Origin: a virus
Taxonomy: Duplodnaviria > Caudoviricetes
Virus record (IMG/VR): IMGVR_UViG_3300014205_000173
Direction: 5' to 3' (one strand)
Length of the DNA: 64,000 nucleotides
The translations under genes and the position numbers were made by a program. Position 1 is the stretch's first letter, and each line of letters starts with the position of its first letter. Below are positions 1 through 64,000 of the stretch, piece after piece. Below the pieces are notes generated by a model that made no database searches, had not been told where the DNA came from, and worked only from the letters and a program-made list of their open reading frames with translations.

Positions 1-167
1 TTCTCGATATCATTTACTGATCTTTCAGAAAAAGCCAAAGCAGAGCCGGTTGGGAATCCTCCATTAATATGATCTGATTTATAAATTGTTAAAATTAATT
101 TAAAATCAGTAGAATCCCCTAAAACAGGAGTTAGATAGAGGGCAATATTTGTTATTAGCTGACTCAT
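1..167 (-). CDS. 5' part of a further putative virion structural protein (runs off the window; not in the ORF track)
   Basis: ATG at 167-165 overlaps the TGA of the 6299-aa gene (ATGA). The frame stays open to the window edge: MSQLITNIALYLTPVLGDSTDFKLILTIYKSDHINGGFPTGSALAFSERSVNDIE. Confidence 0.8.
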   Translation of the reverse strand, partial: MSQLITNIALYLTPVLGDSTDFKLILTIYKSDHINGGFPTGSALAFSERSVNDIE

Positions 168-3100
168 TCTATAATAAATTCCTGTCCAAGAACTTTTCCA
201 CCAGAAATAGATTCAAGATTTCCAACTCTTCCTATAAACTTCCATTCCGTCCCATCTTCATTTCCCAAGAAAACTCCCTTATTTGTAGAAATATATATTT
301 TTCCATTAGACTCTTCTAAGTTAAAGACAATATTTGCACCAACATCATCCAATAGTGATGAAAGATTATTAAGAAATTCCCAGTTAGAGTCAAAACTTTC
401 ATTTGTAAAGTCAGAAGAATTTCTCACAAATCTAATATCATTAAGACTGTTGCTTACTGCTACAGCCAATACGACATTAGAAGAAGTATAAATCATAGAA
501 ACAAATTTATATCCAACTAAATTGCTTGATAAATTTTGTGATTTAATTACATTTTGTCCATTTTCTGTTGAATAAAAAAGACCACTATTGGTTCCAACAA
601 TCCAGTTCCCGCTCAATGTAGATACACCACAAAGAATTCTTTTTGATCCAGAAAACTTTTCTATATCAACAATAAATGAGAACGAATCAACAAGATCTCC
701 AGTAGCTCTCTTATATCTTGGTGTGGTTAAGAAGCTTCCAGAGCCATCTATTTCTGTTGGATCTGGAATTAACCTATAAGGAAATACTCTATATGCATAA
801 TACATATTTGACTTCAAAATAGGAGCTAGCTGTTTTTTGTAATCAGAGTCTTCTCTTAATGCAGTTAGTAATTCCTTGTTTGTCATACTGCTTCCATTCG
901 TGATTAAATCTTCATATGCTCTGATATCTGCTTTATTTTCCAAATATCCGGTTGATGTTATTGAAAACGATCCATCTGCCTCAATTCTTCTTGCTTCACC
1001 TATAGTTGCATCAACTCTGTCAATTATTGGAAAATCTGTTGTTGGGTAATTTTTCCCCTGAGGATAGTTGTTAGGACTATTTACATTTGGGAAATCTCCA
1101 ATAAAAATAACACCATTCGTATGGTAGGTAATTGAATCTTGACTTCCAACATATTTTTTCTGGTTTGAAGATTCTTCAAAAAGCAATCCAGAATCACTGT
1201 TTTCAAACTTTGCACTTTTACCAAAAGAAAAACCACTTTCAGGACTACTAAATCCGTTTGGATAAACAGAACCATTTTCTGGCAACCAAACACCATTACT
1301 ATAGCTCTCTGCAATTTCAAACGTTGAGAATGGTCCATACCTTACAATTAATGCAGAATCCCACCCCTTATACTCTAAAAGAGAAGAAGACATTGAAGAT
1401 TTAGCCCAAACAGATTTACTTAGCATTTCTTCTGTTTTATCAGTCCAACCACCATCATTAGGATTTGAAATGCTTCCCCAAGAAAATTGAATACTTTTCT
1501 TAATGGAAATATCACCTGAGTATGTTATTATTGTTTTTGATATTGGTCTTTCTACAGTTATATATAATCCATTTTCTCCTCCTCTAAAAATTCTTCTAAC
1601 TCCCTTGTCCACAGATTCCCATATTACATTTATTTCGGAATCTAACTGTTCTACATTCCTATAATTAACACGATCTACATCACTTGACCACAAACCATTA
1701 TCTGTTGCTAAAATTATAGAATTATCACTTAATGATATAAGATCTTTGATATTACTAGGAATAAAGGAACTCGTAAGTTTCTGCCAAGTTGTTCCATTGT
1801 TTGATGTTGTATGAACACCTTTGTTTGATATTGCAAAATTTTCATCAGAATCAAGCTTACCTATTTTATTTACCTTTATATATCCACTATCATACTCTGG
1901 GTTTTGTAATAAAAATGGAATTGTTAAAGGATTTACTTCATCCTGACCTATTTTTATCTCATCTAAACCAAATTTTTCTTCCTTTCTAGATATTTTGAAA
2001 GTTAAATATTTAGTTAAATCATCTGTTTTAAATGTAATTTTTTCAAAATTACTTAGAATATTGTCATTTTTTGGGTATGTTTTTGCTATTATTGTATTTG
2101 AGTCTGTAAATATTTCATCACCCATTTCAAAATTATCAAAAGTAACATTTGTTATAAGACTATCAGAATCTACTTGAACATTAAACTCCTCTCTTATTGG
2201 ATCGTAATATTTTTTTATTCCCAAAGAATCAAATCCTAAAAATATAGAATTAGAAAATTCAGAAACAATAGAATATTTATTTAATCCAGATCCACAATTT
2301 AATATTAAATTCCAACTTAAACCAAAATCTATTGATCTATAGATATCTTCAGTAGAAGTTATTGCGTATAATATTCTAAAATCTTGGGTGTCAACAAGTA
2401 CTTGTTTGTATCCTGTATCTGGCAATCCATTGCTGTCCAAACTAAGTTTTGCCCAAGATGTTCCATCATTTGTTGAGTAATAAATTCCAATATCAGTAGA
2501 GATATACAAAACATGTTTAATAAAATTTCTAGTTTCTTCTGTTTCTGAAATTTCTATATTTAATATATCTGCATTAGATGGTATTCCGTTTGTTTTTTCT
2601 ACCCATTTTATTCCGTTATCATTAGAAATATAAACCTTACTATAAAGAGATCCTTGTTCTTTAAAAACCATCCAAATAGGCTTTACAATTCTTGGTTTTT
2701 TAATTAGAGTAGATTCTACTCTATATGGGACAGAAAATCTATCAAAAATATTTGCATTTCCCTGATTTATTATTCTGTAAATGTCCGAAACCAATCCAAC
2801 TGTAGTTAATCCCGTTTGTGAGTCATAAGAGTTGTATGAAATCTCAAAACATAATGGTCTTACAATAACTGTATTTACTGACAAGATTCTTCCTGTGAGA
2901 TCTTTTCCACTAAAAACGTTTCCTGAAATATAAACATTCAAACCATCTAATTCGGATGTAAGTCCTTGCATCCTATCTCTTTCGGTATAAATATTACCAA
3001 TTCCTATGTCGTAAATTCTATAAAAATATGGAATACCTGACTTTAATGTTATATCATTATCTACATAGAGGCTTTCAGAAAAATTATCCAAACCAATATA

Positions 3101-6100
3101 AACAACTTCTGAATTGAAAATTTCATTACCAACAGAATATTCTTGTGCGTTTGTTGGATTTTCTTTTGGATTTTCATAAGAAGATCTTATTATTAATATT
3201 GTCTCTCCATTGTTTTCAATCTGAACAGAATTTTCTGTTTTAGAAACAAAACTATTTATTCTTATTTGAACAACGTCTCCAGTAGTTGGAAGTCCTTCTG
3301 TAGATTTTGCGTAAACTTTAGTTTCTGAATCCTTTATATAAAGACCGTCATCTTTAACTCCAACCAAAATAATATCTGAATTTACAGAAAGAATTTCAGC
3401 ACAAGTTATATTTCCACTTTCAAACCCAAACTGATCACAAGACCACTCCCACCTGAATGTAGTTCCTCCATCAATTGAGTTATATATACCATTCATTAGC
3501 CCACGATTAGATGTCCCAACAACAACTCTATTTTGATTATTTGGATCTTGAGAAATACAAGTTATATTCCATCTTCCATATTCTATTCCGTATTGAGTAA
3601 AAAATCTAGATTCAAGTCCAGAAAAAGTTAGAGAATCATATTGGTGTATTCCAAAACCAAGTGTTGGAATGATTAGATTTTCTGTTACTGTAATTTCATT
3701 TATTGGAATATTAAAATATTGTTGTTCGTTTCCAGTTAAAGATCTATCTTGTTTATCCCATCCTGTAGTTAGGTCAATAGCAAACAACCCTACATTGTCT
3801 TTACCAGATCCATAAATTGAAGTAGAATAAAGAGTTCCATCATAATATTTAAAATCTGAAAAAATTCCGTTTGGCTGATTAGGAACTATAAATGGTTCCC
3901 AAAACATCATATCACACCCATATGATCTATAAAGAAATGATGAGTTTAAGGCGGGAGTATGTTCGTAGTATGTTTCAAAATAATTACTATTTTGACCAAA
4001 AATAAGATAAGAAACTATTCCAACTTCAGTTTCGTCCGAATCCTCGGAAAAATTTATACCCCAAGAATTTCTTGGCATAAACTTACTATCATATAAATCT
4101 TTCCTGCCTGAAAAAATTTGTGTCCAAGTATCAAGCTGAGAAGTTATTGTAAGTTGTGTTGCCTCTCTATTTCTTCTTCCTGAAATTAAGGAGACTTTCT
4201 TGTGATAATTTTTTATTTCATCATTCCTGTCAGAAGTAAATGGCATTAGGAATAATTTATTATCAAATCCACCAACAAGAATTACATTAATTGCGTTTAG
4301 AAAACAAATTGCCCCACGATGATTTCCTATCGTAAAATGATTTGTTGCTTCCCAATTATAGCTATTCATCCCGGGGCGATCTACCCAACTAAGATTCTCA
4401 ATAAATGACTGTTTAACGTCTATACTTGTTATTCTCTTTTCCAAATCAACTTCTTGTGGTCTTAATATAACAAAGTCATGTGTTATCTTTCCATAAAGTG
4501 CTGATCTAGTAGCATAAATAACAACGCTACATTCAAGAGCAGTAGAATCATTCCTTACGACAAGATCTGTATAACAGTGTTCAATTATATCAGAGTCATT
4601 TTCTTCTGAAAACTCAAAAGGATGCCATATACTAGATCCATTTTCCAATATAAGTATATTGTCCTTTCCTCCTGCATAAAAATCACCAGACACACTATCT
4701 TTTGTTATTCTATAAATTGTTTGAATTGATAAGCCTTCGGCAGACCCTATATTTGTAGGCAAACCAACTATTTCTGTAGGATCTTGATTCGTATCATTTT
4801 GACTGTTAAATTTTATTTTACAAATTTCAACTTCTGTTTCCGTAATTCTATTATCAAAAACTCCAGCAAAAATTATTGGATTTTCACTAACACTAGAAGC
4901 CTCTGAAAGATAAATGTGCGAAGGAGATCCAATAGATGATGTCCTATCAAAAACTTTAATATTTTCTCTATTTGAAATAAAATCAAAATCTTCAAGAACA
5001 GAATCTTCTCCAGTTGAAGATATTAAATTTTCAGAAAACATAACATAATCAATTATAGTACCTAAACTATTTTCAATTTCTAAAACTCCCTTAATTTCAT
5101 AAGGCAATAGAACAACTTCATTCCACCTTCTTCCATTATTTACTGTGTTAAGAATAATGTTAGAGTAAGAATACATACCACTTGTAGATGTTTTGTCTAC
5201 AAAAAAATCACTAGAAATAGGATTCCCACTTAAAACATAAACAGGTCTCCAACTTCCTATGTTAAATTTATCTTCTCTGTAAATAGTTCTAGGATCTTCC
5301 TCAATAAAGGAAAGAAACGTTCCATCAGATCTTTTTATACAAAGACCAATGCTTGTAGCTATTATAATCTCTTGAGACAAACCTTCTATAACATTTCTAA
5401 CTTCTAAAACTTTATTTTCAACACCTAAAAGATTGTCTGAAAATAAATCATTTTTACCAAAATCAACACGATTATTATCTGTTACTTGAATTAAAATATC
5501 ACCAGCAGAAACATATAAAATATTTGAAGTATCTACAAATATATTTGTAATATTTTCGGCTTCATTAAATTGGTTTTTTACAATAAACGGAGTTGGACCT
5601 CCCTCAAAAGACCATAATCCCTTTGTTGTTGCTACCACAATCCTTGAGGCATTTTGTGCGAATTGATCAGTTAATGAAATAGAAATTTTCTTACTGTCTA
5701 TCTCAACACGCCTTCCACTGGCATCATAAAAATCCAAATAGTAATAGTAAGTATCTGGACAAATTAGGCTTACGTCATTTATTGAAGAGTTTATTGAATT
5801 AGAATCGCCTGAAAAAAGTATACAGTGATCTTCTCCAACCATTTCTGTTATAAGAAAATTTTTCCCGGAAGATGAAATCTCGCTTTCACCATCAACTCTT
5901 TCTACATAAACTGTATCTAATGCATTGGCTAGAACTTTTCTTGATATGTCATTTTCTCTAACATTAACCAACATGTATTGATTTACAAGACTATTTGTTC
6001 CTATGCTTTGTCCTGATGTAACTGAAAAATTTTGAGCAACAATTTTCCACGCTAAAAAGTTTTCTCCATCAACACTAATCGTATCTTCTTGTATTGAAAA

Positions 6101-9100
6101 TATTTGACCTAAAGTTTGATTGATGTTATAAACTCTATCCTCATATACGGGTCTTATCTCTGATTTACTTCTACTTAATAAAGAGTTAGGATAAACACTG
6201 GAATTGTTTGCCCACGTTAAAAATATTCCTGGAGGACTATTTTCACCACTAGATATATAGTCCAATCCATTTGTTTGAGATATTGCTTTTACCTCTCCCT
6301 TAAACCCGCTTGACTCAGAATATCTTTCAACGGTGTAATTCGTTATAGATCCATTTTCTATAACATATGATATTACAGAAATTCCATCTGCCCCCAAGGC
6401 TAACCAAATTCTACCAAAATTATCTTCAAAAATATCAAAAACATTTAAGCTTCCAATTTCTATCACACCAAAATTATAAAAATTAGAACCTATAAAAACA
6501 TTTACTCCGTCAGATTCTGTTGCAATCCAATATGCATCATTGCTGTCTTTAAAAATTTTATTTATGTTTTTTATGTTTCTATTAGATGGAACAAACAGTT
6601 CAGATCCATTAAAAACAAAACTATCTTTATTGTTAGAATAGATATTGTCGTCTGTATCTACAACAACTATATCTTTGTTTTCTATAAAAAATTCCTTACA
6701 ATCTAAAAACGTATTGGTTTTAAACACAGACTCATTTGGAGAGTCTAAGTCCAAAGTTGTCTTACAATAACCATTATCTGTTATAAAGTACAAATTACCA
6801 AAAGAATCTACATCTACCTTTTTAATGTTTTCAGAAGGAATCCAAGAATCATTTATAAAAATTCTTGTTGAATTTCCATTTGTAACTACAGCATTTATTG
6901 AACCATTATCGTTGACATTAAAATCAACACAACCATCAACAAACCCATTGCTTTCCGAAACAGATATTTGATTCCAATCTACGCCAAAGGCATTTGATAT
7001 ATAAATACCATTATTTGAATTACTACTAGAAGGTCTAGATGAAGAAACAACAAAATTTCCAAACTGACTTTCAGGAACCATTCCTTCAAACCCAAGAATA
7101 TCTTCTACACTTCCTATTTTTAATAAAACATCCAAAGAAAAATCTATATTTCTATTGGTAAATTCAATTGCGTAATCTCCATTCAAACTTAAAATAACAG
7201 TATCTTCTTCTAAAGAAATTCTTGAAACTCTTCCTCTTATAATTTCTTCTGTATCCGTATAACAAATGAATATATTTCCATTATAATCTTCTATTAAAAT
7301 ATTTTCGTTTGTATTTGAAACCGTTCCAGTGATCTTTGTTTCATTTATTAATGGACTATATTCTACTCCACTTATGTTGAAAATAATAGTTGGAAGTAAA
7401 ACTAATTTATTTCCTTGCGACTCAACTATTTTTGATGAAAAAGAAAAGTTTATTCCATTTTCCCTAAAGATAACTGGACGTTTTACCCATATATTTTCTG
7501 GAATAAATGGATTACTTCCAAAAGAACCACTGTTAGAAATTGTTATTTCGTTTGTATTTTCAGAAACATTTAACGATAGTATGCTTGCAGAGGCAGTAAA
7601 TGCTTCTCTTGGATTATTTATAGAAACAAATATTTCATCTTCATTTTCACCGGAAGGATTTAATAGTATTTTTGAAACTAAGTAATTTGACGAATCTTCT
7701 CCCGGCAAAAACTCACCTTTATATGATGAAGATTCAGATGTAAATGAGTCTTTTGAAACTAAGATTCTATTGTTAGAAATAAATGCCATTCTATCATTAT
7801 TTGTTTCAGAAACTACTATCGGATATGTTATTTCTGATTCACTTCTAACTTCAATCCACTCTCCTGTTAATAGGTTTGCAGAATTAGTATCTATTTGTTT
7901 TTTAATAATTGAATTAGAAGATGTTACAAATAAAAAGTTACCATATTGAGAGTTAACAAATTTTAATCCACTTCCTAAAATATTTTCAAATGTAACTGGA
8001 AGAGAAATATCTGTCCACTCTATGGCGCTTCTACTTCCATCAACATATCTAGAGTCATTTATAGTTCCAACTCTAAGCTTATATTCATTCCCTAATATAA
8101 AGGCAGCAAAAAAAACTCTATCAAAAGTATTTCCAATAAATTCTCCCGGAACATCTTCTATATCTATAATTTTAAAGCTAGAAATATCAAAATCAGTATC
8201 AACTTCAGACCAAGAAATACCAGAATTTATTGATACATAAAGTTTGTTGTTATAATTTGAGTAGATTGGACTCCCTATGTTTATTGAAAAAATACCAGAA
8301 AGATTTGCAACAGCATCTCCTATTAGTATAAGTTCTACATACTGTTGACCGATTACTAAATCATTATAAACTCTATGAAAAGCTATTGTGTATGTATTTT
8401 CTCCAAAAGAAATCTCTCTTCCAACAAGTAAATTCTCCTTCGACAAAATAGTATTTAAAGAGGCTTCTGAGTAAGGAATTTTAAAGGAAGTTAAATTACT
8501 AAGAAGACAAGTTGAAGTTTCTCCAACAATTAAACTATCTCCATTAAATGCTGAATTTAATTTCAATGTTGTTGTTTGTGAATTTAATGAACTATTTGTA
8601 TTTCTATGATAATATTCTCCATATCCAGAATTTTCTACAGTATATATATTGTTTGGTTCATTAACATTATCTGCAATCAATGTTGCATCTTTTAGCGTAA
8701 ATGGTCTTGGTATCTTATTGGCATCTAAAAATAAATTCAATTTATAGCTAGAATTATTCCACTGATCATTTGTTTGAAAATCTATATTAATAAACTTGTT
8801 ATCTACTCTAGCTAAATCTCTTACTGAGTCCCAAAGAAATGATTCTTCATTAAATCCTCTTTTAGTATAAATTCCTTCAAGAGTTAGAGATTCGCTATAT
8901 TCAGACAAATAGGAAACATTAAAGTCTATATCTTGAGAAGTTTGTCTTGTTGAAAATTGTACTGGGCTGTTAAACCCTGGAGTTGTTTCTGAATTAAAAA
9001 CCGAAACCCTTCTTTCCCAAATATTCCCATCATCATTGGAATATAAAATAGGTACTTTCACAAACCTACTAAAAGCATCATTGTATTGTATTGTTAAAAA

Positions 9101-12100
9101 AACCTCATTTTTATCTTTAGGATTTATTGACAAATGACCTTCTGACTTCAACAAAGATGGAGTCATTAAAAGCTCACCAAACAATCTAAAGTCTGAGGCT
9201 GGAATTTCTTTTTCAGAAAATACAAAATTATTATCTGCATCAAATGTCATTGTTGTATATGACATTTTTTCAAAAAAATAATTATTTGATCCCAATTTAT
9301 ATTCTATTTTATAACTAGATATAAACTTTATTTCGTCACTACCACCATGAACAACAGTTAACCCACTTATCATATTTTCAGATTTGAAAATATTTTCAGA
9401 TATTCCACTTGAAACTAATTCTATGTCATACACACTCTGCCAACTATCGCCACCATCCAAACTCTTATATATTACATGCTTCCTTGTTCCAAAATCATAT
9501 GGACAATATGGATAGTATGATTTTCCATCAGTTATTAAATTTTCAGGTGAATCATAAACCCATAAAAGCTCTCCAGAAGAAAGATCATCAGAATTTATTA
9601 ATGGTTTCCCAAATAGATATTTTTTTATTCTGTTTGGCGAGTCCTTTATAGAAAAGTCATTAACCCTACATTTTATATAGATAATATTTGGATTTGTACC
9701 AACAGAAACTTCATCAACATTTAATGTTATTGGAAGAAATTCTGTAGAACAACTTTCCCAAACGATTGAAGTAACTCCACCACTTTCATCGAAAGCGTTT
9801 ATAGACTTAAATACGCCACCACCACAAGTTGCTGCATAAACAATATTTGAATTATTTGGACAAATACTAACTTCTTGAACATAAAGATTTTTAAGTCCAT
9901 TGTTTGCTTGCTCCCATGTAAGTCCACGATCTCTAGAAACCATAATTCCGCCACCATAAGAATATGATAAAAGATTATAGTTTTCTGAATAGTCAAAAAC
10001 AGAGTTATTTAAAACATCTTCTTTCCTAGGTGGAACTCCTACTGTTTTCCAAGAAAAAATTTTAGACCTTACACATCCCGACATTCTAACGAAGATGACA
10101 CTATCTCCAGAACTATAAACACCTCCATGTTCTGTTCCAGCATAAACTGTTTTCCCATCAGCATATAAACACCAAACTTGAGGATGCTTTTCTAGCCCTG
10201 TATACTGATACCAAGTTGTTGTTAATAAAACATATCTCCAAACACCTTCCTTTATTGTTCCTACATATAAGGTTCCATCATCTGCTGTTCCATATGCAAT
10301 ACTTATTGCATATTTATCAGAAGACCCAGACAATTGAGACCATGTTGGAGAAACAACAGTCACATCTGGACAATAATAAACACCATTGATTCCACAGGCC
10401 AAATAAACTCCATTAGAACCGTCTTCAACTGCGTCTCTAATTAAAATTTCCAGAGTTTTTTCACCACCAATATCTAGGGCATTAAAATCTGACGGAAGAC
10501 CATTGTTTATTTTGACGTATTCTTGTGCGTCCATAAAAACAAATCTGTCGTATCCATCCCAGCTAAATCCATTTTCCCAAGAAAAACCAATATAATTATC
10601 CACAGGATAGGTTGGATTCTCTAATATTGAAAAATTACCTTCACTTTGAGAGTTTTGTCTTCCAATTGAAAGTTTTATTTTGTATTTTAGTCCAGAAAGT
10701 TCAACTGACTTTACAATAAATGTTATCGGATCTTTAATCCCACCAACTTCATCTACTCCTTTGGATATTATTAGGTATGAGTTTAGTAAGCTTTCACTCC
10801 CGTATGCAGATATAAAGCTTCCAATATCACTGTAGGCAGGATGAGTAGAGTCTATTTCAAACATAAAAAGTTTTTCTAAAAGTTTATTAAACTTAGTATT
10901 TTCACTAAAATCCTTAGAATATCCCTGATTCGTATATCTGTATCCTGGATATTCAATTAACTCATCTTGTGCTTCGTCAAACTGTGTTTCTGAAAATGCA
11001 TATCCATAAGTAGTGTAATCATCAAGATACCCTGACAATGGTTCTGGCAATAAATATCTTTCTGCATTTCCGCTTAAGAAAACCCCATCTCTATCAGTAA
11101 TAACTAAAAGCCTTGTATCTCCTCCAGACAATGGTATTATTTTTACTATTGAGTTTTTATCTGGATGATGTTTAAATGGTTCTTCATATGGAGATTCTCC
11201 ATTCTGTCCATTAAACATAAAATCAAACTTAAAAAATGTCTTTGAGTTCGGAGAAACGCTCCCGCTTCCCTTTAAATCTTCTTCTTTCTTTCTTTCGTTA
11301 TTTGTAACTGACGAAGTTGCAACATTACTAAACTTATGTTTATTCCTAGAAGATTCAGAAATTATTGTATTCCCATTCCAACCAGATCCTTCACCAAAAG
11401 AGTCTGTAATGTAATTTATATTTCCAGAATCTAAAACATAATATAAATTTCCTAATTTTTTATCATATCTTTCTTGCTGATCCCAATCAAAAATCCCATT
11501 TGTAATTGTTCCTGGACTTTCAATTTTTTCATAAACAACAGAACCATCATCATCTAAAACTATTGGATATAAATTGTCAATACCATCGTTTACTCTCCAA
11601 ACCTTCCATTCAGAAGAGTTAATATCTTTAGAAGAAACTTCACTTGGAATATTTCCAATCCAAGAATTTTCCAAATAACTATTTGAAATCTGATCTCTTT
11701 TAAATATTCCAGATCCATCTGTTCCTATCCAAATTCTATCTAGATCTATATTCGCATCCTGATCAACAACTGTTTCTATTGAAGAAATATCGTTTTCTGG
11801 AAAAACAATTTTAGTCCATGTCCAAATAGAAGTTAATGGATTTAATGCGTCTGAAACTCCTTTAAAAACACCATTGTCCGAAGTTCCTAAATACAATATT
11901 AAGTTGGAAATATCTCTATATAAATCTATTGAAGTTATTTTTTCATTATTTATTAAATCTGAATCACTTAAAATTTTTGTAAAGTCAGTATTTGTTGTAG
12001 AAGAATCATGAACATAAACGCCACCATAAATATTTGTTGGAGAGGCTGCATATAAATAGTTTCCTGTATTATCAAAACACAAAGAACTAAATTTTGCATA

Positions 12101-15100
12101 AGGCAAATTTGTATCTGGATTAAGTTCCAAACCATCACTTATACAATACCATTTTTGTGTATCGGTGCTCCTATCTGTATATACAAAATTATCACTTACT
12201 GTGAACAATTTACCACTTGAAGTTATTACAAGATCTTTGCACGTCCTTTCTTCAATCTGATATTTACACTTTAAAATTTCACCTTCTTGAACAAAAGAGT
12301 TAAGGTTAGTACTATCAACAACAATATAGTCCCCATCTATTTCTTTTACTCTAAACGTAATAAATGGTCTTTTCTCAAAATACACAAAAGAACCTATTAA
12401 ATTTTCCTCGTTTAGTCCTACTCTATTCGTTAGTTTTATTCTATCAGTTTGAATGTCACTATAAGATCCATCTGAATATAAAGAAATTTTGTCATAAGAC
12501 CCATCGTATCTTTCTATTCTACATTGCACCCTATGATAATTAGCACTATAATAAGTATCTCCACTTACAAGCTTCTTAGACGCAGTAACTTCATACTCAT
12601 AATTACAGGAAGGATCTTTTATTATAAATCCAAGCAAAGAATTATCAACAGAATAATCTGTAGAAAGTTCGTCCTCATAACTCAATAGAATGCTTGCTTG
12701 ATTTTTTCCGTCTTCAAAAAGATCATCATAAACTACATATGTTCTACCTTCTAAGTTTGAAGAAAATATTTTTTGAGTATTAGAAGTAGTAAAATCATAC
12801 TCAAAATCGTTATAAAAATCAGGAGATGAATTTACAGAAGATGGATCTCTTAATATGGCTCTCCAGTTATTATGAATTTCTAATCCAAAATATTTATGCC
12901 ATAAATAGTATGGATCTTCTGTCTTATAGATAGTATTCCAGTTTGCTTCATCAGAATCTTCTTTTTTTTCTATTCTTAATGCTAACTGCCCACGAGCCGG
13001 AGAAGCTTCTCCGTCATAATATTGATCTAATACACCAAGCACTTTGGAATTATAAACTTTATAAAATAATTTGTTTTTTGGGTTTCCAACATAATAACCA
13101 GAAAGAGCATCTTCCGTCTGATACTCTAATGGTATTTCTGAAACTGTTTCATAGTCTACAATTAAAACAGTTTCATCCTCGCTAGTATTTGAGTCTGTCC
13201 AAATTGTAGATTTAACAGCATAGGCATTTTTATCATCAAAAGAACCTAACATTACTCTTGAGTCTTCTCCATTTGACTCTTTAGTAAATGATATTGATAT
13301 TGTATTTAATGCTTCACCAAATGGCTCGTTTGTTGAATACCAATAATCTCCACTTTCACTATCAATATTTGCACCAGATCTGTTTGCAAAATATGGATAA
13401 GTACCTTCTAGAACAAACTCCATCCTTCTAACATCTAAAGTTTCATTTTTATCGTTTAATAAATAATTAAATTCATAAACTGGACCTCTATCATAATTGT
13501 CTAAAATTTTATAAAACTTTCCATCTGGCATTTTTGCAAAATAATCAACAAATTTATGGTCTTCTAAAACTTTAGCAACAACAGGGTCTACGTCTACCTG
13601 ATAGAACATTCTTTTAGTATCTGTCTTTTCTGAACTTACATAAAGAGAATAATTTATAGCAGGGCTATAGGAGTCATGTAACGCTCCAGTTTTCTCGATA
13701 CCAATAGAGTCAAAAGAAATACTGTTACTTGCTGTGCCATAATTGTTTGCTGAAAAATTTGTTCTTGCAATATTTCCAGATCCACCCAATAGTTCAGAAC
13801 TATAGACTCCAAGAAAATTCATTCCAAAATAAACTTTATCTACATCTGATTTGTTGTTTACTATTTTTAAAATTGAAGAAGATATAAAATTAGATCCAAA
13901 AAGCAAATCTGTTGAAATCTCATTTGTCTTAGAAGAAATGTTTTCAGTTTCAGAAGAGTATTTTTTAACAAAAAGACTGTCATTCCCATAATAATAAACA
14001 GATCTAGAATCTGACAAATCTTTTTGATAGGAAAATGTGGTAAATGTTTTTTCTGAATTTCCAGCTAACCATATCCAGTTATTTCCATAATCATATGATC
14101 TATATAACCCAGACTCTAATATTGCATTTAAAATCCAAGGATGTTTGTCATCTAGAACAAGGTTTAAAATTTCAGGACTATCTTTTGTATTTTTATCAAA
14201 AATTGTGTTCCACACATACTCCCAAGTATTACTGCCTGAAAGCGTTCTATAGAAACCTCTATCTGTTCCAGCAAAACATATTTTATCATCAACAACAATT
14301 ACATTGTTTACTTTTACAGTAGATATATCTAAGTTGATATCTGAAATTACTGGCTGTCCTCCCCAAATAACAGTCCACTCATTGGTTTCGTTATTATATT
14401 GGATATATGCACCATCAATTTTTTCATCAAAAGAAGAGTTTCCAATAGGGTTTAGGGTTTCTAAAATAACTCCAGTCTTAGAATAAATTATTGAATTAAC
14501 ATCTCTTATCCAAATATTTTCATCAGTACCTGCATAAAATTTATTATTTACAGAATCATTAAAAACATAAAACAAAACATAATCAACATCACCAATGTCC
14601 GTTGAATTTTCTGAGTAAATTTCATTTTCAATAAAGCTTCTATCAAGATCTATTATAAAATCATTATCCCTGTAATTTGACACAAAAATATTTGTTAGCT
14701 TGGAAGTTATACTATTATCCATTGCCGGAATAGTAACAGATTGTAAGTTTTCAAAAAGTGTAGAAATTTCAAAATCATCATCTGTATTTATATATTTTAT
14801 AAAAATATTATCTCCATTTAGAGTTGCTGAAACTAACTCTATAGAAATAACATTGTCAGAAAGTAAATTTTCAGTAAAATCAGAAGATGTTAATTTGTTT
14901 CCGTTCTTAAATACAGTAAAAGTTCCCTGTTTGCCTTCTCCCTTCAATAAGGTAAACGTGGATTCAGAGCCATTTGCAACAAAATATTCATAGCAATAAA
15001 CTCTTTGAATATAAAATCTGTGAAGTGTATTTGCAGAAATTGTATATTTATAATTTTTATTATTTTTAGAGAATGTTATTGATCTTCCAACAAAAGCCCC

Positions 15101-18100
15101 AGGGGCATACACTGTATTTACGTTTTGAATCCAAGGATCATTTTGTCCTGAAGATGCTCCAAATGAAGTTATATCAAAAGAAACTTCTGTTGATGTAGAA
15201 AACTCCTGTATATCTTTAAACTTATGTTTTAACTGCATTAGCAATGTTAAAAGATTACTTGTTCTTATCCCGTCCATTTCGTAAGTAAGACCCATTGTTT
15301 CTAAAGAAAAAGAATCTTCAATTTCTTTGTGAGTATACTTTCCGGTATCTGTTATGTGCGAATCTTTTACTGTTATTCTTACTATATCTTCTATATTTAA
15401 TGATTTGTTAAAGTTAAATTTAGCGTTATCTTTTGTCCAATATTCTAACAAATCTATTCCATTTAAATTTAAAGAAATTTTTTCTATATCTTTTGAAGAA
15501 ATATCAAAATCTTCAATAAGTGAAAACGTTTTATATTTAGACGCAATTGTTATTGAATCTTCTATGCTTTGTGTTGAACTAAATTGTATTGATTGTCTAA
15601 ATGGATCAAAAGAATATGTTTCTACATTATTGGTTTCATACAATTCAGATTGAGGTATTCCATTAATAAGACCTAATGGTTCTAGTTTTGAATAAACCTC
15701 TACAACTAAATCTTGTGGAATTTGGCTAAAATCAGCAGAGTATCCGTTTCCACCTTCTACAACAATATAATTTCTATCACCTTCAATTCCAAATCCTATT
15801 ATTTTTAAAGGGTTTTTCTCATAAGCCCCACCAGCACCATCTGGAAAATATATCCAATCTCCTTCTTCAAGACCTTCAACCGCATTTGATATTTCGAACC
15901 CAAACGCATATCCGTATTCAGATAAAGACTCAAAACTACCAACGCCATAACCCATTTCAAATGAGTCAAAATCAAAAACATCAAAATAATTTAAATCTAA
16001 TCCATAACCATATCCGTAACCATATCCATAAGATCCATTTTCTTTTATTACATAAATTTTATTTTGAACAGAATCTACTCCAACAATTTTTAAATATTGT
16101 TTAGCTGAATTAAAAAAATTCTTATCTTCTGGCTGTCCAAGAAGTTGTGTTATATTTCTCCACGAACTACCCTTATCTGTAGATTGAAAAACACCATATT
16201 TACCTAAAGAAAATACAACATCGTCTGTTGTTGAAAGGGAATCTTCTTTATATATTCTATATGACGGATACAGTAAATCATTTATTGATGTTACATAATC
16301 TAAATTTTCAGATCTATTATACTCTACTGGTATTAAAGAATAATCAAATGACAGACTAAAAATTCCATCATCTGCTGATAAAACAAACTCGTCATTAATT
16401 ACCCTAATATCATTTAAGTCTTTTGAAGAACTAAAAGCTTCAGAAAATGTACAAGAATCAATTTCGTAGTTTACGCTAGAAATTGAAGTAAATGTTTGAT
16501 TAGAAACATATAGGTTTTCTGTTGTTAGAATAAAAAGCCTTGAATCATAAAACATTACTTCTATTGGAGTCCCCGAAAAAACAAAAGAATGTTTTGTCCA
16601 CTCTTTAATCATTCCAGATCTATAGAAAGACCCCTCTTTTTTTGGAAACGTTTTAGATAAAGTTCCCTGAAGTGCTATTTGTGCAGAATACGGAGAAGTT
16701 AAATTATATTGTATTAATGATATTTGTTTTTTTTCTACAAGCTTGTTTCCGAAAAATATTAAAATATCACCACTGTCTACTAATTTATTTGTTAGTCCAT
16801 CCCAAATAGTATTGGGCTCAAAAGTAATAGATGTTAATTGTGTGGTATTTGAAGGTATTGTAGATTCAAATCTATATTTTCCTATAGAGTTAAAATAAAG
16901 AGACCCTTCCTCTCCAACAAAAATAATGTCATTAGATAATTCGTCTTCATAATTTAAAGAAAATATCTTTGTTGCAGTTGTCCAAGTAGGCTCTCCAGTA
17001 ACATCAACCCACGTATATTGATTATCAACATAATCAAAACAATACACTTTTCCACTATCAGTTAAGATATATACTGTTTTTTCTAGATTTAAAATTCCCT
17101 TTCCAGAAACGGCAGAAACTATTCCACCTATAGAATCTACTTTCGAGTAATATATGTTATTTGTTCTTATATCTGACGGAGAATCTCCGGTTGTGTTCAG
17201 TACCTGTAATATCTTAGGAACCGGATCTGCTGTAGAACTTAAATTTATATTTGACCAAGAAATTGCAACAACAAACTTTTCGCTTATTAAAAAAATTAAA
17301 TCCCAATTATTTGTTGTTGGAGAATTAGCCGTTTTTACTGGTAAAACACAAAAAGGGGAATCAAACTCCTTTAGGTTATCCGAGGTATCAAAATTTATAT
17401 TTTTCCACCCTTCAAAATATTGACCCAAAGTTGATCCCATCAAAAAACCTTTTCTTGTTTCACTACTTTTTTGGCTTTCATCAAATGGAACAACATAGTA
17501 TAAAAGTCCATCTTTCGTACACAAATGAACTATTTGTTTTGAAGGAGTAATCCCAACACCGGGAAGTATTTTTGGTTGACCAAAAATATCAAAACAATTT
17601 CTTCCTGTCATTTTTTTATTATATACAGGAAAAAATTCTTTAAGAAAATTTTTATCTATATTTTCCGTTTGATGAACAAACTCTTCCCCTGAAGATGGAT
17701 TGTCAGGCTTCATTATCTCATTAAAAATACCAACGTGACTGAGCCTAGGGATTAAATCTTCATTAATTTTTCCAGATTTAATACTTTCTCCGCTAATCTC
17801 TATATCTATTTTTTCTTGAGACGGATTTGTTTGGGAAATAATAAGTTTGTTTTTTATTTGTGTATAGTTATTTTTTACATAAAAAACTAATTGAACAGTA
17901 TCTGTAGAATCAAGTTTTTGAGAAAACTCTAAAGTTATTGTACTTCCACTGTCTGTTATTGTTACTGGATCTGTATTAAGAAACCCATTAATAAAAATAT
18001 CTAAATCATAAGTTCCGCTATCAAAAGAAAATCCATAATATTCACTAAAAGATTTTCCGTTTATTTTTTTATCAAAAATATATGTTTTATTATCAGTGTT

Positions 18101-19063
18101 TGTAGCATATCCAATCAATCCAGTTTGTGTTGTTAAAAGAATTTTTTCAGGACTTTTTGTAGAAAAATCATTGGTATGTTTGTGTTCTAAAAGATTTTTA
18201 TAAATAAAACTATCTGCCGATTTTGTAAAAACAGAAACCCTAATTGAACTATCTATTTTTATAATAGAAGTATCATCTGTTTCAATGTCTGAAAGTGCCA
18301 ATCCATATTTTGGCTCTATCCTAACCGTTATACTGTCTTCTCGGTGAAGTGGATTCTCAAAAATAAGAGTTTTACCATTTACTTCAAACCCATCATAATA
18401 TGGCTTTCCATTAACAAACGCTACAATTTTCTGCGTATTTGGATTGTACTCTCCATCTATTATAAAGTTTTTTATTGGATAATCAATGTCGTTTGGACTT
18501 GGTGTAGTATTTCTATATGGTCCTGTTTTACCAGAAAGCTCACTATTGCCAACAGATGGGCTAATTGTTATTTCTGTAAAATCATCCCACTCAATCAACT
18601 TATCCTCAGTAACTATTCCCTGAAGATCTTGAGCTTGAATTTTTCTTATTGATTCTGGGCTAAGTCCAACAAAAACAACGCTTTTTCTATTTACCCCAAC
18701 GGCAGAAGATATGTTAATTTCTGTTTTTGTTCTTATTGCTAAATAATAAGTTTCTTTAACAACTTCTCCGGTTTTTTCGTCAAAAATTTTATTTCCGGTT
18801 AAAACATCTATTTTATCTTGTACAAATGGTATTATTCCTATTCCTGGAGAAATAGTTAACCCTAGATTTCCATTGGTTGTATTTTGAAAAACTTCCCACC
18901 CATTAAGAATTCCACCACCAGTAATCTTCAAAAGAGATTCTAATTGATTTTCTATTGTTTGAAATCTCTTATAATCTGCATCAGAATAATATAGATCGCC
19001 GTCATCAAAAAACTCCATTCTATACGTTGGTGTTTTTTTTAGCTCTGGTCTTTGTCTAATCAT
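164..19063 (-). CDS. Giant (6299 aa) tail fibre/appendage protein with multiple BNR/Asp-box beta-propellers, Reg_prop-like blades, FN3-like and VxxNG beta repeats
   Basis: About 12 S-x-[DN]-x-G-x-x-W boxes (STDKGSSW, SYDYGNNW, SRDRGLTW, SLDGGDSW, SNDDGNIW, SINSGISW, SNDNGIKW, STNDGTSW, SIDFGLSW); IFKDSNDAYWIAT/IFEDNFGRIWLAL blades; HKH motif; N-terminus homologous to the 1403-aa protein; no signal peptide; lies downstream of the tape measure gene. Confidence 0.75.
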   Translation of the reverse strand: MIRQRPELKKTPTYRMEFFDDGDLYYSDADYKRFQTIENQLESLLKITGGGILNGWEVFQNTTNGNLGLTISPGIGIIPFVQDKIDVLTGNKIFDEKTGEVVKETYYLAIRTKTEINISSAVGVNRKSVVFVGLSPESIRKIQAQDLQGIVTEDKLIEWDDFTEITISPSVGNSELSGKTGPYRNTTPSPNDIDYPIKNFIIDGEYNPNTQKIVAFVNGKPYYDGFEVNGKTLIFENPLHREDSITVRIEPKYGLALSDIETDDTSIIKIDSSIRVSVFTKSADSFIYKNLLEHKHTNDFSTKSPEKILLTTQTGLIGYATNTDNKTYIFDKKINGKSFSEYYGFSFDSGTYDLDIFINGFLNTDPVTITDSGSTITLEFSQKLDSTDTVQLVFYVKNNYTQIKNKLIISQTNPSQEKIDIEISGESIKSGKINEDLIPRLSHVGIFNEIMKPDNPSSGEEFVHQTENIDKNFLKEFFPVYNKKMTGRNCFDIFGQPKILPGVGITPSKQIVHLCTKDGLLYYVVPFDESQKSSETRKGFLMGSTLGQYFEGWKNINFDTSDNLKEFDSPFCVLPVKTANSPTTNNWDLIFLISEKFVVAISWSNINLSSTADPVPKILQVLNTTGDSPSDIRTNNIYYSKVDSIGGIVSAVSGKGILNLEKTVYILTDSGKVYCFDYVDNQYTWVDVTGEPTWTTATKIFSLNYEDELSNDIIFVGEEGSLYFNSIGKYRFESTIPSNTTQLTSITFEPNTIWDGLTNKLVDSGDILIFFGNKLVEKKQISLIQYNLTSPYSAQIALQGTLSKTFPKKEGSFYRSGMIKEWTKHSFVFSGTPIEVMFYDSRLFILTTENLYVSNQTFTSISSVNYEIDSCTFSEAFSSSKDLNDIRVINDEFVLSADDGIFSLSFDYSLIPVEYNRSENLDYVTSINDLLYPSYRIYKEDSLSTTDDVVFSLGKYGVFQSTDKGSSWRNITQLLGQPEDKNFFNSAKQYLKIVGVDSVQNKIYVIKENGSYGYGYGYGYGLDLNYFDVFDFDSFEMGYGVGSFESLSEYGYAFGFEISNAVEGLEEGDWIYFPDGAGGAYEKNPLKIIGFGIEGDRNYIVVEGGNGYSADFSQIPQDLVVEVYSKLEPLGLINGIPQSELYETNNVETYSFDPFRQSIQFSSTQSIEDSITIASKYKTFSLIEDFDISSKDIEKISLNLNGIDLLEYWTKDNAKFNFNKSLNIEDIVRITVKDSHITDTGKYTHKEIEDSFSLETMGLTYEMDGIRTSNLLTLLMQLKHKFKDIQEFSTSTEVSFDITSFGASSGQNDPWIQNVNTVYAPGAFVGRSITFSKNNKNYKYTISANTLHRFYIQRVYCYEYFVANGSESTFTLLKGEGKQGTFTVFKNGNKLTSSDFTENLLSDNVISIELVSATLNGDNIFIKYINTDDDFEISTLFENLQSVTIPAMDNSITSKLTNIFVSNYRDNDFIIDLDRSFIENEIYSENSTDIGDVDYVLFYVFNDSVNNKFYAGTDENIWIRDVNSIIYSKTGVILETLNPIGNSSFDEKIDGAYIQYNNETNEWTVIWGGQPVISDINLDISTVKVNNVIVVDDKICFAGTDRGFYRTLSGSNTWEYVWNTIFDKNTKDSPEILNLVLDDKHPWILNAILESGLYRSYDYGNNWIWLAGNSEKTFTTFSYQKDLSDSRSVYYYGNDSLFVKKYSSETENISSKTNEISTDLLFGSNFISSSILKIVNNKSDVDKVYFGMNFLGVYSSELLGGSGNIARTNFSANNYGTASNSISFDSIGIEKTGALHDSYSPAINYSLYVSSEKTDTKRMFYQVDVDPVVAKVLEDHKFVDYFAKMPDGKFYKILDNYDRGPVYEFNYLLNDKNETLDVRRMEFVLEGTYPYFANRSGANIDSESGDYWYSTNEPFGEALNTISISFTKESNGEDSRVMLGSFDDKNAYAVKSTIWTDSNTSEDETVLIVDYETVSEIPLEYQTEDALSGYYVGNPKNKLFYKVYNSKVLGVLDQYYDGEASPARGQLALRIEKKEDSDEANWNTIYKTEDPYYLWHKYFGLEIHNNWRAILRDPSSVNSSPDFYNDFEYDFTTSNTQKIFSSNLEGRTYVVYDDLFEDGKNQASILLSYEDELSTDYSVDNSLLGFIIKDPSCNYEYEVTASKKLVSGDTYYSANYHRVQCRIERYDGSYDKISLYSDGSYSDIQTDRIKLTNRVGLNEENLIGSFVYFEKRPFITFRVKEIDGDYIVVDSTNLNSFVQEGEILKCKYQIEERTCKDLVITSSGKLFTVSDNFVYTDRSTDTQKWYCISDGLELNPDTNLPYAKFSSLCFDNTGNYLYAASPTNIYGGVYVHDSSTTNTDFTKILSDSDLINNEKITSIDLYRDISNLILYLGTSDNGVFKGVSDALNPLTSIWTWTKIVFPENDISSIETVVDQDANIDLDRIWIGTDGSGIFKRDQISNSYLENSWIGNIPSEVSSKDINSSEWKVWRVNDGIDNLYPIVLDDDGSVVYEKIESPGTITNGIFDWDQQERYDKKLGNLYYVLDSGNINYITDSFGEGSGWNGNTIISESSRNKHKFSNVATSSVTNNERKKEEDLKGSGSVSPNSKTFFKFDFMFNGQNGESPYEEPFKHHPDKNSIVKIIPLSGGDTRLLVITDRDGVFLSGNAERYLLPEPLSGYLDDYTTYGYAFSETQFDEAQDELIEYPGYRYTNQGYSKDFSENTKFNKLLEKLFMFEIDSTHPAYSDIGSFISAYGSESLLNSYLIISKGVDEVGGIKDPITFIVKSVELSGLKYKIKLSIGRQNSQSEGNFSILENPTYPVDNYIGFSWENGFSWDGYDRFVFMDAQEYVKINNGLPSDFNALDIGGEKTLEILIRDAVEDGSNGVYLACGINGVYYCPDVTVVSPTWSQLSGSSDKYAISIAYGTADDGTLYVGTIKEGVWRYVLLTTTWYQYTGLEKHPQVWCLYADGKTVYAGTEHGGVYSSGDSVIFVRMSGCVRSKIFSWKTVGVPPRKEDVLNNSVFDYSENYNLLSYSYGGGIMVSRDRGLTWEQANNGLKNLYVQEVSICPNNSNIVYAATCGGGVFKSINAFDESGGVTSIVWESCSTEFLPITLNVDEVSVGTNPNIIYIKCRVNDFSIKDSPNRIKKYLFGKPLINSDDLSSGELLWVYDSPENLITDGKSYYPYCPYDFGTRKHVIYKSLDGGDSWQSVYDIELVSSGISENIFKSENMISGLTVVHGGSDEIKFISSYKIEYKLGSNNYFFEKMSYTTMTFDADNNFVFSEKEIPASDFRLFGELLMTPSLLKSEGHLSINPKDKNEVFLTIQYNDAFSRFVKVPILYSNDDGNIWERRVSVFNSETTPGFNSPVQFSTRQTSQDIDFNVSYLSEYSESLTLEGIYTKRGFNEESFLWDSVRDLARVDNKFINIDFQTNDQWNNSSYKLNLFLDANKIPRPFTLKDATLIADNVNEPNNIYTVENSGYGEYYHRNTNSSLNSQTTTLKLNSAFNGDSLIVGETSTCLLSNLTSFKIPYSEASLNTILSKENLLVGREISFGENTYTIAFHRVYNDLVIGQQYVELILIGDAVANLSGIFSINIGSPIYSNYNNKLYVSINSGISWSEVDTDFDISSFKIIDIEDVPGEFIGNTFDRVFFAAFILGNEYKLRVGTINDSRYVDGSRSAIEWTDISLPVTFENILGSGLKFVNSQYGNFLFVTSSNSIIKKQIDTNSANLLTGEWIEVRSESEITYPIVVSETNNDRMAFISNNRILVSKDSFTSESSSYKGEFLPGEDSSNYLVSKILLNPSGENEDEIFVSINNPREAFTASASILSLNVSENTNEITISNSGSFGSNPFIPENIWVKRPVIFRENGINFSFSSKIVESQGNKLVLLPTIIFNISGVEYSPLINETKITGTVSNTNENILIEDYNGNIFICYTDTEEIIRGRVSRISLEEDTVILSLNGDYAIEFTNRNIDFSLDVLLKIGSVEDILGFEGMVPESQFGNFVVSSSRPSSSNSNNGIYISNAFGVDWNQISVSESNGFVDGCVDFNVNDNGSINAVVTNGNSTRIFINDSWIPSENIKKVDVDSFGNLYFITDNGYCKTTLDLDSPNESVFKTNTFLDCKEFFIENKDIVVVDTDDNIYSNNKDSFVFNGSELFVPSNRNIKNINKIFKDSNDAYWIATESDGVNVFIGSNFYNFGVIEIGSLNVFDIFEDNFGRIWLALGADGISVISYVIENGSITNYTVERYSESSGFKGEVKAISQTNGLDYISSGENSPPGIFLTWANNSSVYPNSLLSRSKSEIRPVYEDRVYNINQTLGQIFSIQEDTISVDGENFLAWKIVAQNFSVTSGQSIGTNSLVNQYMLVNVRENDISRKVLANALDTVYVERVDGESEISSSGKNFLITEMVGEDHCILFSGDSNSINSSINDVSLICPDTYYYYLDFYDASGRRVEIDSKKISISLTDQFAQNASRIVVATTKGLWSFEGGPTPFIVKNQFNEAENITNIFVDTSNILYVSAGDILIQVTDNNRVDFGKNDLFSDNLLGVENKVLEVRNVIEGLSQEIIIATSIGLCIKRSDGTFLSFIEEDPRTIYREDKFNIGSWRPVYVLSGNPISSDFFVDKTSTSGMYSYSNIILNTVNNGRRWNEVVLLPYEIKGVLEIENSLGTIIDYVMFSENLISSTGEDSVLEDFDFISNRENIKVFDRTSSIGSPSHIYLSEASSVSENPIIFAGVFDNRITETEVEICKIKFNSQNDTNQDPTEIVGLPTNIGSAEGLSIQTIYRITKDSVSGDFYAGGKDNILILENGSSIWHPFEFSEENDSDIIEHCYTDLVVRNDSTALECSVVIYATRSALYGKITHDFVILRPQEVDLEKRITSIDVKQSFIENLSWVDRPGMNSYNWEATNHFTIGNHRGAICFLNAINVILVGGFDNKLFLMPFTSDRNDEIKNYHKKVSLISGRRNREATQLTITSQLDTWTQIFSGRKDLYDSKFMPRNSWGINFSEDSDETEVGIVSYLIFGQNSNYFETYYEHTPALNSSFLYRSYGCDMMFWEPFIVPNQPNGIFSDFKYYDGTLYSTSIYGSGKDNVGLFAIDLTTGWDKQDRSLTGNEQQYFNIPINEITVTENLIIPTLGFGIHQYDSLTFSGLESRFFTQYGIEYGRWNITCISQDPNNQNRVVVGTSNRGLMNGIYNSIDGGTTFRWEWSCDQFGFESGNITCAEILSVNSDIILVGVKDDGLYIKDSETKVYAKSTEGLPTTGDVVQIRINSFVSKTENSVQIENNGETILIIRSSYENPKENPTNAQEYSVGNEIFNSEVVYIGLDNFSESLYVDNDITLKSGIPYFYRIYDIGIGNIYTERDRMQGLTSELDGLNVYISGNVFSGKDLTGRILSVNTVIVRPLCFEISYNSYDSQTGLTTVGLVSDIYRIINQGNANIFDRFSVPYRVESTLIKKPRIVKPIWMVFKEQGSLYSKVYISNDNGIKWVEKTNGIPSNADILNIEISETEETRNFIKHVLYISTDIGIYYSTNDGTSWAKLSLDSNGLPDTGYKQVLVDTQDFRILYAITSTEDIYRSIDFGLSWNLILNCGSGLNKYSIVSEFSNSIFLGFDSLGIKKYYDPIREEFNVQVDSDSLITNVTFDNFEMGDEIFTDSNTIIAKTYPKNDNILSNFEKITFKTDDLTKYLTFKISRKEEKFGLDEIKIGQDEVNPLTIPFLLQNPEYDSGYIKVNKIGKLDSDENFAISNKGVHTTSNNGTTWQKLTSSFIPSNIKDLISLSDNSIILATDNGLWSSDVDRVNYRNVEQLDSEINVIWESVDKGVRRIFRGGENGLYITVERPISKTIITYSGDISIKKSIQFSWGSISNPNDGGWTDKTEEMLSKSVWAKSSMSSSLLEYKGWDSALIVRYGPFSTFEIAESYSNGVWLPENGSVYPNGFSSPESGFSFGKSAKFENSDSGLLFEESSNQKKYVGSQDSITYHTNGVIFIGDFPNVNSPNNYPQGKNYPTTDFPIIDRVDATIGEARRIEADGSFSITSTGYLENKADIRAYEDLITNGSSMTNKELLTALREDSDYKKQLAPILKSNMYYAYRVFPYRLIPDPTEIDGSGSFLTTPRYKRATGDLVDSFSFIVDIEKFSGSKRILCGVSTLSGNWIVGTNSGLFYSTENGQNVIKSQNLSSNLVGYKFVSMIYTSSNVVLAVAVSNSLNDIRFVRNSSDFTNESFDSNWEFLNNLSSLLDDVGANIVFNLEESNGKIYISTNKGVFLGNEDGTEWKFIGRVGNLESISGGKVLGQEFIIE
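15893..16036 (-). repeat. Gly-Tyr tag, copy in the 6299-aa protein
   Basis: GSYGYGYGYGYGLDLNYFDV...GYGVGSFE..SEYGYAFGFE. Confidence 0.9.
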
Positions 19064-22000
19064 CCGTTATCAACTCTATCAATTAAATCTTTTACTTGGT
19101 CTCTTTCACCATCTGTTTCAAATAATATGGCCATTTCGTCAACGCTTGGAATACTTCCATCTGTAGAAATAAATCTTATTCCAATTCTAAATTTATTATT
19201 ACTTTGAACTCCTATCGAAGATAAAGAAAAAACTTCATTTGTTGGAATAATTGTATATTCATCAAAATTAGTAATAACTTTACCATTTACATCTTCTTCC
19301 GTAGAAATTCCAAATTGAATGTCACTTAAAGCTACTCCTGACGGACTTGTTGGAATATCTCCGTTGTATGTCAGTATACTTCTTACGATATTTGAAGTTA
19401 AATTAAATGTTGTTGTAAAGAAATTTACTGAGTTTTGCTTACTATATGTTATCGTAACATCATCTACTGTTGGAGTTACATCTTTTATTGAAGATTTTAA
19501 AATTATCTTAAACTGAATAAATCTTTTTAGTATTAAATTATTATTATTATCTACAGAAAGTTGTGAAAAGTCAACTAATTCCTGTCCAGAAATAGTAAAT
19601 GGATCTAAAATTTCAGTAACAGTTTCTGTTCCAATATTGTTCCAAGTTTTCAATAAAAGATCTTCTTCAGAAGATCCTGTTCTAACTTCAAACTCTACAG
19701 TGGTTCCTGTTGGTTTTGATGATGTCCAAGAAATTTCTTTCCAAAATCTAAAGTCAGATCCACCATCAAATACATTTGAGATATAGGTAGCTTGCGCTTC
19801 TTCTAGAATTTCACCGGCATATGTTGGTCTTGTCTCTGCTGGTATCGTAGAAGAAATTGTTGGTCTACTGTCATCTCCACTATCTCTATCAATTTTAATA
19901 GCCTGATAATTATAATATGATGTTATTTCTTCTGCGGTTGGAGACTCTTTAAATCCAACAACTGCTTTTAATAATTTTTCTTCAATTATATAATTTTCTT
20001 CAGGATCAACTTCCCAATCCTGTTTTGGGAATCTAGAATAGTCTTTATCAATAATTCTACCAAAAACACTCCTGTATGCTCTTGACATAAAATTCATATC
20101 TTCATTATTTGAGCCAACTAACGGGACAAAGAAGTAATTACCATCAGAATCTTCCCAACCGGGCTTTGAATAAAGAAGTCTCAAATAATTTTTGTAACTT
20201 TCTTCTGAAAACGTATTTTCAGTTAAATTTCTTAATCTTGCTGTGTGCCAACCACGAATTAAATAAACTTCCTTTTCTTTTTCTGTTTCCCCACTTGTTG
20301 AATTAAAATAAATTGACGTTATCTTTTTAACATATTCTCCATCTTCCTCAACATATCTTTCAACATCTTTTCCAAAAAAATCTATAGAAAAATCACTATA
20401 TGAATATAAATCCTTCTCTATTTTAAATATATATGTTCCATCCTTAGGAATATAAAAAGATCCAGTAGAAACTAAGGCGAATTTAATATTAAACTCATTC
20501 CAAAGAGACATGCTTGATCCTATTTTCTGATCAATAGGAGGTATTGGCAATCCATCTATTTTTGGCCACCATCCTCTGTCAAATTCCAAGCCAGTAGAAT
20601 CATCAATTCCATCCAACCCATCTACAACAACATTAAACACATAACTATCATCTGGTAAATATTCCGAGTCAACATTTAAAATTGTAGAAATATCACCAGA
20701 AACAACCAACAAATCACCATCTATTGAAATATTTTTTATTTCATTATCTATACTTCCTAAAGAAATGTTGTTTCCCAAACTATCAACTATTGAGTATGAT
20801 AAATTCCTCATAGTATAGTCTATTCCAGATTCATGCAAAACAACATAAGATTCATCTAAAGATGAATCATAAAATACTTTAAATATTTTTGCACTAACAG
20901 TATAGTTTTGACCAAAAACAAGTTTATTATAAAAATTTATACCAAGCAATTGATGGTGTTGTACTTGGTCTAATATAGTTTGTGGTGTAGAAATAAATCC
21001 TATATGAGAGTAACCTTGATATATCCTTGTTGTCCAACCTTCATTTGAAGATATGCCAGAAGAAGTATCATCAAATTCTGCTGGATCTATATATATGTAC
21101 TCATCTGATGTTCCAACAATAGCTGTTGGTGTTTGATTGTCTCCCGAAACTAAACTATCAACATCCGCTGTTATGTTTTTTGTTATTTTTAAAGAATCAT
21201 TTATTATTGAATTTACTGAAGAAGGAATTTCATCTTCAACTGGATAATAACCAAATTTTACAGTTCTATTTTCAGTATCAAAACTATCCTTTAGAGAATC
21301 TCTCCATCCTGTTCCACTTTTTGTAATAAAATTAATTTCTTCAATATCTTCAGTAATATATTGAAATTTTCTACTTAAAATTGTTGCAGCGATTCCTTCT
21401 TCATCCTCAATTAATATCCAAATTTTTTGTCTTAAAACGCTACTAATAGTAGTTCCGCCATCGCTATCAGCAGAGTAATCATCTGTCTGCAATCCATTTG
21501 AATCAAATCTAATTGATGGCGATAAATTATTTGATCTAAACACATCCAAAATTTTAAAAGAAAAATCTTGAGCAGAACCTATTATTAAGCTTTTCCCTAT
21601 AAACTCCTCTCTATTGTTATATATTTCTTTGGCAACAGGATTTGATCTTGCATAATTTTCTGTGTTTTCATCGAGAAACCCAATAAGAGTTCTAGGGGTA
21701 GATCCCGGGTTTACTGGAATATGAAAATTTTGAACATTTACAATATTGTTATTTTCACCAACACCCTGAGAATAATCTTCAGCAGTATCTGGGATATAAT
21801 GTCTAACGTCATTTGGATCAAAAAACCAATCAGGACCTTTATACCCAGAAGAAAATCCCTTTACCTTTATTGAAATTGGTCTTTTAAAATTCCATCCAAC
21901 AATAGAAGAATATGGTGAGTATACATTATAACTTAATCCATAATTATCACTAAATCCAATTAGCAGATCATTAACATATGGATGATTTATAAGTCCCCCT

Positions 22001-25000
22001 AAATTATCACCAACCAAAACATCTTTCACTACAATTGTTCTGTTATTTTTCGTATCTGTTGGTAATAAATTTGTCCAAAATTCATAAGAGTTTGAAAGAA
22101 CTGTTTTTAATTCTTTTGAAATTAAAAGACGATCATCTGCGACGATAGTTGCACTTTCAATAACATTTGCTGGAGATATTGTCTGAGAACCTTGAATATA
22201 AAATGGCACCGAATAAACTTCTGACTCATTTCCAGCTTTATCTTTTACCTTAAAAAATAAAATTTTAAATCCACCACCAGAAACACTAATACTATGAGTA
22301 AACCTTTTAAAACCATAGTCAGTTCTTGATGTTTCTATGTCTAAAACGTCGCTATTATTCATCGAGACATATTCTATATCTGGAGAATTATCCATATAAT
22401 ACTCTACAGCATCTATAGGACTTCTAGACGTTCTAATTTCACTAAAAATATCCTCAGAAATACTTGAAAAATTTAAATCATAGTTATATGCATATTCATT
22501 TAGTTTTTGAATTTTAATTGGAACTTTTGATGGAACTCCATCTGTTTTTATTCCAAAAAAATGTTCCGATGAAACCTGAGATTCTAAATCTCCACTCGCA
22601 AGCTCAACAGGAATATCTACTTCTAAAAACTTTATAGAATCTATTCCAGAAGTACTTTCATCAACATCAAAAGAGAATTTTACAACATTATCACTATCGG
22701 GATATATGAAACCAAAGATGTTTCCAAGCTCAAAAGTATCTCCAGAAATATAAGATTCTACTCCAGAAGGCAATGAATTGTTTTGTATTTCACTTCTTAA
22801 AAATAAACTTTCCTTTTGAAGAGAATCATACCCAAAAACACTTCTATCTATTTGTTCGTTAATTAATTCTGAAGACAAAACAGTTAAATAAAGACCTGAA
22901 ACACCAATAGTAGATGTTCTTGCCCAAGATATATTTTTAAAAAGCCCTTGAGTTGAATAGTCTTCAGAAATTAAAGACTGAATAAACTCTGCTTTATCGT
23001 CACCTTCTTGAAGATTAAAGATCCAAGAGGGTCCGTTTTCTCCAGTTATTTCAACATTTTCTGTCTGAATATCATTTCCTTCCCAAACGAAGGTTCTGTC
23101 ATGTGATAGGTGAGTTGATGGATATATCTTATCTAAAACTTGTTGTAATTCTGAAAAAGAATCTTCAATATCTATTGCTATAGATCTTTGAAAAATATGG
23201 TTAGAGAAATCTTTTAAAAAAATCTTCTTTCCAACATCACCGTCCTCTATATCTGCAACAGCAAAAAAACCCCTATCTGTTTGATTGTAAGATACAGGAT
23301 ATGTTAGTTCAGAACTCCAACCATCCTCATACATTGTGTATCCACAATTCAAATAATTCAAATCTGTTTTTGTTACCCCATTATTAGCAAAAGTTCTATG
23401 TTTTAATATTTTCCCCTTGCCAAAAATATTGCCGTTTTCAGGTCTTGAATTCCATTTAAACATATTGTATAAATATGGGTTTATTTGTCCTAAAAACTTA
23501 GACGTATTATTAAATCTTAAAAAGTCATTAGTATATATTAAATCTTCCAAAATGACTAAATCTTTTTCGCTATCATCTACTCTTGCACTTTTTATTTCAA
23601 TTGAATCCCAATTTATTGTATTATCTGGATTTGGATTTGGATCTGCATTATAAATATTTGGAATTGGATTTTTAGTCAAATTATTATAGGCAGTTCCATA
23701 GCTATAGTATGGTATATATTCAAACTCAGAAATATGTAATCTTACAGACCCATTATATTTTGTAATATCTGAATTGAAATTTAATTCAGTATTTCCCCAT
23801 CCAGTTACTGTTTTAACTTTATCTTCATAGTGAATTTTAATGTCTTCATATATTGTTTTTTGTGACGGAGAATCTTCATACATAAAAAGATCTCTTGGAG
23901 AAACCCTAGCTCTTCCTATAAAAACTTCATCTAAAGAAATATCTGAACCAAGATTATTTTCTGTTGTGAAAACTGACGTACAATCAGAATCTGGTCTAAA
24001 GTTAAATTCAACATAAGGATATGAAACCTGTATGACTGGATCTACCCCTTCATTTTTTAAATTCTTTTGATATTCAACAAGTTGAAGAGTTTCTTCCTTT
24101 AGATATATTTTTAAAGCTTGATCCTTCGAAAATGTTGGATTTAGATTGAAAAACATTTGATAAGAAAATGGAGAAATATAGTAAACCATATCTTCAGTTA
24201 ATGTTCCTGAATAATTCTCATGATTTACTACGCCCAAATTAGATCTAGTATAAAGAGTTGTGTTTGACGGATCAAACAATAAATTATTACTATCATTTGG
24301 TTTTTTCTGATTATTCCTATTTTGAATAACAGAAAATCCTCTTCTTGGTAAAAACGTATAGTCCGTTATACTTCCTGACGGGTTAACCATAATCTTTTTT
24401 ACTTCATCTTCATCTTTATACTGACCATAAGCAACTAAATCAACTACATTAGAATTTGTTCCGGTTTTTTTAAAAATAAGAAAAAAATCTTGGTATGGTG
24501 AAGGATATCTTACTTCAACATATTCTTCTCCAACAATAGAATTGAATGTAACAGATTCTGTTTCATCTGGAAATTTATATGTTCTTTTTTTAAATCTTCT
24601 AGAATATGCCGGGAATGTAGAGATAAAATTTTCAGTGGATTCAAATCCAATTGGATGGTTTGAAAATCCCTGATTATTATAAACACTATTTGATATAAAT
24701 GTTGGCAATCCTTGTGGTACAAAATTTACAGTCTGAGAATCACCATCATCATAATCTGCGGAATTTAAAATCAAATTAAGGGTTGGAAATATTTTTTTAC
24801 CATTAACAATTTGATCAGCCGAAACATCATCAAAAGGTCCTAGACTACTTTCTTCCTTGTTTACAGAATACTGATAAACAGATCTTACTAAATTTTGAAT
24901 AGAATATTTAGAATCATAAACCCTAGAAGATCCAGATCCAAGTATTTCAGTTAGTGATGTAGCGTTTTTATGAAAAGAAATTAATCCATAATATCTTTTA

Positions 25001-25632
25001 GAACTTTCACTTCCACTCTGAGCTTTTATGTTTATAGAATTGTCTCTATAGTCATAGTATATATAGAGACCGGGTTGCCCATCACGATCAATATGCCTAT
25101 CTTTAACAGAAACACTATCGTATAATCTTTCTGTGTATATGTAGGGGGAAGAAAGATCATTTAAAGATGTTGATAGCTTCCCAAGTGGAGATTTTGTTAA
25201 TGCGGATATATTCCTAATTACTGGAACCTTAGAATCTACTCTAACTAATCCATTTTCTGCCCAATCACTCCATTCTCTTGCAAGGGTTCCCTGCGTTCTA
25301 ATTCTCCAAACAAAGATACCATCTTCTGTTATTTCAGAACTTAAATCTAATGTTATTTGTTGTGAATTTCCAGAACCACTATATTCATAATAGTCATAAT
25401 TAGAGTTATCCAAATTAAAGGATTCCAACACCGTCTCTATTTCTTCCCTAGAGTTAATTTTTAATTTTATAACCTGTATTTGATATAAATATTGAACATC
25501 CTCTCCATTATATTTCCAAACAAAAGAGATATTTTTACCATTAGACCAATGATAATCGTTTTGTGGAGAAACTATTGTAGGAGTTCTACTTTTAATAATA
25601 AAGAAGGATACATTAGTTTGCTTTGAAATCAC
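19060..25632 (-). CDS. Large (2190 aa) virion protein: N-terminal Ig/FN3-like domain, PA14-like domain, C-terminal beta-sandwich domains
   Basis: PTIVSP..ISFVW..YQIQV..GIFVWRIRT..WSDW (FN3/Ig-like); GSFYIPKDGTYIFKI...YLIRGWH..RL..LRLLYSKPG (PA14-like); GTG start overlapping the upstream TGA. Confidence 0.65.
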   Translation of the reverse strand: MISKQTNVSFFIIKSRTPTIVSPQNDYHWSNGKNISFVWKYNGEDVQYLYQIQVIKLKINSREEIETVLESFNLDNSNYDYYEYSGSGNSQQITLDLSSEITEDGIFVWRIRTQGTLAREWSDWAENGLVRVDSKVPVIRNISALTKSPLGKLSTSLNDLSSPYIYTERLYDSVSVKDRHIDRDGQPGLYIYYDYRDNSINIKAQSGSESSKRYYGLISFHKNATSLTEILGSGSSRVYDSKYSIQNLVRSVYQYSVNKEESSLGPFDDVSADQIVNGKKIFPTLNLILNSADYDDGDSQTVNFVPQGLPTFISNSVYNNQGFSNHPIGFESTENFISTFPAYSRRFKKRTYKFPDETESVTFNSIVGEEYVEVRYPSPYQDFFLIFKKTGTNSNVVDLVAYGQYKDEDEVKKIMVNPSGSITDYTFLPRRGFSVIQNRNNQKKPNDSNNLLFDPSNTTLYTRSNLGVVNHENYSGTLTEDMVYYISPFSYQMFFNLNPTFSKDQALKIYLKEETLQLVEYQKNLKNEGVDPVIQVSYPYVEFNFRPDSDCTSVFTTENNLGSDISLDEVFIGRARVSPRDLFMYEDSPSQKTIYEDIKIHYEDKVKTVTGWGNTELNFNSDITKYNGSVRLHISEFEYIPYYSYGTAYNNLTKNPIPNIYNADPNPNPDNTINWDSIEIKSARVDDSEKDLVILEDLIYTNDFLRFNNTSKFLGQINPYLYNMFKWNSRPENGNIFGKGKILKHRTFANNGVTKTDLNYLNCGYTMYEDGWSSELTYPVSYNQTDRGFFAVADIEDGDVGKKIFLKDFSNHIFQRSIAIDIEDSFSELQQVLDKIYPSTHLSHDRTFVWEGNDIQTENVEITGENGPSWIFNLQEGDDKAEFIQSLISEDYSTQGLFKNISWARTSTIGVSGLYLTVLSSELINEQIDRSVFGYDSLQKESLFLRSEIQNNSLPSGVESYISGDTFELGNIFGFIYPDSDNVVKFSFDVDESTSGIDSIKFLEVDIPVELASGDLESQVSSEHFFGIKTDGVPSKVPIKIQKLNEYAYNYDLNFSSISEDIFSEIRTSRSPIDAVEYYMDNSPDIEYVSMNNSDVLDIETSRTDYGFKRFTHSISVSGGGFKILFFKVKDKAGNESEVYSVPFYIQGSQTISPANVIESATIVADDRLLISKELKTVLSNSYEFWTNLLPTDTKNNRTIVVKDVLVGDNLGGLINHPYVNDLLIGFSDNYGLSYNVYSPYSSIVGWNFKRPISIKVKGFSSGYKGPDWFFDPNDVRHYIPDTAEDYSQGVGENNNIVNVQNFHIPVNPGSTPRTLIGFLDENTENYARSNPVAKEIYNNREEFIGKSLIIGSAQDFSFKILDVFRSNNLSPSIRFDSNGLQTDDYSADSDGGTTISSVLRQKIWILIEDEEGIAATILSRKFQYITEDIEEINFITKSGTGWRDSLKDSFDTENRTVKFGYYPVEDEIPSSVNSIINDSLKITKNITADVDSLVSGDNQTPTAIVGTSDEYIYIDPAEFDDTSSGISSNEGWTTRIYQGYSHIGFISTPQTILDQVQHHQLLGINFYNKLVFGQNYTVSAKIFKVFYDSSLDESYVVLHESGIDYTMRNLSYSIVDSLGNNISLGSIDNEIKNISIDGDLLVVSGDISTILNVDSEYLPDDSYVFNVVVDGLDGIDDSTGLEFDRGWWPKIDGLPIPPIDQKIGSSMSLWNEFNIKFALVSTGSFYIPKDGTYIFKIEKDLYSYSDFSIDFFGKDVERYVEEDGEYVKKITSIYFNSTSGETEKEKEVYLIRGWHTARLRNLTENTFSEESYKNYLRLLYSKPGWEDSDGNYFFVPLVGSNNEDMNFMSRAYRSVFGRIIDKDYSRFPKQDWEVDPEENYIIEEKLLKAVVGFKESPTAEEITSYYNYQAIKIDRDSGDDSRPTISSTIPAETRPTYAGEILEEAQATYISNVFDGGSDFRFWKEISWTSSKPTGTTVEFEVRTGSSEEDLLLKTWNNIGTETVTEILDPFTISGQELVDFSQLSVDNNNNLILKRFIQFKIILKSSIKDVTPTVDDVTITYSKQNSVNFFTTTFNLTSNIVRSILTYNGDIPTSPSGVALSDIQFGISTEEDVNGKVITNFDEYTIIPTNEVFSLSSIGVQSNNKFRIGIRFISTDGSIPSVDEMAILFETDGERDQVKDLIDRVDNG

Positions 25633-26597
25633 AGGTCTTCTCCTTCGTTAAACGCATACGATGCAACCGTTAGATTAAAAACTACTTCAGAATAAATTTT
25701 TTGTTCTCCACTGGAAGCGATTGTTAAGTTTCCATCATCAATTTCAGGAGCTTCATAAATCATCGCAGAAACCGTTCTTCCACCACTTCCAGTTAGATTT
25801 CTTGATACTTGTGGAGTTTGTCTATTTAGCTGAGTTTCTTTTCCCCACCCATCAATTTGATTTAAAGAAATATCTTTGTTTATAGAAACCTCAACAGAAG
25901 AATATCCATCAGAATCTGTTTCTAGTGAACTTGGATTTATTATAACTCCCGGAGACCCCCAAAAAAATACCCTTACATTTCCCTGAGGAATACTATCTTT
26001 CAAAACTCTTGCCCTAACAACAATTGTATCAATAGAATTTGCGAAAACAAAATTTGCATACTCATAACCCCAACCATAAGAGTATGAGGATTCGAAGTTT
26101 GTAACATTTGAAGGACTTTCATCATCCTTATATCCATATCCTAAAAGATTTCCAGAAAGACCTATAACATTAAAATAATCTAGGCTGGGAGCATTTGGAT
26201 TTGAAAACTGACACTGACTACTTGTTGCCGAAATACTTACAGAATGCCCGGTTACAGAAACTTCTATTTGTCCTGTATCTGGGTTGTATGAAGAAACTAC
26301 ACCACTAATTGTTTCAGCTTCATCTATTGCATCTACTGTAATTATATTACCAACTTCCCAACCTAATCCTAACTCAATAAAACCAGTAATATTCCCAGAA
26401 AAAGAAGGTGTTAATGATGTAATATCTATATCACAAAATCCAGATCCATGAACCCCAACAATTGTAAAGTTACTTGTAGTTCCATACCCATATCCATAAA
26501 ACCCTTCATCTATTGTTTCTAGCTGTAGCTCCCACCTTGAAAAAACAGAAGAAGTTTGAGTTGTTAATATAAGGAGTTCTTGTTCTGCTATTGCCAT
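25629..26597 (-). CDS. Putative virion structural protein (322 aa) with split Gly-Tyr tag, fibre-type beta domain and C-terminal Ig-like (Big_1-like) domain
   Basis: GFYGYGYG, LDYFNV and SYSYGWGYE motifs; VRARVLKDSIPQGNVRVFF...ETDSDGYSSVEV resembles invasin-type Ig domains; AGGAG upstream of ATG. Confidence 0.6.
   Translation of the reverse strand: MAIAEQELLILTTQTSSVFSRWELQLETIDEGFYGYGYGTTSNFTIVGVHGSGFCDIDITSLTPSFSGNITGFIELGLGWEVGNIITVDAIDEAETISGVVSSYNPDTGQIEVSVTGHSVSISATSSQCQFSNPNAPSLDYFNVIGLSGNLLGYGYKDDESPSNVTNFESSYSYGWGYEYANFVFANSIDTIVVRARVLKDSIPQGNVRVFFWGSPGVIINPSSLETDSDGYSSVEVSINKDISLNQIDGWGKETQLNRQTPQVSRNLTGSGGRTVSAMIYEAPEIDDGNLTIASSGEQKIYSEVVFNLTVASYAFNEGEDL
26058..26503 (-). repeat. 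Gly-Tyr tag, split copy in the 322-aa protein
   Basis: GFYGYGYG-(about 100 aa)-SLDYFNV...GYGY...FESSYSYGWGYEY. Confidence 0.85.
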
Positions 26598-26609
26598 ACA
26601 AAAAACTCC

Positions 26610-29600
26610 TTAGATCACAAAAGATGATAGTCTAATATTCCAATTAACTAAAGATTGAGGTGTTATGTGATCTCCATCAGAATCAACCAACGGAGTATAA
26701 ACCTTAAACCCATTCATCCTTATTGTATTAGTACCTGAATTTAAAACAGTAACCCTTACCTTTTGAATATTTTTTAATGGGAAATCTATATTTAAAGGTC
26801 TTTCTATTAGTCCAAGCCCCATTGTAATATTGTCTGAGAAATATCCATCCTCATCCATTTGTGTGTTTACAGAAATATTTCCATCATAATCAGTAACAAT
26901 ACTATCTGAAGAAGATCCAAATATTGTTAGTGTTTTGTCTCCAAAAGCATTTGGTCTAAACGAATGTCTTGATAACTGATTTTGTGAAAAGTTTGTAGAA
27001 AAATTAGAACTATGATTATTTAATATAAATTCAATTAAATCTGAACTAAATCCCTCTTCAGATAAAAATTCACTGTTGGCTTCTTCTGAATCCAAAATTC
27101 TAACGTCTACAATCCTAGACTCATTTTTACTTCTTGGAATCCACCTAACTAAAGCATATTCATAATTCAAAATATTTCCAACATATATTGTTTCCCAAGT
27201 ATCTGTGCTATCAGTAACCTCAACTCTTACCGTTCTTGTGTTCTCTGAATTTGTAATATTCATACTTATTCTATTTATAGGTATCTCTTCTCCTAAATTC
27301 ATTGTAACAGAAGAGTTAGCTCCTTTAAATGACGCAAACGCAGAAGAGTTTGTTGTATATCCTTCAATTATACCTTTCAAATCATCTACAATAATAAGTT
27401 CTGGATTATATACGCTTCCCGTGGTTGTAAATGTATTATCAACATCCTGAATGAATGTTTTAAATTTTAAATTATTTAATCTTAAAATTAATCCAGAACT
27501 TACTTTAATTCTTATAGCTTTTGTATACACAGAGAGTCCAGAAAGTGAAACTGTTTCATCTCTATCAGAATCAAAAATCACATCTCCTATAGAAACCCAA
27601 TCACTATCAGAATATAAATCCCTACTATAGATTTGTTTTTCAAATATTGGAATTATTGAGAAGTTAAATGAGGATAAATCATCTGCATTATAATCGGTTC
27701 CGTCGTAATATGCATTAAACCCTATCTTACTGATGTAAATTGGTTTTGGAAAAATAACATAAATATACCCAACCGAAGAAAGATAAACTCCGCCATTTAT
27801 ATTTTCTGTTAAAATATTTTCAACGTTAGCTAGTGATCCTTGAGATTGTACATTTCTATGATAAATTCCACTAACAACAATATCTTTATCTGTTGTTAAA
27901 CTTGTTTCTTTTGCGCCAGAAAAATCAACATCTGTAAACCTTAATCCCTTAACAATAACTTCAGCAAATGGCGACTTAATAGACTTCACAGTATCATAAG
28001 TAACATAGTCATAGCTTACCAAAGGAAATGCATTGTCTTTAATTAATTTAGTACTTTCTAGTCTAAAAAAGTTAGATTGAAGATCTGTTGGTAATGATTT
28101 ACTAAATAACATTATCTTTTCAAATAAGCCTACATCAACTATTCTCTCTTGAGCAATTGGTATTGTTATTGACTCTGGATCTGTAAATAATTCTTCTAAT
28201 GTTTCTGCATGTTTTAAAGTTAATGTTGTTTGTGTTGGATCAACTAAAAGGTCTGGTAAATTAATTTCACCAACTTCTAAGTCTTCTACATTTTTAATTT
28301 CAACAGGACTAAATGCCGTTTCTCTTAAATTATACATCATTGAAATATTCTGTGGAAGTTTATCTCCAACAGTCAATCTCGTTATATGTCTTTTTGGAAT
28401 GTTTGAATCTATCAAGTTAGTTTCCAACGAACTTGTTGTAACTCTTTCTTTTTCAATTTTCATTTCTGTTAAAAATGTAACTCTTCCAGCTTGAGAAATG
28501 TCAACCTTAAATGTATTTACTTCCTCAAGGGTTGAAAATCCGGGCAAAGCTCTTTCGTAAGAAGGTTTATCTATATCGAAATTATATGTGTTTATTCCTA
28601 TTCTACTGCCTTCTGCATTTATTGTAGTTTCGCTAGTTGAAACTCCAGCAGAAGAACCCGCAAAAACCCTTGTTAGCCCCCAATCTTTTGGATGTTGTTT
28701 ATACCCATAAGTTTTATAAACTTGAGCACCTCTATTATCGTTGTCCGAAACTAAATAGCAAATTCCACCTTGAGAAACAAGTCTTGGATTTCTATTATAA
28801 AGATCATTTTCTATTGTTCCTCCAACTTGTGGTGCTTGGCTACCAAGTAAATCTGGAGAGCCTCCAACCATCCAACAATACTTTCCAATTCTTGGATTCT
28901 CTCTTCCAATATTTAATGCAGGATAGTCCCTTAATAATGTTGAAGATTCAAAGAAATCATATTTACTTAAAGTTTTATGATGATAAACCCCCCACTTACT
29001 TCCCAAAAACTCCATTGATTTGTATGGAGCAACAACCAATCCCCTATCACCATCACCCTCCCACTGATTTACAGGAGTAGTTGGGCTTGAAATAAAATCA
29101 TCTGCATTATCATCTATCTTATACGAAGTATCATCATAAAACTCAAAAGCATTATTAAGTGTTCTTCTGTCATACATTATCCATCTAATTCCATGATCAA
29201 AATAATCATAATTAGATATAAGTGCAGTAACATTTTCCTCATCAACACCAGAAAGATAAACGTAATTTCCGATAGTTACACCACTAGTAAATTTACTTAT
29301 TTTAAAGCTTCTTGTGTAAAACTGATTTGATTCTATAAACTCAGGAAGAAATCTTGTTCTCACTAATCCAGAGGTTATAAGATCTGACAAGGCAGGTCCA
29401 TCTGCTGTAATAAGTTTTCTTATTGCAACATATCTTGTTCCAGTAGGTGTTCCATCGTCATTAAAAATAGTTCCTTTTTCATAAGGAAAAACTAATGCAG
29501 CACTTGCATCAACTTCACTTCCACCATTGTCATCTAAGTCAAAATAAACATCTTCTTCATAGGTAAACCAAATTGGAAATTTTCTTAAAACCTTTGTTCT

Positions 29601-32456
29601 TCCAAAACTAATATCATGGGCTATGTGAAATGGTGTTCTATAGTCAGAAAGACCATCATATTTTCCAGAAGATGAAGTCCAAACATGCAATATTTTTTCA
29701 ACTAGCTCCATATATACTACACGATCAGGAGCCTTAAACGAAACCAAACTTCCACTAACGCTCGTTTCGTCAACCGCACACTCTGTATATCCAACAAGCC
29801 AATCCTGACTTATGTTTCCATCAATAACTTCATCAAATGTTAATAGGTTGTTTGTTTTATATACTTCTGCCATACTAGGTTTAAATGCAGTAGAAATAAG
29901 CCAATAGTTATTTGCATAATCTGTTGCGAACACTGCTGTTGGCTTATGCTCTTGCAAACACATATATGTATTTCCACCGCTAGATACATAGTCTCCGAAT
30001 TGATATGTGTTTGACGCAACTCCATTATGTGCAAAGTATGTTTGTGTTGAATTTTCAGCAGAAGTTTGAGTTAGTGCTGTTGCTGTTCCAAAATATAAAG
30101 TATCATACACACTTAAAATAGAAGTTATCTCATATTCGTGTTCAAGACTTGGATCGAATCCTCTACCGTCTAGCCCACCTAAAATTCCTATCCATACTAA
30201 ATCTCCAGCACTATATGCATCTTCCAAAACTGGTTGAACTCCACCAGAGGCACATCTGTAAACATGTCCATCATACTTTATTAAATCTCCCAACAAGTAT
30301 GGTAAGCCATCCCACTCTTCAACAATTCTTGTTGCTGATGATCTTGCGTGCATTTGTCTTGTAAAGGCAGATGTTTGAACCAAAGAAGCTTTAACTAATG
30401 ATGTTCTAAAATCTAAACTATTTGCAATAGTTGAAATATTTAATTTCCATATACCAAACTTCGAAATAGCATCAGGAGAACCATATCTTGCATCACCATT
30501 ATAGCTATTTGAATTTCTTCTATTATTTAATATAGTAAAATATAAATATCCATTTTCTCCAATAGAGTTCCCTATAAATTTCGCTGCCTTGTAGTCTGAA
30601 TCTATATTTGGATAAACTCTTTTGTTGTCAGACGCAAAATCTGGACTAACCCCCAGCGATGAAGAATCTATAACCCTCGCCTCAAATCTTCCATCATAAG
30701 GATCTTCATTTTCAATTCTTACTACTCTAAAATTCACTGTACTTGGAGCAGTATCTTGAGAAAAGTCAGAAAAAGAAACAATTAAATTACAGAATGGTCT
30801 GCATGGTCTAATTACATCATTTTCCCCAGTTGTATATTCATCAAGGTGTTTTGGAAAAACCTGCATTAAAGCAAATAAAGAATCCCCTTCAAGCGTTTGA
30901 GCAACAGTAGTTTCGTGAATTCCAATATATCTATTTGTATATGATGTATTTGGGTTCCCTAGTACAGCAACATTTGTATAGACCCCTCTTTCATCAGTAT
31001 TTGTTACATCATATGGATCATAATCTGATGTAACTTCAATATCTATAAAAGACCAATCGTTTGGAGAGTCAACGCTAGATATTATACCCTTAAAGGTCAT
31101 TTTAGGAGATGAACCTGAATAGTACGGAACAGAAGTATACCAGCTAGTATCATTTGTTTGATATTTAGGGAATCCAATATAATATTTCCCAATTTTAGTT
31201 ATATTATTATAACCACGAATAAATCTATCTTGATCACTTGTAGATGGTATCGTAACATAGTCTAAAATCTCTACCTCATCTCCCGGCTTTTCTAGTGAAA
31301 AATCTATATATGATGGGTTTGAGCTTGTGGTTGGAACTCTATTCCCATCATCATCAACATCAGAGTATTTCATTTCTGCGAAATGCGCCCAATACTCCAA
31401 AGAAGATCTATTTGAAGTATCGTCTATAATCCCTCTTTCATATTCTATTCTATGTTTATCTTCTTCATATCCGTCATAAATACTTACAACTCCAATCTTT
31501 TTATATTCAGTATCCATATATGCATCTGGCAAATACGGTTTAGGAATTGGAGGTAATCTATCTGGCTGAACAAAAACAATAAAACTAGCATTTTCATCAA
31601 GTGTAGGGCTTGCATTTATAGTTTTGTTATAAAAAGCTTTTCCAGAAAGAGGAAGTGTGCCTTCCTTGAAATAATAAAACCTCATCATTGACTGATCTGT
31701 TTCTTCGCTTGTTCCGTTAGCAGAATTAGTAGGAGGTTCTTGAAAAAATTGAACTGAAATATCATTTGTTATAGAAGATTCTTTTTCAACATAAAGAAAT
31801 GTAGAATAACCCCTTCTTGCAGAAGCTCCGGTTCCACCTAAGCTTACAGAACCAGAATCAAAATCACTAACGCTATCAACTTCCTTTCCGGTAAATCCAA
31901 GAACAAAACACCCTGTTCTTAAGCTACCAGAAGAAGATGTTGGAACTAATTCATTAGACCAATCTTCTGTTGATGTTTTTGCTAAAAAAATAGGGAATAT
32001 TTCATTTCTATATGTTTTTGAAAAATATATTTTTGGAGATAATGTCTCCACCGTTTCGTTAGAACTAAAAACAATGGCATAGTAACTTCCCTGATTTAAT
32101 GTTATTTCTGTATCAATATAATACCAAAGAGCTTCAGAAAATGGTTCTGCCTCATTGTCAGGTGAATTTAAATAATTTAACTGCCCACTAAAACTTACTA
32201 ATTCGACATCAGGAAGATAACTAGTACTGTTTCCGGAGCCAGTAGTAGTTACTGTAAAAATTTTTACAATTAAGTTATTTGTTTCTGGCAAATCTGCCAT
32301 AAAAAAGATTCTTGGCTGAGAAGAACTTTCTTTTGCAAAAAAAACTTGAGAATAACTTTTACTTAAAGAAACAGAAAGAGCCCTTCCGTCAACAGTCCCC
32401 TCCACATCTATAGGTGTAAAAAAAGACTCATATGCTCTCATTAGGGTTGTTGACAT
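26610..32456 (-). CDS. Large (1948 aa) virion adhesin-like protein with CBM5/12-like repeats and C-terminal discoidin/galactose-binding-like domains
   Basis: W..PYLLGDLIKYDGHVYRC and YQFGDYVSSGGNTYMCLQEH..F.TD...YW motifs; IYVIFPKPIYISKI..TKAIRIKV and VTMNLGEEIPINRI..IQKVRVTV jelly-roll patterns; GGAGG SD. Confidence 0.6.
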   Translation of the reverse strand: MSTTLMRAYESFFTPIDVEGTVDGRALSVSLSKSYSQVFFAKESSSQPRIFFMADLPETNNLIVKIFTVTTTGSGNSTSYLPDVELVSFSGQLNYLNSPDNEAEPFSEALWYYIDTEITLNQGSYYAIVFSSNETVETLSPKIYFSKTYRNEIFPIFLAKTSTEDWSNELVPTSSSGSLRTGCFVLGFTGKEVDSVSDFDSGSVSLGGTGASARRGYSTFLYVEKESSITNDISVQFFQEPPTNSANGTSEETDQSMMRFYYFKEGTLPLSGKAFYNKTINASPTLDENASFIVFVQPDRLPPIPKPYLPDAYMDTEYKKIGVVSIYDGYEEDKHRIEYERGIIDDTSNRSSLEYWAHFAEMKYSDVDDDGNRVPTTSSNPSYIDFSLEKPGDEVEILDYVTIPSTSDQDRFIRGYNNITKIGKYYIGFPKYQTNDTSWYTSVPYYSGSSPKMTFKGIISSVDSPNDWSFIDIEVTSDYDPYDVTNTDERGVYTNVAVLGNPNTSYTNRYIGIHETTVAQTLEGDSLFALMQVFPKHLDEYTTGENDVIRPCRPFCNLIVSFSDFSQDTAPSTVNFRVVRIENEDPYDGRFEARVIDSSSLGVSPDFASDNKRVYPNIDSDYKAAKFIGNSIGENGYLYFTILNNRRNSNSYNGDARYGSPDAISKFGIWKLNISTIANSLDFRTSLVKASLVQTSAFTRQMHARSSATRIVEEWDGLPYLLGDLIKYDGHVYRCASGGVQPVLEDAYSAGDLVWIGILGGLDGRGFDPSLEHEYEITSILSVYDTLYFGTATALTQTSAENSTQTYFAHNGVASNTYQFGDYVSSGGNTYMCLQEHKPTAVFATDYANNYWLISTAFKPSMAEVYKTNNLLTFDEVIDGNISQDWLVGYTECAVDETSVSGSLVSFKAPDRVVYMELVEKILHVWTSSSGKYDGLSDYRTPFHIAHDISFGRTKVLRKFPIWFTYEEDVYFDLDDNGGSEVDASAALVFPYEKGTIFNDDGTPTGTRYVAIRKLITADGPALSDLITSGLVRTRFLPEFIESNQFYTRSFKISKFTSGVTIGNYVYLSGVDEENVTALISNYDYFDHGIRWIMYDRRTLNNAFEFYDDTSYKIDDNADDFISSPTTPVNQWEGDGDRGLVVAPYKSMEFLGSKWGVYHHKTLSKYDFFESSTLLRDYPALNIGRENPRIGKYCWMVGGSPDLLGSQAPQVGGTIENDLYNRNPRLVSQGGICYLVSDNDNRGAQVYKTYGYKQHPKDWGLTRVFAGSSAGVSTSETTINAEGSRIGINTYNFDIDKPSYERALPGFSTLEEVNTFKVDISQAGRVTFLTEMKIEKERVTTSSLETNLIDSNIPKRHITRLTVGDKLPQNISMMYNLRETAFSPVEIKNVEDLEVGEINLPDLLVDPTQTTLTLKHAETLEELFTDPESITIPIAQERIVDVGLFEKIMLFSKSLPTDLQSNFFRLESTKLIKDNAFPLVSYDYVTYDTVKSIKSPFAEVIVKGLRFTDVDFSGAKETSLTTDKDIVVSGIYHRNVQSQGSLANVENILTENINGGVYLSSVGYIYVIFPKPIYISKIGFNAYYDGTDYNADDLSSFNFSIIPIFEKQIYSRDLYSDSDWVSIGDVIFDSDRDETVSLSGLSVYTKAIRIKVSSGLILRLNNLKFKTFIQDVDNTFTTTGSVYNPELIIVDDLKGIIEGYTTNSSAFASFKGANSSVTMNLGEEIPINRISMNITNSENTRTVRVEVTDSTDTWETIYVGNILNYEYALVRWIPRSKNESRIVDVRILDSEEANSEFLSEEGFSSDLIEFILNNHSSNFSTNFSQNQLSRHSFRPNAFGDKTLTIFGSSSDSIVTDYDGNISVNTQMDEDGYFSDNITMGLGLIERPLNIDFPLKNIQKVRVTVLNSGTNTIRMNGFKVYTPLVDSDGDHITPQSLVNWNIRLSSFVI

Positions 32457-32491
32457 ATTTTAAATCCTCCGATTTTCAACTTATCATACGA

Positions 32492-35077
32492 TTAAATGTT
32501 CTTAAACTTAATAACAATTTTAGAATAGTCTAAATTCGATTGATTAATTCTTATTTCTAAAAATCTATTTAAAGTACTACTTTCAGTTATAAATTCTAAA
32601 ACCTCATCAACATTTCCTGTATATTCTGTAACTATCCCATTTTTATCATAAATATCTAAAACTACTTTGTCTGCAAATCCTGGAGAATCAATATTTAAAT
32701 ATAGTATTTTTTTGCTGTATTTCTGTGGGACAGAAAAACTATTAAAAATAATTCCACCAGAAGAAATGGCTATCTTGTTTGGAATTAAACTAGAAAAATT
32801 AGTATTAGATCCGCTTTCAATATAAGCATTTACCTTTACAGTGCCTATATCAAATCCAAAAAAATAAAAAAGTGACTCGTCTCTTATTGAGACTTTCTTT
32901 GAAATACCACCAAAATCTTCTCCCCTTTCACGAAAGTTTGCAATAATTTCAGATGGAGCATTACCTAACACTTCAAGATCAACTGGTTTGTATGAAAGAT
33001 CTCCCGTGCTTTCTAAAATAGCATATCTAAAAGCTTTTGTCCTTTTAACATCATATTTTATATGATCATAGACAAAAGTAACCTCATCTGGAAGATATGG
33101 AAAAACTCCTAAATAATCAGAATTATCTAAGGAGTTTTTTATATTTCCAAAAAAAGTAAGAGATGTTGATGTACTTTTCTTTATTTTATAATTAAAGATT
33201 TTATTACCAACTCTAATTACAGCGTATTGTCCAGACAGTGCATTTGTATCTATGTCATTTAAATCTGTAGATTCGTCTAGTCTTTCTGTATCAATAAAAC
33301 TAACATTTATACTATGCCTTACAAATGGATTTCCTGTACCAAATTGATATACAAAAAAATCACCAAAAAATGAAGCATCTAAAACGGTCTCATTGCTTTC
33401 TCTTAAATATGTAACTGAAAAATTATTAATATCTTTTATTTTATTATTATCTTTTATTTTTATATAATGACTTGATTTTTGATAAAAAAATAGTTTAAAG
33501 TTGTTTGTATTTAAAGATATTTTTCCACTTGAAACAGTTGCCTCTTCTGCATCTATATTAAAATAAAAATCGTTCGGATCAATATAGGTGTAAGGTTTTT
33601 TAAATTCAATATTCTCCTGAATATTACTTCTATTATTTATTCCTGAAACATAAATAATTTCGGCTTCATTCCTAAATGACTGGCTAACTCCCCTTTCCAT
33701 TATACATTCAGAAGAATTGTTTTGAACAATATTCCTAACTGGAGGCCAAGTATTTATAGAATAATTTGGAAAATCAAAATAGTAATTTACCAAACCCTGA
33801 GACGCAGATTCTGTTTTATTTGTATCAACATTGAAATTTAATGTTTTGTCTTTTTGCCTATATGAAGAGTTTTTTATTTCTTCAACAGAAGATCCATCTG
33901 GTGCCTTTACAAAATTTAAAGAAAATGGTATTAGATTAATTTTTTTTGGTTTAAATACATCCGCAGAACTACAAACAAGATAAGAAGAACTAAACTCATC
34001 TTTATCTGTATCAATATTTCTTGTAATAAAATTTTTACCATTATCAAGTTTTATATTTGTTTCAGGTAAAAACGTTAGATTCCTTGTATAAAGTATTGAA
34101 AAAGTCCCATATCTAACCCTATCCAAAGAAACAAGGGCGTCTATCTTTACTCTTGATGGAAGGTTAAATTTGAAAGAAAAATCAACATAATCATATCTTA
34201 TGTCATTCACGAAAACACTTTGTATCGGAAGTGCTCCAATTACAGTTTCTATTCCCTCCTGATTTACAGAAACATTTACTTGCTCTATAAGATCCGTTAG
34301 GTATGGAAACATTAACCGACACTCTCTTTCAAATATAATGTCATCTGACGATAGAATTTTTTTATAATATTCTTCCCCGGGAGGAGAATATGGTGTTTTG
34401 TGTTCTATTGTAGAACCAATTATAGTTCTATTTGAAGCTAAACCAACTGCACTATCAAAAAACTCATTTGCTATTGTTTTGCCAGTAACTACCATATAGT
34501 TACTTCTATCAAATCCAGTATTTATATATCCACTAGATTTTCTTACTTGAACTTTAAAATTAAAAGTTGGATCTATTGATATTGGGAAATAACGAGAATC
34601 ATAAGATTTTGAAGAAAATTTATAATTTATTCTTCTCTCACCATCTAAAACCTCTAATTTGCAAAAATTATCCAAATTAGTGTTCTTATTATGATTCTCA
34701 TAATTTATTTTAAGACTTGAAAATGAAAAAATTTCTATTTGATTTTTACCAACTATCTTATACTTGTTTTCACTTTCATCATAAAACAATAAACAGTTTT
34801 TTAAATTAAAACTCAAAGAAAAATCTTTAGCTGCACTCTTATCCCAAACCTTAATTTCCTCTTTTATTTCAGAACTTTTCAATAAAAATATAATATCAAT
34901 TTTTTTAAAAATATTTTTAAGTTCTAAACGATAAGATCCATCTTCCTGAGAAAAAACCTTTGGTTCAAAATTACAATTTTCGGGATAAATCATTTCAAAT
35001 TGATATTTTTGATCAACCCCAATTAATAGAGACCTCTTTTCAACGTCTACTGAAAAATCATAATAAAAATCTAACAT
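32492..35077 (-). CDS. Hypothetical protein (861 aa), probably virion-associated
   Basis: Long ORF in the operon; RYFPISIDPT motif; TNALSGQY..YKIKKSTSTSLTF repeat shared with neighbouring structural proteins. Confidence 0.5.
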   Translation of the reverse strand: MLDFYYDFSVDVEKRSLLIGVDQKYQFEMIYPENCNFEPKVFSQEDGSYRLELKNIFKKIDIIFLLKSSEIKEEIKVWDKSAAKDFSLSFNLKNCLLFYDESENKYKIVGKNQIEIFSFSSLKINYENHNKNTNLDNFCKLEVLDGERRINYKFSSKSYDSRYFPISIDPTFNFKVQVRKSSGYINTGFDRSNYMVVTGKTIANEFFDSAVGLASNRTIIGSTIEHKTPYSPPGEEYYKKILSSDDIIFERECRLMFPYLTDLIEQVNVSVNQEGIETVIGALPIQSVFVNDIRYDYVDFSFKFNLPSRVKIDALVSLDRVRYGTFSILYTRNLTFLPETNIKLDNGKNFITRNIDTDKDEFSSSYLVCSSADVFKPKKINLIPFSLNFVKAPDGSSVEEIKNSSYRQKDKTLNFNVDTNKTESASQGLVNYYFDFPNYSINTWPPVRNIVQNNSSECIMERGVSQSFRNEAEIIYVSGINNRSNIQENIEFKKPYTYIDPNDFYFNIDAEEATVSSGKISLNTNNFKLFFYQKSSHYIKIKDNNKIKDINNFSVTYLRESNETVLDASFFGDFFVYQFGTGNPFVRHSINVSFIDTERLDESTDLNDIDTNALSGQYAVIRVGNKIFNYKIKKSTSTSLTFFGNIKNSLDNSDYLGVFPYLPDEVTFVYDHIKYDVKRTKAFRYAILESTGDLSYKPVDLEVLGNAPSEIIANFRERGEDFGGISKKVSIRDESLFYFFGFDIGTVKVNAYIESGSNTNFSSLIPNKIAISSGGIIFNSFSVPQKYSKKILYLNIDSPGFADKVVLDIYDKNGIVTEYTGNVDEVLEFITESSTLNRFLEIRINQSNLDYSKIVIKFKNI

Positions 35078-36876
35078 TGCTCATTGACGATCCGTTTAAT
35101 TTCATCTTCTGAATATATCATACATGGAACTTCTTTACATCCCATATCTCTACATGGAACGCATGGCAAAATACCTTTTTTGAAATATATTTTATTTCTG
35201 TTCCCATAATATCCACCATCTCTTAGATTTGGATCAATTGGACCAAAAAAAGCCTTACATGGAGTTCCTATCAATGAAGCCATGTGAAAAACACCAGTAT
35301 CGGGAGTATAAACACAATTACTTTTTTTTATCAAAATCATTAACTCTTCTAAATCTAAACTAAATCCTAAATCTAAAACATTTTCTTTGTTTTTAATTTT
35401 TTCCAAATTTATATCTACACTATTTCCAACAACAAATACCTTATTGCCTTTTTCGGATTCTAAATCAATTATCTTCATTGCGACATCATTTGGAAAACTT
35501 CTAATAAGACAGGTTCCGCTCATACAAATTACGATTTTTTTCTGATTATTCTCTTCAAAAATTTTATTAAACCTTTCCTCTTTCTGCTGATCTATTAAAA
35601 ACTCAGGAAAGACAGCTTCAACTCCATCTACTGGAATTGAATATAAAAATTTTTCAATTCTATGAATATCTCTTTTATCGTAAAACTCTACATATTTAAT
35701 CCAATTTTGCACAAAATCAAATCTTTCTTCAAATTCTTTTATTTTTTTTGAATTATCAATATTTTCTCTTTCAGAATACGAAAAATCATAGTTTAAATTT
35801 ATTGGAATAATTTCATCTATACATTTAAATCCTTTTATAAAATTAAAATTCTCAAATTTTGTCATGTATGTAATTTTTGTATTTGGAAAAAGATTTTTAA
35901 ATCCTTGAATTGCAAACATTGACATTATTATATCACCAACGCCACCTTCCCTTATGAAAAGAACTTTAGCTCCATTGTAGAATTTAGTATACATTTTATT
36001 TTTTTTATTTGTAATTTCAAAATAAGATTTAACTTTTTCTTTATATAACAGTTCACTTTCTTCAAACTCTAAGGAAAAGTTTTTTCCCGGACCATCCGTT
36101 GTTAAATTTCCATGATGATGAACAAAAACATCTAAAGCCAAAACAGGATAGCTTGCTTTAGACATTGCAATATCATTTAAAATTTTTGCTTCGCTTCTTC
36201 TTTTTAAAAAATCAACATCAAATCCATTGCAATCAAAAAAAACTTTAGATTTAAACATTGTACAAAACACACACATTTCTTGAACAATTTTAAAATAGTT
36301 TAAATTTTGACTTTTAACATTTTTACTATAGGAGTCAAAACCATCAAACTCACAATAAATATCTTCTAGATTTTTTTCTATTTCCTCTGTTGTAAAAAAT
36401 GCTTTAGAATAAAGTTTTTTTTCAATGAAAATATCTTTTATTTCTTTATCAAATGAACAAGGAGTTTCTTCCGTACAATAGCTAGCTCTTGGGAAAATAC
36501 AAGACCAGTCCACGACATCTTTATTTTCAATTAACTTTACATGGTTTATAAAAGAATCCAACCAACCACAACTAACAAATACATCGTTGTGTAAAACTAC
36601 AAAGTAATCAGAATTTTTCCCGTGATCTTTTATTGCAGACATATACGCAAACGATACTCCAAGCTCCTTTTTATGATAAACGTATTCTATGTCAGAAATT
36701 AAAGACTCTGAAAATTCCTTTACCTTTAATCCTATTTTCTCATCACTACCATTATCAATTAAGATTAATTTGTAGAGATTTGGATTTGTATTTTTAGCTA
36801 AATACTCTACAGCTTTTAAGGTCCAAAATTTTTGGTTCTGGAACATTAAAAATATTGGTATTTTCTTGACTTCCAT
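35071..36876 (-). CDS. Bifunctional glycosyltransferase: N-terminal GT2 (GT-A) + C-terminal GT9 (heptosyltransferase-like, GT-B)
   Basis: LILIDNGS, FVVLHND, FVHHHG (GT2); VLFIREGGVGDIIM, DTGVFHMASLIGTPCKAFFGPIDP and C-terminal CVPC..C...CM (GT9). Confidence 0.9.
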   Translation of the reverse strand: MEVKKIPIFLMFQNQKFWTLKAVEYLAKNTNPNLYKLILIDNGSDEKIGLKVKEFSESLISDIEYVYHKKELGVSFAYMSAIKDHGKNSDYFVVLHNDVFVSCGWLDSFINHVKLIENKDVVDWSCIFPRASYCTEETPCSFDKEIKDIFIEKKLYSKAFFTTEEIEKNLEDIYCEFDGFDSYSKNVKSQNLNYFKIVQEMCVFCTMFKSKVFFDCNGFDVDFLKRRSEAKILNDIAMSKASYPVLALDVFVHHHGNLTTDGPGKNFSLEFEESELLYKEKVKSYFEITNKKNKMYTKFYNGAKVLFIREGGVGDIIMSMFAIQGFKNLFPNTKITYMTKFENFNFIKGFKCIDEIIPINLNYDFSYSERENIDNSKKIKEFEERFDFVQNWIKYVEFYDKRDIHRIEKFLYSIPVDGVEAVFPEFLIDQQKEERFNKIFEENNQKKIVICMSGTCLIRSFPNDVAMKIIDLESEKGNKVFVVGNSVDINLEKIKNKENVLDLGFSLDLEELMILIKKSNCVYTPDTGVFHMASLIGTPCKAFFGPIDPNLRDGGYYGNRNKIYFKKGILPCVPCRDMGCKEVPCMIYSEDEIKRIVNEQC

Positions 36877-37348
36877 AAATATCTCTCACTTGAAAGTTTT
36901 TAATTTTTATTGGCGCCACATCTGGCAATTTATTTGGATCACCAAATGTTAACTGATAGTTTGGTGTGTTCCCAAAAGCAACATCTTTAGATTCAATAAA
37001 CTTATCATCATAAACATTTCCTACATATATTGCATTTTTATTTTTCCCATAAAAAATTTCTATCGAATACTCTACGCCGATTTCAATACGAATATTGGAT
37101 TTAATATGATACCAATAAAGTCTTTCTACATCATACCTGCCAAGAAGAAGGTTAATACCATAACCACTATTTTCCAAAGATATATGAAATGATGGCTCAA
37201 AATCTATATTTGAGGCACAAAAAAAAGAATAAATACCACTAATATTACCAAATACAGTAATAAAAAAATTAATTTTACCAGAAAATGGTAATTTTCTTAA
37301 AAATACCTTCTCCTTTTGTGTTTTTATTATTTTTTTAACAATATCCAT
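36794..37348 (-). CDS. Hypothetical protein, possible concanavalin A/LamG-like fold (184 aa)
   Basis: All-beta pattern IEIGVEYSIEIFY..NAIYV...LTFG...IKIKNFQV; fills the gap between two GT genes and overlaps the next start by 83 nt. Confidence 0.45.
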   Translation of the reverse strand: MDIVKKIIKTQKEKVFLRKLPFSGKINFFITVFGNISGIYSFFCASNIDFEPSFHISLENSGYGINLLLGRYDVERLYWYHIKSNIRIEIGVEYSIEIFYGKNKNAIYVGNVYDDKFIESKDVAFGNTPNYQLTFGDPNKLPDVAPIKIKNFQVRDIYGSQENTNIFNVPEPKILDLKSCRVFS

Positions 37349-37351
37349 AAA

Positions 37352-38473
37352 TTATTTGCTTAAAATATCTATAATTTTGTTTGAAATAATCTTGTCTGAA
37401 AAGGTTTCTACCATTTGTTTTGAGGCCAACTTCCCCTTTTCTCTTGCCTTTTCTATGTCACCAAATACTTCTTTCATCCTCTCTATAAGACTATTCTCAT
37501 CTATTTTAACCCATTTCTTATTTTCAAAATTAGGATTTATTTTACACATCTCCATACTCACATTTTCAAACCCATCAATATCTACAAGATATGAATTTTC
37601 AGAATTCATAAACTGTAAATTTCCAGAATAGTTAGTTGCAATTGTAGGCTTCCCTAAAAACATCATTGAAGACAAACAAAGACCCCACCCCTCCCCCCTA
37701 TGAGGAGAAATAAGACAATCAAAACTATTCATAAAATTTGGCATTAATTTTTCATCAATAGGGTCGCCATAAAAATATATTGTTGGAATTTTATTTTTAG
37801 GTATCTTACTTTCTATAATTATTTTTTTAATTCTTTCTACTAACTTTTTTTGATCAACTAATGAGAATGAATTAAAATAAGCCTTTATTGTAAGAGAAAC
37901 ATCTCTATTCCCCTCAAACGCTTTTATGTAATTCTTAATTAATATATCTCCACCTTTCCTTGGAGTATAGTCTCCAACAAATAAAAAGTTAAACCCCTTA
38001 AGATTTTTTATATTCATTTTTTTAACATCTGAATTCCAAATCAATGGATCATGACAATGAGGAACTATATGAATCTTTTCTGATATAACACCACTATCAA
38101 TAAAATTATTCTTTGAAAATTCGCTAGCAGTCATTATTGTGTCGCAAGCATTGCAAATATCTACCCATCTTTCTGGAATTTCCATTTCACAAATAGTATA
38201 TAGAATATTTTTATTTTTAAATGAAAACTTCATTGAATCAGGAACACAATGATTAACAACTGCATTTAAATTTTCAAAATTATTTACTGCCAAATTAGAA
38301 TGAAAATTTATTTCATTGCTATCAATTCCCTGTAAATTAATATTATATGAAACATTTGTAATAATTGTATTTACTGTGCATCTATCATTTTTATTTAAAG
38401 CGTGAATATATGACCTTGCACACGATGAGTACCCGCTAGGGTCAATTGCTGTTATCCATCCAATTTTCAACAT
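37352..38473 (-). CDS. Glycosyltransferase family 4 (GT-B)
   Basis: SGY N-terminal loop, FLFVGDYTPRKGGDILI, FDCLISPHRGEGWGL..MMFLGKPTIATNYSG. Confidence 0.9.
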   Translation of the reverse strand: MLKIGWITAIDPSGYSSCARSYIHALNKNDRCTVNTIITNVSYNINLQGIDSNEINFHSNLAVNNFENLNAVVNHCVPDSMKFSFKNKNILYTICEMEIPERWVDICNACDTIMTASEFSKNNFIDSGVISEKIHIVPHCHDPLIWNSDVKKMNIKNLKGFNFLFVGDYTPRKGGDILIKNYIKAFEGNRDVSLTIKAYFNSFSLVDQKKLVERIKKIIIESKIPKNKIPTIYFYGDPIDEKLMPNFMNSFDCLISPHRGEGWGLCLSSMMFLGKPTIATNYSGNLQFMNSENSYLVDIDGFENVSMEMCKINPNFENKKWVKIDENSLIERMKEVFGDIEKAREKGKLASKQMVETFSDKIISNKIIDILSK

Positions 38474-38675
38474 CCGTTATTTCCAGTAACTCAAATTCTT
38501 CTTCTGGGTTTTCGTCATTAATTTTATTTTTATTCTTAAAAACAAAACTTTTTTTAAAGAAAGAAACTATATCCTCAGTTCCCCAATCATTTGGGTAATA
38601 TATTTCTCCCTTAGACGGGAAAACATTCCCTATTTTTATTGTTTTTATTTTTCCATCTTTTATTCCAGCTATCAT
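38442..38675 (-). CDS. Hypothetical protein (77 aa)
   Basis: ATGA overlap with the stop of the 1403-aa gene; fills the gap to GT4; composition matches neighbours. Confidence 0.6.
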   Translation of the reverse strand: MIAGIKDGKIKTIKIGNVFPSKGEIYYPNDWGTEDIVSFFKKSFVFKNKNKINDENPEEEFELLEITDVENWMDNSN

Positions 38676-41600
38676 GTACTAAAAACCAACCCGTCAAATG
38701 ATGATGTAAATAAAGGTCTAACACTATTTGCTCCAATGCTAAACTTAACTGAAGCGTCAGAAGTTTCCCTTCCCCATTCCCAGTTTTTAGTACCATCTGG
38801 CTTTATCTTTTCAAACCTAGAAATACTATCGGCACCAGCCACGCCTCTCTTTAAGTCACTTAAAGCAACATAAATATCTCCATAATCTGTGTTTTCAAAA
38901 GTTTTTGGATCAAATCTAGCATCCATAGGATAAGTACCATCATCATCTAAACTGATTTGTGTTGGCAAGTCATATGTACTTGTGGTACTATTTTTTCTGA
39001 AAACATAAAGGCCATTATTTTTCTCTCCAGTTAATGATATAAGTAAAAACTCACCTTTCTTTTCGATAGAGCCCTTTATTCCAAAAAAACTATTTGTTTC
39101 AAAAGAAGGGTTAGACTCATTTTCAAACCCAAAAGATCCTTGTGGGAAATTTGAATTTGATTCAATCTTACTCAAAGAACTAGACTTATAAGCTTCTCTT
39201 GGATTTATTTTCATATACCAAGATTCAAAAATAGAGTCATCCCAGCTATAAGGTCTTGCCTTTTTAAGAATATACATGTATCCATACTCGTCTATATTGA
39301 AAGCAACAGTTCCTTGAATCGGCAAAAACATAAGATTATAACTATTTGTAACAGAACCTTTATTCCCTATTTTCAATATATTAATTCTTTGATTTGCACC
39401 ATTTAGGTCCTCAACAGGAACTTCAGAGTTTTCGAACTTAACAATAGAAGATGCTGTAGGAATTAATGTTTCACTATCAGGATGGAAATTCACATCTAAA
39501 ATTGGACTAGAAATACTTTCAATCCAATTACCAGTTTCTGCACTTACAAAAAACGCCAAAACACCTCTATCTACAGCATAAATACTTTCTGAATCAGAAA
39601 GATTTCTAGAAAGACCTTTATACCTTATGTTGAAGTTTTCTGGAATAACATTTATATCACTTTCAACCGAAGTATCATTTGGTGTAATTACACCGTCAAA
39701 CCAAGATGAAATCTCATGACTAAAAATAACATAAAGAACACCATTATCTCCCAATTGCCTATTAAAAACAACGTTTACCACCTTCCCTTCTAAACTAGCA
39801 GGTATTGATGGATCGGCTTCATAAACCCTATTGAAAGCAAACTCGGAAACATACATATTTACAATATCACGATTAGTGTCTATCTCTATAATTCTACTTG
39901 AGTCTCTATCTAAAAACATTATATTACCACTTGACATTATCTTTAAATCAGTAATATCACCAACCAAGCCAGAAGATTCCTCATTTAAAATCTGAAGTGC
40001 TGTTTTTGGTAAATTACTTCCAGTATAATTATTAGTATATTTTTCATTAAATGTGGATTTAAGCTCTGTTACTTTCTTGTTTGATCCATAAATAATATTT
40101 CCAGTTCTAGAAGTTTCTAATATTGAAACTTCACCTGAAGTAATTTTTGTATTTTCAATACTTCTATATGAATCAAAATCATCTTGTGCAGATATTGTCA
40201 AAGAACCTGATGTTGTTTCTGTAGAATAATTTATGGTTAAAGAATTTAAAACAGGAGTTGCCTTATTATCGCTTGTTGGAAGTAAAACAACTCTTATTGA
40301 AATCCCATATGAAGTACTATATATTTGTGAAAAAACTTCAGGTAATGATTCTCCTGAAGACAAATACGTTCTTAATAAATCACCTGAATCAGGTCCAAAC
40401 TCCTGAACAAACAAAGAACTATAAACTCCTCCCTCCATAAACTCAGATGACTTCTTTGTAAAGAAAAGGTTTTCTCTATAGTCAGACTCCCCTGCATCAG
40501 CTCCAACTATAATTGATGCATTTTTCTTTATCTGTAAATAAATTGCAGAATCTCCGGGTTCTGTTGACACCCAAGAAATAGACTCAATAGATATGGGATC
40601 TGGAAAATCTATAGTTAAATTTTCAAGTTTGTTATTGTCTATATTAGAAGAATATTCAAAAGATCCTGAAAAATACACGTTGTTTATATCAACTAACATT
40701 TCAGATAACTCAATAGAATCAATAACCTCTAACTGAGATCTAGAACCTTGAGGCCAACTTAAAGGTTTTGCTTGGTTTTGAATAACATCATAACCGTCGT
40801 CTCTTGAGGTTAAAAGATATATGCCAGTAACTCCTACCTTTAAAACATCCCATCCCGGATCAGTTAATGCAGTGCTAGGAGGTGTCGTTACAGTGAACTC
40901 TAAAGAAGTGTCATCAACATACCCAAACAAAAATTCCATTTTTGAACTTACTAATTCGGCTGAAATAGTTACTGTTGGAACTCCATTTTCATCCAAATCA
41001 TTTGATTGAAATGGCTCATCGTCTCCACGACCAAAGAACCTATATGTAGACGGCACTGAAGAGTCACCTATATATCTATAATAATATCTTGCTGGATATT
41101 CAGAATAACTTGGATTAGTTACCTCAATAATGAGGTCCATATCGTAATCATATGTCCAATTAGGATCTAAAATAGCATCTGAACTATTTGTTTGTTTTAA
41201 TAAGAAATTTAAAAACATATTTTCAGAAACATCATAAAGATCTTCCCAAACAGCAAACATAATAGATTTATCACTTTCTATTCTTGTTATGTTTCCATCC
41301 TTTACAGATAAAATACTTGTGTATGAATACATTGAAGTAGAATCTGGAGTTGTAGAAGAAGATACGTTACTAGATCTTCTTTTTTTACCAGAAACAATCC
41401 CGTCATAAAGGCTTGCTGCTTGTGATCCAAATGAAATTAATTTTTTAGAATCAATATATGACGGACTAGTTGTTGCACTTAGTAATGGATAAGAAGTAGC
41501 CCTGTCCGTTGTATCTAATAAATCGGAGTATAGGTCTCCATCATCTTTGCTATGAACTAATTGATCCGCACCTAATGGATTTAGAAATATAATTGCGTTT

Positions 41601-42883
41601 CCAGTTCCATTAAAACCAAATCCATATTCAAATCCATAACCATATCCGTAAGAGTTTTCATAAACTAATTCAAAATTATTATCAAACCCATCACTAATAC
41701 CGTGTCCACTTAAGCTTCCATCATAATCAAAAACTTCTTCATCTAAACTAAAAGTATCCTTAAAATTAGTATATATAACATCAAAATAATCCAAACCATT
41801 ACCATATCCATACCCATAACCATAAGCTTGATCTGAATCAAGATTCCCAGTAATTGTAATAAAAATAGGGTTATATTCACCCTCTTTAAACTCTTGTTCT
41901 GAATTAAATGTATATTGACCAAGATCTCTTGAGTTTACAAATTTACCTTTTATTAAATGACTTTCAAAATCCAACTCTGCTGTTGTAGCATTAATATCTA
42001 TAAAACTTTTTGGATTAAGAAGTTCGCTATTTCCTATTCCGGGAATAATGGCCGCAAAATTAAACATGTAATCATCAATATTTGAAAAAACATGTTTCAT
42101 TGATAATATTAATTGTATTAAATTTGCAGTCATAATATCGCCAAAAAGCAATCTATTTAATGTTTGCAATTTTTCAACTAAAGAGTCTATCTCTTCGTGA
42201 GTTAAAGTTCCGATGTCAGAAAGATCATTGTGGCTCAAACTAAATCTATCTTTAGGAATTATACCACTTGTAATTTTTGAGGCAGGAAGATCTTCAATAT
42301 TTGCCGCACTTAAAACACCCTTAACGTGATTAAATAAATCAATTTTATCAGGCTCTCCCGGAGCCCCAGTATGAACGTGGTCTTCTATTAAAGAAGAAAT
42401 AAACCTTATTAACTCTAAACTTTTTCTACCTGATTCTTCAGTCATGTTTATTTCTGCAATATTACCATTCTTATCTACCGTAATATATCCTAAAGGTAAA
42501 TAAACATCAAAACTAAATGTTTCTGTAGTTATTATAAGCTCACCCTGTGCTGTATATGGCGTTTTTCCTAAAACCTTCATATAAACATTATTTCTTAATA
42601 AAGAACTGTCTGTTGGTAATGTTGGAGATTCCATCAGATAATCTGATGAAGTTGAAGCAGCTATTGAAGAAATTACTCCAGAGCCTCTTGTAACTCTAAT
42701 CTTTTTTAAGTTATCATTATCCTTTACAATTTCCCACCCAGAAATAACGCCATCACCCAAAAAGGTGAATATAGCTTCAAGCTGTCTATCTATTGCCATA
42801 AACCTAGTCCTATCAATAGGTCCAGTTAAAACCTCTCCAGAAGAAAGATAGGGCAATCTATATATACTTGTAAGCTTTGGCAT
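38672..42883 (-). CDS. Tail fibre/tail-tip protein (1403 aa), paralogue of the N-terminus of the 6299-aa protein; C-terminal propeller-like region
   Basis: N-terminal YR.....G.....D..RF..I..QLE....G.G...GWE block, HVH motif, ASKITSG repeat, Gly-Tyr tag; AGGAG SD; two genes downstream of the hub-like gene. Confidence 0.7.
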   Translation of the reverse strand: MPKLTSIYRLPYLSSGEVLTGPIDRTRFMAIDRQLEAIFTFLGDGVISGWEIVKDNDNLKKIRVTRGSGVISSIAASTSSDYLMESPTLPTDSSLLRNNVYMKVLGKTPYTAQGELIITTETFSFDVYLPLGYITVDKNGNIAEINMTEESGRKSLELIRFISSLIEDHVHTGAPGEPDKIDLFNHVKGVLSAANIEDLPASKITSGIIPKDRFSLSHNDLSDIGTLTHEEIDSLVEKLQTLNRLLFGDIMTANLIQLILSMKHVFSNIDDYMFNFAAIIPGIGNSELLNPKSFIDINATTAELDFESHLIKGKFVNSRDLGQYTFNSEQEFKEGEYNPIFITITGNLDSDQAYGYGYGYGNGLDYFDVIYTNFKDTFSLDEEVFDYDGSLSGHGISDGFDNNFELVYENSYGYGYGFEYGFGFNGTGNAIIFLNPLGADQLVHSKDDGDLYSDLLDTTDRATSYPLLSATTSPSYIDSKKLISFGSQAASLYDGIVSGKKRRSSNVSSSTTPDSTSMYSYTSILSVKDGNITRIESDKSIMFAVWEDLYDVSENMFLNFLLKQTNSSDAILDPNWTYDYDMDLIIEVTNPSYSEYPARYYYRYIGDSSVPSTYRFFGRGDDEPFQSNDLDENGVPTVTISAELVSSKMEFLFGYVDDTSLEFTVTTPPSTALTDPGWDVLKVGVTGIYLLTSRDDGYDVIQNQAKPLSWPQGSRSQLEVIDSIELSEMLVDINNVYFSGSFEYSSNIDNNKLENLTIDFPDPISIESISWVSTEPGDSAIYLQIKKNASIIVGADAGESDYRENLFFTKKSSEFMEGGVYSSLFVQEFGPDSGDLLRTYLSSGESLPEVFSQIYSTSYGISIRVVLLPTSDNKATPVLNSLTINYSTETTSGSLTISAQDDFDSYRSIENTKITSGEVSILETSRTGNIIYGSNKKVTELKSTFNEKYTNNYTGSNLPKTALQILNEESSGLVGDITDLKIMSSGNIMFLDRDSSRIIEIDTNRDIVNMYVSEFAFNRVYEADPSIPASLEGKVVNVVFNRQLGDNGVLYVIFSHEISSWFDGVITPNDTSVESDINVIPENFNIRYKGLSRNLSDSESIYAVDRGVLAFFVSAETGNWIESISSPILDVNFHPDSETLIPTASSIVKFENSEVPVEDLNGANQRINILKIGNKGSVTNSYNLMFLPIQGTVAFNIDEYGYMYILKKARPYSWDDSIFESWYMKINPREAYKSSSLSKIESNSNFPQGSFGFENESNPSFETNSFFGIKGSIEKKGEFLLISLTGEKNNGLYVFRKNSTTSTYDLPTQISLDDDGTYPMDARFDPKTFENTDYGDIYVALSDLKRGVAGADSISRFEKIKPDGTKNWEWGRETSDASVKFSIGANSVRPLFTSSFDGLVFST
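41606..41828 (-). repeat. Gly-Tyr tag, copy in the 1403-aa protein
   Basis: AYGYGYGYGNGLDYFDV...GHG...FE...NSYGYGYGFEYGFG. Confidence 0.9.
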
Positions 42884-42889
42884 TTATTA

Positions 42890-42896
42890 TCTCCTT
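42890..42896 (-). promoter_or_regulatory. Shine-Dalgarno site (AAGGAGA) of the 1403-aa gene, representative of SD sites before 26597, 32456, 43164, 56529 and 59772
   Basis: - strand reads TAAGGAGATAATAAATG; AGGAG/GGAGG/GGGGTGA occur a few nt upstream of the other listed starts. Confidence 0.8.
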
Positions 42897-43164
42897 AAAC
42901 GGCTGTAGTAAGTCCAGTAGTACCAACTGGAGGTGGTTCGTCTGCTAAATTTAAAGGCTTGTTAAAAATTGCTTGCTTAGGATACGTATAATATATAGCT
43001 CTATTTTCAGCACCTTTAAATGAAAATCCAGTAAGACCTTTTTTTGCCCCACTTTCTCTACTTAAATAATCTATTATACGTTCTGCTAGCTTCTTTATAT
43101 TCTCAGATTCACCTTTGCCTAGCTTTCTATTCAAGGAAATCTTTATGTTTTTTTCATTTTCCAT
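42895..43164 (-). CDS. Hypothetical small basic protein (89 aa)
   Basis: AAGGAG SD upstream of ATG; fills the gap between two structural genes. Confidence 0.75.
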   Translation of the reverse strand: MENEKNIKISLNRKLGKGESENIKKLAERIIDYLSRESGAKKGLTGFSFKGAENRAIYYTYPKQAIFNKPLNLADEPPPVGTTGLTTAV

Positions 43165-43174
43165 TTTTATCTCC

Positions 43175-46165
43175 TTACAGGTGCTCTGCCTGTATATCTA
43201 TTTTGTAACCATATTTGGCATCCGTAGGATCAATAGTACCACTAACAGATATTACACGATATTTCATCTCAAATACTTCTTCACCAGTTCCTAAAACTAT
43301 TTTATCTCTATGAACAATTTTTATTATATCCAACGGTCTTATTGTTGGTCTACCATAAGTAAAGAAATTTACCTTCATTGGAGCCTGAAACATATGTTTT
43401 GCTACTAACTTTCTAAAAAAATCTATATGAGCCATATCTCCAAAAGCAGGTTGTTCTGTTCTAAATATTTTTCTATACCCAATAAAGTTTTTTGAATTTG
43501 GATTTTCAACAGAGTCAATATCTGATGCAGTTCCGTCCATAACCAAACTTCCATCAGTTCTATCTACAGACTGAATCTGTATTTGATTTACTAAATCTTT
43601 TACTGATTTATCAAAACCAAACTGTTCGTAAATTCTTTGAAAAGGATTAGGTGGCAAAGAGCCATCCTCATAAAAAACATAACTTGGATGAGTGACATCT
43701 AAATCGTCTAATAAAATCATTGGACCTAAATATCCAAATCCAGAACCATTAGATCTGTTTTTAATTGCATTTGAATAAATGTCAGTCAAAATAATTGTAC
43801 CATCTGGTTCTGTTCTAATAACGTGCATATGAAAACTTGCTATTTTTTGAATAGCCTCAAAAACAGACGTTCCTGAATCAAACCTAATTTTAGGATCTTG
43901 AAATGTATATCCCATTGGCAAAATATGTCTATGCGCAAAATCAGAAACTATATCAAACAATCCTTGTGGTATTCCTGTTTGAGTTGCACATGATAAGAAT
44001 GCTTTATCAACATTCATTCCATCAAAAATAGGACTATTTAAAATTGGAGAAGATTCCAATATTTCAAATCTATCACTACAATCCAAACTAACAATATCTT
44101 CCGCATACTGATCTGTTCTAGGTCCACATCTAGCTAGTCCTGTAAAAACCTTAACTAGCTTTCCACCATATGTAGTAGTTGATTTGTCATAAAAAAACAT
44201 CTCTTCATCAATTAGTGCCGGATCTTGATGAGTGCCTCCAATCCATCCTAAAGATACTTCCACCTCACGAACACCACCTTGAAGCCAATCCATTAACTCA
44301 TCTCGTGTAACTCCAATATTAAAATCATCAACAGTATTATTTAGCTGATAATCTTTGGGGATATAACATTCTATTTTAAAATTTTGTCTTATAATATAGT
44401 AGTCTTGGGCATCTGTATTATAAGAGAGTTGTTTTACTATATTCGTTATATCAAGTTCTTCAGGAATTGGAAGAGGAGGTATAGATTGGTCTCCTCTAAA
44501 TCTCCAAACAACAGGAGAAGCAAATCTTTTCCCTATATTCTCAGTATATTTGCCCTTCATAAAAGAAGGTTCGTCACAATTTAAATCTACTGTAAAAAAG
44601 AAATTCTTAAATAAAACAGGATATGATGTGGTTGTTTGAATACCATAACTAGCATTTGTTTCGCTTTGCAATCCCTCTCCAGTTGTTGGTGATTTCAGAT
44701 AAGCTTTTACAAGCCTTCTTATGTCTGATGGTTCTTCCGTAACTGGAATCATCATAGATGTATATGAATTTGATGACGCTCCATGTCCGGGATAGGGATC
44801 ACTAACAATATCAAATCCATAAGCTCCAGAATCGTCCACAGTATAAGTACTTCCATCAGGTGTTCTAGTCGCTTTAGAATAAGGGATTTCCATGAAGACT
44901 GCATTTTCACCACTCCTACCTCTCATATCAACCAAACCACCACCAAGGTCTTCTCTAATAGAAATTGGTATTAGCTTCACACTTGCATGTGGTTTTTTTT
45001 CTTTACCCTTTGGAGTATAAATATCAAACTCCAATGGATTATAATTAAATCTAAACTTAAATCCACGTCCGAGAATGCAAGTCTTACCGGGAGGCATAAA
45101 AAAATTTTCATACCTAGCCTGAGTTCTTTCACTAGCCTTAGATCCAATTGCCTGAGGGAACACCCAAACACTAGAAGAAAAATCAGATTTTACAATTAAC
45201 TTGCCCTTTAATACAAAGAAATATAATCTAAAGTTTTCTATCTCTCTAGTTAAAATCCAACTAGAATCATCGTTTCTGCTAGCAATATACCCTTTATAAC
45301 TTTTTGAGCTTCTACCTTCTTCGTTTGGGTCAACTCCATCTCCTTGATGATCCCAAATAAATGGGGCTTTACCTATTGGGAAAACTATATCAAACGGACC
45401 AAGATAATCAAAGTTCCCTTGATTTGAAACAGGGGCAACATAATTGCCAACAACCCTGTCTTTAGTGTCTTCTACAGACCATCCCATTCTAATTGCAAAA
45501 AAAGATTTAACTTCGTTCTCTTCTCCATAAAGCTCAAATTTATTAAAAGAATTTATTTCAGATTCTGGAATTGGATCTGGATCATCTCCCGGTCTTTTAT
45601 GTACATCTATCCAAAAAGATTCATTTGTAAAATTTCCATATTCCTGCGAAAGAAACCATTCAACATTTGGATTGCTTTCCTTTTGATGTATCCATGTAAC
45701 AGGAACCTTTCTTTCCGATGAAGATTGCCCAAATCTTGTATCCATAAATTCCTCTTCAATAAGAGGAGAATAATCGGTTTCTTTTTTTTCCCATGGCTCT
45801 TTGTAATCAGTGAAACTAGATCCTATTTGTTGACAAATAGTTGGATGAGATCTCCAAACTCTTTTCTTTTTTTCATTAGAACTCTCATCTATGCCATTTG
45901 GGGTTGATACAACATATCTTCCTTCATTTGGAACTGGAGAGTTAATTACATAATTATTTCTGTTTGCATATAATGGATTTACCATCATTGCCCCTACAGT
46001 TGATTCGTAGTAGGCATTACCCGCTCTAAAATTTTCTTGACCATACCCAGTAGAAAATTCTTTTAATTGAATGTCAAATTGCTTTTGAGCAGGAAGAACC
46101 CACTGAAATTGTTTTTTCCTTAAAATAACTTTAGCAATAGGTTGTCCTACATATTCTGTCGCCAT
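43175..46165 (-). CDS. Tail-tip hub protein (T4 gp27/Tal-like C-terminal half) with large N-terminal extension
   Basis: VFTGL...VSLDCSDRFEIL, SVFEAIQKIA..IRTEPDGTII, NQIQI, GRPTIRPLDIIKI..YRVISVS follow the hub-protein pattern; second gene after the tape measure gene. Confidence 0.65.
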   Translation of the reverse strand: MATEYVGQPIAKVILRKKQFQWVLPAQKQFDIQLKEFSTGYGQENFRAGNAYYESTVGAMMVNPLYANRNNYVINSPVPNEGRYVVSTPNGIDESSNEKKKRVWRSHPTICQQIGSSFTDYKEPWEKKETDYSPLIEEEFMDTRFGQSSSERKVPVTWIHQKESNPNVEWFLSQEYGNFTNESFWIDVHKRPGDDPDPIPESEINSFNKFELYGEENEVKSFFAIRMGWSVEDTKDRVVGNYVAPVSNQGNFDYLGPFDIVFPIGKAPFIWDHQGDGVDPNEEGRSSKSYKGYIASRNDDSSWILTREIENFRLYFFVLKGKLIVKSDFSSSVWVFPQAIGSKASERTQARYENFFMPPGKTCILGRGFKFRFNYNPLEFDIYTPKGKEKKPHASVKLIPISIREDLGGGLVDMRGRSGENAVFMEIPYSKATRTPDGSTYTVDDSGAYGFDIVSDPYPGHGASSNSYTSMMIPVTEEPSDIRRLVKAYLKSPTTGEGLQSETNASYGIQTTTSYPVLFKNFFFTVDLNCDEPSFMKGKYTENIGKRFASPVVWRFRGDQSIPPLPIPEELDITNIVKQLSYNTDAQDYYIIRQNFKIECYIPKDYQLNNTVDDFNIGVTRDELMDWLQGGVREVEVSLGWIGGTHQDPALIDEEMFFYDKSTTTYGGKLVKVFTGLARCGPRTDQYAEDIVSLDCSDRFEILESSPILNSPIFDGMNVDKAFLSCATQTGIPQGLFDIVSDFAHRHILPMGYTFQDPKIRFDSGTSVFEAIQKIASFHMHVIRTEPDGTIILTDIYSNAIKNRSNGSGFGYLGPMILLDDLDVTHPSYVFYEDGSLPPNPFQRIYEQFGFDKSVKDLVNQIQIQSVDRTDGSLVMDGTASDIDSVENPNSKNFIGYRKIFRTEQPAFGDMAHIDFFRKLVAKHMFQAPMKVNFFTYGRPTIRPLDIIKIVHRDKIVLGTGEEVFEMKYRVISVSGTIDPTDAKYGYKIDIQAEHL

Positions 46166-46174
46166 TTAAATTCC

Positions 46175-49100
46175 TTAAACATTTAAATCTAATTTCCACC
46201 TTTTACCATCAGAGCTAGATGTTACGCATCTTAATGATTTGTTTTCTCCAACAAAAAACAACCAACTCATACCGTCTTCTGTCCAATTTACAGATACCTG
46301 TTGAGGAACAAATGGTTCTTCTAGTGCAACACCACTTAAATCCGTATTCTCTTCAGACAATCCATTAGTAGTTCCTATAATTAGGGTTGGCTTTTTTTGG
46401 TTTGCAATTTCCTGAAAAAAATCATCAGTAGAAGAATTTGGACCCTCTTTTTGTTTAAGAATTGCTCCTGGAACTCTGTAAACAAACAACTTATCTGTAG
46501 TTGATATAAATATATGTAAACCCTCCATTCCTTGATCATACGATAAAGTAAGTGCGTATATTGAAAATGATTGTAGAGTTTTTTGAAGAAATCCATTTTC
46601 ATTAAAGAAATCGACTCCAATATCAGACCATCCACTTGAATTATATTCAGTTCCACCTTCGCTTGAATTTATCCTTATTCTCATTTCATTGTCTAGTGAT
46701 TTTGAAACAAAATAAATAACACCTCTTTCGGAAAGAGTTGCAGAGAAAATAGCACTTGAATTAAATGTTATTGGTAAAATATGATTCCCAGAACCATTAA
46801 AATATTCTTTCCAAGATTTTTTTTCTTCATTTCTCATCATTGATGATCTACTATTTTCTGGCTCAGTTATTGACGGATCTCCAGTACCAGTATTTCCAGA
46901 AGAACTATAAGACTCATCATCATCTCCCTTAACCAGCTTCATAAACATTGATCTTGTAACATGAATTAAATTTACTGAATTATCAGTATTTCTATAAACA
47001 AACAAAAACAACATATCGTTTGCTTCATTTCCCAAAACTAAAGGGTGACTACAATTAGATAAAACTGGTATTGGCTTAAAGGAATCAGAAGACTGTAAAT
47101 CAGAAATGCCGGGACGTTTCCAAAACTGTCCATCCTTTGAAGACATAACAGCCTTAATTTGATTAAATGTATTTCCGGAATCAGAATAATAAAATATAAC
47201 ATAATCCCCAGTTGTAAATAACTCTATATCTCCAGAAACTCCATTTACAAATTTATCATTATCTACATATTGTACATTTATTTTTTCTATTTTACCAGTA
47301 TTTGTATTTTCTTTTTCAATTACCTTCAACTTACTTAGTCCTTGGGAATATGGTATTTGAATATACCCTTGACCATTTAAAGTTGTTGCATCGTTATACG
47401 TTGATAAAAATAAAGAATGTTTTGTTCCAGAACCATCAACATATCCAAAACTTGAAAAATCACTACCACTAGAAGCTTGTAAGAAAAAAATACCATTATC
47501 ATTTTCAAAACTAAAAGAATTTTTTTTAGATGTATATATTTCAAGTCCAACAGCAGTTCTATTTGGTTCTTCAATACTAAAAATTCCATCTATAGAAATA
47601 TCTTCTCCAATTTTTTTCTCTTTTACACTTAAGGGTCCTGTATAAATTGGAATATTCCTTCTTAAACTTTTATTAGAAAAATCATAAATAGATTCTTGAG
47701 AATCTCTATCTTCAAATTTTGTAAAACTATATTTCATGTTTAAAATATTGTTATTATTATAAATTATAGAAAATTTTCTCATTTTACTATCAAATACAGA
47801 ATCTATTTTGGTTTGTGCTTGAGGTTCTGGAGGAACATAATCAATCGTTTGCATTTCAGTAAATGGTGCGTTACTTCCATTTACTGCAACTGTAGTGTGT
47901 ACAATATCTATAATAGGAAAATCAGTAATATTATTCCCCATCTTAATTGTTTTGTTTGCCAAATCACTAGGTTCAGCAAAAGCATCAATATAATAAAATG
48001 GAGAAGATAAATCTCCAACAACAGCCAAAGATCCCGGTGAAAAATTAGAAGCGTTCTCAGTTCCAGTTTCTTGAGAAAAAAACCAACTATCACCAGACAA
48101 AGTAACAAAACCTCGTGTTGGACAAATTAGGTGAGAATAATCTCCGTAAAGAGTTGATGAATACGCAGCATCAACTCTCTCTAAACTTGGTAATGAATCT
48201 AAATTTATAGAAACATCACTAATCGTAACACCACCAACACTAACCCCATTCAACACTCTTACTGCTAATTGACTACCAGATTTTAAATAATTTTTATGAT
48301 CAAAAGTAACTGATACAGATGCCTTTTCAAGGTCTATTTTATCATTGAACATTATTTGACCAGTAAATGGATTTATTTGAGATAACTCAGATCCAAATGT
48401 TCCAAACTCAGAAGAATTTGAAATAATTTTAGTTGCTATAAAAGTATTATTTACAAATATTTTTGGAGCCCAAACTTCCGGATCAAAAGTAAAAGAGTAT
48501 ATAAAATTATCTATTTCTCTGTATGATAAATTTATATCAAATAATCTGCCATTTAATGTTTCATCTTCTCCTGAATATGGTCTGCAATAAAGCCTCAAAG
48601 GGTCAAATGCATTAAATTTTATCCTTCCTAAAAATGGAGATTCACTTTGACTTTCATTAAAACAAACAGCACTATAAAACTTATAAATTTGTTTAAAGTT
48701 TTCTTCGTTTGATGGTTTATATAAAACCTCAATTTCATACTTATAAAAATCTTCAGTGTTTCCATCAACAGTAACATTAAAGCTTATGTCTTGAAAAATT
48801 ATTGACACAGGATTAGATCCACCATCAACATTTGAAGGTATTAATCCTGTTGTCTGAAATATTACAGAATACCCAGTTCCAACATCTATTTTTACAGATT
48901 CTGATTCCCTTTTTTCAACAGCAATAACATGATCGCTTACATACTCAACCAACTGACATATTTTATAATAAGCTTGAGAATAGTTTCCACTAAGTAGGTC
49001 TTGCCCTGATCCTAATTTGTCTTTATCAAACAGTGGTGGTGCAAGAAAAGAACCAACGGACTCCTTTGCTGGGTCAACTTTAATGAGATTGCTTCTACAT

Positions 49101-51328
49101 ACAATAACTGGTTCATTTTCAAAAATACTATCAGAAAGTTCTATTAAATCGGTAGCAGTACTTCTTGAAATTCTATACCATGCAGTAAATTCATCTGGAT
49201 CTGAAAGAGATATTACTGGAGATATTTTTAATTTCTTTATATAAGATGGAAAAAATAATCTTCCTTGAAATTCTAAAATAGATCCATCTGGAGTTCCATA
49301 ACTAATATTTGTTTTTACTGCATTTTCGATATATACATAAATAGAAGTTTCAGTAGGTTCATATAGGTTCCCATCGTCATCAATCCAAGATGGAATAACT
49401 TCTAAAATATAATTTCCACCAGTCCTTGCAGCAGAAGAAACAACCCTTCCAGTAAGCTTATAGTTTAAGCCATAAGGACATACCTTTCTCCAATATCTCA
49501 TTTCTGCACCAAAATCACCAAAAAAACCATAAAACCTATCGTCTATTAATTGATTATTCCTGTTAAAATTACCATAAAGCCCATAAATCCTATCAACCAA
49601 TGTTATGTTACCATCACCATCATAATCTCTATCAGAAACTCCTGAAGACTCTAAGCACAATCTTCTTGATTGATCTTTAAGAATATCAGAATCTATTCCG
49701 TTCAAAGTAATTTTTTTTGAATCACTGACTTCAAACTCCTCAGCAGACTCTTCATATAAAGAAGATTCTGAACTCAATCTACCTCCGATTAAATTATATA
49801 AAATATTTATTACTTGAAATCCCAAAAAAGTTCCATCCTGAATTCCCAAATAATTATTTCCAAAAATAATACTCCCCTTATCTTTTCTTAAAGAAAAAAC
49901 CTCTTCAGAAAATTCTGTAGAATTATGTTTTAAGAATACTCCATAAACATTTGCTATTTTAGAAAGTTCAGAAATAGCAGTAGTGGTTATATCAAGTATT
50001 TTTATTCCATTTGTATTTTCAGAAAGATTCATTCCAGATAAAAAAGCGGCTGAATATTTGTTTCCTGTGTCAGAAAGTGCTACACTTTTTACAAATGATG
50101 CCACAGTACTCATGTTTTCGTTTTCCCAACCTAAATCTTTTGAAAAATCATCAGTTGGAACAACTGTATAAAAATCATCCAAACTAAACTTTTCCTTCAA
50201 TATATTGCCAGCAGAAACTAAGTCTGTCGTGTTTGATACCAATCCTTCTACTGTCATTGAATCAAATGTTATGAAATTAAATACGGCTTTATTTTCTTCA
50301 GTTTTATCAACAAAATTATCTACCAATACAGATAACGAATCTGCAATAGACAAGTAAATTGATTTATATTTTATATTTCTCTCAAAACAAATATAATATA
50401 TTGTAGATTTTAATAATTTTTTTTCAGAATATGTTGACGAAACATATTCCAATTTTCTAGAGTTTAATGTTCTGTATGCATCGGCTCTAATAACCGTTGC
50501 AAATGCCGCACTAATTGGACCAAGTGTACCAGTAAGAGATTGAGAAGATATATTGAATTTCACACTACTTCTAAGTGCTATCTGTCCATTTCCATCAATA
50601 ATATCACATGTGTTATAGACATTGTTGCTTGAAGATGCTGAACCAAAATTTCCTAAAAAAAACGCACTAGGAAATGGTATTACTATTGGTAAAAATAATG
50701 CATTTAGATCTATATTAACGAAGTGTCTTACCTGAATTGCTTGTGCTGGAACCATAGAAGATGGAACACCACCAGTATTTGTTGGAGTTCTCCAAGAGCC
50801 TCCATCTATATTGTTCATCAAAAATTTTCTTTTCTGATCAAGCTTTTCCTTCCCATAATTGTATCCATAATAAAGCCAAGGAGTCCACGGACTTGAACTC
50901 ATTATTATTATTTCTATTGTATCTAAAACTCCAAACTCACTTGTAAACTTTGTTTTATCAATAAAAATAACACCCTCTTGTTTTCCGTTATTGGTTATAA
51001 AATTACCAATTATTCCAGAAGGAACTTTAAATATTCCATCGTAAATAATAGTTTTATTTACAGAAAGTCCAAGAAACCATTTTTGACTATTATATCCACC
51101 ATACGAAGATATAACTAAAGACTCACCCAAGTTTTGCAACTCTTCAAGATTTAAGTTTGTATCAAAATCACCAGTAGCAGAAACAACATCAGATCTTTCT
51201 ATAGGTCTATTTATTAATAGTTTGTCATCTGCAAGAAAGGGAAAATTTGTTTTATACCTAATAAAACTGTCATTTTCGACTTCTTTATATGCATAAAAAT
51301 AGTGAGTTAATCTTTTTAATCCAGCCAT
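46175..51328 (-). CDS. Large (1717 aa) tail-tip protein in the distal-tail position; C-terminal propeller-like region
   Basis: Directly coupled (TAATG) to the tape measure gene; SKDGQFW and SSDGKRW Asp-box-like motifs; DYDGDGNITLVD loop. Confidence 0.55.
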   Translation of the reverse strand: MAGLKRLTHYFYAYKEVENDSFIRYKTNFPFLADDKLLINRPIERSDVVSATGDFDTNLNLEELQNLGESLVISSYGGYNSQKWFLGLSVNKTIIYDGIFKVPSGIIGNFITNNGKQEGVIFIDKTKFTSEFGVLDTIEIIIMSSSPWTPWLYYGYNYGKEKLDQKRKFLMNNIDGGSWRTPTNTGGVPSSMVPAQAIQVRHFVNIDLNALFLPIVIPFPSAFFLGNFGSASSSNNVYNTCDIIDGNGQIALRSSVKFNISSQSLTGTLGPISAAFATVIRADAYRTLNSRKLEYVSSTYSEKKLLKSTIYYICFERNIKYKSIYLSIADSLSVLVDNFVDKTEENKAVFNFITFDSMTVEGLVSNTTDLVSAGNILKEKFSLDDFYTVVPTDDFSKDLGWENENMSTVASFVKSVALSDTGNKYSAAFLSGMNLSENTNGIKILDITTTAISELSKIANVYGVFLKHNSTEFSEEVFSLRKDKGSIIFGNNYLGIQDGTFLGFQVINILYNLIGGRLSSESSLYEESAEEFEVSDSKKITLNGIDSDILKDQSRRLCLESSGVSDRDYDGDGNITLVDRIYGLYGNFNRNNQLIDDRFYGFFGDFGAEMRYWRKVCPYGLNYKLTGRVVSSAARTGGNYILEVIPSWIDDDGNLYEPTETSIYVYIENAVKTNISYGTPDGSILEFQGRLFFPSYIKKLKISPVISLSDPDEFTAWYRISRSTATDLIELSDSIFENEPVIVCRSNLIKVDPAKESVGSFLAPPLFDKDKLGSGQDLLSGNYSQAYYKICQLVEYVSDHVIAVEKRESESVKIDVGTGYSVIFQTTGLIPSNVDGGSNPVSIIFQDISFNVTVDGNTEDFYKYEIEVLYKPSNEENFKQIYKFYSAVCFNESQSESPFLGRIKFNAFDPLRLYCRPYSGEDETLNGRLFDINLSYREIDNFIYSFTFDPEVWAPKIFVNNTFIATKIISNSSEFGTFGSELSQINPFTGQIMFNDKIDLEKASVSVTFDHKNYLKSGSQLAVRVLNGVSVGGVTISDVSINLDSLPSLERVDAAYSSTLYGDYSHLICPTRGFVTLSGDSWFFSQETGTENASNFSPGSLAVVGDLSSPFYYIDAFAEPSDLANKTIKMGNNITDFPIIDIVHTTVAVNGSNAPFTEMQTIDYVPPEPQAQTKIDSVFDSKMRKFSIIYNNNNILNMKYSFTKFEDRDSQESIYDFSNKSLRRNIPIYTGPLSVKEKKIGEDISIDGIFSIEEPNRTAVGLEIYTSKKNSFSFENDNGIFFLQASSGSDFSSFGYVDGSGTKHSLFLSTYNDATTLNGQGYIQIPYSQGLSKLKVIEKENTNTGKIEKINVQYVDNDKFVNGVSGDIELFTTGDYVIFYYSDSGNTFNQIKAVMSSKDGQFWKRPGISDLQSSDSFKPIPVLSNCSHPLVLGNEANDMLFLFVYRNTDNSVNLIHVTRSMFMKLVKGDDDESYSSSGNTGTGDPSITEPENSRSSMMRNEEKKSWKEYFNGSGNHILPITFNSSAIFSATLSERGVIYFVSKSLDNEMRIRINSSEGGTEYNSSGWSDIGVDFFNENGFLQKTLQSFSIYALTLSYDQGMEGLHIFISTTDKLFVYRVPGAILKQKEGPNSSTDDFFQEIANQKKPTLIIGTTNGLSEENTDLSGVALEEPFVPQQVSVNWTEDGMSWLFFVGENKSLRCVTSSSDGKRWKLDLNV

Positions 51329-54237
51329 TATGTTGGTCCAGATATAGAAGCGTTTCCTGCCGCTTTAGTTATATTCCCCAATAAAGGTGCTACTCCTAAA
51401 GTGTTTCCAATCTCATCTTTTATTGTTAATATTACATTTATGACTTTTTCTAAAGCTTCTTTTTGCATTATTTGACTTTCTGCAACATCAGAAGCACCAA
51501 CATCAGTATATCCGTATTTTTTATTTTCAGCCATACGTATTGCGGCTGCCTGCCTTGGGCTTACTCTTCCATGCTGCAAATCCTTTGCAAGCATAAAACT
51601 TGGAGAAACACCAACGGCTCTTGCTCCTTTAGCATAATCTTCTCTTGTAAATCCAATTGACCCATAAGAGTCAGACAATTCTTTATCTGCTTTACTTTTT
51701 AAAATATTAATTTTATTAGTAATATTATCAGTAGTTGTCCCTGAAGATCCGTTTCTATAGCTAACAGCAGTCCCAGTATTCCTTGAATTATAAACACCAG
51801 AAATGCCCGTAGATGTTCCTGAACCAACAATGCTTACATTCACAGCATTACTTCCACCAGTAGTTTTATTTACTATGTTAAACAAACTCTTCATTGTTTG
51901 ATCCGTTCTTTTTGTTGCATCAGCCGTCTTCTCAAGAGCTTTACCCGAATCTGTATCTTTTAATGGATCTAGCCCTCCCTGCTGTTCTGCTCCCATCAAT
52001 GCTCCATAAGAATGAGCATTTACTCCTCTATTTAAGTAATCTACGGTTTGTCCATATCCACCAGAAACCTGTAATCCACCAGTTGTATATTTTCCGGGTT
52101 GATCTATTGCAGATCTTCCTGTTCCACCTAAAGGTGCTATATCAGCAAAAAACTGATTCCCAGAACCAACCTTTGGAAGTATTTTTGCAAACCCACCAGC
52201 ACCAAAAACATTTTCTTTAAATGCATCTAAATAGCCTTCACGTATTGATTTTGACTCTTTGAAAAAATCTATTTTTGTTTGCTCTATCTCTATTCTAACA
52301 TCTTTGGCTTGTTTCTCAAAATCTAAAGCAGCTTCCATATTACCAGACTCTCTTTCTTTTGCTGCCTGCTGTAACATAGACTGCATTTTAGATTCAAGAA
52401 CAGGAATTTGTGCTGCCACATCCTTTATTATATCTAATTGATCTGAGTATGAAATTCCCATTCCCAACCTTGCTTCAATATTTCTATCTCTAATTATTTT
52501 TGACAAAGACACTTCTTGTTTTTGAAGTTCCATTTGAGCATCAAGAACAGTCGTTTTAGATTTTAGCTCACTATCAGCACGATTTTTTGTAAGTGTATAT
52601 ATTTGAGAATCTATTTTTAACATTGCTTCTTTTGCCATAAGAGCTTCTGTTTCGTCTCCCTCACTTATGGCAATATCATATTGTTCTTTTAGAATAGATA
52701 ATTTTTGTTGTAATATTGGTATTTCACTTTTTATTGCTTCTGCTTGTGCTTCCGCAAATTTTGCAGCACTTGTAGAATAACCAACATTAGAACCAACAAC
52801 AGAACCCAATTGACTATAAATATCTTTTATTCCACCAAGAGATTCCAATATCATTCCTTGGTTATTTTGCCAAGTTTGTAGTTTTGCAGTAATACTATCT
52901 AACTCACCACCAACTCCACTATCACCAATTTCTTTAGAAGTTTCCTTTACTTCTTCTTTTATTCCTAAAATAGAATTTTTTGCTTTAACTGCTAGTTGAT
53001 AAATAAAATTATCCCCTGTTCCTCCAGACATTAAATCTTTTGTCATCTGACCTAATGCCGCAGCAGATGCAACCACCGATGCACCAGCCGCTATAATTCC
53101 AGCACCAGTTGCAACTGCTGCACCAGATCCCCCAGCAACCGCCACACCAGTACCTGCACCAACGCCAGAAGAAATACCCGGAGCTATTGTATTTATAATT
53201 CCAGATCCAACACCACCCCCATTGACAACTGAAACATACATTGGGTTATTTGGAGAAACACCTAACCCAGACCCACCACTAATCCCTCCGCCAGTCAATC
53301 CTCCAGCCAATCCTCCGGCTAATCCTGCACCAGTAAAAAAACTACCAACATGTCCCACCAACCCCAAACCAGCAGCGGCATTTCCATATCCCGGAGTATT
53401 TGCCATGTTGCCAGCCAATCCAGCAACTTTACCGCCAGCAGTAAGCGTTGTTTGTGCTACATTTGATTTTCCAATTGCCTGACCTATATCAAATTGTGCT
53501 TGACCAAAAGCTCTTTCAGACTCAAACTGATTTCTAGCATAACCCCTTTCTGATTTTCCTTCTCCTGACATTCCCCTTTTTGCTAATCTTGCAATTGCTT
53601 CATATTGTCCGTAGTCTATACTTCCTCTTTGAGATAGTAAACCAGCTAATCTTTCTGCCCTACCATAATCTCCACTAGAAATAGCTTCTCTTAATTGAGT
53701 ATATTTTGCAGCAGCAGAACCTACTTTGTTTGTTATATCTGATATTTCTTCTAGAGTTCCACCAAGTTTTGCTGCCTGATTTTGAATTGAAGCAAAATCA
53801 TTTACTATCTTTTGAGTTTGAATTCCCTTAAAACCACCAGTAATTGTTTTAAAAAGTTTTTCAGACTCTAATGTGGTTAATCTCGTTCCTTCTTTTGCCT
53901 TATCTATTGCATTCCTATAAACTTGTGCAGACTGAGCCGTTGTTTTAAATTCGCTAGAAAATGTAGAAAGTCTTTGTCCTCCAAGGTAAACTGCGTTTTG
54001 AAAATTAGCAACAGACTTTGTTGCCTCATTAAAAAACCCTATAAATTTTCCTGAAATTCCTAAAGGGGCTTTAAATATATCAGAAACAAGAGTTGATGTT
54101 CTTCCTGAAACATATGCTAATTCTGAGAGTTTTTGTTTTAAATTGCCTAAATTTTTTCCTAAACCAGCAACATCAACACCAGTCTTCCTTGATGCATCGC
54201 CAATATTTTTTATTTCATTAATAGCACTCATTCTCAA
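51328..54237 (-). CDS. Tail tape measure protein (969 aa)
   Basis: Ala/Gly-rich helical and coiled-coil sequence, hydrophobic Gly-rich centre with GVSPNNPMYVSVVN motif, canonical position after the tube and chaperone genes. Confidence 0.85.
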   Translation of the reverse strand: MRMSAINEIKNIGDASRKTGVDVAGLGKNLGNLKQKLSELAYVSGRTSTLVSDIFKAPLGISGKFIGFFNEATKSVANFQNAVYLGGQRLSTFSSEFKTTAQSAQVYRNAIDKAKEGTRLTTLESEKLFKTITGGFKGIQTQKIVNDFASIQNQAAKLGGTLEEISDITNKVGSAAAKYTQLREAISSGDYGRAERLAGLLSQRGSIDYGQYEAIARLAKRGMSGEGKSERGYARNQFESERAFGQAQFDIGQAIGKSNVAQTTLTAGGKVAGLAGNMANTPGYGNAAAGLGLVGHVGSFFTGAGLAGGLAGGLTGGGISGGSGLGVSPNNPMYVSVVNGGGVGSGIINTIAPGISSGVGAGTGVAVAGGSGAAVATGAGIIAAGASVVASAAALGQMTKDLMSGGTGDNFIYQLAVKAKNSILGIKEEVKETSKEIGDSGVGGELDSITAKLQTWQNNQGMILESLGGIKDIYSQLGSVVGSNVGYSTSAAKFAEAQAEAIKSEIPILQQKLSILKEQYDIAISEGDETEALMAKEAMLKIDSQIYTLTKNRADSELKSKTTVLDAQMELQKQEVSLSKIIRDRNIEARLGMGISYSDQLDIIKDVAAQIPVLESKMQSMLQQAAKERESGNMEAALDFEKQAKDVRIEIEQTKIDFFKESKSIREGYLDAFKENVFGAGGFAKILPKVGSGNQFFADIAPLGGTGRSAIDQPGKYTTGGLQVSGGYGQTVDYLNRGVNAHSYGALMGAEQQGGLDPLKDTDSGKALEKTADATKRTDQTMKSLFNIVNKTTGGSNAVNVSIVGSGTSTGISGVYNSRNTGTAVSYRNGSSGTTTDNITNKINILKSKADKELSDSYGSIGFTREDYAKGARAVGVSPSFMLAKDLQHGRVSPRQAAAIRMAENKKYGYTDVGASDVAESQIMQKEALEKVINVILTIKDEIGNTLGVAPLLGNITKAAGNASISGPT

Positions 54238-54896
54238 ATCCCCACATTCTTAGGGTCTTCACAAAAATATTCTTGCTCGTTTGCTATGAAAATTTCATCC
54301 ATATCTTTTTTTGATATTTTTCTAGCCTCATCTGGAGTGCAATTAAACATTTCACATATTCGCTTTAATACGATAATAGCTGGAGGTGTTGGAATGTCAA
54401 TATTTTTCCTACCTGATCTTCTTTTCTTTATTGCCGAATAGTATTTAAAGCATTCAAGAGATAAATCCCTCTCTTCATCTTCAGAAAGTCCATCAAAACA
54501 TCCTTCTCTATGTAAAAGATCGTTTATTTTTGTAAGGAAAAAAGAAGCCAATTCTGGATGTAAATCTTCAATAATTTCTTTAGTAAAATAAATAGTTTCG
54601 CCAGAATGATCTTCTATTTTCCATAAAAGCATTCTAAGCTTATTTTCTTTTGTTTTTTCTGGTATAGATATTCTTTGTTTTGTATATGGATTTTTTCTAC
54701 TACTCAGTCTTGATATTTCATGTATATCATACCAAGAAGGTATCTTTATAAATACTTTTGCTTTTTGTATTTTTTCTTTACTTATTTCCCAGAAAAATTT
54801 TAAATTTTCTATTAAGAAAAAGTAGTTGGTATCATTTTCTTCAAAGTAATAGTATTCAAACTCAATTTCTTCATATCTATCTTGATTTGCAGACAT
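54234..54896 (-). CDS. Tail assembly chaperone, long (gpGT-like) form
   Basis: Lies between tube and TMP; N-terminal part aligns with the 170-aa neighbour; C-terminal ICEMFNCTPDEARKI resembles gpT-type segments. Confidence 0.65.
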   Translation of the reverse strand: MSANQDRYEEIEFEYYYFEENDTNYFFLIENLKFFWEISKEKIQKAKVFIKIPSWYDIHEISRLSSRKNPYTKQRISIPEKTKENKLRMLLWKIEDHSGETIYFTKEIIEDLHPELASFFLTKINDLLHREGCFDGLSEDEERDLSLECFKYYSAIKKRRSGRKNIDIPTPPAIIVLKRICEMFNCTPDEARKISKKDMDEIFIANEQEYFCEDPKNVGI

Positions 54897-54899
54897 TTT

Positions 54900-55412
54900 T
54901 TACTCATTTTTAAGATCTTTTTTTTCTTCTACTTTTACAGAAAAATCCTCTCCACTACCATTATCTACAAGTCTTTCATCAATTATTTTCTTTAAAAATT
55001 TATCTTTTGAAAATATTTCTTCCTTTTCTTTTTCTAATTTTTCATCATATGCCTGAATTAAACCTATTGCAAATTCAGGTATTACATTATTATAGAACTC
55101 AGCATCTAGCTTTATATCCTCTCCAGAACCATCGACAAGACGTTTTAATAAATTTCTAAACTTTTTATCTCTAAGCGTAATTGTATCAACATATGGAACT
55201 CCTGTTACTTGATCAATTTCTATAACACCTTTTATATATTTATTAAAATTATTCCAGTTTGGACGTTCAAACCATGCCCTTGCCGTTTTAATTTTTTCTC
55301 TGAATCTTTCTTTGTCATCAAAATTTTCTACAAAAAGTATATCCCCTTCTTCCAACTCAATATAATCTAGATTCACTTCTACTAAAGATTTTTTTACTGT
55401 AAATTTTGACAT
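54900..55412 (-). CDS. Tail assembly chaperone, short (gpG-like) form
   Basis: First gene after the tail tube gene; charged 170-aa protein; paralogous to the downstream 220-aa ORF. Confidence 0.65.
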   Translation of the reverse strand: MSKFTVKKSLVEVNLDYIELEEGDILFVENFDDKERFREKIKTARAWFERPNWNNFNKYIKGVIEIDQVTGVPYVDTITLRDKKFRNLLKRLVDGSGEDIKLDAEFYNNVIPEFAIGLIQAYDEKLEKEKEEIFSKDKFLKKIIDERLVDNGSGEDFSVKVEEKKDLKNE

Positions 55413-55432
55413 AACTTTCTCTTTTTATTTGT

Positions 55433-55477
55433 AAAATAAAAACATCTACAAACACAGTTACGATATTTGTAGATGTC
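55433..55477 (-). terminator. Intrinsic (Rho-independent) terminator/attenuator after the tail tube gene
   Basis: Perfect 11-bp inverted repeat ACATCTACAAA (55442-55452) / TTTGTAGATGT (55466-55476), followed on the - strand by TTTTATTTT. Confidence 0.75.
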
Positions 55478-55506
55478 TATTTGTATAAAACTATGTTTTT
55501 AATAAA

Positions 55507-56529
55507 TTAAGTTATAACCAAAGCATCAAACTCAGCATCATTTGCACCAAGTGCAGTGAATGAACTTTCAACAGTAACTCTATCTGAAGTTCCAAGAGTT
55601 GGTGGTTCGGCATTCCATAAACAATTATTTAAAGTAAGAGTCAACGCTGCTGTTGGTTTTCCTATTTTAATAACCAAGCTACTTATACCAGTACCAACAA
55701 CTTGCTGAATTCCACCTTGTTTATTTGATTGCCATGTAATTGTTCCAGTAATCATTCTTTGATTTGCGGAAATTGACTGTGCATTCAATCCAAATGGGCT
55801 ATATAGTTCATCGTCATTATTACCCATTGTATAATTTCTAACAAGTCTATTGTCTATGTTTAAAGAAAACCCAACAACAAACATTCCCGTTGGAGCGCCA
55901 GTTACGGAAACCGCATCCCACTGAGGAATTTGCTCTAAATTTAACTCAGTATAACTTACTGCTGGGGCGCCATCAGCAAAACCGCCAGTTGTATTTCCAG
56001 CAGAACCATCTGCCGTATCAGGATATAATTTTCTTTCAGTATCCCCGAATGAATTAATTTCTATTAAATCACTTTCTGTTACAATTCCCCAAACCTGTGC
56101 TCTTGATGTTATTTCTCCGCCAGACTGACATTCAATGGAAGCACTATTTACTTTACATCCTCTTAGTGTTGGATGCACAGAAGAACTAATTGTGAAGTTT
56201 TCTCCCGGATTAAAAACTAGATTTGCAGCAGCTTTAAATAAAGCAACGCCAGTACCACCACCATCAGCACCGAAAACGAAAGGGAAAGACAAATCTCCTT
56301 GAGATGTAATTGGTCCTTTTTTCCATGCAGTTCTATCTTGTCTTCCTGTTACGAAATCTGGAGCTTCACCAGATTGAGTGATACCAATCTTATAATCTGA
56401 TACACGTATAACGCTTTCAGCCGCACCTAATTCTAAAATTCCTCCGGGAGAATCAGTTAGTGTAACTAACTGGTTCCAACCCATCAAAGTTCTTACTTCT
56501 GAAAAAAACTGAACTGGATCAGTAGCCAT
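55507..56529 (-). CDS. Major tail tube protein (340 aa)
   Basis: GCKVNSASIEC..GGEITS, FSLNIDNRLVRNYTMG...ISANQRMITGTITW, VTVESSFTA pattern of Phage_tube_2-like tubes; GGAG SD; followed by terminator, chaperones and TMP. Confidence 0.85.
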   Translation of the reverse strand: MATDPVQFFSEVRTLMGWNQLVTLTDSPGGILELGAAESVIRVSDYKIGITQSGEAPDFVTGRQDRTAWKKGPITSQGDLSFPFVFGADGGGTGVALFKAAANLVFNPGENFTISSSVHPTLRGCKVNSASIECQSGGEITSRAQVWGIVTESDLIEINSFGDTERKLYPDTADGSAGNTTGGFADGAPAVSYTELNLEQIPQWDAVSVTGAPTGMFVVGFSLNIDNRLVRNYTMGNNDDELYSPFGLNAQSISANQRMITGTITWQSNKQGGIQQVVGTGISSLVIKIGKPTAALTLTLNNCLWNAEPPTLGTSDRVTVESSFTALGANDAEFDALVIT

Positions 56530-56588
56530 TTTTATTCACTCCATTTATAACTTTTAATTTTTTCAATCATTTTCTCACTCAACAGTTA

Positions 56589-57287
56589 TTATGGTGTAAT
56601 AAACTGATCGTTTATCGTTGTTCCTATTCTTGCAGAAAGCTCTGCAAAGTTTTGAGAAAAATATGTTGGAGAAGCATCTAACCCAGCTTCTGTTCCGTAA
56701 TCAAAAATACTTAACTGTGATGCCGACATCCCTACAGCAACCGCATCTGCATCAGAAACATAGGCATAATTTGTATAATAGTCCGAAATATTATTAACAG
56801 TAAAGGTAGTTCCATCCAATCCTGTTCTATTTGCAGAAGTACTTGAAGACATTCTTTTAACAATATGTGCGTTTAGTTTTCTTAACGCATTACCGACTAA
56901 ATTAGTAGCAACAGTTTTTGCACTTTCTTCGTTAAATGTAGTATTTGCAAAGCTGTACATAAAAATAGACAGATCAGTTCCTATTGAGTTTGGAGGTGCT
57001 GTATACTTTGCAGAATTACCAATCCAGACAGAATAATTTGCATTTGAAGAAACTTCACTTTCGCCAGTACCAGCAGGAGCACACCCCCAAGTAGTAACAT
57101 CTGATTCCGCATGTAATCCGCCCGTAGTATAATGTGGTGCGTTTGAAGTTTCACTTAAAATTAGCTGTGCAACATTATAAGCAGTATCAGAGTCACTCTC
57201 ATTAAACATAGAGTCTCTTATTTTGCCATAGATTGCTCCAAGTTTATCTGCAATAGCTTTATACTGATAAGGAAGTATAACTGACAT
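56589..57287 (-). CDS. Hypothetical protein (232 aa), probably virion-associated
   Basis: Ala/Ser/Thr-rich acidic composition like the structural genes; directly upstream of the tube gene. Confidence 0.55.
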   Translation of the reverse strand: MSVILPYQYKAIADKLGAIYGKIRDSMFNESDSDTAYNVAQLILSETSNAPHYTTGGLHAESDVTTWGCAPAGTGESEVSSNANYSVWIGNSAKYTAPPNSIGTDLSIFMYSFANTTFNEESAKTVATNLVGNALRKLNAHIVKRMSSSTSANRTGLDGTTFTVNNISDYYTNYAYVSDADAVAVGMSASQLSIFDYGTEAGLDASPTYFSQNFAELSARIGTTINDQFITP

Positions 57288-57291
57288 ATTT

Positions 57292-58212
57292 TCAATCTCC
57301 TATACCTATTTCCGATCCCTCGACAATAGGATTATAAGTCTTTTTCTGTAATCTATTTTGTATTTCCTTCTTTATAAATTCAAAAAATACCTTTTTAACA
57401 TCATGGTCAAACAAATACTCTTTAGATTGTTCAAGGAAATGTTCATAGTTTCCTTCAAAAAATTCTTCTAAACAAATATATTTTCTACCTAATTTACTTA
57501 AAATTAAATTAGTCTCATTAAAATAAGACTCATCTATTATTATTTTTGATAATGACAATAAAATACACAATTCTTCATCAGGGCAGCTTTCAACATCAAC
57601 AAAGCTTATATAATCACTTTTAAGCCTTGGATGTTCTGACAATTTTTTTATATTGTTTTTATTACAAAGAACCATTATGTTGCTATCCTTACAATCACTT
57701 TCAATATTTCTATAAAAAAACATTTCTTTCTTAAATAGAATTTCTGTTTTTTCTATAAAGATATCTTTCAAACAAGATGGTCCCATTCCGAAAATATAAT
57801 CAAATGGCTCTAAAGTAGATTTATCAAAATCATTAAAAGACACTAGGCGATCTAAAACTACTAAAAATGGAATATTATTTATTCCAAAATATTTTTTCAC
57901 TAAAGAGATTGGCCAAACATCTGACGTTCTACCCTTTGTAATAACAATATCTATATTGTTCTTTAATATAAATTCAGATATAATTAAAATAAAATTATCA
58001 GAATATTTTCCTTCAGAAACTATAAAAAAATTATCAGAAATATCTTCTGGAATATTTTCAAGAATATCAAAATAATTATTTTGAGATTCTTTAAGTTCTT
58101 CATTTTCCCAAAAAACAGCAACAGACTCTTTATTTTGACAAAGTTCTTTTGCCAAAAGAATATTTTCTTTAGAGTACTCAGACATAAAAAGTACATTATT
58201 ACAATTTACCAT
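57292..58212 (-). CDS. Divergent GT-B-like protein (306 aa)
   Basis: Rossmann-like pattern VLFMS..LAKEL..VAVF, NNIDIVITKG, IPFLVVLD, FDYIFG, DEELCILLSLSKIII; no clear catalytic motif. Confidence 0.4.
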   Translation of the reverse strand: MVNCNNVLFMSEYSKENILLAKELCQNKESVAVFWENEELKESQNNYFDILENIPEDISDNFFIVSEGKYSDNFILIISEFILKNNIDIVITKGRTSDVWPISLVKKYFGINNIPFLVVLDRLVSFNDFDKSTLEPFDYIFGMGPSCLKDIFIEKTEILFKKEMFFYRNIESDCKDSNIMVLCNKNNIKKLSEHPRLKSDYISFVDVESCPDEELCILLSLSKIIIDESYFNETNLILSKLGRKYICLEEFFEGNYEHFLEQSKEYLFDHDVKKVFFEFIKKEIQNRLQKKTYNPIVEGSEIGIGD

Positions 58213-58229
58213 TAAGTTTTTCCGTGTTA

Positions 58230-58997
58230 TTAAAAAGGTCCGTCAATTGGCGTTTCCATTTGACCTTGTTGTGTAAGATATCCTCTCCAAATATACATAT
58301 CTGCATCCCAAGTTATTTTTGCTGCCTTTACAAACTGGCTTCCCTTCTGAACAACCCCATATTCTATTGAATTTATTTTAGCACTACTTGTAACCTGATA
58401 GTCTCTTTTTGCTCCAACAGGTTGAATATGTAAGTTTGTCATTAATATATACTCAACAACATCAGTAACCTTCATCATATCTTCAGTGCTTCTATCGCTA
58501 TCTGCACCTTCAACATAAATTATAAAATCAATAGACATAGTATCCATAGTTCCCGAGAATGTCTTCCATTCAATTCTTTTACTTGACGGAACAATGCAAA
58601 CCGTTGGAAAAATATTTACAACAGCTAAATCTCCCAATCTAACATCTTTTACTATTATCCCTCCCGGAGCCCTTCTTACTTTGGCACTATTTGAAACCAA
58701 CCAATCCTTAGAAACATTTCCATCTAAAATTATTTCATTCTTTTCATTACTAACATTTATTACATCATATTCGGGCATACCATCATATCCGCCAGGAATT
58801 GGTTTCCCTGTACATACGGAAGTACTATCTTGTAATACTACTTCGGGATATCTTATGTTTAAATTTTCCCAAGTAAAATCACTTGAGTCTGAAAGATTTA
58901 ATATATTCGATCCAGATAAACAGTCTTCCGATAAATTAGCTGAAGCCATAAGAAGTCTTTCCATTCTGTTTGCCACAGCTTTGTATAAATGAAACAT
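58230..58997 (-). CDS. Tail terminator/completion protein with an inserted beta domain (255 aa)
   Basis: FPTVCIVP...MSIDFIIYV...EDMMKVTDVVEYIL..N...IEYG...AAKITW follows the lambda gpU/Mu gp37-like pattern; lies between adaptor and tube genes. Confidence 0.65.
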   Translation of the reverse strand: MFHLYKAVANRMERLLMASANLSEDCLSGSNILNLSDSSDFTWENLNIRYPEVVLQDSTSVCTGKPIPGGYDGMPEYDVINVSNEKNEIILDGNVSKDWLVSNSAKVRRAPGGIIVKDVRLGDLAVVNIFPTVCIVPSSKRIEWKTFSGTMDTMSIDFIIYVEGADSDRSTEDMMKVTDVVEYILMTNLHIQPVGAKRDYQVTSSAKINSIEYGVVQKGSQFVKAAKITWDADMYIWRGYLTQQGQMETPIDGPF

Positions 58998-59269
58998 TAC
59001 AAACTCCTATTTGCGTCTCTTTCAATTTCAGAAAAAACCTGACCTACAGCAAGAATAGTATCTCTTATTTTCTTTTCTTCACCTTGAGCATTGGCATTAA
59101 ATGGATCTACCGTAGATCCCATAAAGTCAGAAGTTTTTACGAAAACAGGTAGGCTTTCATCAACCTTTAAAAAACCATCTTCATCAATTTCTCTTGAAAT
59201 ATTTTCCATTTCAAGTTCTGTTCTTTTTAGAAAACCACTAAAAATATCAAGAGATTTTTCAAGATCCAT
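58997..59269 (-). CDS. Hypothetical acidic protein (90 aa) in the neck module
   Basis: Starts 2 nt after the adaptor stop and shares TAATG with the terminator gene. Confidence 0.7.
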   Translation of the reverse strand: MDLEKSLDIFSGFLKRTELEMENISREIDEDGFLKVDESLPVFVKTSDFMGSTVDPFNANAQGEEKKIRDTILAVGQVFSEIERDANRSL

Positions 59270-59271
59270 TA

Positions 59272-59772
59272 TTATTGACCGGCATTTCTTTTATTTATTT
59301 GAAGCTCACCCGGACGGGCTACACGAGGATCGTCCATTAACTCTCTACGATGAAATCTTTTTCCTGTATAAATCTGTCCTCTTAAAAAAATTGTTCCAGA
59401 CTGAAGTTGAGATAAGTCATCAAAAGCCAACGATCTTTGATTTTTACCCCAATCAGAAACATTCGGCTCTTGCCCTGAAGAAATTACTTCATCATATATT
59501 TTTGCCGCTGTAAGTCTTGCGTTTATCAGGGGAATTGGATCAGGATATACTGGAGTTCCCAAAGTTCCATTTTCATAATCGGGAACCTTTATTTTTCTTA
59601 AAGGAGTATTATAGATTGTACTTAAATATCCATTAATTATACCGGCAGACTGTTCTATATAAAATGTAACATCGCTTTCTAGGATATTTACGTTTCTATC
59701 TTGAAGATTTGTTCCAATTACAATTTTATTTGGAAGTATTTGCTGAACTTCAGATACAGTACAATAGCCCAT
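59272..59772 (-). CDS. Head-tail adaptor/connector (Mu gp36/DUF1320-like)
   Basis: MGYCTVSEV..., IEQSAGIINGYLSTIYNTPL...PDPIPLINARLTAAKIY...AFDDLSQLQSG pattern; GGGGTGA SD. Confidence 0.8.
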   Translation of the reverse strand: MGYCTVSEVQQILPNKIVIGTNLQDRNVNILESDVTFYIEQSAGIINGYLSTIYNTPLRKIKVPDYENGTLGTPVYPDPIPLINARLTAAKIYDEVISSGQEPNVSDWGKNQRSLAFDDLSQLQSGTIFLRGQIYTGKRFHRRELMDDPRVARPGELQINKRNAGQ

Positions 59773-59813
59773 TAGAAATCACCCCTTTTATATATAGTAA
59801 GTATTTCCTAAAT

Positions 59814-61445
59814 TTATCTTTTATTTCCTTTGACAATAGAATTTTGAAAAAATAAAAAATTTTTTCTTTGATTTATATTCTTATTTAAATACCAAACATT
59901 ACCCATTACATTTACTTTAAGTTTTAATTCTTTGAAAAATGAATCTACGGCATCTCGAACTTCTGGAAAAAAATAATCATGACCAGATATTATTCCACCT
60001 TCTTTAACTAACAAAAACCATGATCTTAAATCTGAAAAAACCGATTCATAAGTATGTTCTGCATCTATAAAAACACAATCAAGAGATTCTTTTTTGAAAT
60101 ATTTAGAAGCTTCAATTGACGACATTTTCATAGGGAAAATTTTTCCCAATAAATTTTGCTCTTTAATATTTTTATAAAAATTAGAATAAATACATCCTCC
60201 GTTTCTATTAACTTCATCAATATGATAAGTTTCTGACGGAGATCCTTTCCAAGTATCTACACCAAATATTTTTATTTCTTTCCTGTTTTTAAAAATATTT
60301 TCAGCCATATAAGATATTGATTTACCCTTCCATACTCCAATCTCAACAAACATTCCATTTTCCGGGATTTTATCAAAAACAAAATCATAAAAATCCAAAT
60401 AATCAAACCACCCCTCTATATCAGAAAATTTTTTATTTTTACAAACAATTCTATCATAATAAATTTTTTTGTCTAAATATTTATTAATAATAGGGCATAA
60501 ATAATTTTCAAAATAATTTAAATGCCAATAGTTATAAAAATTCATATTACAATTAAACAACACTTCACTTTGTTCAAAATTTGTTTTATTAAAAAAATCT
60601 AATACTTTATCGAAAGAAGCATTGCAGTCTAATAGATTTTCAGACCCACTAGAATTACAATTAGGTAATTTAATACAATTATATCCATCTATCCAGTCAT
60701 AAGAATATTTCACTGTACCTTCTTGCAAAAGAATAATTGAATTTACAGATGATTCCGAATCTCTAAAACATTTTTCCCCGTAACCATGCAAAGAAACCGA
60801 TAGTTTTGCATCAAGTTGTAAAGAAAACACTTCATAAATAGAAAGCCTTCTATAACAATCTCTAAGTTGTATATCACATTTTATTTCATCTTTATTAATT
60901 AAAAAATTTGAAAAGTTTATTCTAGATATATTAGAATTGCCAAAAATCATCAACAAATCTTTTTTTCGTAATTTATATTGATTGGCTCCAAGAAATGGAT
61001 ACTCTAAGGCTTCAGGTATTGTTGAAATAAAGTCTAAAGGATGAATATCATATTTTTTATTTTTATAATCATTGTTTATTTTATATTCTCTTTTAAAATA
61101 AGATATTATGTTAATTTCTTTTAAACAAAAATCTCCCATTTCTATCCAATCAGAATTAGATGAAATAACTCTTTCCATCCCAAGCATATATGTCTTATTA
61201 AAGGTTTCAACATAATCAAAAACAATAATTTTTTTTTCTTTGATTTCCTTAGCTTTTATTCTATCAAATAAAAAATTTTCATCATATTCCAAAAAAAGAA
61301 AAACAAAATCAGAATCAACTACAGAATATGTCCTTTCATAAGATTTAGAATTTTCAAAAAACATATTCATGTAATGAGATATGGCACCGCTCATACATCT
61401 TACTGTACTTAGCTCTGTTAAAAAAATTTTTATTTTGTTTTCCAT
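59814..61445 (-). CDS. Fusion: N-terminal glycosyltransferase-like (exostosin/GT47-like) domain + C-terminal class I SAM methyltransferase (Methyltransf_24-like)
   Basis: C-terminus FVEIGVWKGKS, GVDTW, DCVFIDAEHTYESV..D...W...VKEGGIISGHDY; N-terminus AKLSVSLHGYGEKCFRDSE. Confidence 0.8.
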   Translation of the reverse strand: MENKIKIFLTELSTVRCMSGAISHYMNMFFENSKSYERTYSVVDSDFVFLFLEYDENFLFDRIKAKEIKEKKIIVFDYVETFNKTYMLGMERVISSNSDWIEMGDFCLKEINIISYFKREYKINNDYKNKKYDIHPLDFISTIPEALEYPFLGANQYKLRKKDLLMIFGNSNISRINFSNFLINKDEIKCDIQLRDCYRRLSIYEVFSLQLDAKLSVSLHGYGEKCFRDSESSVNSIILLQEGTVKYSYDWIDGYNCIKLPNCNSSGSENLLDCNASFDKVLDFFNKTNFEQSEVLFNCNMNFYNYWHLNYFENYLCPIINKYLDKKIYYDRIVCKNKKFSDIEGWFDYLDFYDFVFDKIPENGMFVEIGVWKGKSISYMAENIFKNRKEIKIFGVDTWKGSPSETYHIDEVNRNGGCIYSNFYKNIKEQNLLGKIFPMKMSSIEASKYFKKESLDCVFIDAEHTYESVFSDLRSWFLLVKEGGIISGHDYFFPEVRDAVDSFFKELKLKVNVMGNVWYLNKNINQRKNFLFFQNSIVKGNKR

Positions 61446-61451
61446 ATCTAT

Positions 61452-62051
61452 TTAATATATTGTTTTATTGCTATCCTTATCCTTATTTTGACTTATTAAT
61501 ATATTGTTCTTTTTTAGACAAAAAATAATATTATAGGTTGAGTCATGGCTATTTTTTCTATCAAAAAGTTCTTTTTTATAAACAATCTTTAATATTTTTA
61601 TTTTTTTTATTATAGAACACATAAAGTCTAGTCCAAACATATCGTATTTGTGAGATCCATTTGGCAATGTATTGTCAATAATACACCTATTCAAATACCT
61701 TTGCTGGTCTGGCAAAAGCAATATAATAATTCCATCATCTTTTAAAATTTTACACCAATCTTTTAATAGTTTTTTTATTTCAAATTCCTTAAAGTCTTCA
61801 ATTAAATGAGATGAATACACAACATCATATTTTACCTTTACTATAGATAAAATTTCTCTAACGTCTCCATGATATTTTATTTTTGAAGAATCTGCACCAT
61901 TATATGGTATAGGTAAGTCAAATGTATCACAGCTATCTGTAAGTGGACTATACCCACAGCCAATATCTATAATTAACAAATTATCTATAGACTTCTTTTC
62001 TTTTACTATTAAATCTAAAACTATCTTTCTATAGTGATCTGTTTCGCCCAT
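61452..62051 (-). CDS. Class I SAM-dependent methyltransferase (199 aa)
   Basis: IIDIGCG motif I; YDVVYSSHLIED; W.KILKDDGIIILLLPD. Confidence 0.88.
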   Translation of the reverse strand: MGETDHYRKIVLDLIVKEKKSIDNLLIIDIGCGYSPLTDSCDTFDLPIPYNGADSSKIKYHGDVREILSIVKVKYDVVYSSHLIEDFKEFEIKKLLKDWCKILKDDGIIILLLPDQQRYLNRCIIDNTLPNGSHKYDMFGLDFMCSIIKKIKILKIVYKKELFDRKNSHDSTYNIIFCLKKNNILISQNKDKDSNKTIY

Positions 62052-62055
62052 ATGT

Positions 62056-63183
62056 TTAAAAACAATTCGTCATATTTATATTTTGTCTTAAAATATTTAT
62101 TTTATTCTGTACACTAAAACCCTTTTCAATACTATCATAAATACCAAGTTCTTCAAATCTTTCTTGAAAAACAATGCTTCTTAACCTTTCTTTTGAAATA
62201 AAATTAATACTATTTTCTTCAAAATTAACACCATTATTAAATTTTAATTTATGTAAAACATCTTTATTTAAACAAGAATTTTCTATATTTTTAAAAATTA
62301 AACTCAATGTATCTGGCGAGTATTTTGTTTTAACAACAAAAGTAAACATCTCATGAGTCATGCTCATAAGATATTTTAAATTTAAATTCTTTGTAAAACA
62401 AATTACAACATCATATTTTTTTGAAATTTCATTAATTAACTCTGATTCTATTTTAGATTTACAAATTATAATTTTATTAAATATTTTTTTCTTACAAATA
62501 TCTTCCAAGTATTCCAAGTCTATATAAAAATCAAAAACAACTTCAGGTTTAAAGTTTATAAAAAACGGACTCAAAACATCCTCTCTGTTAAACATAATTT
62601 TATCATTGATATTTTCATAATATAAATTATATAAAATATTTTGAGAAATACAGGCATCAAAACCTATATTTGTTTCCAACCCATCAACTATATCCAAAAC
62701 TCTACTATTATCTCTTATAAACTCTTTATATATGTTGATTTCACAAAAACATTTATCTTCTATAAAAACTCTTAAAAGTCCATTTATAGATATTAATTTT
62801 ATTTTACAAAAATCCTTTCCCCAATAAACTACATTTTCTCCGCCTTTATAAATCATAATTTCTGGAACAAAACCATAAACTCTAGAAAAGCTCCAGCGAT
62901 AATCTTCATTATTATTATTTATACATCTAATTTCATACCCAGAACCAGAATGTATAAAGTATAACGAATAAAATACCTTTTTATGATAATCATAAAAAAA
63001 CCTTAATTGAAAACCACCAAACTTTGTTATTTTCTTAAAATCTATAATAAATTTAAAATCTTTAGAAAATTTAATTTTCTTTTCAGAAAATAAAAACATA
63101 TCTTTGCTATCTGAAAGAAACTCTATCCCCTCGCTAGAGGCTAAAGCCATTTCCCCTTTATGTAAATTAAAAGAATCTGACAT
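62056..63183 (-). CDS. Hypothetical protein (375 aa), N-terminal concanavalin A-like (DUF1080-like) beta sandwich
   Basis: KDFKFIIDFK..GGFQLRF...YSLYF...IKLISINGLLRVFIED pattern; lies within the glycan-modification cluster. Confidence 0.4.
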   Translation of the reverse strand: MSDSFNLHKGEMALASSEGIEFLSDSKDMFLFSEKKIKFSKDFKFIIDFKKITKFGGFQLRFFYDYHKKVFYSLYFIHSGSGYEIRCINNNNEDYRWSFSRVYGFVPEIMIYKGGENVVYWGKDFCKIKLISINGLLRVFIEDKCFCEINIYKEFIRDNSRVLDIVDGLETNIGFDACISQNILYNLYYENINDKIMFNREDVLSPFFINFKPEVVFDFYIDLEYLEDICKKKIFNKIIICKSKIESELINEISKKYDVVICFTKNLNLKYLMSMTHEMFTFVVKTKYSPDTLSLIFKNIENSCLNKDVLHKLKFNNGVNFEENSINFISKERLRSIVFQERFEELGIYDSIEKGFSVQNKINILRQNINMTNCF

Positions 63184-63186
63184 AAA

Positions 63187-63966
63187 TTATACCCAGTGGA
63201 AATAATACATACCTGTATCAGTTAAGGCTTTTTTACCTGCGTAAAGCAATCTTCTATCAAAATCTATATCATCCTGTCCGTGCAATCCAAAATTTTCTTT
63301 TAGTAAACCATAATTCAAAAGAATGTCATATGTTGTAAAAACAAGACATCCCATTATTCTAAAAAGACCAACTTGTATTGTTAAGAATCCATCATTATTT
63401 TTTCTTAATTCTAAAGCGTATTCTTCCATCCTATCCTTAATATATGTACTATTGAAATTTATTACCTTTTCATTTCTATAATCACCAACGGCTCTTCCAA
63501 AAAGAATTTTTTGAGAGTCTTCAAATATTCTTATTAACTTAAACTTATTAAAAATATAACCCATAGTAGGGTGGGTTGCAAAAGCCATTCCTGTTACAGC
63601 CCCCATGTTTGGGTCCGAATTAAAACATTTTTTAAGTCTTTCTAGCCAATCTTTATTTGATTTTGGAATTATAACATCATCATCTAACTTTATTATATAC
63701 TTATATTTAGAAGATAAAAAGCAGGTATTCAAACCCTTTGCTGCTCCTATATTTTCTGAAAAATAAAACACATTAATAAAATTATGTTTATTTTCTAAAC
63801 CTTCTAGAAAACTAACCAATTCTTTATCCAAACCATTACAGGCTATATTTATTTCAAAATTTTCATCTCTATCACTTTGTATCCAACTATCAATAGATTC
63901 TTTAAACTTTAATAATTTTTTGCCATACACAACCGTACATAAACTATACCCATCTTCCTTTATCAT
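63187..63966 (-). CDS. Glycosyltransferase family 2 (GT-A)
   Basis: EINIACNG, ENIGAAKGLN, YIIKLDDDV (DxD), FGLHGQDDIDF..R...AG, YYFH. Confidence 0.88.
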   Translation of the reverse strand: MIKEDGYSLCTVVYGKKLLKFKESIDSWIQSDRDENFEINIACNGLDKELVSFLEGLENKHNFINVFYFSENIGAAKGLNTCFLSSKYKYIIKLDDDVIIPKSNKDWLERLKKCFNSDPNMGAVTGMAFATHPTMGYIFNKFKLIRIFEDSQKILFGRAVGDYRNEKVINFNSTYIKDRMEEYALELRKNNDGFLTIQVGLFRIMGCLVFTTYDILLNYGLLKENFGLHGQDDIDFDRRLLYAGKKALTDTGMYYFHWV

Positions 63967-64000
63967 TATTCTCTAACCAAATTATTTAATTTTTCTATTG
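63966..64000 (-). CDS. 3' end of an upstream gene (..IEKLNNLVRE*)
   Basis: Open frame from the window edge ending in a TAA that overlaps the GT2 ATG (TAATG). Confidence 0.55.
   Translation of the reverse strand, partial: IEKLNNLVRE

Follow-up and report, generated by a model that had tools for sequence, protein, structure and literature searches.

Docking and branching domains of phage RBPs form the first group of known systems with which the locus can be compared. They include the T4 gp10-like 'XD' of CBA120 tailspikes, N-terminal anchors, and the 'conserved peptides' of Klebsiella and G7C-type phages. As in these proteins, the Tyr-Gly module considered here, named the 'YG cassette' (~50–60 residues, ~55 as a working length), is a small conserved element that recurs in several different appendage proteins and is more conserved than the remainder. 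RBP anchors are single and mostly N-terminal, have demonstrated partners and share no sequence similarity with the YG cassette. The latter, in contrast, is internal, lies within loops and is present in one to three copies per chain, with copy numbers that vary among orthologues. T4 gp10-like and XD domains gave no profile or PDB sequence match to the cassette, which was modelled only at pLDDT 43–65. The cohesin–dockerin system is similar in concept, with a portable ~60-residue module addressing diverse proteins to one assembly. Dockerins consist of duplicated Ca-binding loop-helix motifs, are found at chain ends and have a known cohesin receptor, whereas the YG cassette lies internally, has a predicted all-beta structure and comes with no identified candidate for a 'cohesin-like' receptor. 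No tag sequence matched the dockerin profile of Pfam, even at E ≤ 10.

Like Ig-like decorations (Big_1, Big_2, FN3), which are accessory modules, the cassette is carried by structural proteins in which its presence varies, and its 322-aa host has a Big_1 fold; unlike them, it is not an Ig fold, has half the size, is far more conserved and is inserted within an Ig domain. With type A CBMs (CBM1, CBM5/12, CBM10), which carry a planar aromatic strip, it shares a similar length (36–60 aa), a beta-rich character, rows of Tyr/Trp, multiple copies and shuffling among proteins. Profile match and disulfides are lacking, and the invariant Gly alternation and terminal Glu of the cassette are not observed in these CBMs. 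Neither CBM5/12, CBM1 and CBM10 nor choline-binding repeats gave a Pfam match, or a PDB sequence match better than E 0.34. Finally, prion-inspired (Gly-Tyr)n peptides (PMC8163036) and Gly/Tyr-rich structural proteins have the same alternating Tyr-Gly strand and a tendency to form intermolecular beta-sheets. The peptides are free repeats without fixed length, whereas the cassette has a fixed length, a LDYFDV/GYG/DFE core and a defined place in folded proteins.

The window is a stretch of 64,000 nt from an uncultured 288-kb phage, and all coordinates refer to it (Table 1). The original prediction had assigned an ordered Gly-Tyr motif to proteins of 6299, 1403 and 322 aa, and regex and HMM scans recover it at these places as (YG)n–L[DN]YF[DN]V–GYG–FE–YGYxFG[FY]E. 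When the whole window was scanned in six frames with an HMM, exactly three YG cassettes were found. All match positions 1–72 of the profile of alignment A3 with 55–92 bits and contain the five blocks in order (YG run, L[DN]YF[DN]V, GYG, FE and Y[GSA]Y[GA][YFW]G[FYW]E). In the 6299-aa protein, YGYGYGYGYG is at aa 1012, LNYFDV at 1024 and YGYAFGFE at 1050; this copy is conserved in all giant orthologues (P0013, P0019, P0033, P0016 and P0012). The 1403-aa copy (YGYGYGYG at aa 354, LDYFDV at 364, YGYGYGFE at 412) has a 15-aa insert after LDYFDV, and 17 members of the family keep the cassette at the same place. In the 322-aa protein (YGYGYG at aa 34, LDYFNV at 139, YSYGWGYE at 172), an insert of ~100 aa splits the motif, the residues of which are invariant in P0004–P0006 at 51–58% identity.

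The description of these hosts as 'three virion proteins' holds for the number of copies in the window but not for the whole set. At the left edge, the ATG (167–165) of a truncated gene overlaps the TGA of the 6299-aa gene, and its product matches a fourth family, with two tags at about aa 135 and 455. Contig L009 shows the same gene order, a 6299-type gene and then a two-copy gene, and an exact-pattern search of IMG/VR with the left edge gave no match. At least four tagged genes are thus present in this phage genome. Their position after the tail genes suggests that the products are tail-appendage or virion proteins. A neighbouring protein of 1948 aa has a weak CBM_5_12 match.

Table 1. Tagged genes, YG cassettes and associated features of the window
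Feature	Coordinates	Strand	Remarks
Gene of 6299-aa giant (putative appendage) protein, one cassette	164..19063	-	Full-length orthologues at about 30% identity
Gene of 1403-aa fibre-like protein, one cassette	38672..42883	-	Cassette at boundary between conserved N-terminal third and variable rest
Gene of 322-aa protein, Big_1 Ig-like domain split by cassette	25629..26597	-	From structure alignment
5' end of next gene, running off left edge	1..167	-	N-terminus matches two-copy tag family
YG cassette, 6299-aa protein	15872..16048	-	aa 1006-1064, 'site B'; HMM score 55, iE 1.8e-17
YG cassette, 1403-aa protein	41585..41839	-	aa 349-433; HMM score 82.5
YG cassette (split), 322-aa protein	26016..26513	-	aa 29-194; HMM score 91.9
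Nested beta-barrel domain, 322-aa protein	26202..26450	-	aa 50-132, between YGYGYG strand and LDYFNV; AlphaFold2 pLDDT 85-95
N-terminal domain, 6299-aa protein, common to 1403 family	18821..19039	-	aa 9-81
N-terminal domain, 1403-aa protein, common to giant family	42668..42877	-	aa 3-72
TH..NL..L..KH block, 6299-aa protein	15200..15379	-	aa 1229-1288, downstream of cassette; weak, E 7e-4
TH..NL..L..KH block, 1403-aa protein	42068..42247	-	aa 213-272, upstream of cassette
GT2-GT9 fusion, 184-aa ORF and GT4 genes adjoining 1403-aa gene	35071..38473	-	Candidate modifiers; syntenic in L001 and L006, not in G001

Across 82 copies, which align without register problems, the consensus reads YGYGYGYGxG-LDYFDV(F/L/I)-G.xG...GYG(V/I)-(0-10 residues)-DFE(S/T)xF...-YGYGYG(Y/F/W)E. 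Several columns are nearly invariant: G8 and G51 (100%), G6, G27 and E53 (99%), and Y5 and F16 (98%). V18 is conserved in 89%, and Ser or Thr follows FE in about 63% of copies. In the 1403 and 322 families, identity is 0.63–0.83 in the tag and 0.47–0.54 in the rest of the protein; at site B of the giants, the values are 0.54–0.61 and about 0.30 elsewhere. The cassette is the best-conserved segment in orthologues with 30–58% identity, although synonymous sites have diverged: where residues are identical, the codon is shared in only about half of the cases. The view that the conserved non-repetitive parts argue against low-complexity drift is borne out, YFDV and GFE being kept in orthologues together with register and position; the refuting condition set there, orthologues that lack these parts, is therefore contradicted. 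On the evidence of these alignments, the YG cassette is a real, portable element under strong constraint at the protein level.

Among 1,835,955,588 representative proteins, a 72-position profile has 74 matches at E ≤ 1e-3, all of them giant fibre-like or small Ig-like proteins from metagenomes; the motif is well beyond a chance pattern. A single back-translated pattern did not find the cassette in 185,579 prokaryote species genomes, so the module appears restricted to phages as far as such a scan reaches. Searches of Pfam, PHROGs and NCBIfam with the tagged proteins and with the tag alone returned nothing for the tag, the closest Pfam match being the Gly/Tyr-rich KRTAP at only E 0.82. Sequence searches of PDB with a tag profile and a 1403-family profile stayed at chance level (best for the tag E 0.34, an arrestin-domain protein). 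GenBank phages were matched neither by 38672–46165 in megablast nor by the 322-aa protein in tblastn. In IMG/VR, the alignment of the 322 family found no relative and that of the tag a single contig; a word-index search for homologues that started from the small-family alignment contributed four more sequences only. Foldseek against PDB and BFVD gave only generic Ig or tail-protein matches (TM < 0.3), the ESM Atlas no usable match, and the literature no paper pairing YGYGYG with phage. The claim that no named family exists therefore agrees with Pfam, PHROGs, NCBIfam and PDB. By these searches, the YG cassette is a previously undescribed protein module, and within their reach it occurs only in the tail-appendage gene block of a single clade of large uncultured phages. 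The multi-thousand-residue appendage proteins of huge uncultured phages are entirely blank in current databases, and the cassette, with its sharp 55-residue signature, is among the first recognizable and searchable building blocks there. It marks a whole gene block of four to five genes, with up to nine copies per genome.

The cassette is not a linear 'tag' but acts like a small domain; it sits within other domains and has two loops that tolerate inserts. Besides site B, the orthologous giants have three homologous loop sites, A, C and D, each of which either carries the cassette or cleanly lacks it, and copies per giant vary from one to three. Inserts of 11–15 aa and of ~100 aa occur at two fixed loops. 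The sites themselves are surface loops of propeller-like blades in the giants and, in the small protein, the loop after the first Big_1 strand. As had been noted, the cassette lies on opposite sides of the TH..NL..L..KH block in the 6299- and 1403-aa proteins; the order differs between the families, the 6299-type order being repeated in P0013, P0012 and P0030. The proposal that the cassette moved or was gained independently is supported by its independent gains and losses at several sites. In G001, a related 140-kb phage contig that is about 42% complete, nine copies are found in five adjacent genes.

The 322-aa protein shows nesting of a domain in a domain in a domain. The first strand of its Ig domain (~aa 22–29) is separated from the rest (~aa 190–282) by the cassette, which itself encloses a beta-barrel that is absent from compact small-family homologues. 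VIA-align of the model with the intimin Big_1 domain 1f02_I gives Z 11.9 and an rmsd of 1.6 Å for 80 aligned residues with 25% identity (range 22..282), and Z 10.9 with invasin; the model thus has an intimin/invasin-type Ig fold, with pLDDT >90 for aa 190–240. By sequence, the protein has no Pfam Big_1 (PF02369) match at E ≤ 0.01, and its homologues P0038 and P0083 reach 25.5 and 27.3 bits, under the gathering cut-off of 34.9 bits. With only four sequences AlphaFold2 attained pLDDT 33; with a 29-sequence alignment, the Ig domain and the nested barrel exceed 90, and the tag strands remain at 43–65. The tag strands are the best covered and best conserved part of this alignment, yet have low pLDDT, whereas the barrel is covered by ~6 sequences. 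Beta-strands are predicted, at low confidence, for all four conserved segments of the cassette. Poor modelling of the tag strands beside well-modelled host domains suggests conditional folding, or the low pLDDT may simply reflect a fold that AlphaFold has not learned.

It is tempting to propose that the cassette is a protruding Tyr-ladder beta-module which provides a shared, phage-intrinsic interaction surface, and this reading, although tentative, is the one we prefer. The two long Tyr/Gly end strands would pair and bring the N- and C-termini together, since insertion into a loop requires adjacent termini. The resulting beta-ribbon would expose a Tyr ladder on one face and a bare Gly backbone on the other, with an acidic and aromatic tip (DYFD, DFE). 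Its surface would be the common contact of four or five different appendage proteins, which would bind each other by beta-zipper docking or bind one shared phage partner; every tagged family would therefore keep at least one copy, and each additional copy would provide a further contact. The partner is more likely to be phage-intrinsic because the same consensus is found across paralogues and across phages that are ~30% identical elsewhere, unlike in receptor-binding tips, and because several adjacent genes are tagged in G001 and at least four here. Gly-Tyr alternating heptapeptides (GYGYGYG) form cross-beta fibrils by self-assembly (PMC8163036). Of the three functions suggested in the original prediction, docking or zipping appears to be the best fit. 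Should the cassette serve in docking, it would account for the organization of the giant proteins on the virion and would be a candidate for a small self-assembling, portable tag in protein engineering. A bolder version, which we consider doubtful, sees a self-complementary cross-beta 'Velcro': the ribbons of giants, fibres and Ig-like connector would zip together, or their Tyr would be tailored covalently or with glycans by phage enzymes, to form a megadalton appendage mesh round the tail tip of huge groundwater phages. This would be a new portable assembly principle without cellular homologue.

Some observations speak against docking. One to three copies per giant are unusual for a stoichiometric site, and an accessory adhesion module fits equally well. 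In a tree of the 82 tags, those of the small family group in a separate clade, and the tags are too short to order the rest; neither within-genome co-evolution nor concerted evolution is apparent, and two copies from one genome are no more alike in DNA than copies from different genomes.

Accessory adhesion is possible, though rather unlikely. A conserved host surface polymer would be bound weakly and multivalently by the Tyr ladder and the acidic tip, which together would make up a small platform like that of a lectin or CBM; Ig-like decoration domains and type A CBMs offer the analogy. The small size of the cassette, its aromatic residues and conserved Asp/Glu, its variable number and position among the loops exposed on propeller and Ig domains, its association with an adhesin-type Big_1 domain, and the weak CBM_5_12 match of a neighbouring protein would all suit such a role. 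However, host-binding parts of fibres usually vary fastest, and the cassette is the slowest-evolving segment, with one consensus in all families and phages; it resembles no CBM or lectin family in Pfam or PDB, and in the 1403 family it occupies the proximal, conserved part and not the variable C-terminus.

An improbable alternative is that the cassette is recognized by phage tailoring enzymes as an acceptor of modification, either Tyr or Ser/Thr O-glycosylation by GT4 or GT2-GT9, or Tyr cross-linking. Cross-linking through Tyr is known from other structural proteins rich in Gly and Tyr, the tyrosines of the cassette would be exposed, and Ser or Thr often follows FE. GT4 and GT2-GT9 genes directly follow the 1403-aa gene here and in L001 and L006, and in L009 and G001 the two-copy gene is likewise followed by GT genes; this synteny is not independent evidence, because it comes from one phage clade. 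The proposed link with co-encoded glycosyltransferases is weakened by G001, where nine cassettes occur without a detectable GT2-GT9 homologue on 140 kb of the incomplete contig and without GT4 beside the 1403-type gene. In addition, known glycosylation sequons are short and flexible, unlike 55-residue modules with invariant Gly/Phe/Glu and insert-tolerant loops, and the window has no oxidase or peroxidase candidate. Should phage glycosyltransferases nevertheless use the cassette as acceptor, it would represent a folded sequon of a new kind.

Distinctly improbable is a purely structural role as a rigid, self-contained beta 'staple' that stabilizes or spaces host domains without binding any partner. 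The behaviour of the cassette as an autonomous insertion whose termini are adjacent and the strands predicted for the four conserved segments are in line with this idea. A mere spacer is not expected to be the most conserved segment, nor to retain identical surface residues across five host contexts that are unrelated, and the orthologues that lack the cassette at sites A, C and D indicate that host domains can do without it.

The idea that the three proteins resemble each other by chance, through drift or slippage of low-complexity Gly-Tyr sequence, finds a basis in the biased composition and the KRTAP near-match, but is refuted by the conserved non-repetitive columns (F16, V18, G27 and E53), the fixed length, the register and position kept in orthologues, the mixed Gly codons and the mere 74 matches in 1.84 billion proteins.

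Other candidates were rejected. Microsatellite slippage is ruled out for the YG run, in which Gly is encoded by a mixture of GGA, GGT, GGG and GGC. Recent in-frame mobile DNA (RPE-like) was discarded, since copies share only 40–56 nt, with 75–90% identity, over the YG/LDYFDV codons, and do so to the same extent within a genome as between genomes. For an intein or self-splicing element, the cassette is too small and lacks Cys/Ser/His-Asn blocks; for an isopeptide or ester cross-link domain, it lacks conserved Lys/Asn/Thr/Gln. The shared DNA reported between copies does exist: the 14-mer AACATCAAAATAAT occurs exactly at 15977 and 41777, while the sequence at 26166 differs from it by one mismatch. 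It corresponds to the reverse complement of (N/D)-Y-F-D-V codons under AT-rich codon usage, and is a trivial by-product of codon bias.

The YG cassette, a unit of ~55 residues ordered as (YG)n - L[DN]YF[DN]V - GYG - FE - YGYxFG[FY]E, is a genuine, undescribed mini-domain that is unusual in composition and has evolved as a cassette would. The three copies originally reported in the window are found exactly at their places, and a six-frame HMM scan of the window reveals no others. A 72-position profile built from the six-copy alignment A3 gives 74 matches among 1.84 billion representative proteins (E<=1e-3), and 82 domain copies from the matched proteins align in register. Near-invariant columns are G8 and G51 (100%), G6, G27 and E53 (99%) and Y5 and F16 (98%), followed by G4, G49, G29, Y7, Y3 and V18 (89-95%). 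Pfam, PHROGs, NCBIfam and the PDB contain no match to the cassette. Among 185,579 prokaryote species genomes, a single back-translated pattern has 351 matches, none encoding a cassette relative; as far as this single-pattern scan reaches, the cassette appears phage-restricted.

Orthologues of the 322 and 1403 types retain the motif and do not lose its YFDV or GFE parts. Among three proteins orthologous to the 322-aa one at 51-58% identity, EGxYGYGYG, PSLDYFNV.GL.G...GYGYK and FE..YSYGWGYE are all invariant, and 1403-aa orthologues keep the motif at aa 351-355. Identity in the 1403 and 322 families is 0.63-0.83 in the tag versus 0.47-0.54 in the remainder of the protein, with only about half of the identical residues using the same codon; in the giant protein it is 0.54-0.61 versus ~0.30 overall. 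This combination shows that selection acts on the cassette peptide. The DNA shared between copies, at first taken as a clue, adds nothing, the common 14-mer being merely the (N/D)YFDV codons under AT-biased usage. The Gly codons of the YG run are mixed, which excludes a microsatellite origin.

Positions of cassettes and associated features (P numbers, homologous proteins; L001 and L008, related metagenomic contigs; nucleotide positions refer to the window unless a contig is named)
Feature	Carrier	Position	Remarks
Cassette copy	6299-aa protein	aa 1006-1064	
Cassette copy	1403-aa protein	aa 349-433	
Cassette copy	322-aa protein	aa 29-40 and 137-194	split by ~100 residues
Site A	giant proteins	~aa 730	P0013 and P0012 only
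Site B	giant proteins	~aa 1010	universal in giant orthologues
Site C	giant proteins	~aa 2950	P0013 and P0012 only
Site D	giant proteins	~aa 5120	present in P0019, P0033, P0016; absent from 6299-aa protein, P0013
Tags	giant proteins, 4,000-6,300 aa		1-3 copies
Tags	two-copy family, ~1,900-2,700 aa	near aa 135 and 455	
Tag	1403 family	near aa 350	one copy, at end of well-conserved N-terminal third
Tag	small proteins, 160-250 aa, and 322-aa variants	near aa 30	
Nested beta-barrel	322-aa protein	aa 50-132; 26202-26450 (minus)	
C-terminus	322-aa protein	25629-25700 (minus)	ends ..SYAFNEGEDL
N-terminus	two-copy-family member	1-167 (minus)	ATG 167-165 overlaps TGA 166-164 of 6299-aa gene
Shared N-terminal domain	6299-aa protein	18821-19039 (minus)	
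Shared N-terminal domain	1403-aa protein	42668-42877 (minus)	
HxH	1403-aa protein	aa 169-171; 42370-42375 (minus)	
Tape measure candidate	969-aa ORF	51328-54237 (minus)	TTG start
Paralogous small ORFs		54234-54896 and 54900-55412 (minus)	
Minor-tail PHROG		55507-56529	
Homing-endonuclease gene	L001	8755-9702	
Homing-endonuclease gene	L008	18009-18752	

The window is AT-rich (GC ~30%), its large ORFs all lie on the minus strand, and its proteins map to one 287,662-bp contig of the protein collection. GenBank phages include no near match, and the left-edge 40-mer has none in IMG/VR. Phage identity relies on the minor-tail PHROG, on phage-type DNA methyltransferase and glycosyltransferase PHROGs, and on a gene order syntenic with metagenomic contigs (ENA 'Hain_H43_01um', several JGI samples and one IMG/VR viral contig). 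As the tagged genes are located downstream of the tail genes, their products are presumably virion appendage components. Two adjacent small ORFs, paralogues at 28% identity (E 8e-5), occupy the expected place of tail assembly chaperones. The 969-aa ORF may be the tape measure gene; GC is 0.377 over 52-54 kb versus ~0.30 elsewhere.

The cassette occurs in diverse protein architectures. Full-length orthologues of the giant protein share ~30% identity, and in local alignments the ~55-residue unit is, at homologous sites, either there in full or missing altogether. The site flanks resemble the blades of a propeller: site B is closely preceded by an Asp-box (STDKGSSW), 'YVGT..G.W' motifs lie nearby, and there are weak matches to the sialidase-like NCBIfam F510_1955. 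An N-terminal domain of ~70-90 aa and a weak TH..NL..L..KH block are common to the 1403 and giant families; as originally reported, the tag lies on opposite sides of this block, after it in the 1403 family and before it in the giant family. Insertions are seen at two fixed points: most 1403-type proteins carry 11-15 aa after LDYFDV, and the 322 group carries ~100 aa behind its first YG run. The small family is homologous to the 322-aa protein over its full length, minus this 100-aa insert. At the DNA level, copies resemble each other across 40-56 nt only, where the codons are most constrained, and copies from one genome are no more alike than copies from different genomes; therefore, the spread of the cassette is ancient. 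A recent mobile DNA element is ruled out, as is gene conversion. At the left end of the window begins a two-copy-family gene, the remainder of which lies mostly outside; its start overlaps the 6299-aa gene, suggesting translational coupling. In G001, a related 140-kb IMG/VR phage contig, nine intact cassettes are spread over a group of five adjacent ORFs (1374, 4147, 458, 6289 and 2441 aa).

For the 322-aa protein, AlphaFold2 gives a model of mean pLDDT 70 from the 29-sequence alignment A5. The Ig domain (aa 190-240) exceeds 90 and the beta-barrel nested in the cassette reaches 85-95; in the tag, the model has a strand in each of the four conserved segments (31-40, 141-144, 153-156 and 172-181), with pLDDT of 43-65. 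VIA-align matches the model to the Big_1 domains of intimin (Z 11.9) and invasin (Z 10.9), with rmsd 1.6-2.1 A over ~80 residues. Because this match extends across model range 22..282, the first Ig strand precedes the tag and the remaining Ig domain follows it. According to the model, the protein is thus an Ig domain containing the cassette, which in turn contains the barrel. The barrel resembles Upf1/HerA-type barrels generically only (Z 7.5-8.6) and is present in P0001, P0004-6 and P0017 only. Since the cassette is able to sit in loops, its termini must be adjacent. In the simplest geometry, the first and last Tyr/Gly strands would pair to form a ribbon whose two faces carry Tyr and Gly, respectively, and whose distal end holds the DYFD/GYG/DFE elements.

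The original prediction of an 'address tag' is plausible, albeit unproven. A phage-intrinsic partner is favoured over a host receptor, given that the same surface consensus recurs in five unrelated host contexts, is kept across phages otherwise ~30% identical, and is represented by at least one copy in every family. The low AlphaFold confidence of the tag, versus high-confidence neighbours from the same or shallower alignment, taken with the self-assembly of GYGYGYG peptides (PMC8163036), fits a segment becoming ordered in an intermolecular beta-sheet. On these grounds docking or zippering between appendage proteins ranks first, as a tentative reading. A multivalent adhesion module is a less likely alternative, to which the variation in copy number and the Ig or propeller surroundings lend some weight. 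The proposed link to the co-encoded GT4 and GT2-GT9 glycosyltransferase genes at 35071-38473, with the cassette as acceptor, is weak: cassette-glycosyltransferase synteny concerns one clade, and G001, ~42% complete, carries nine cassettes but lacks a detectable GT2-GT9 homologue in its 140 kb, a GT4 adjoining the 1403-type gene and any radical SAM match. Finally, the data argue against both sequence drift and a simple spacer.

Several neighbouring features deserve mention. Many small-family proteins have a second Tyr/Gly-rich stretch at their C-termini (columns ~480-507 of alignment A4, e.g. ..SYGYNHYGYGYNKFV), which could form a strand pairing with a cassette. In relatives, genes for homing endonucleases of the LAGLIDADG and GIY-YIG types, marked weakly by Pfam, lie between fibre genes and are absent from the corresponding places in the window. 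As a candidate for a classical baseplate-attachment anchor, the shared N-terminal domain (P.YR....G......R...I..QLE.....G.G...GWE), present in four other giant orthologues too, ranks above the YG cassette. The N-terminal region of the 1403 family contains an invariant HVHTG.PGEP.KIDLFNHV, which includes an HxH motif like that of metal-binding phage fibre domains.
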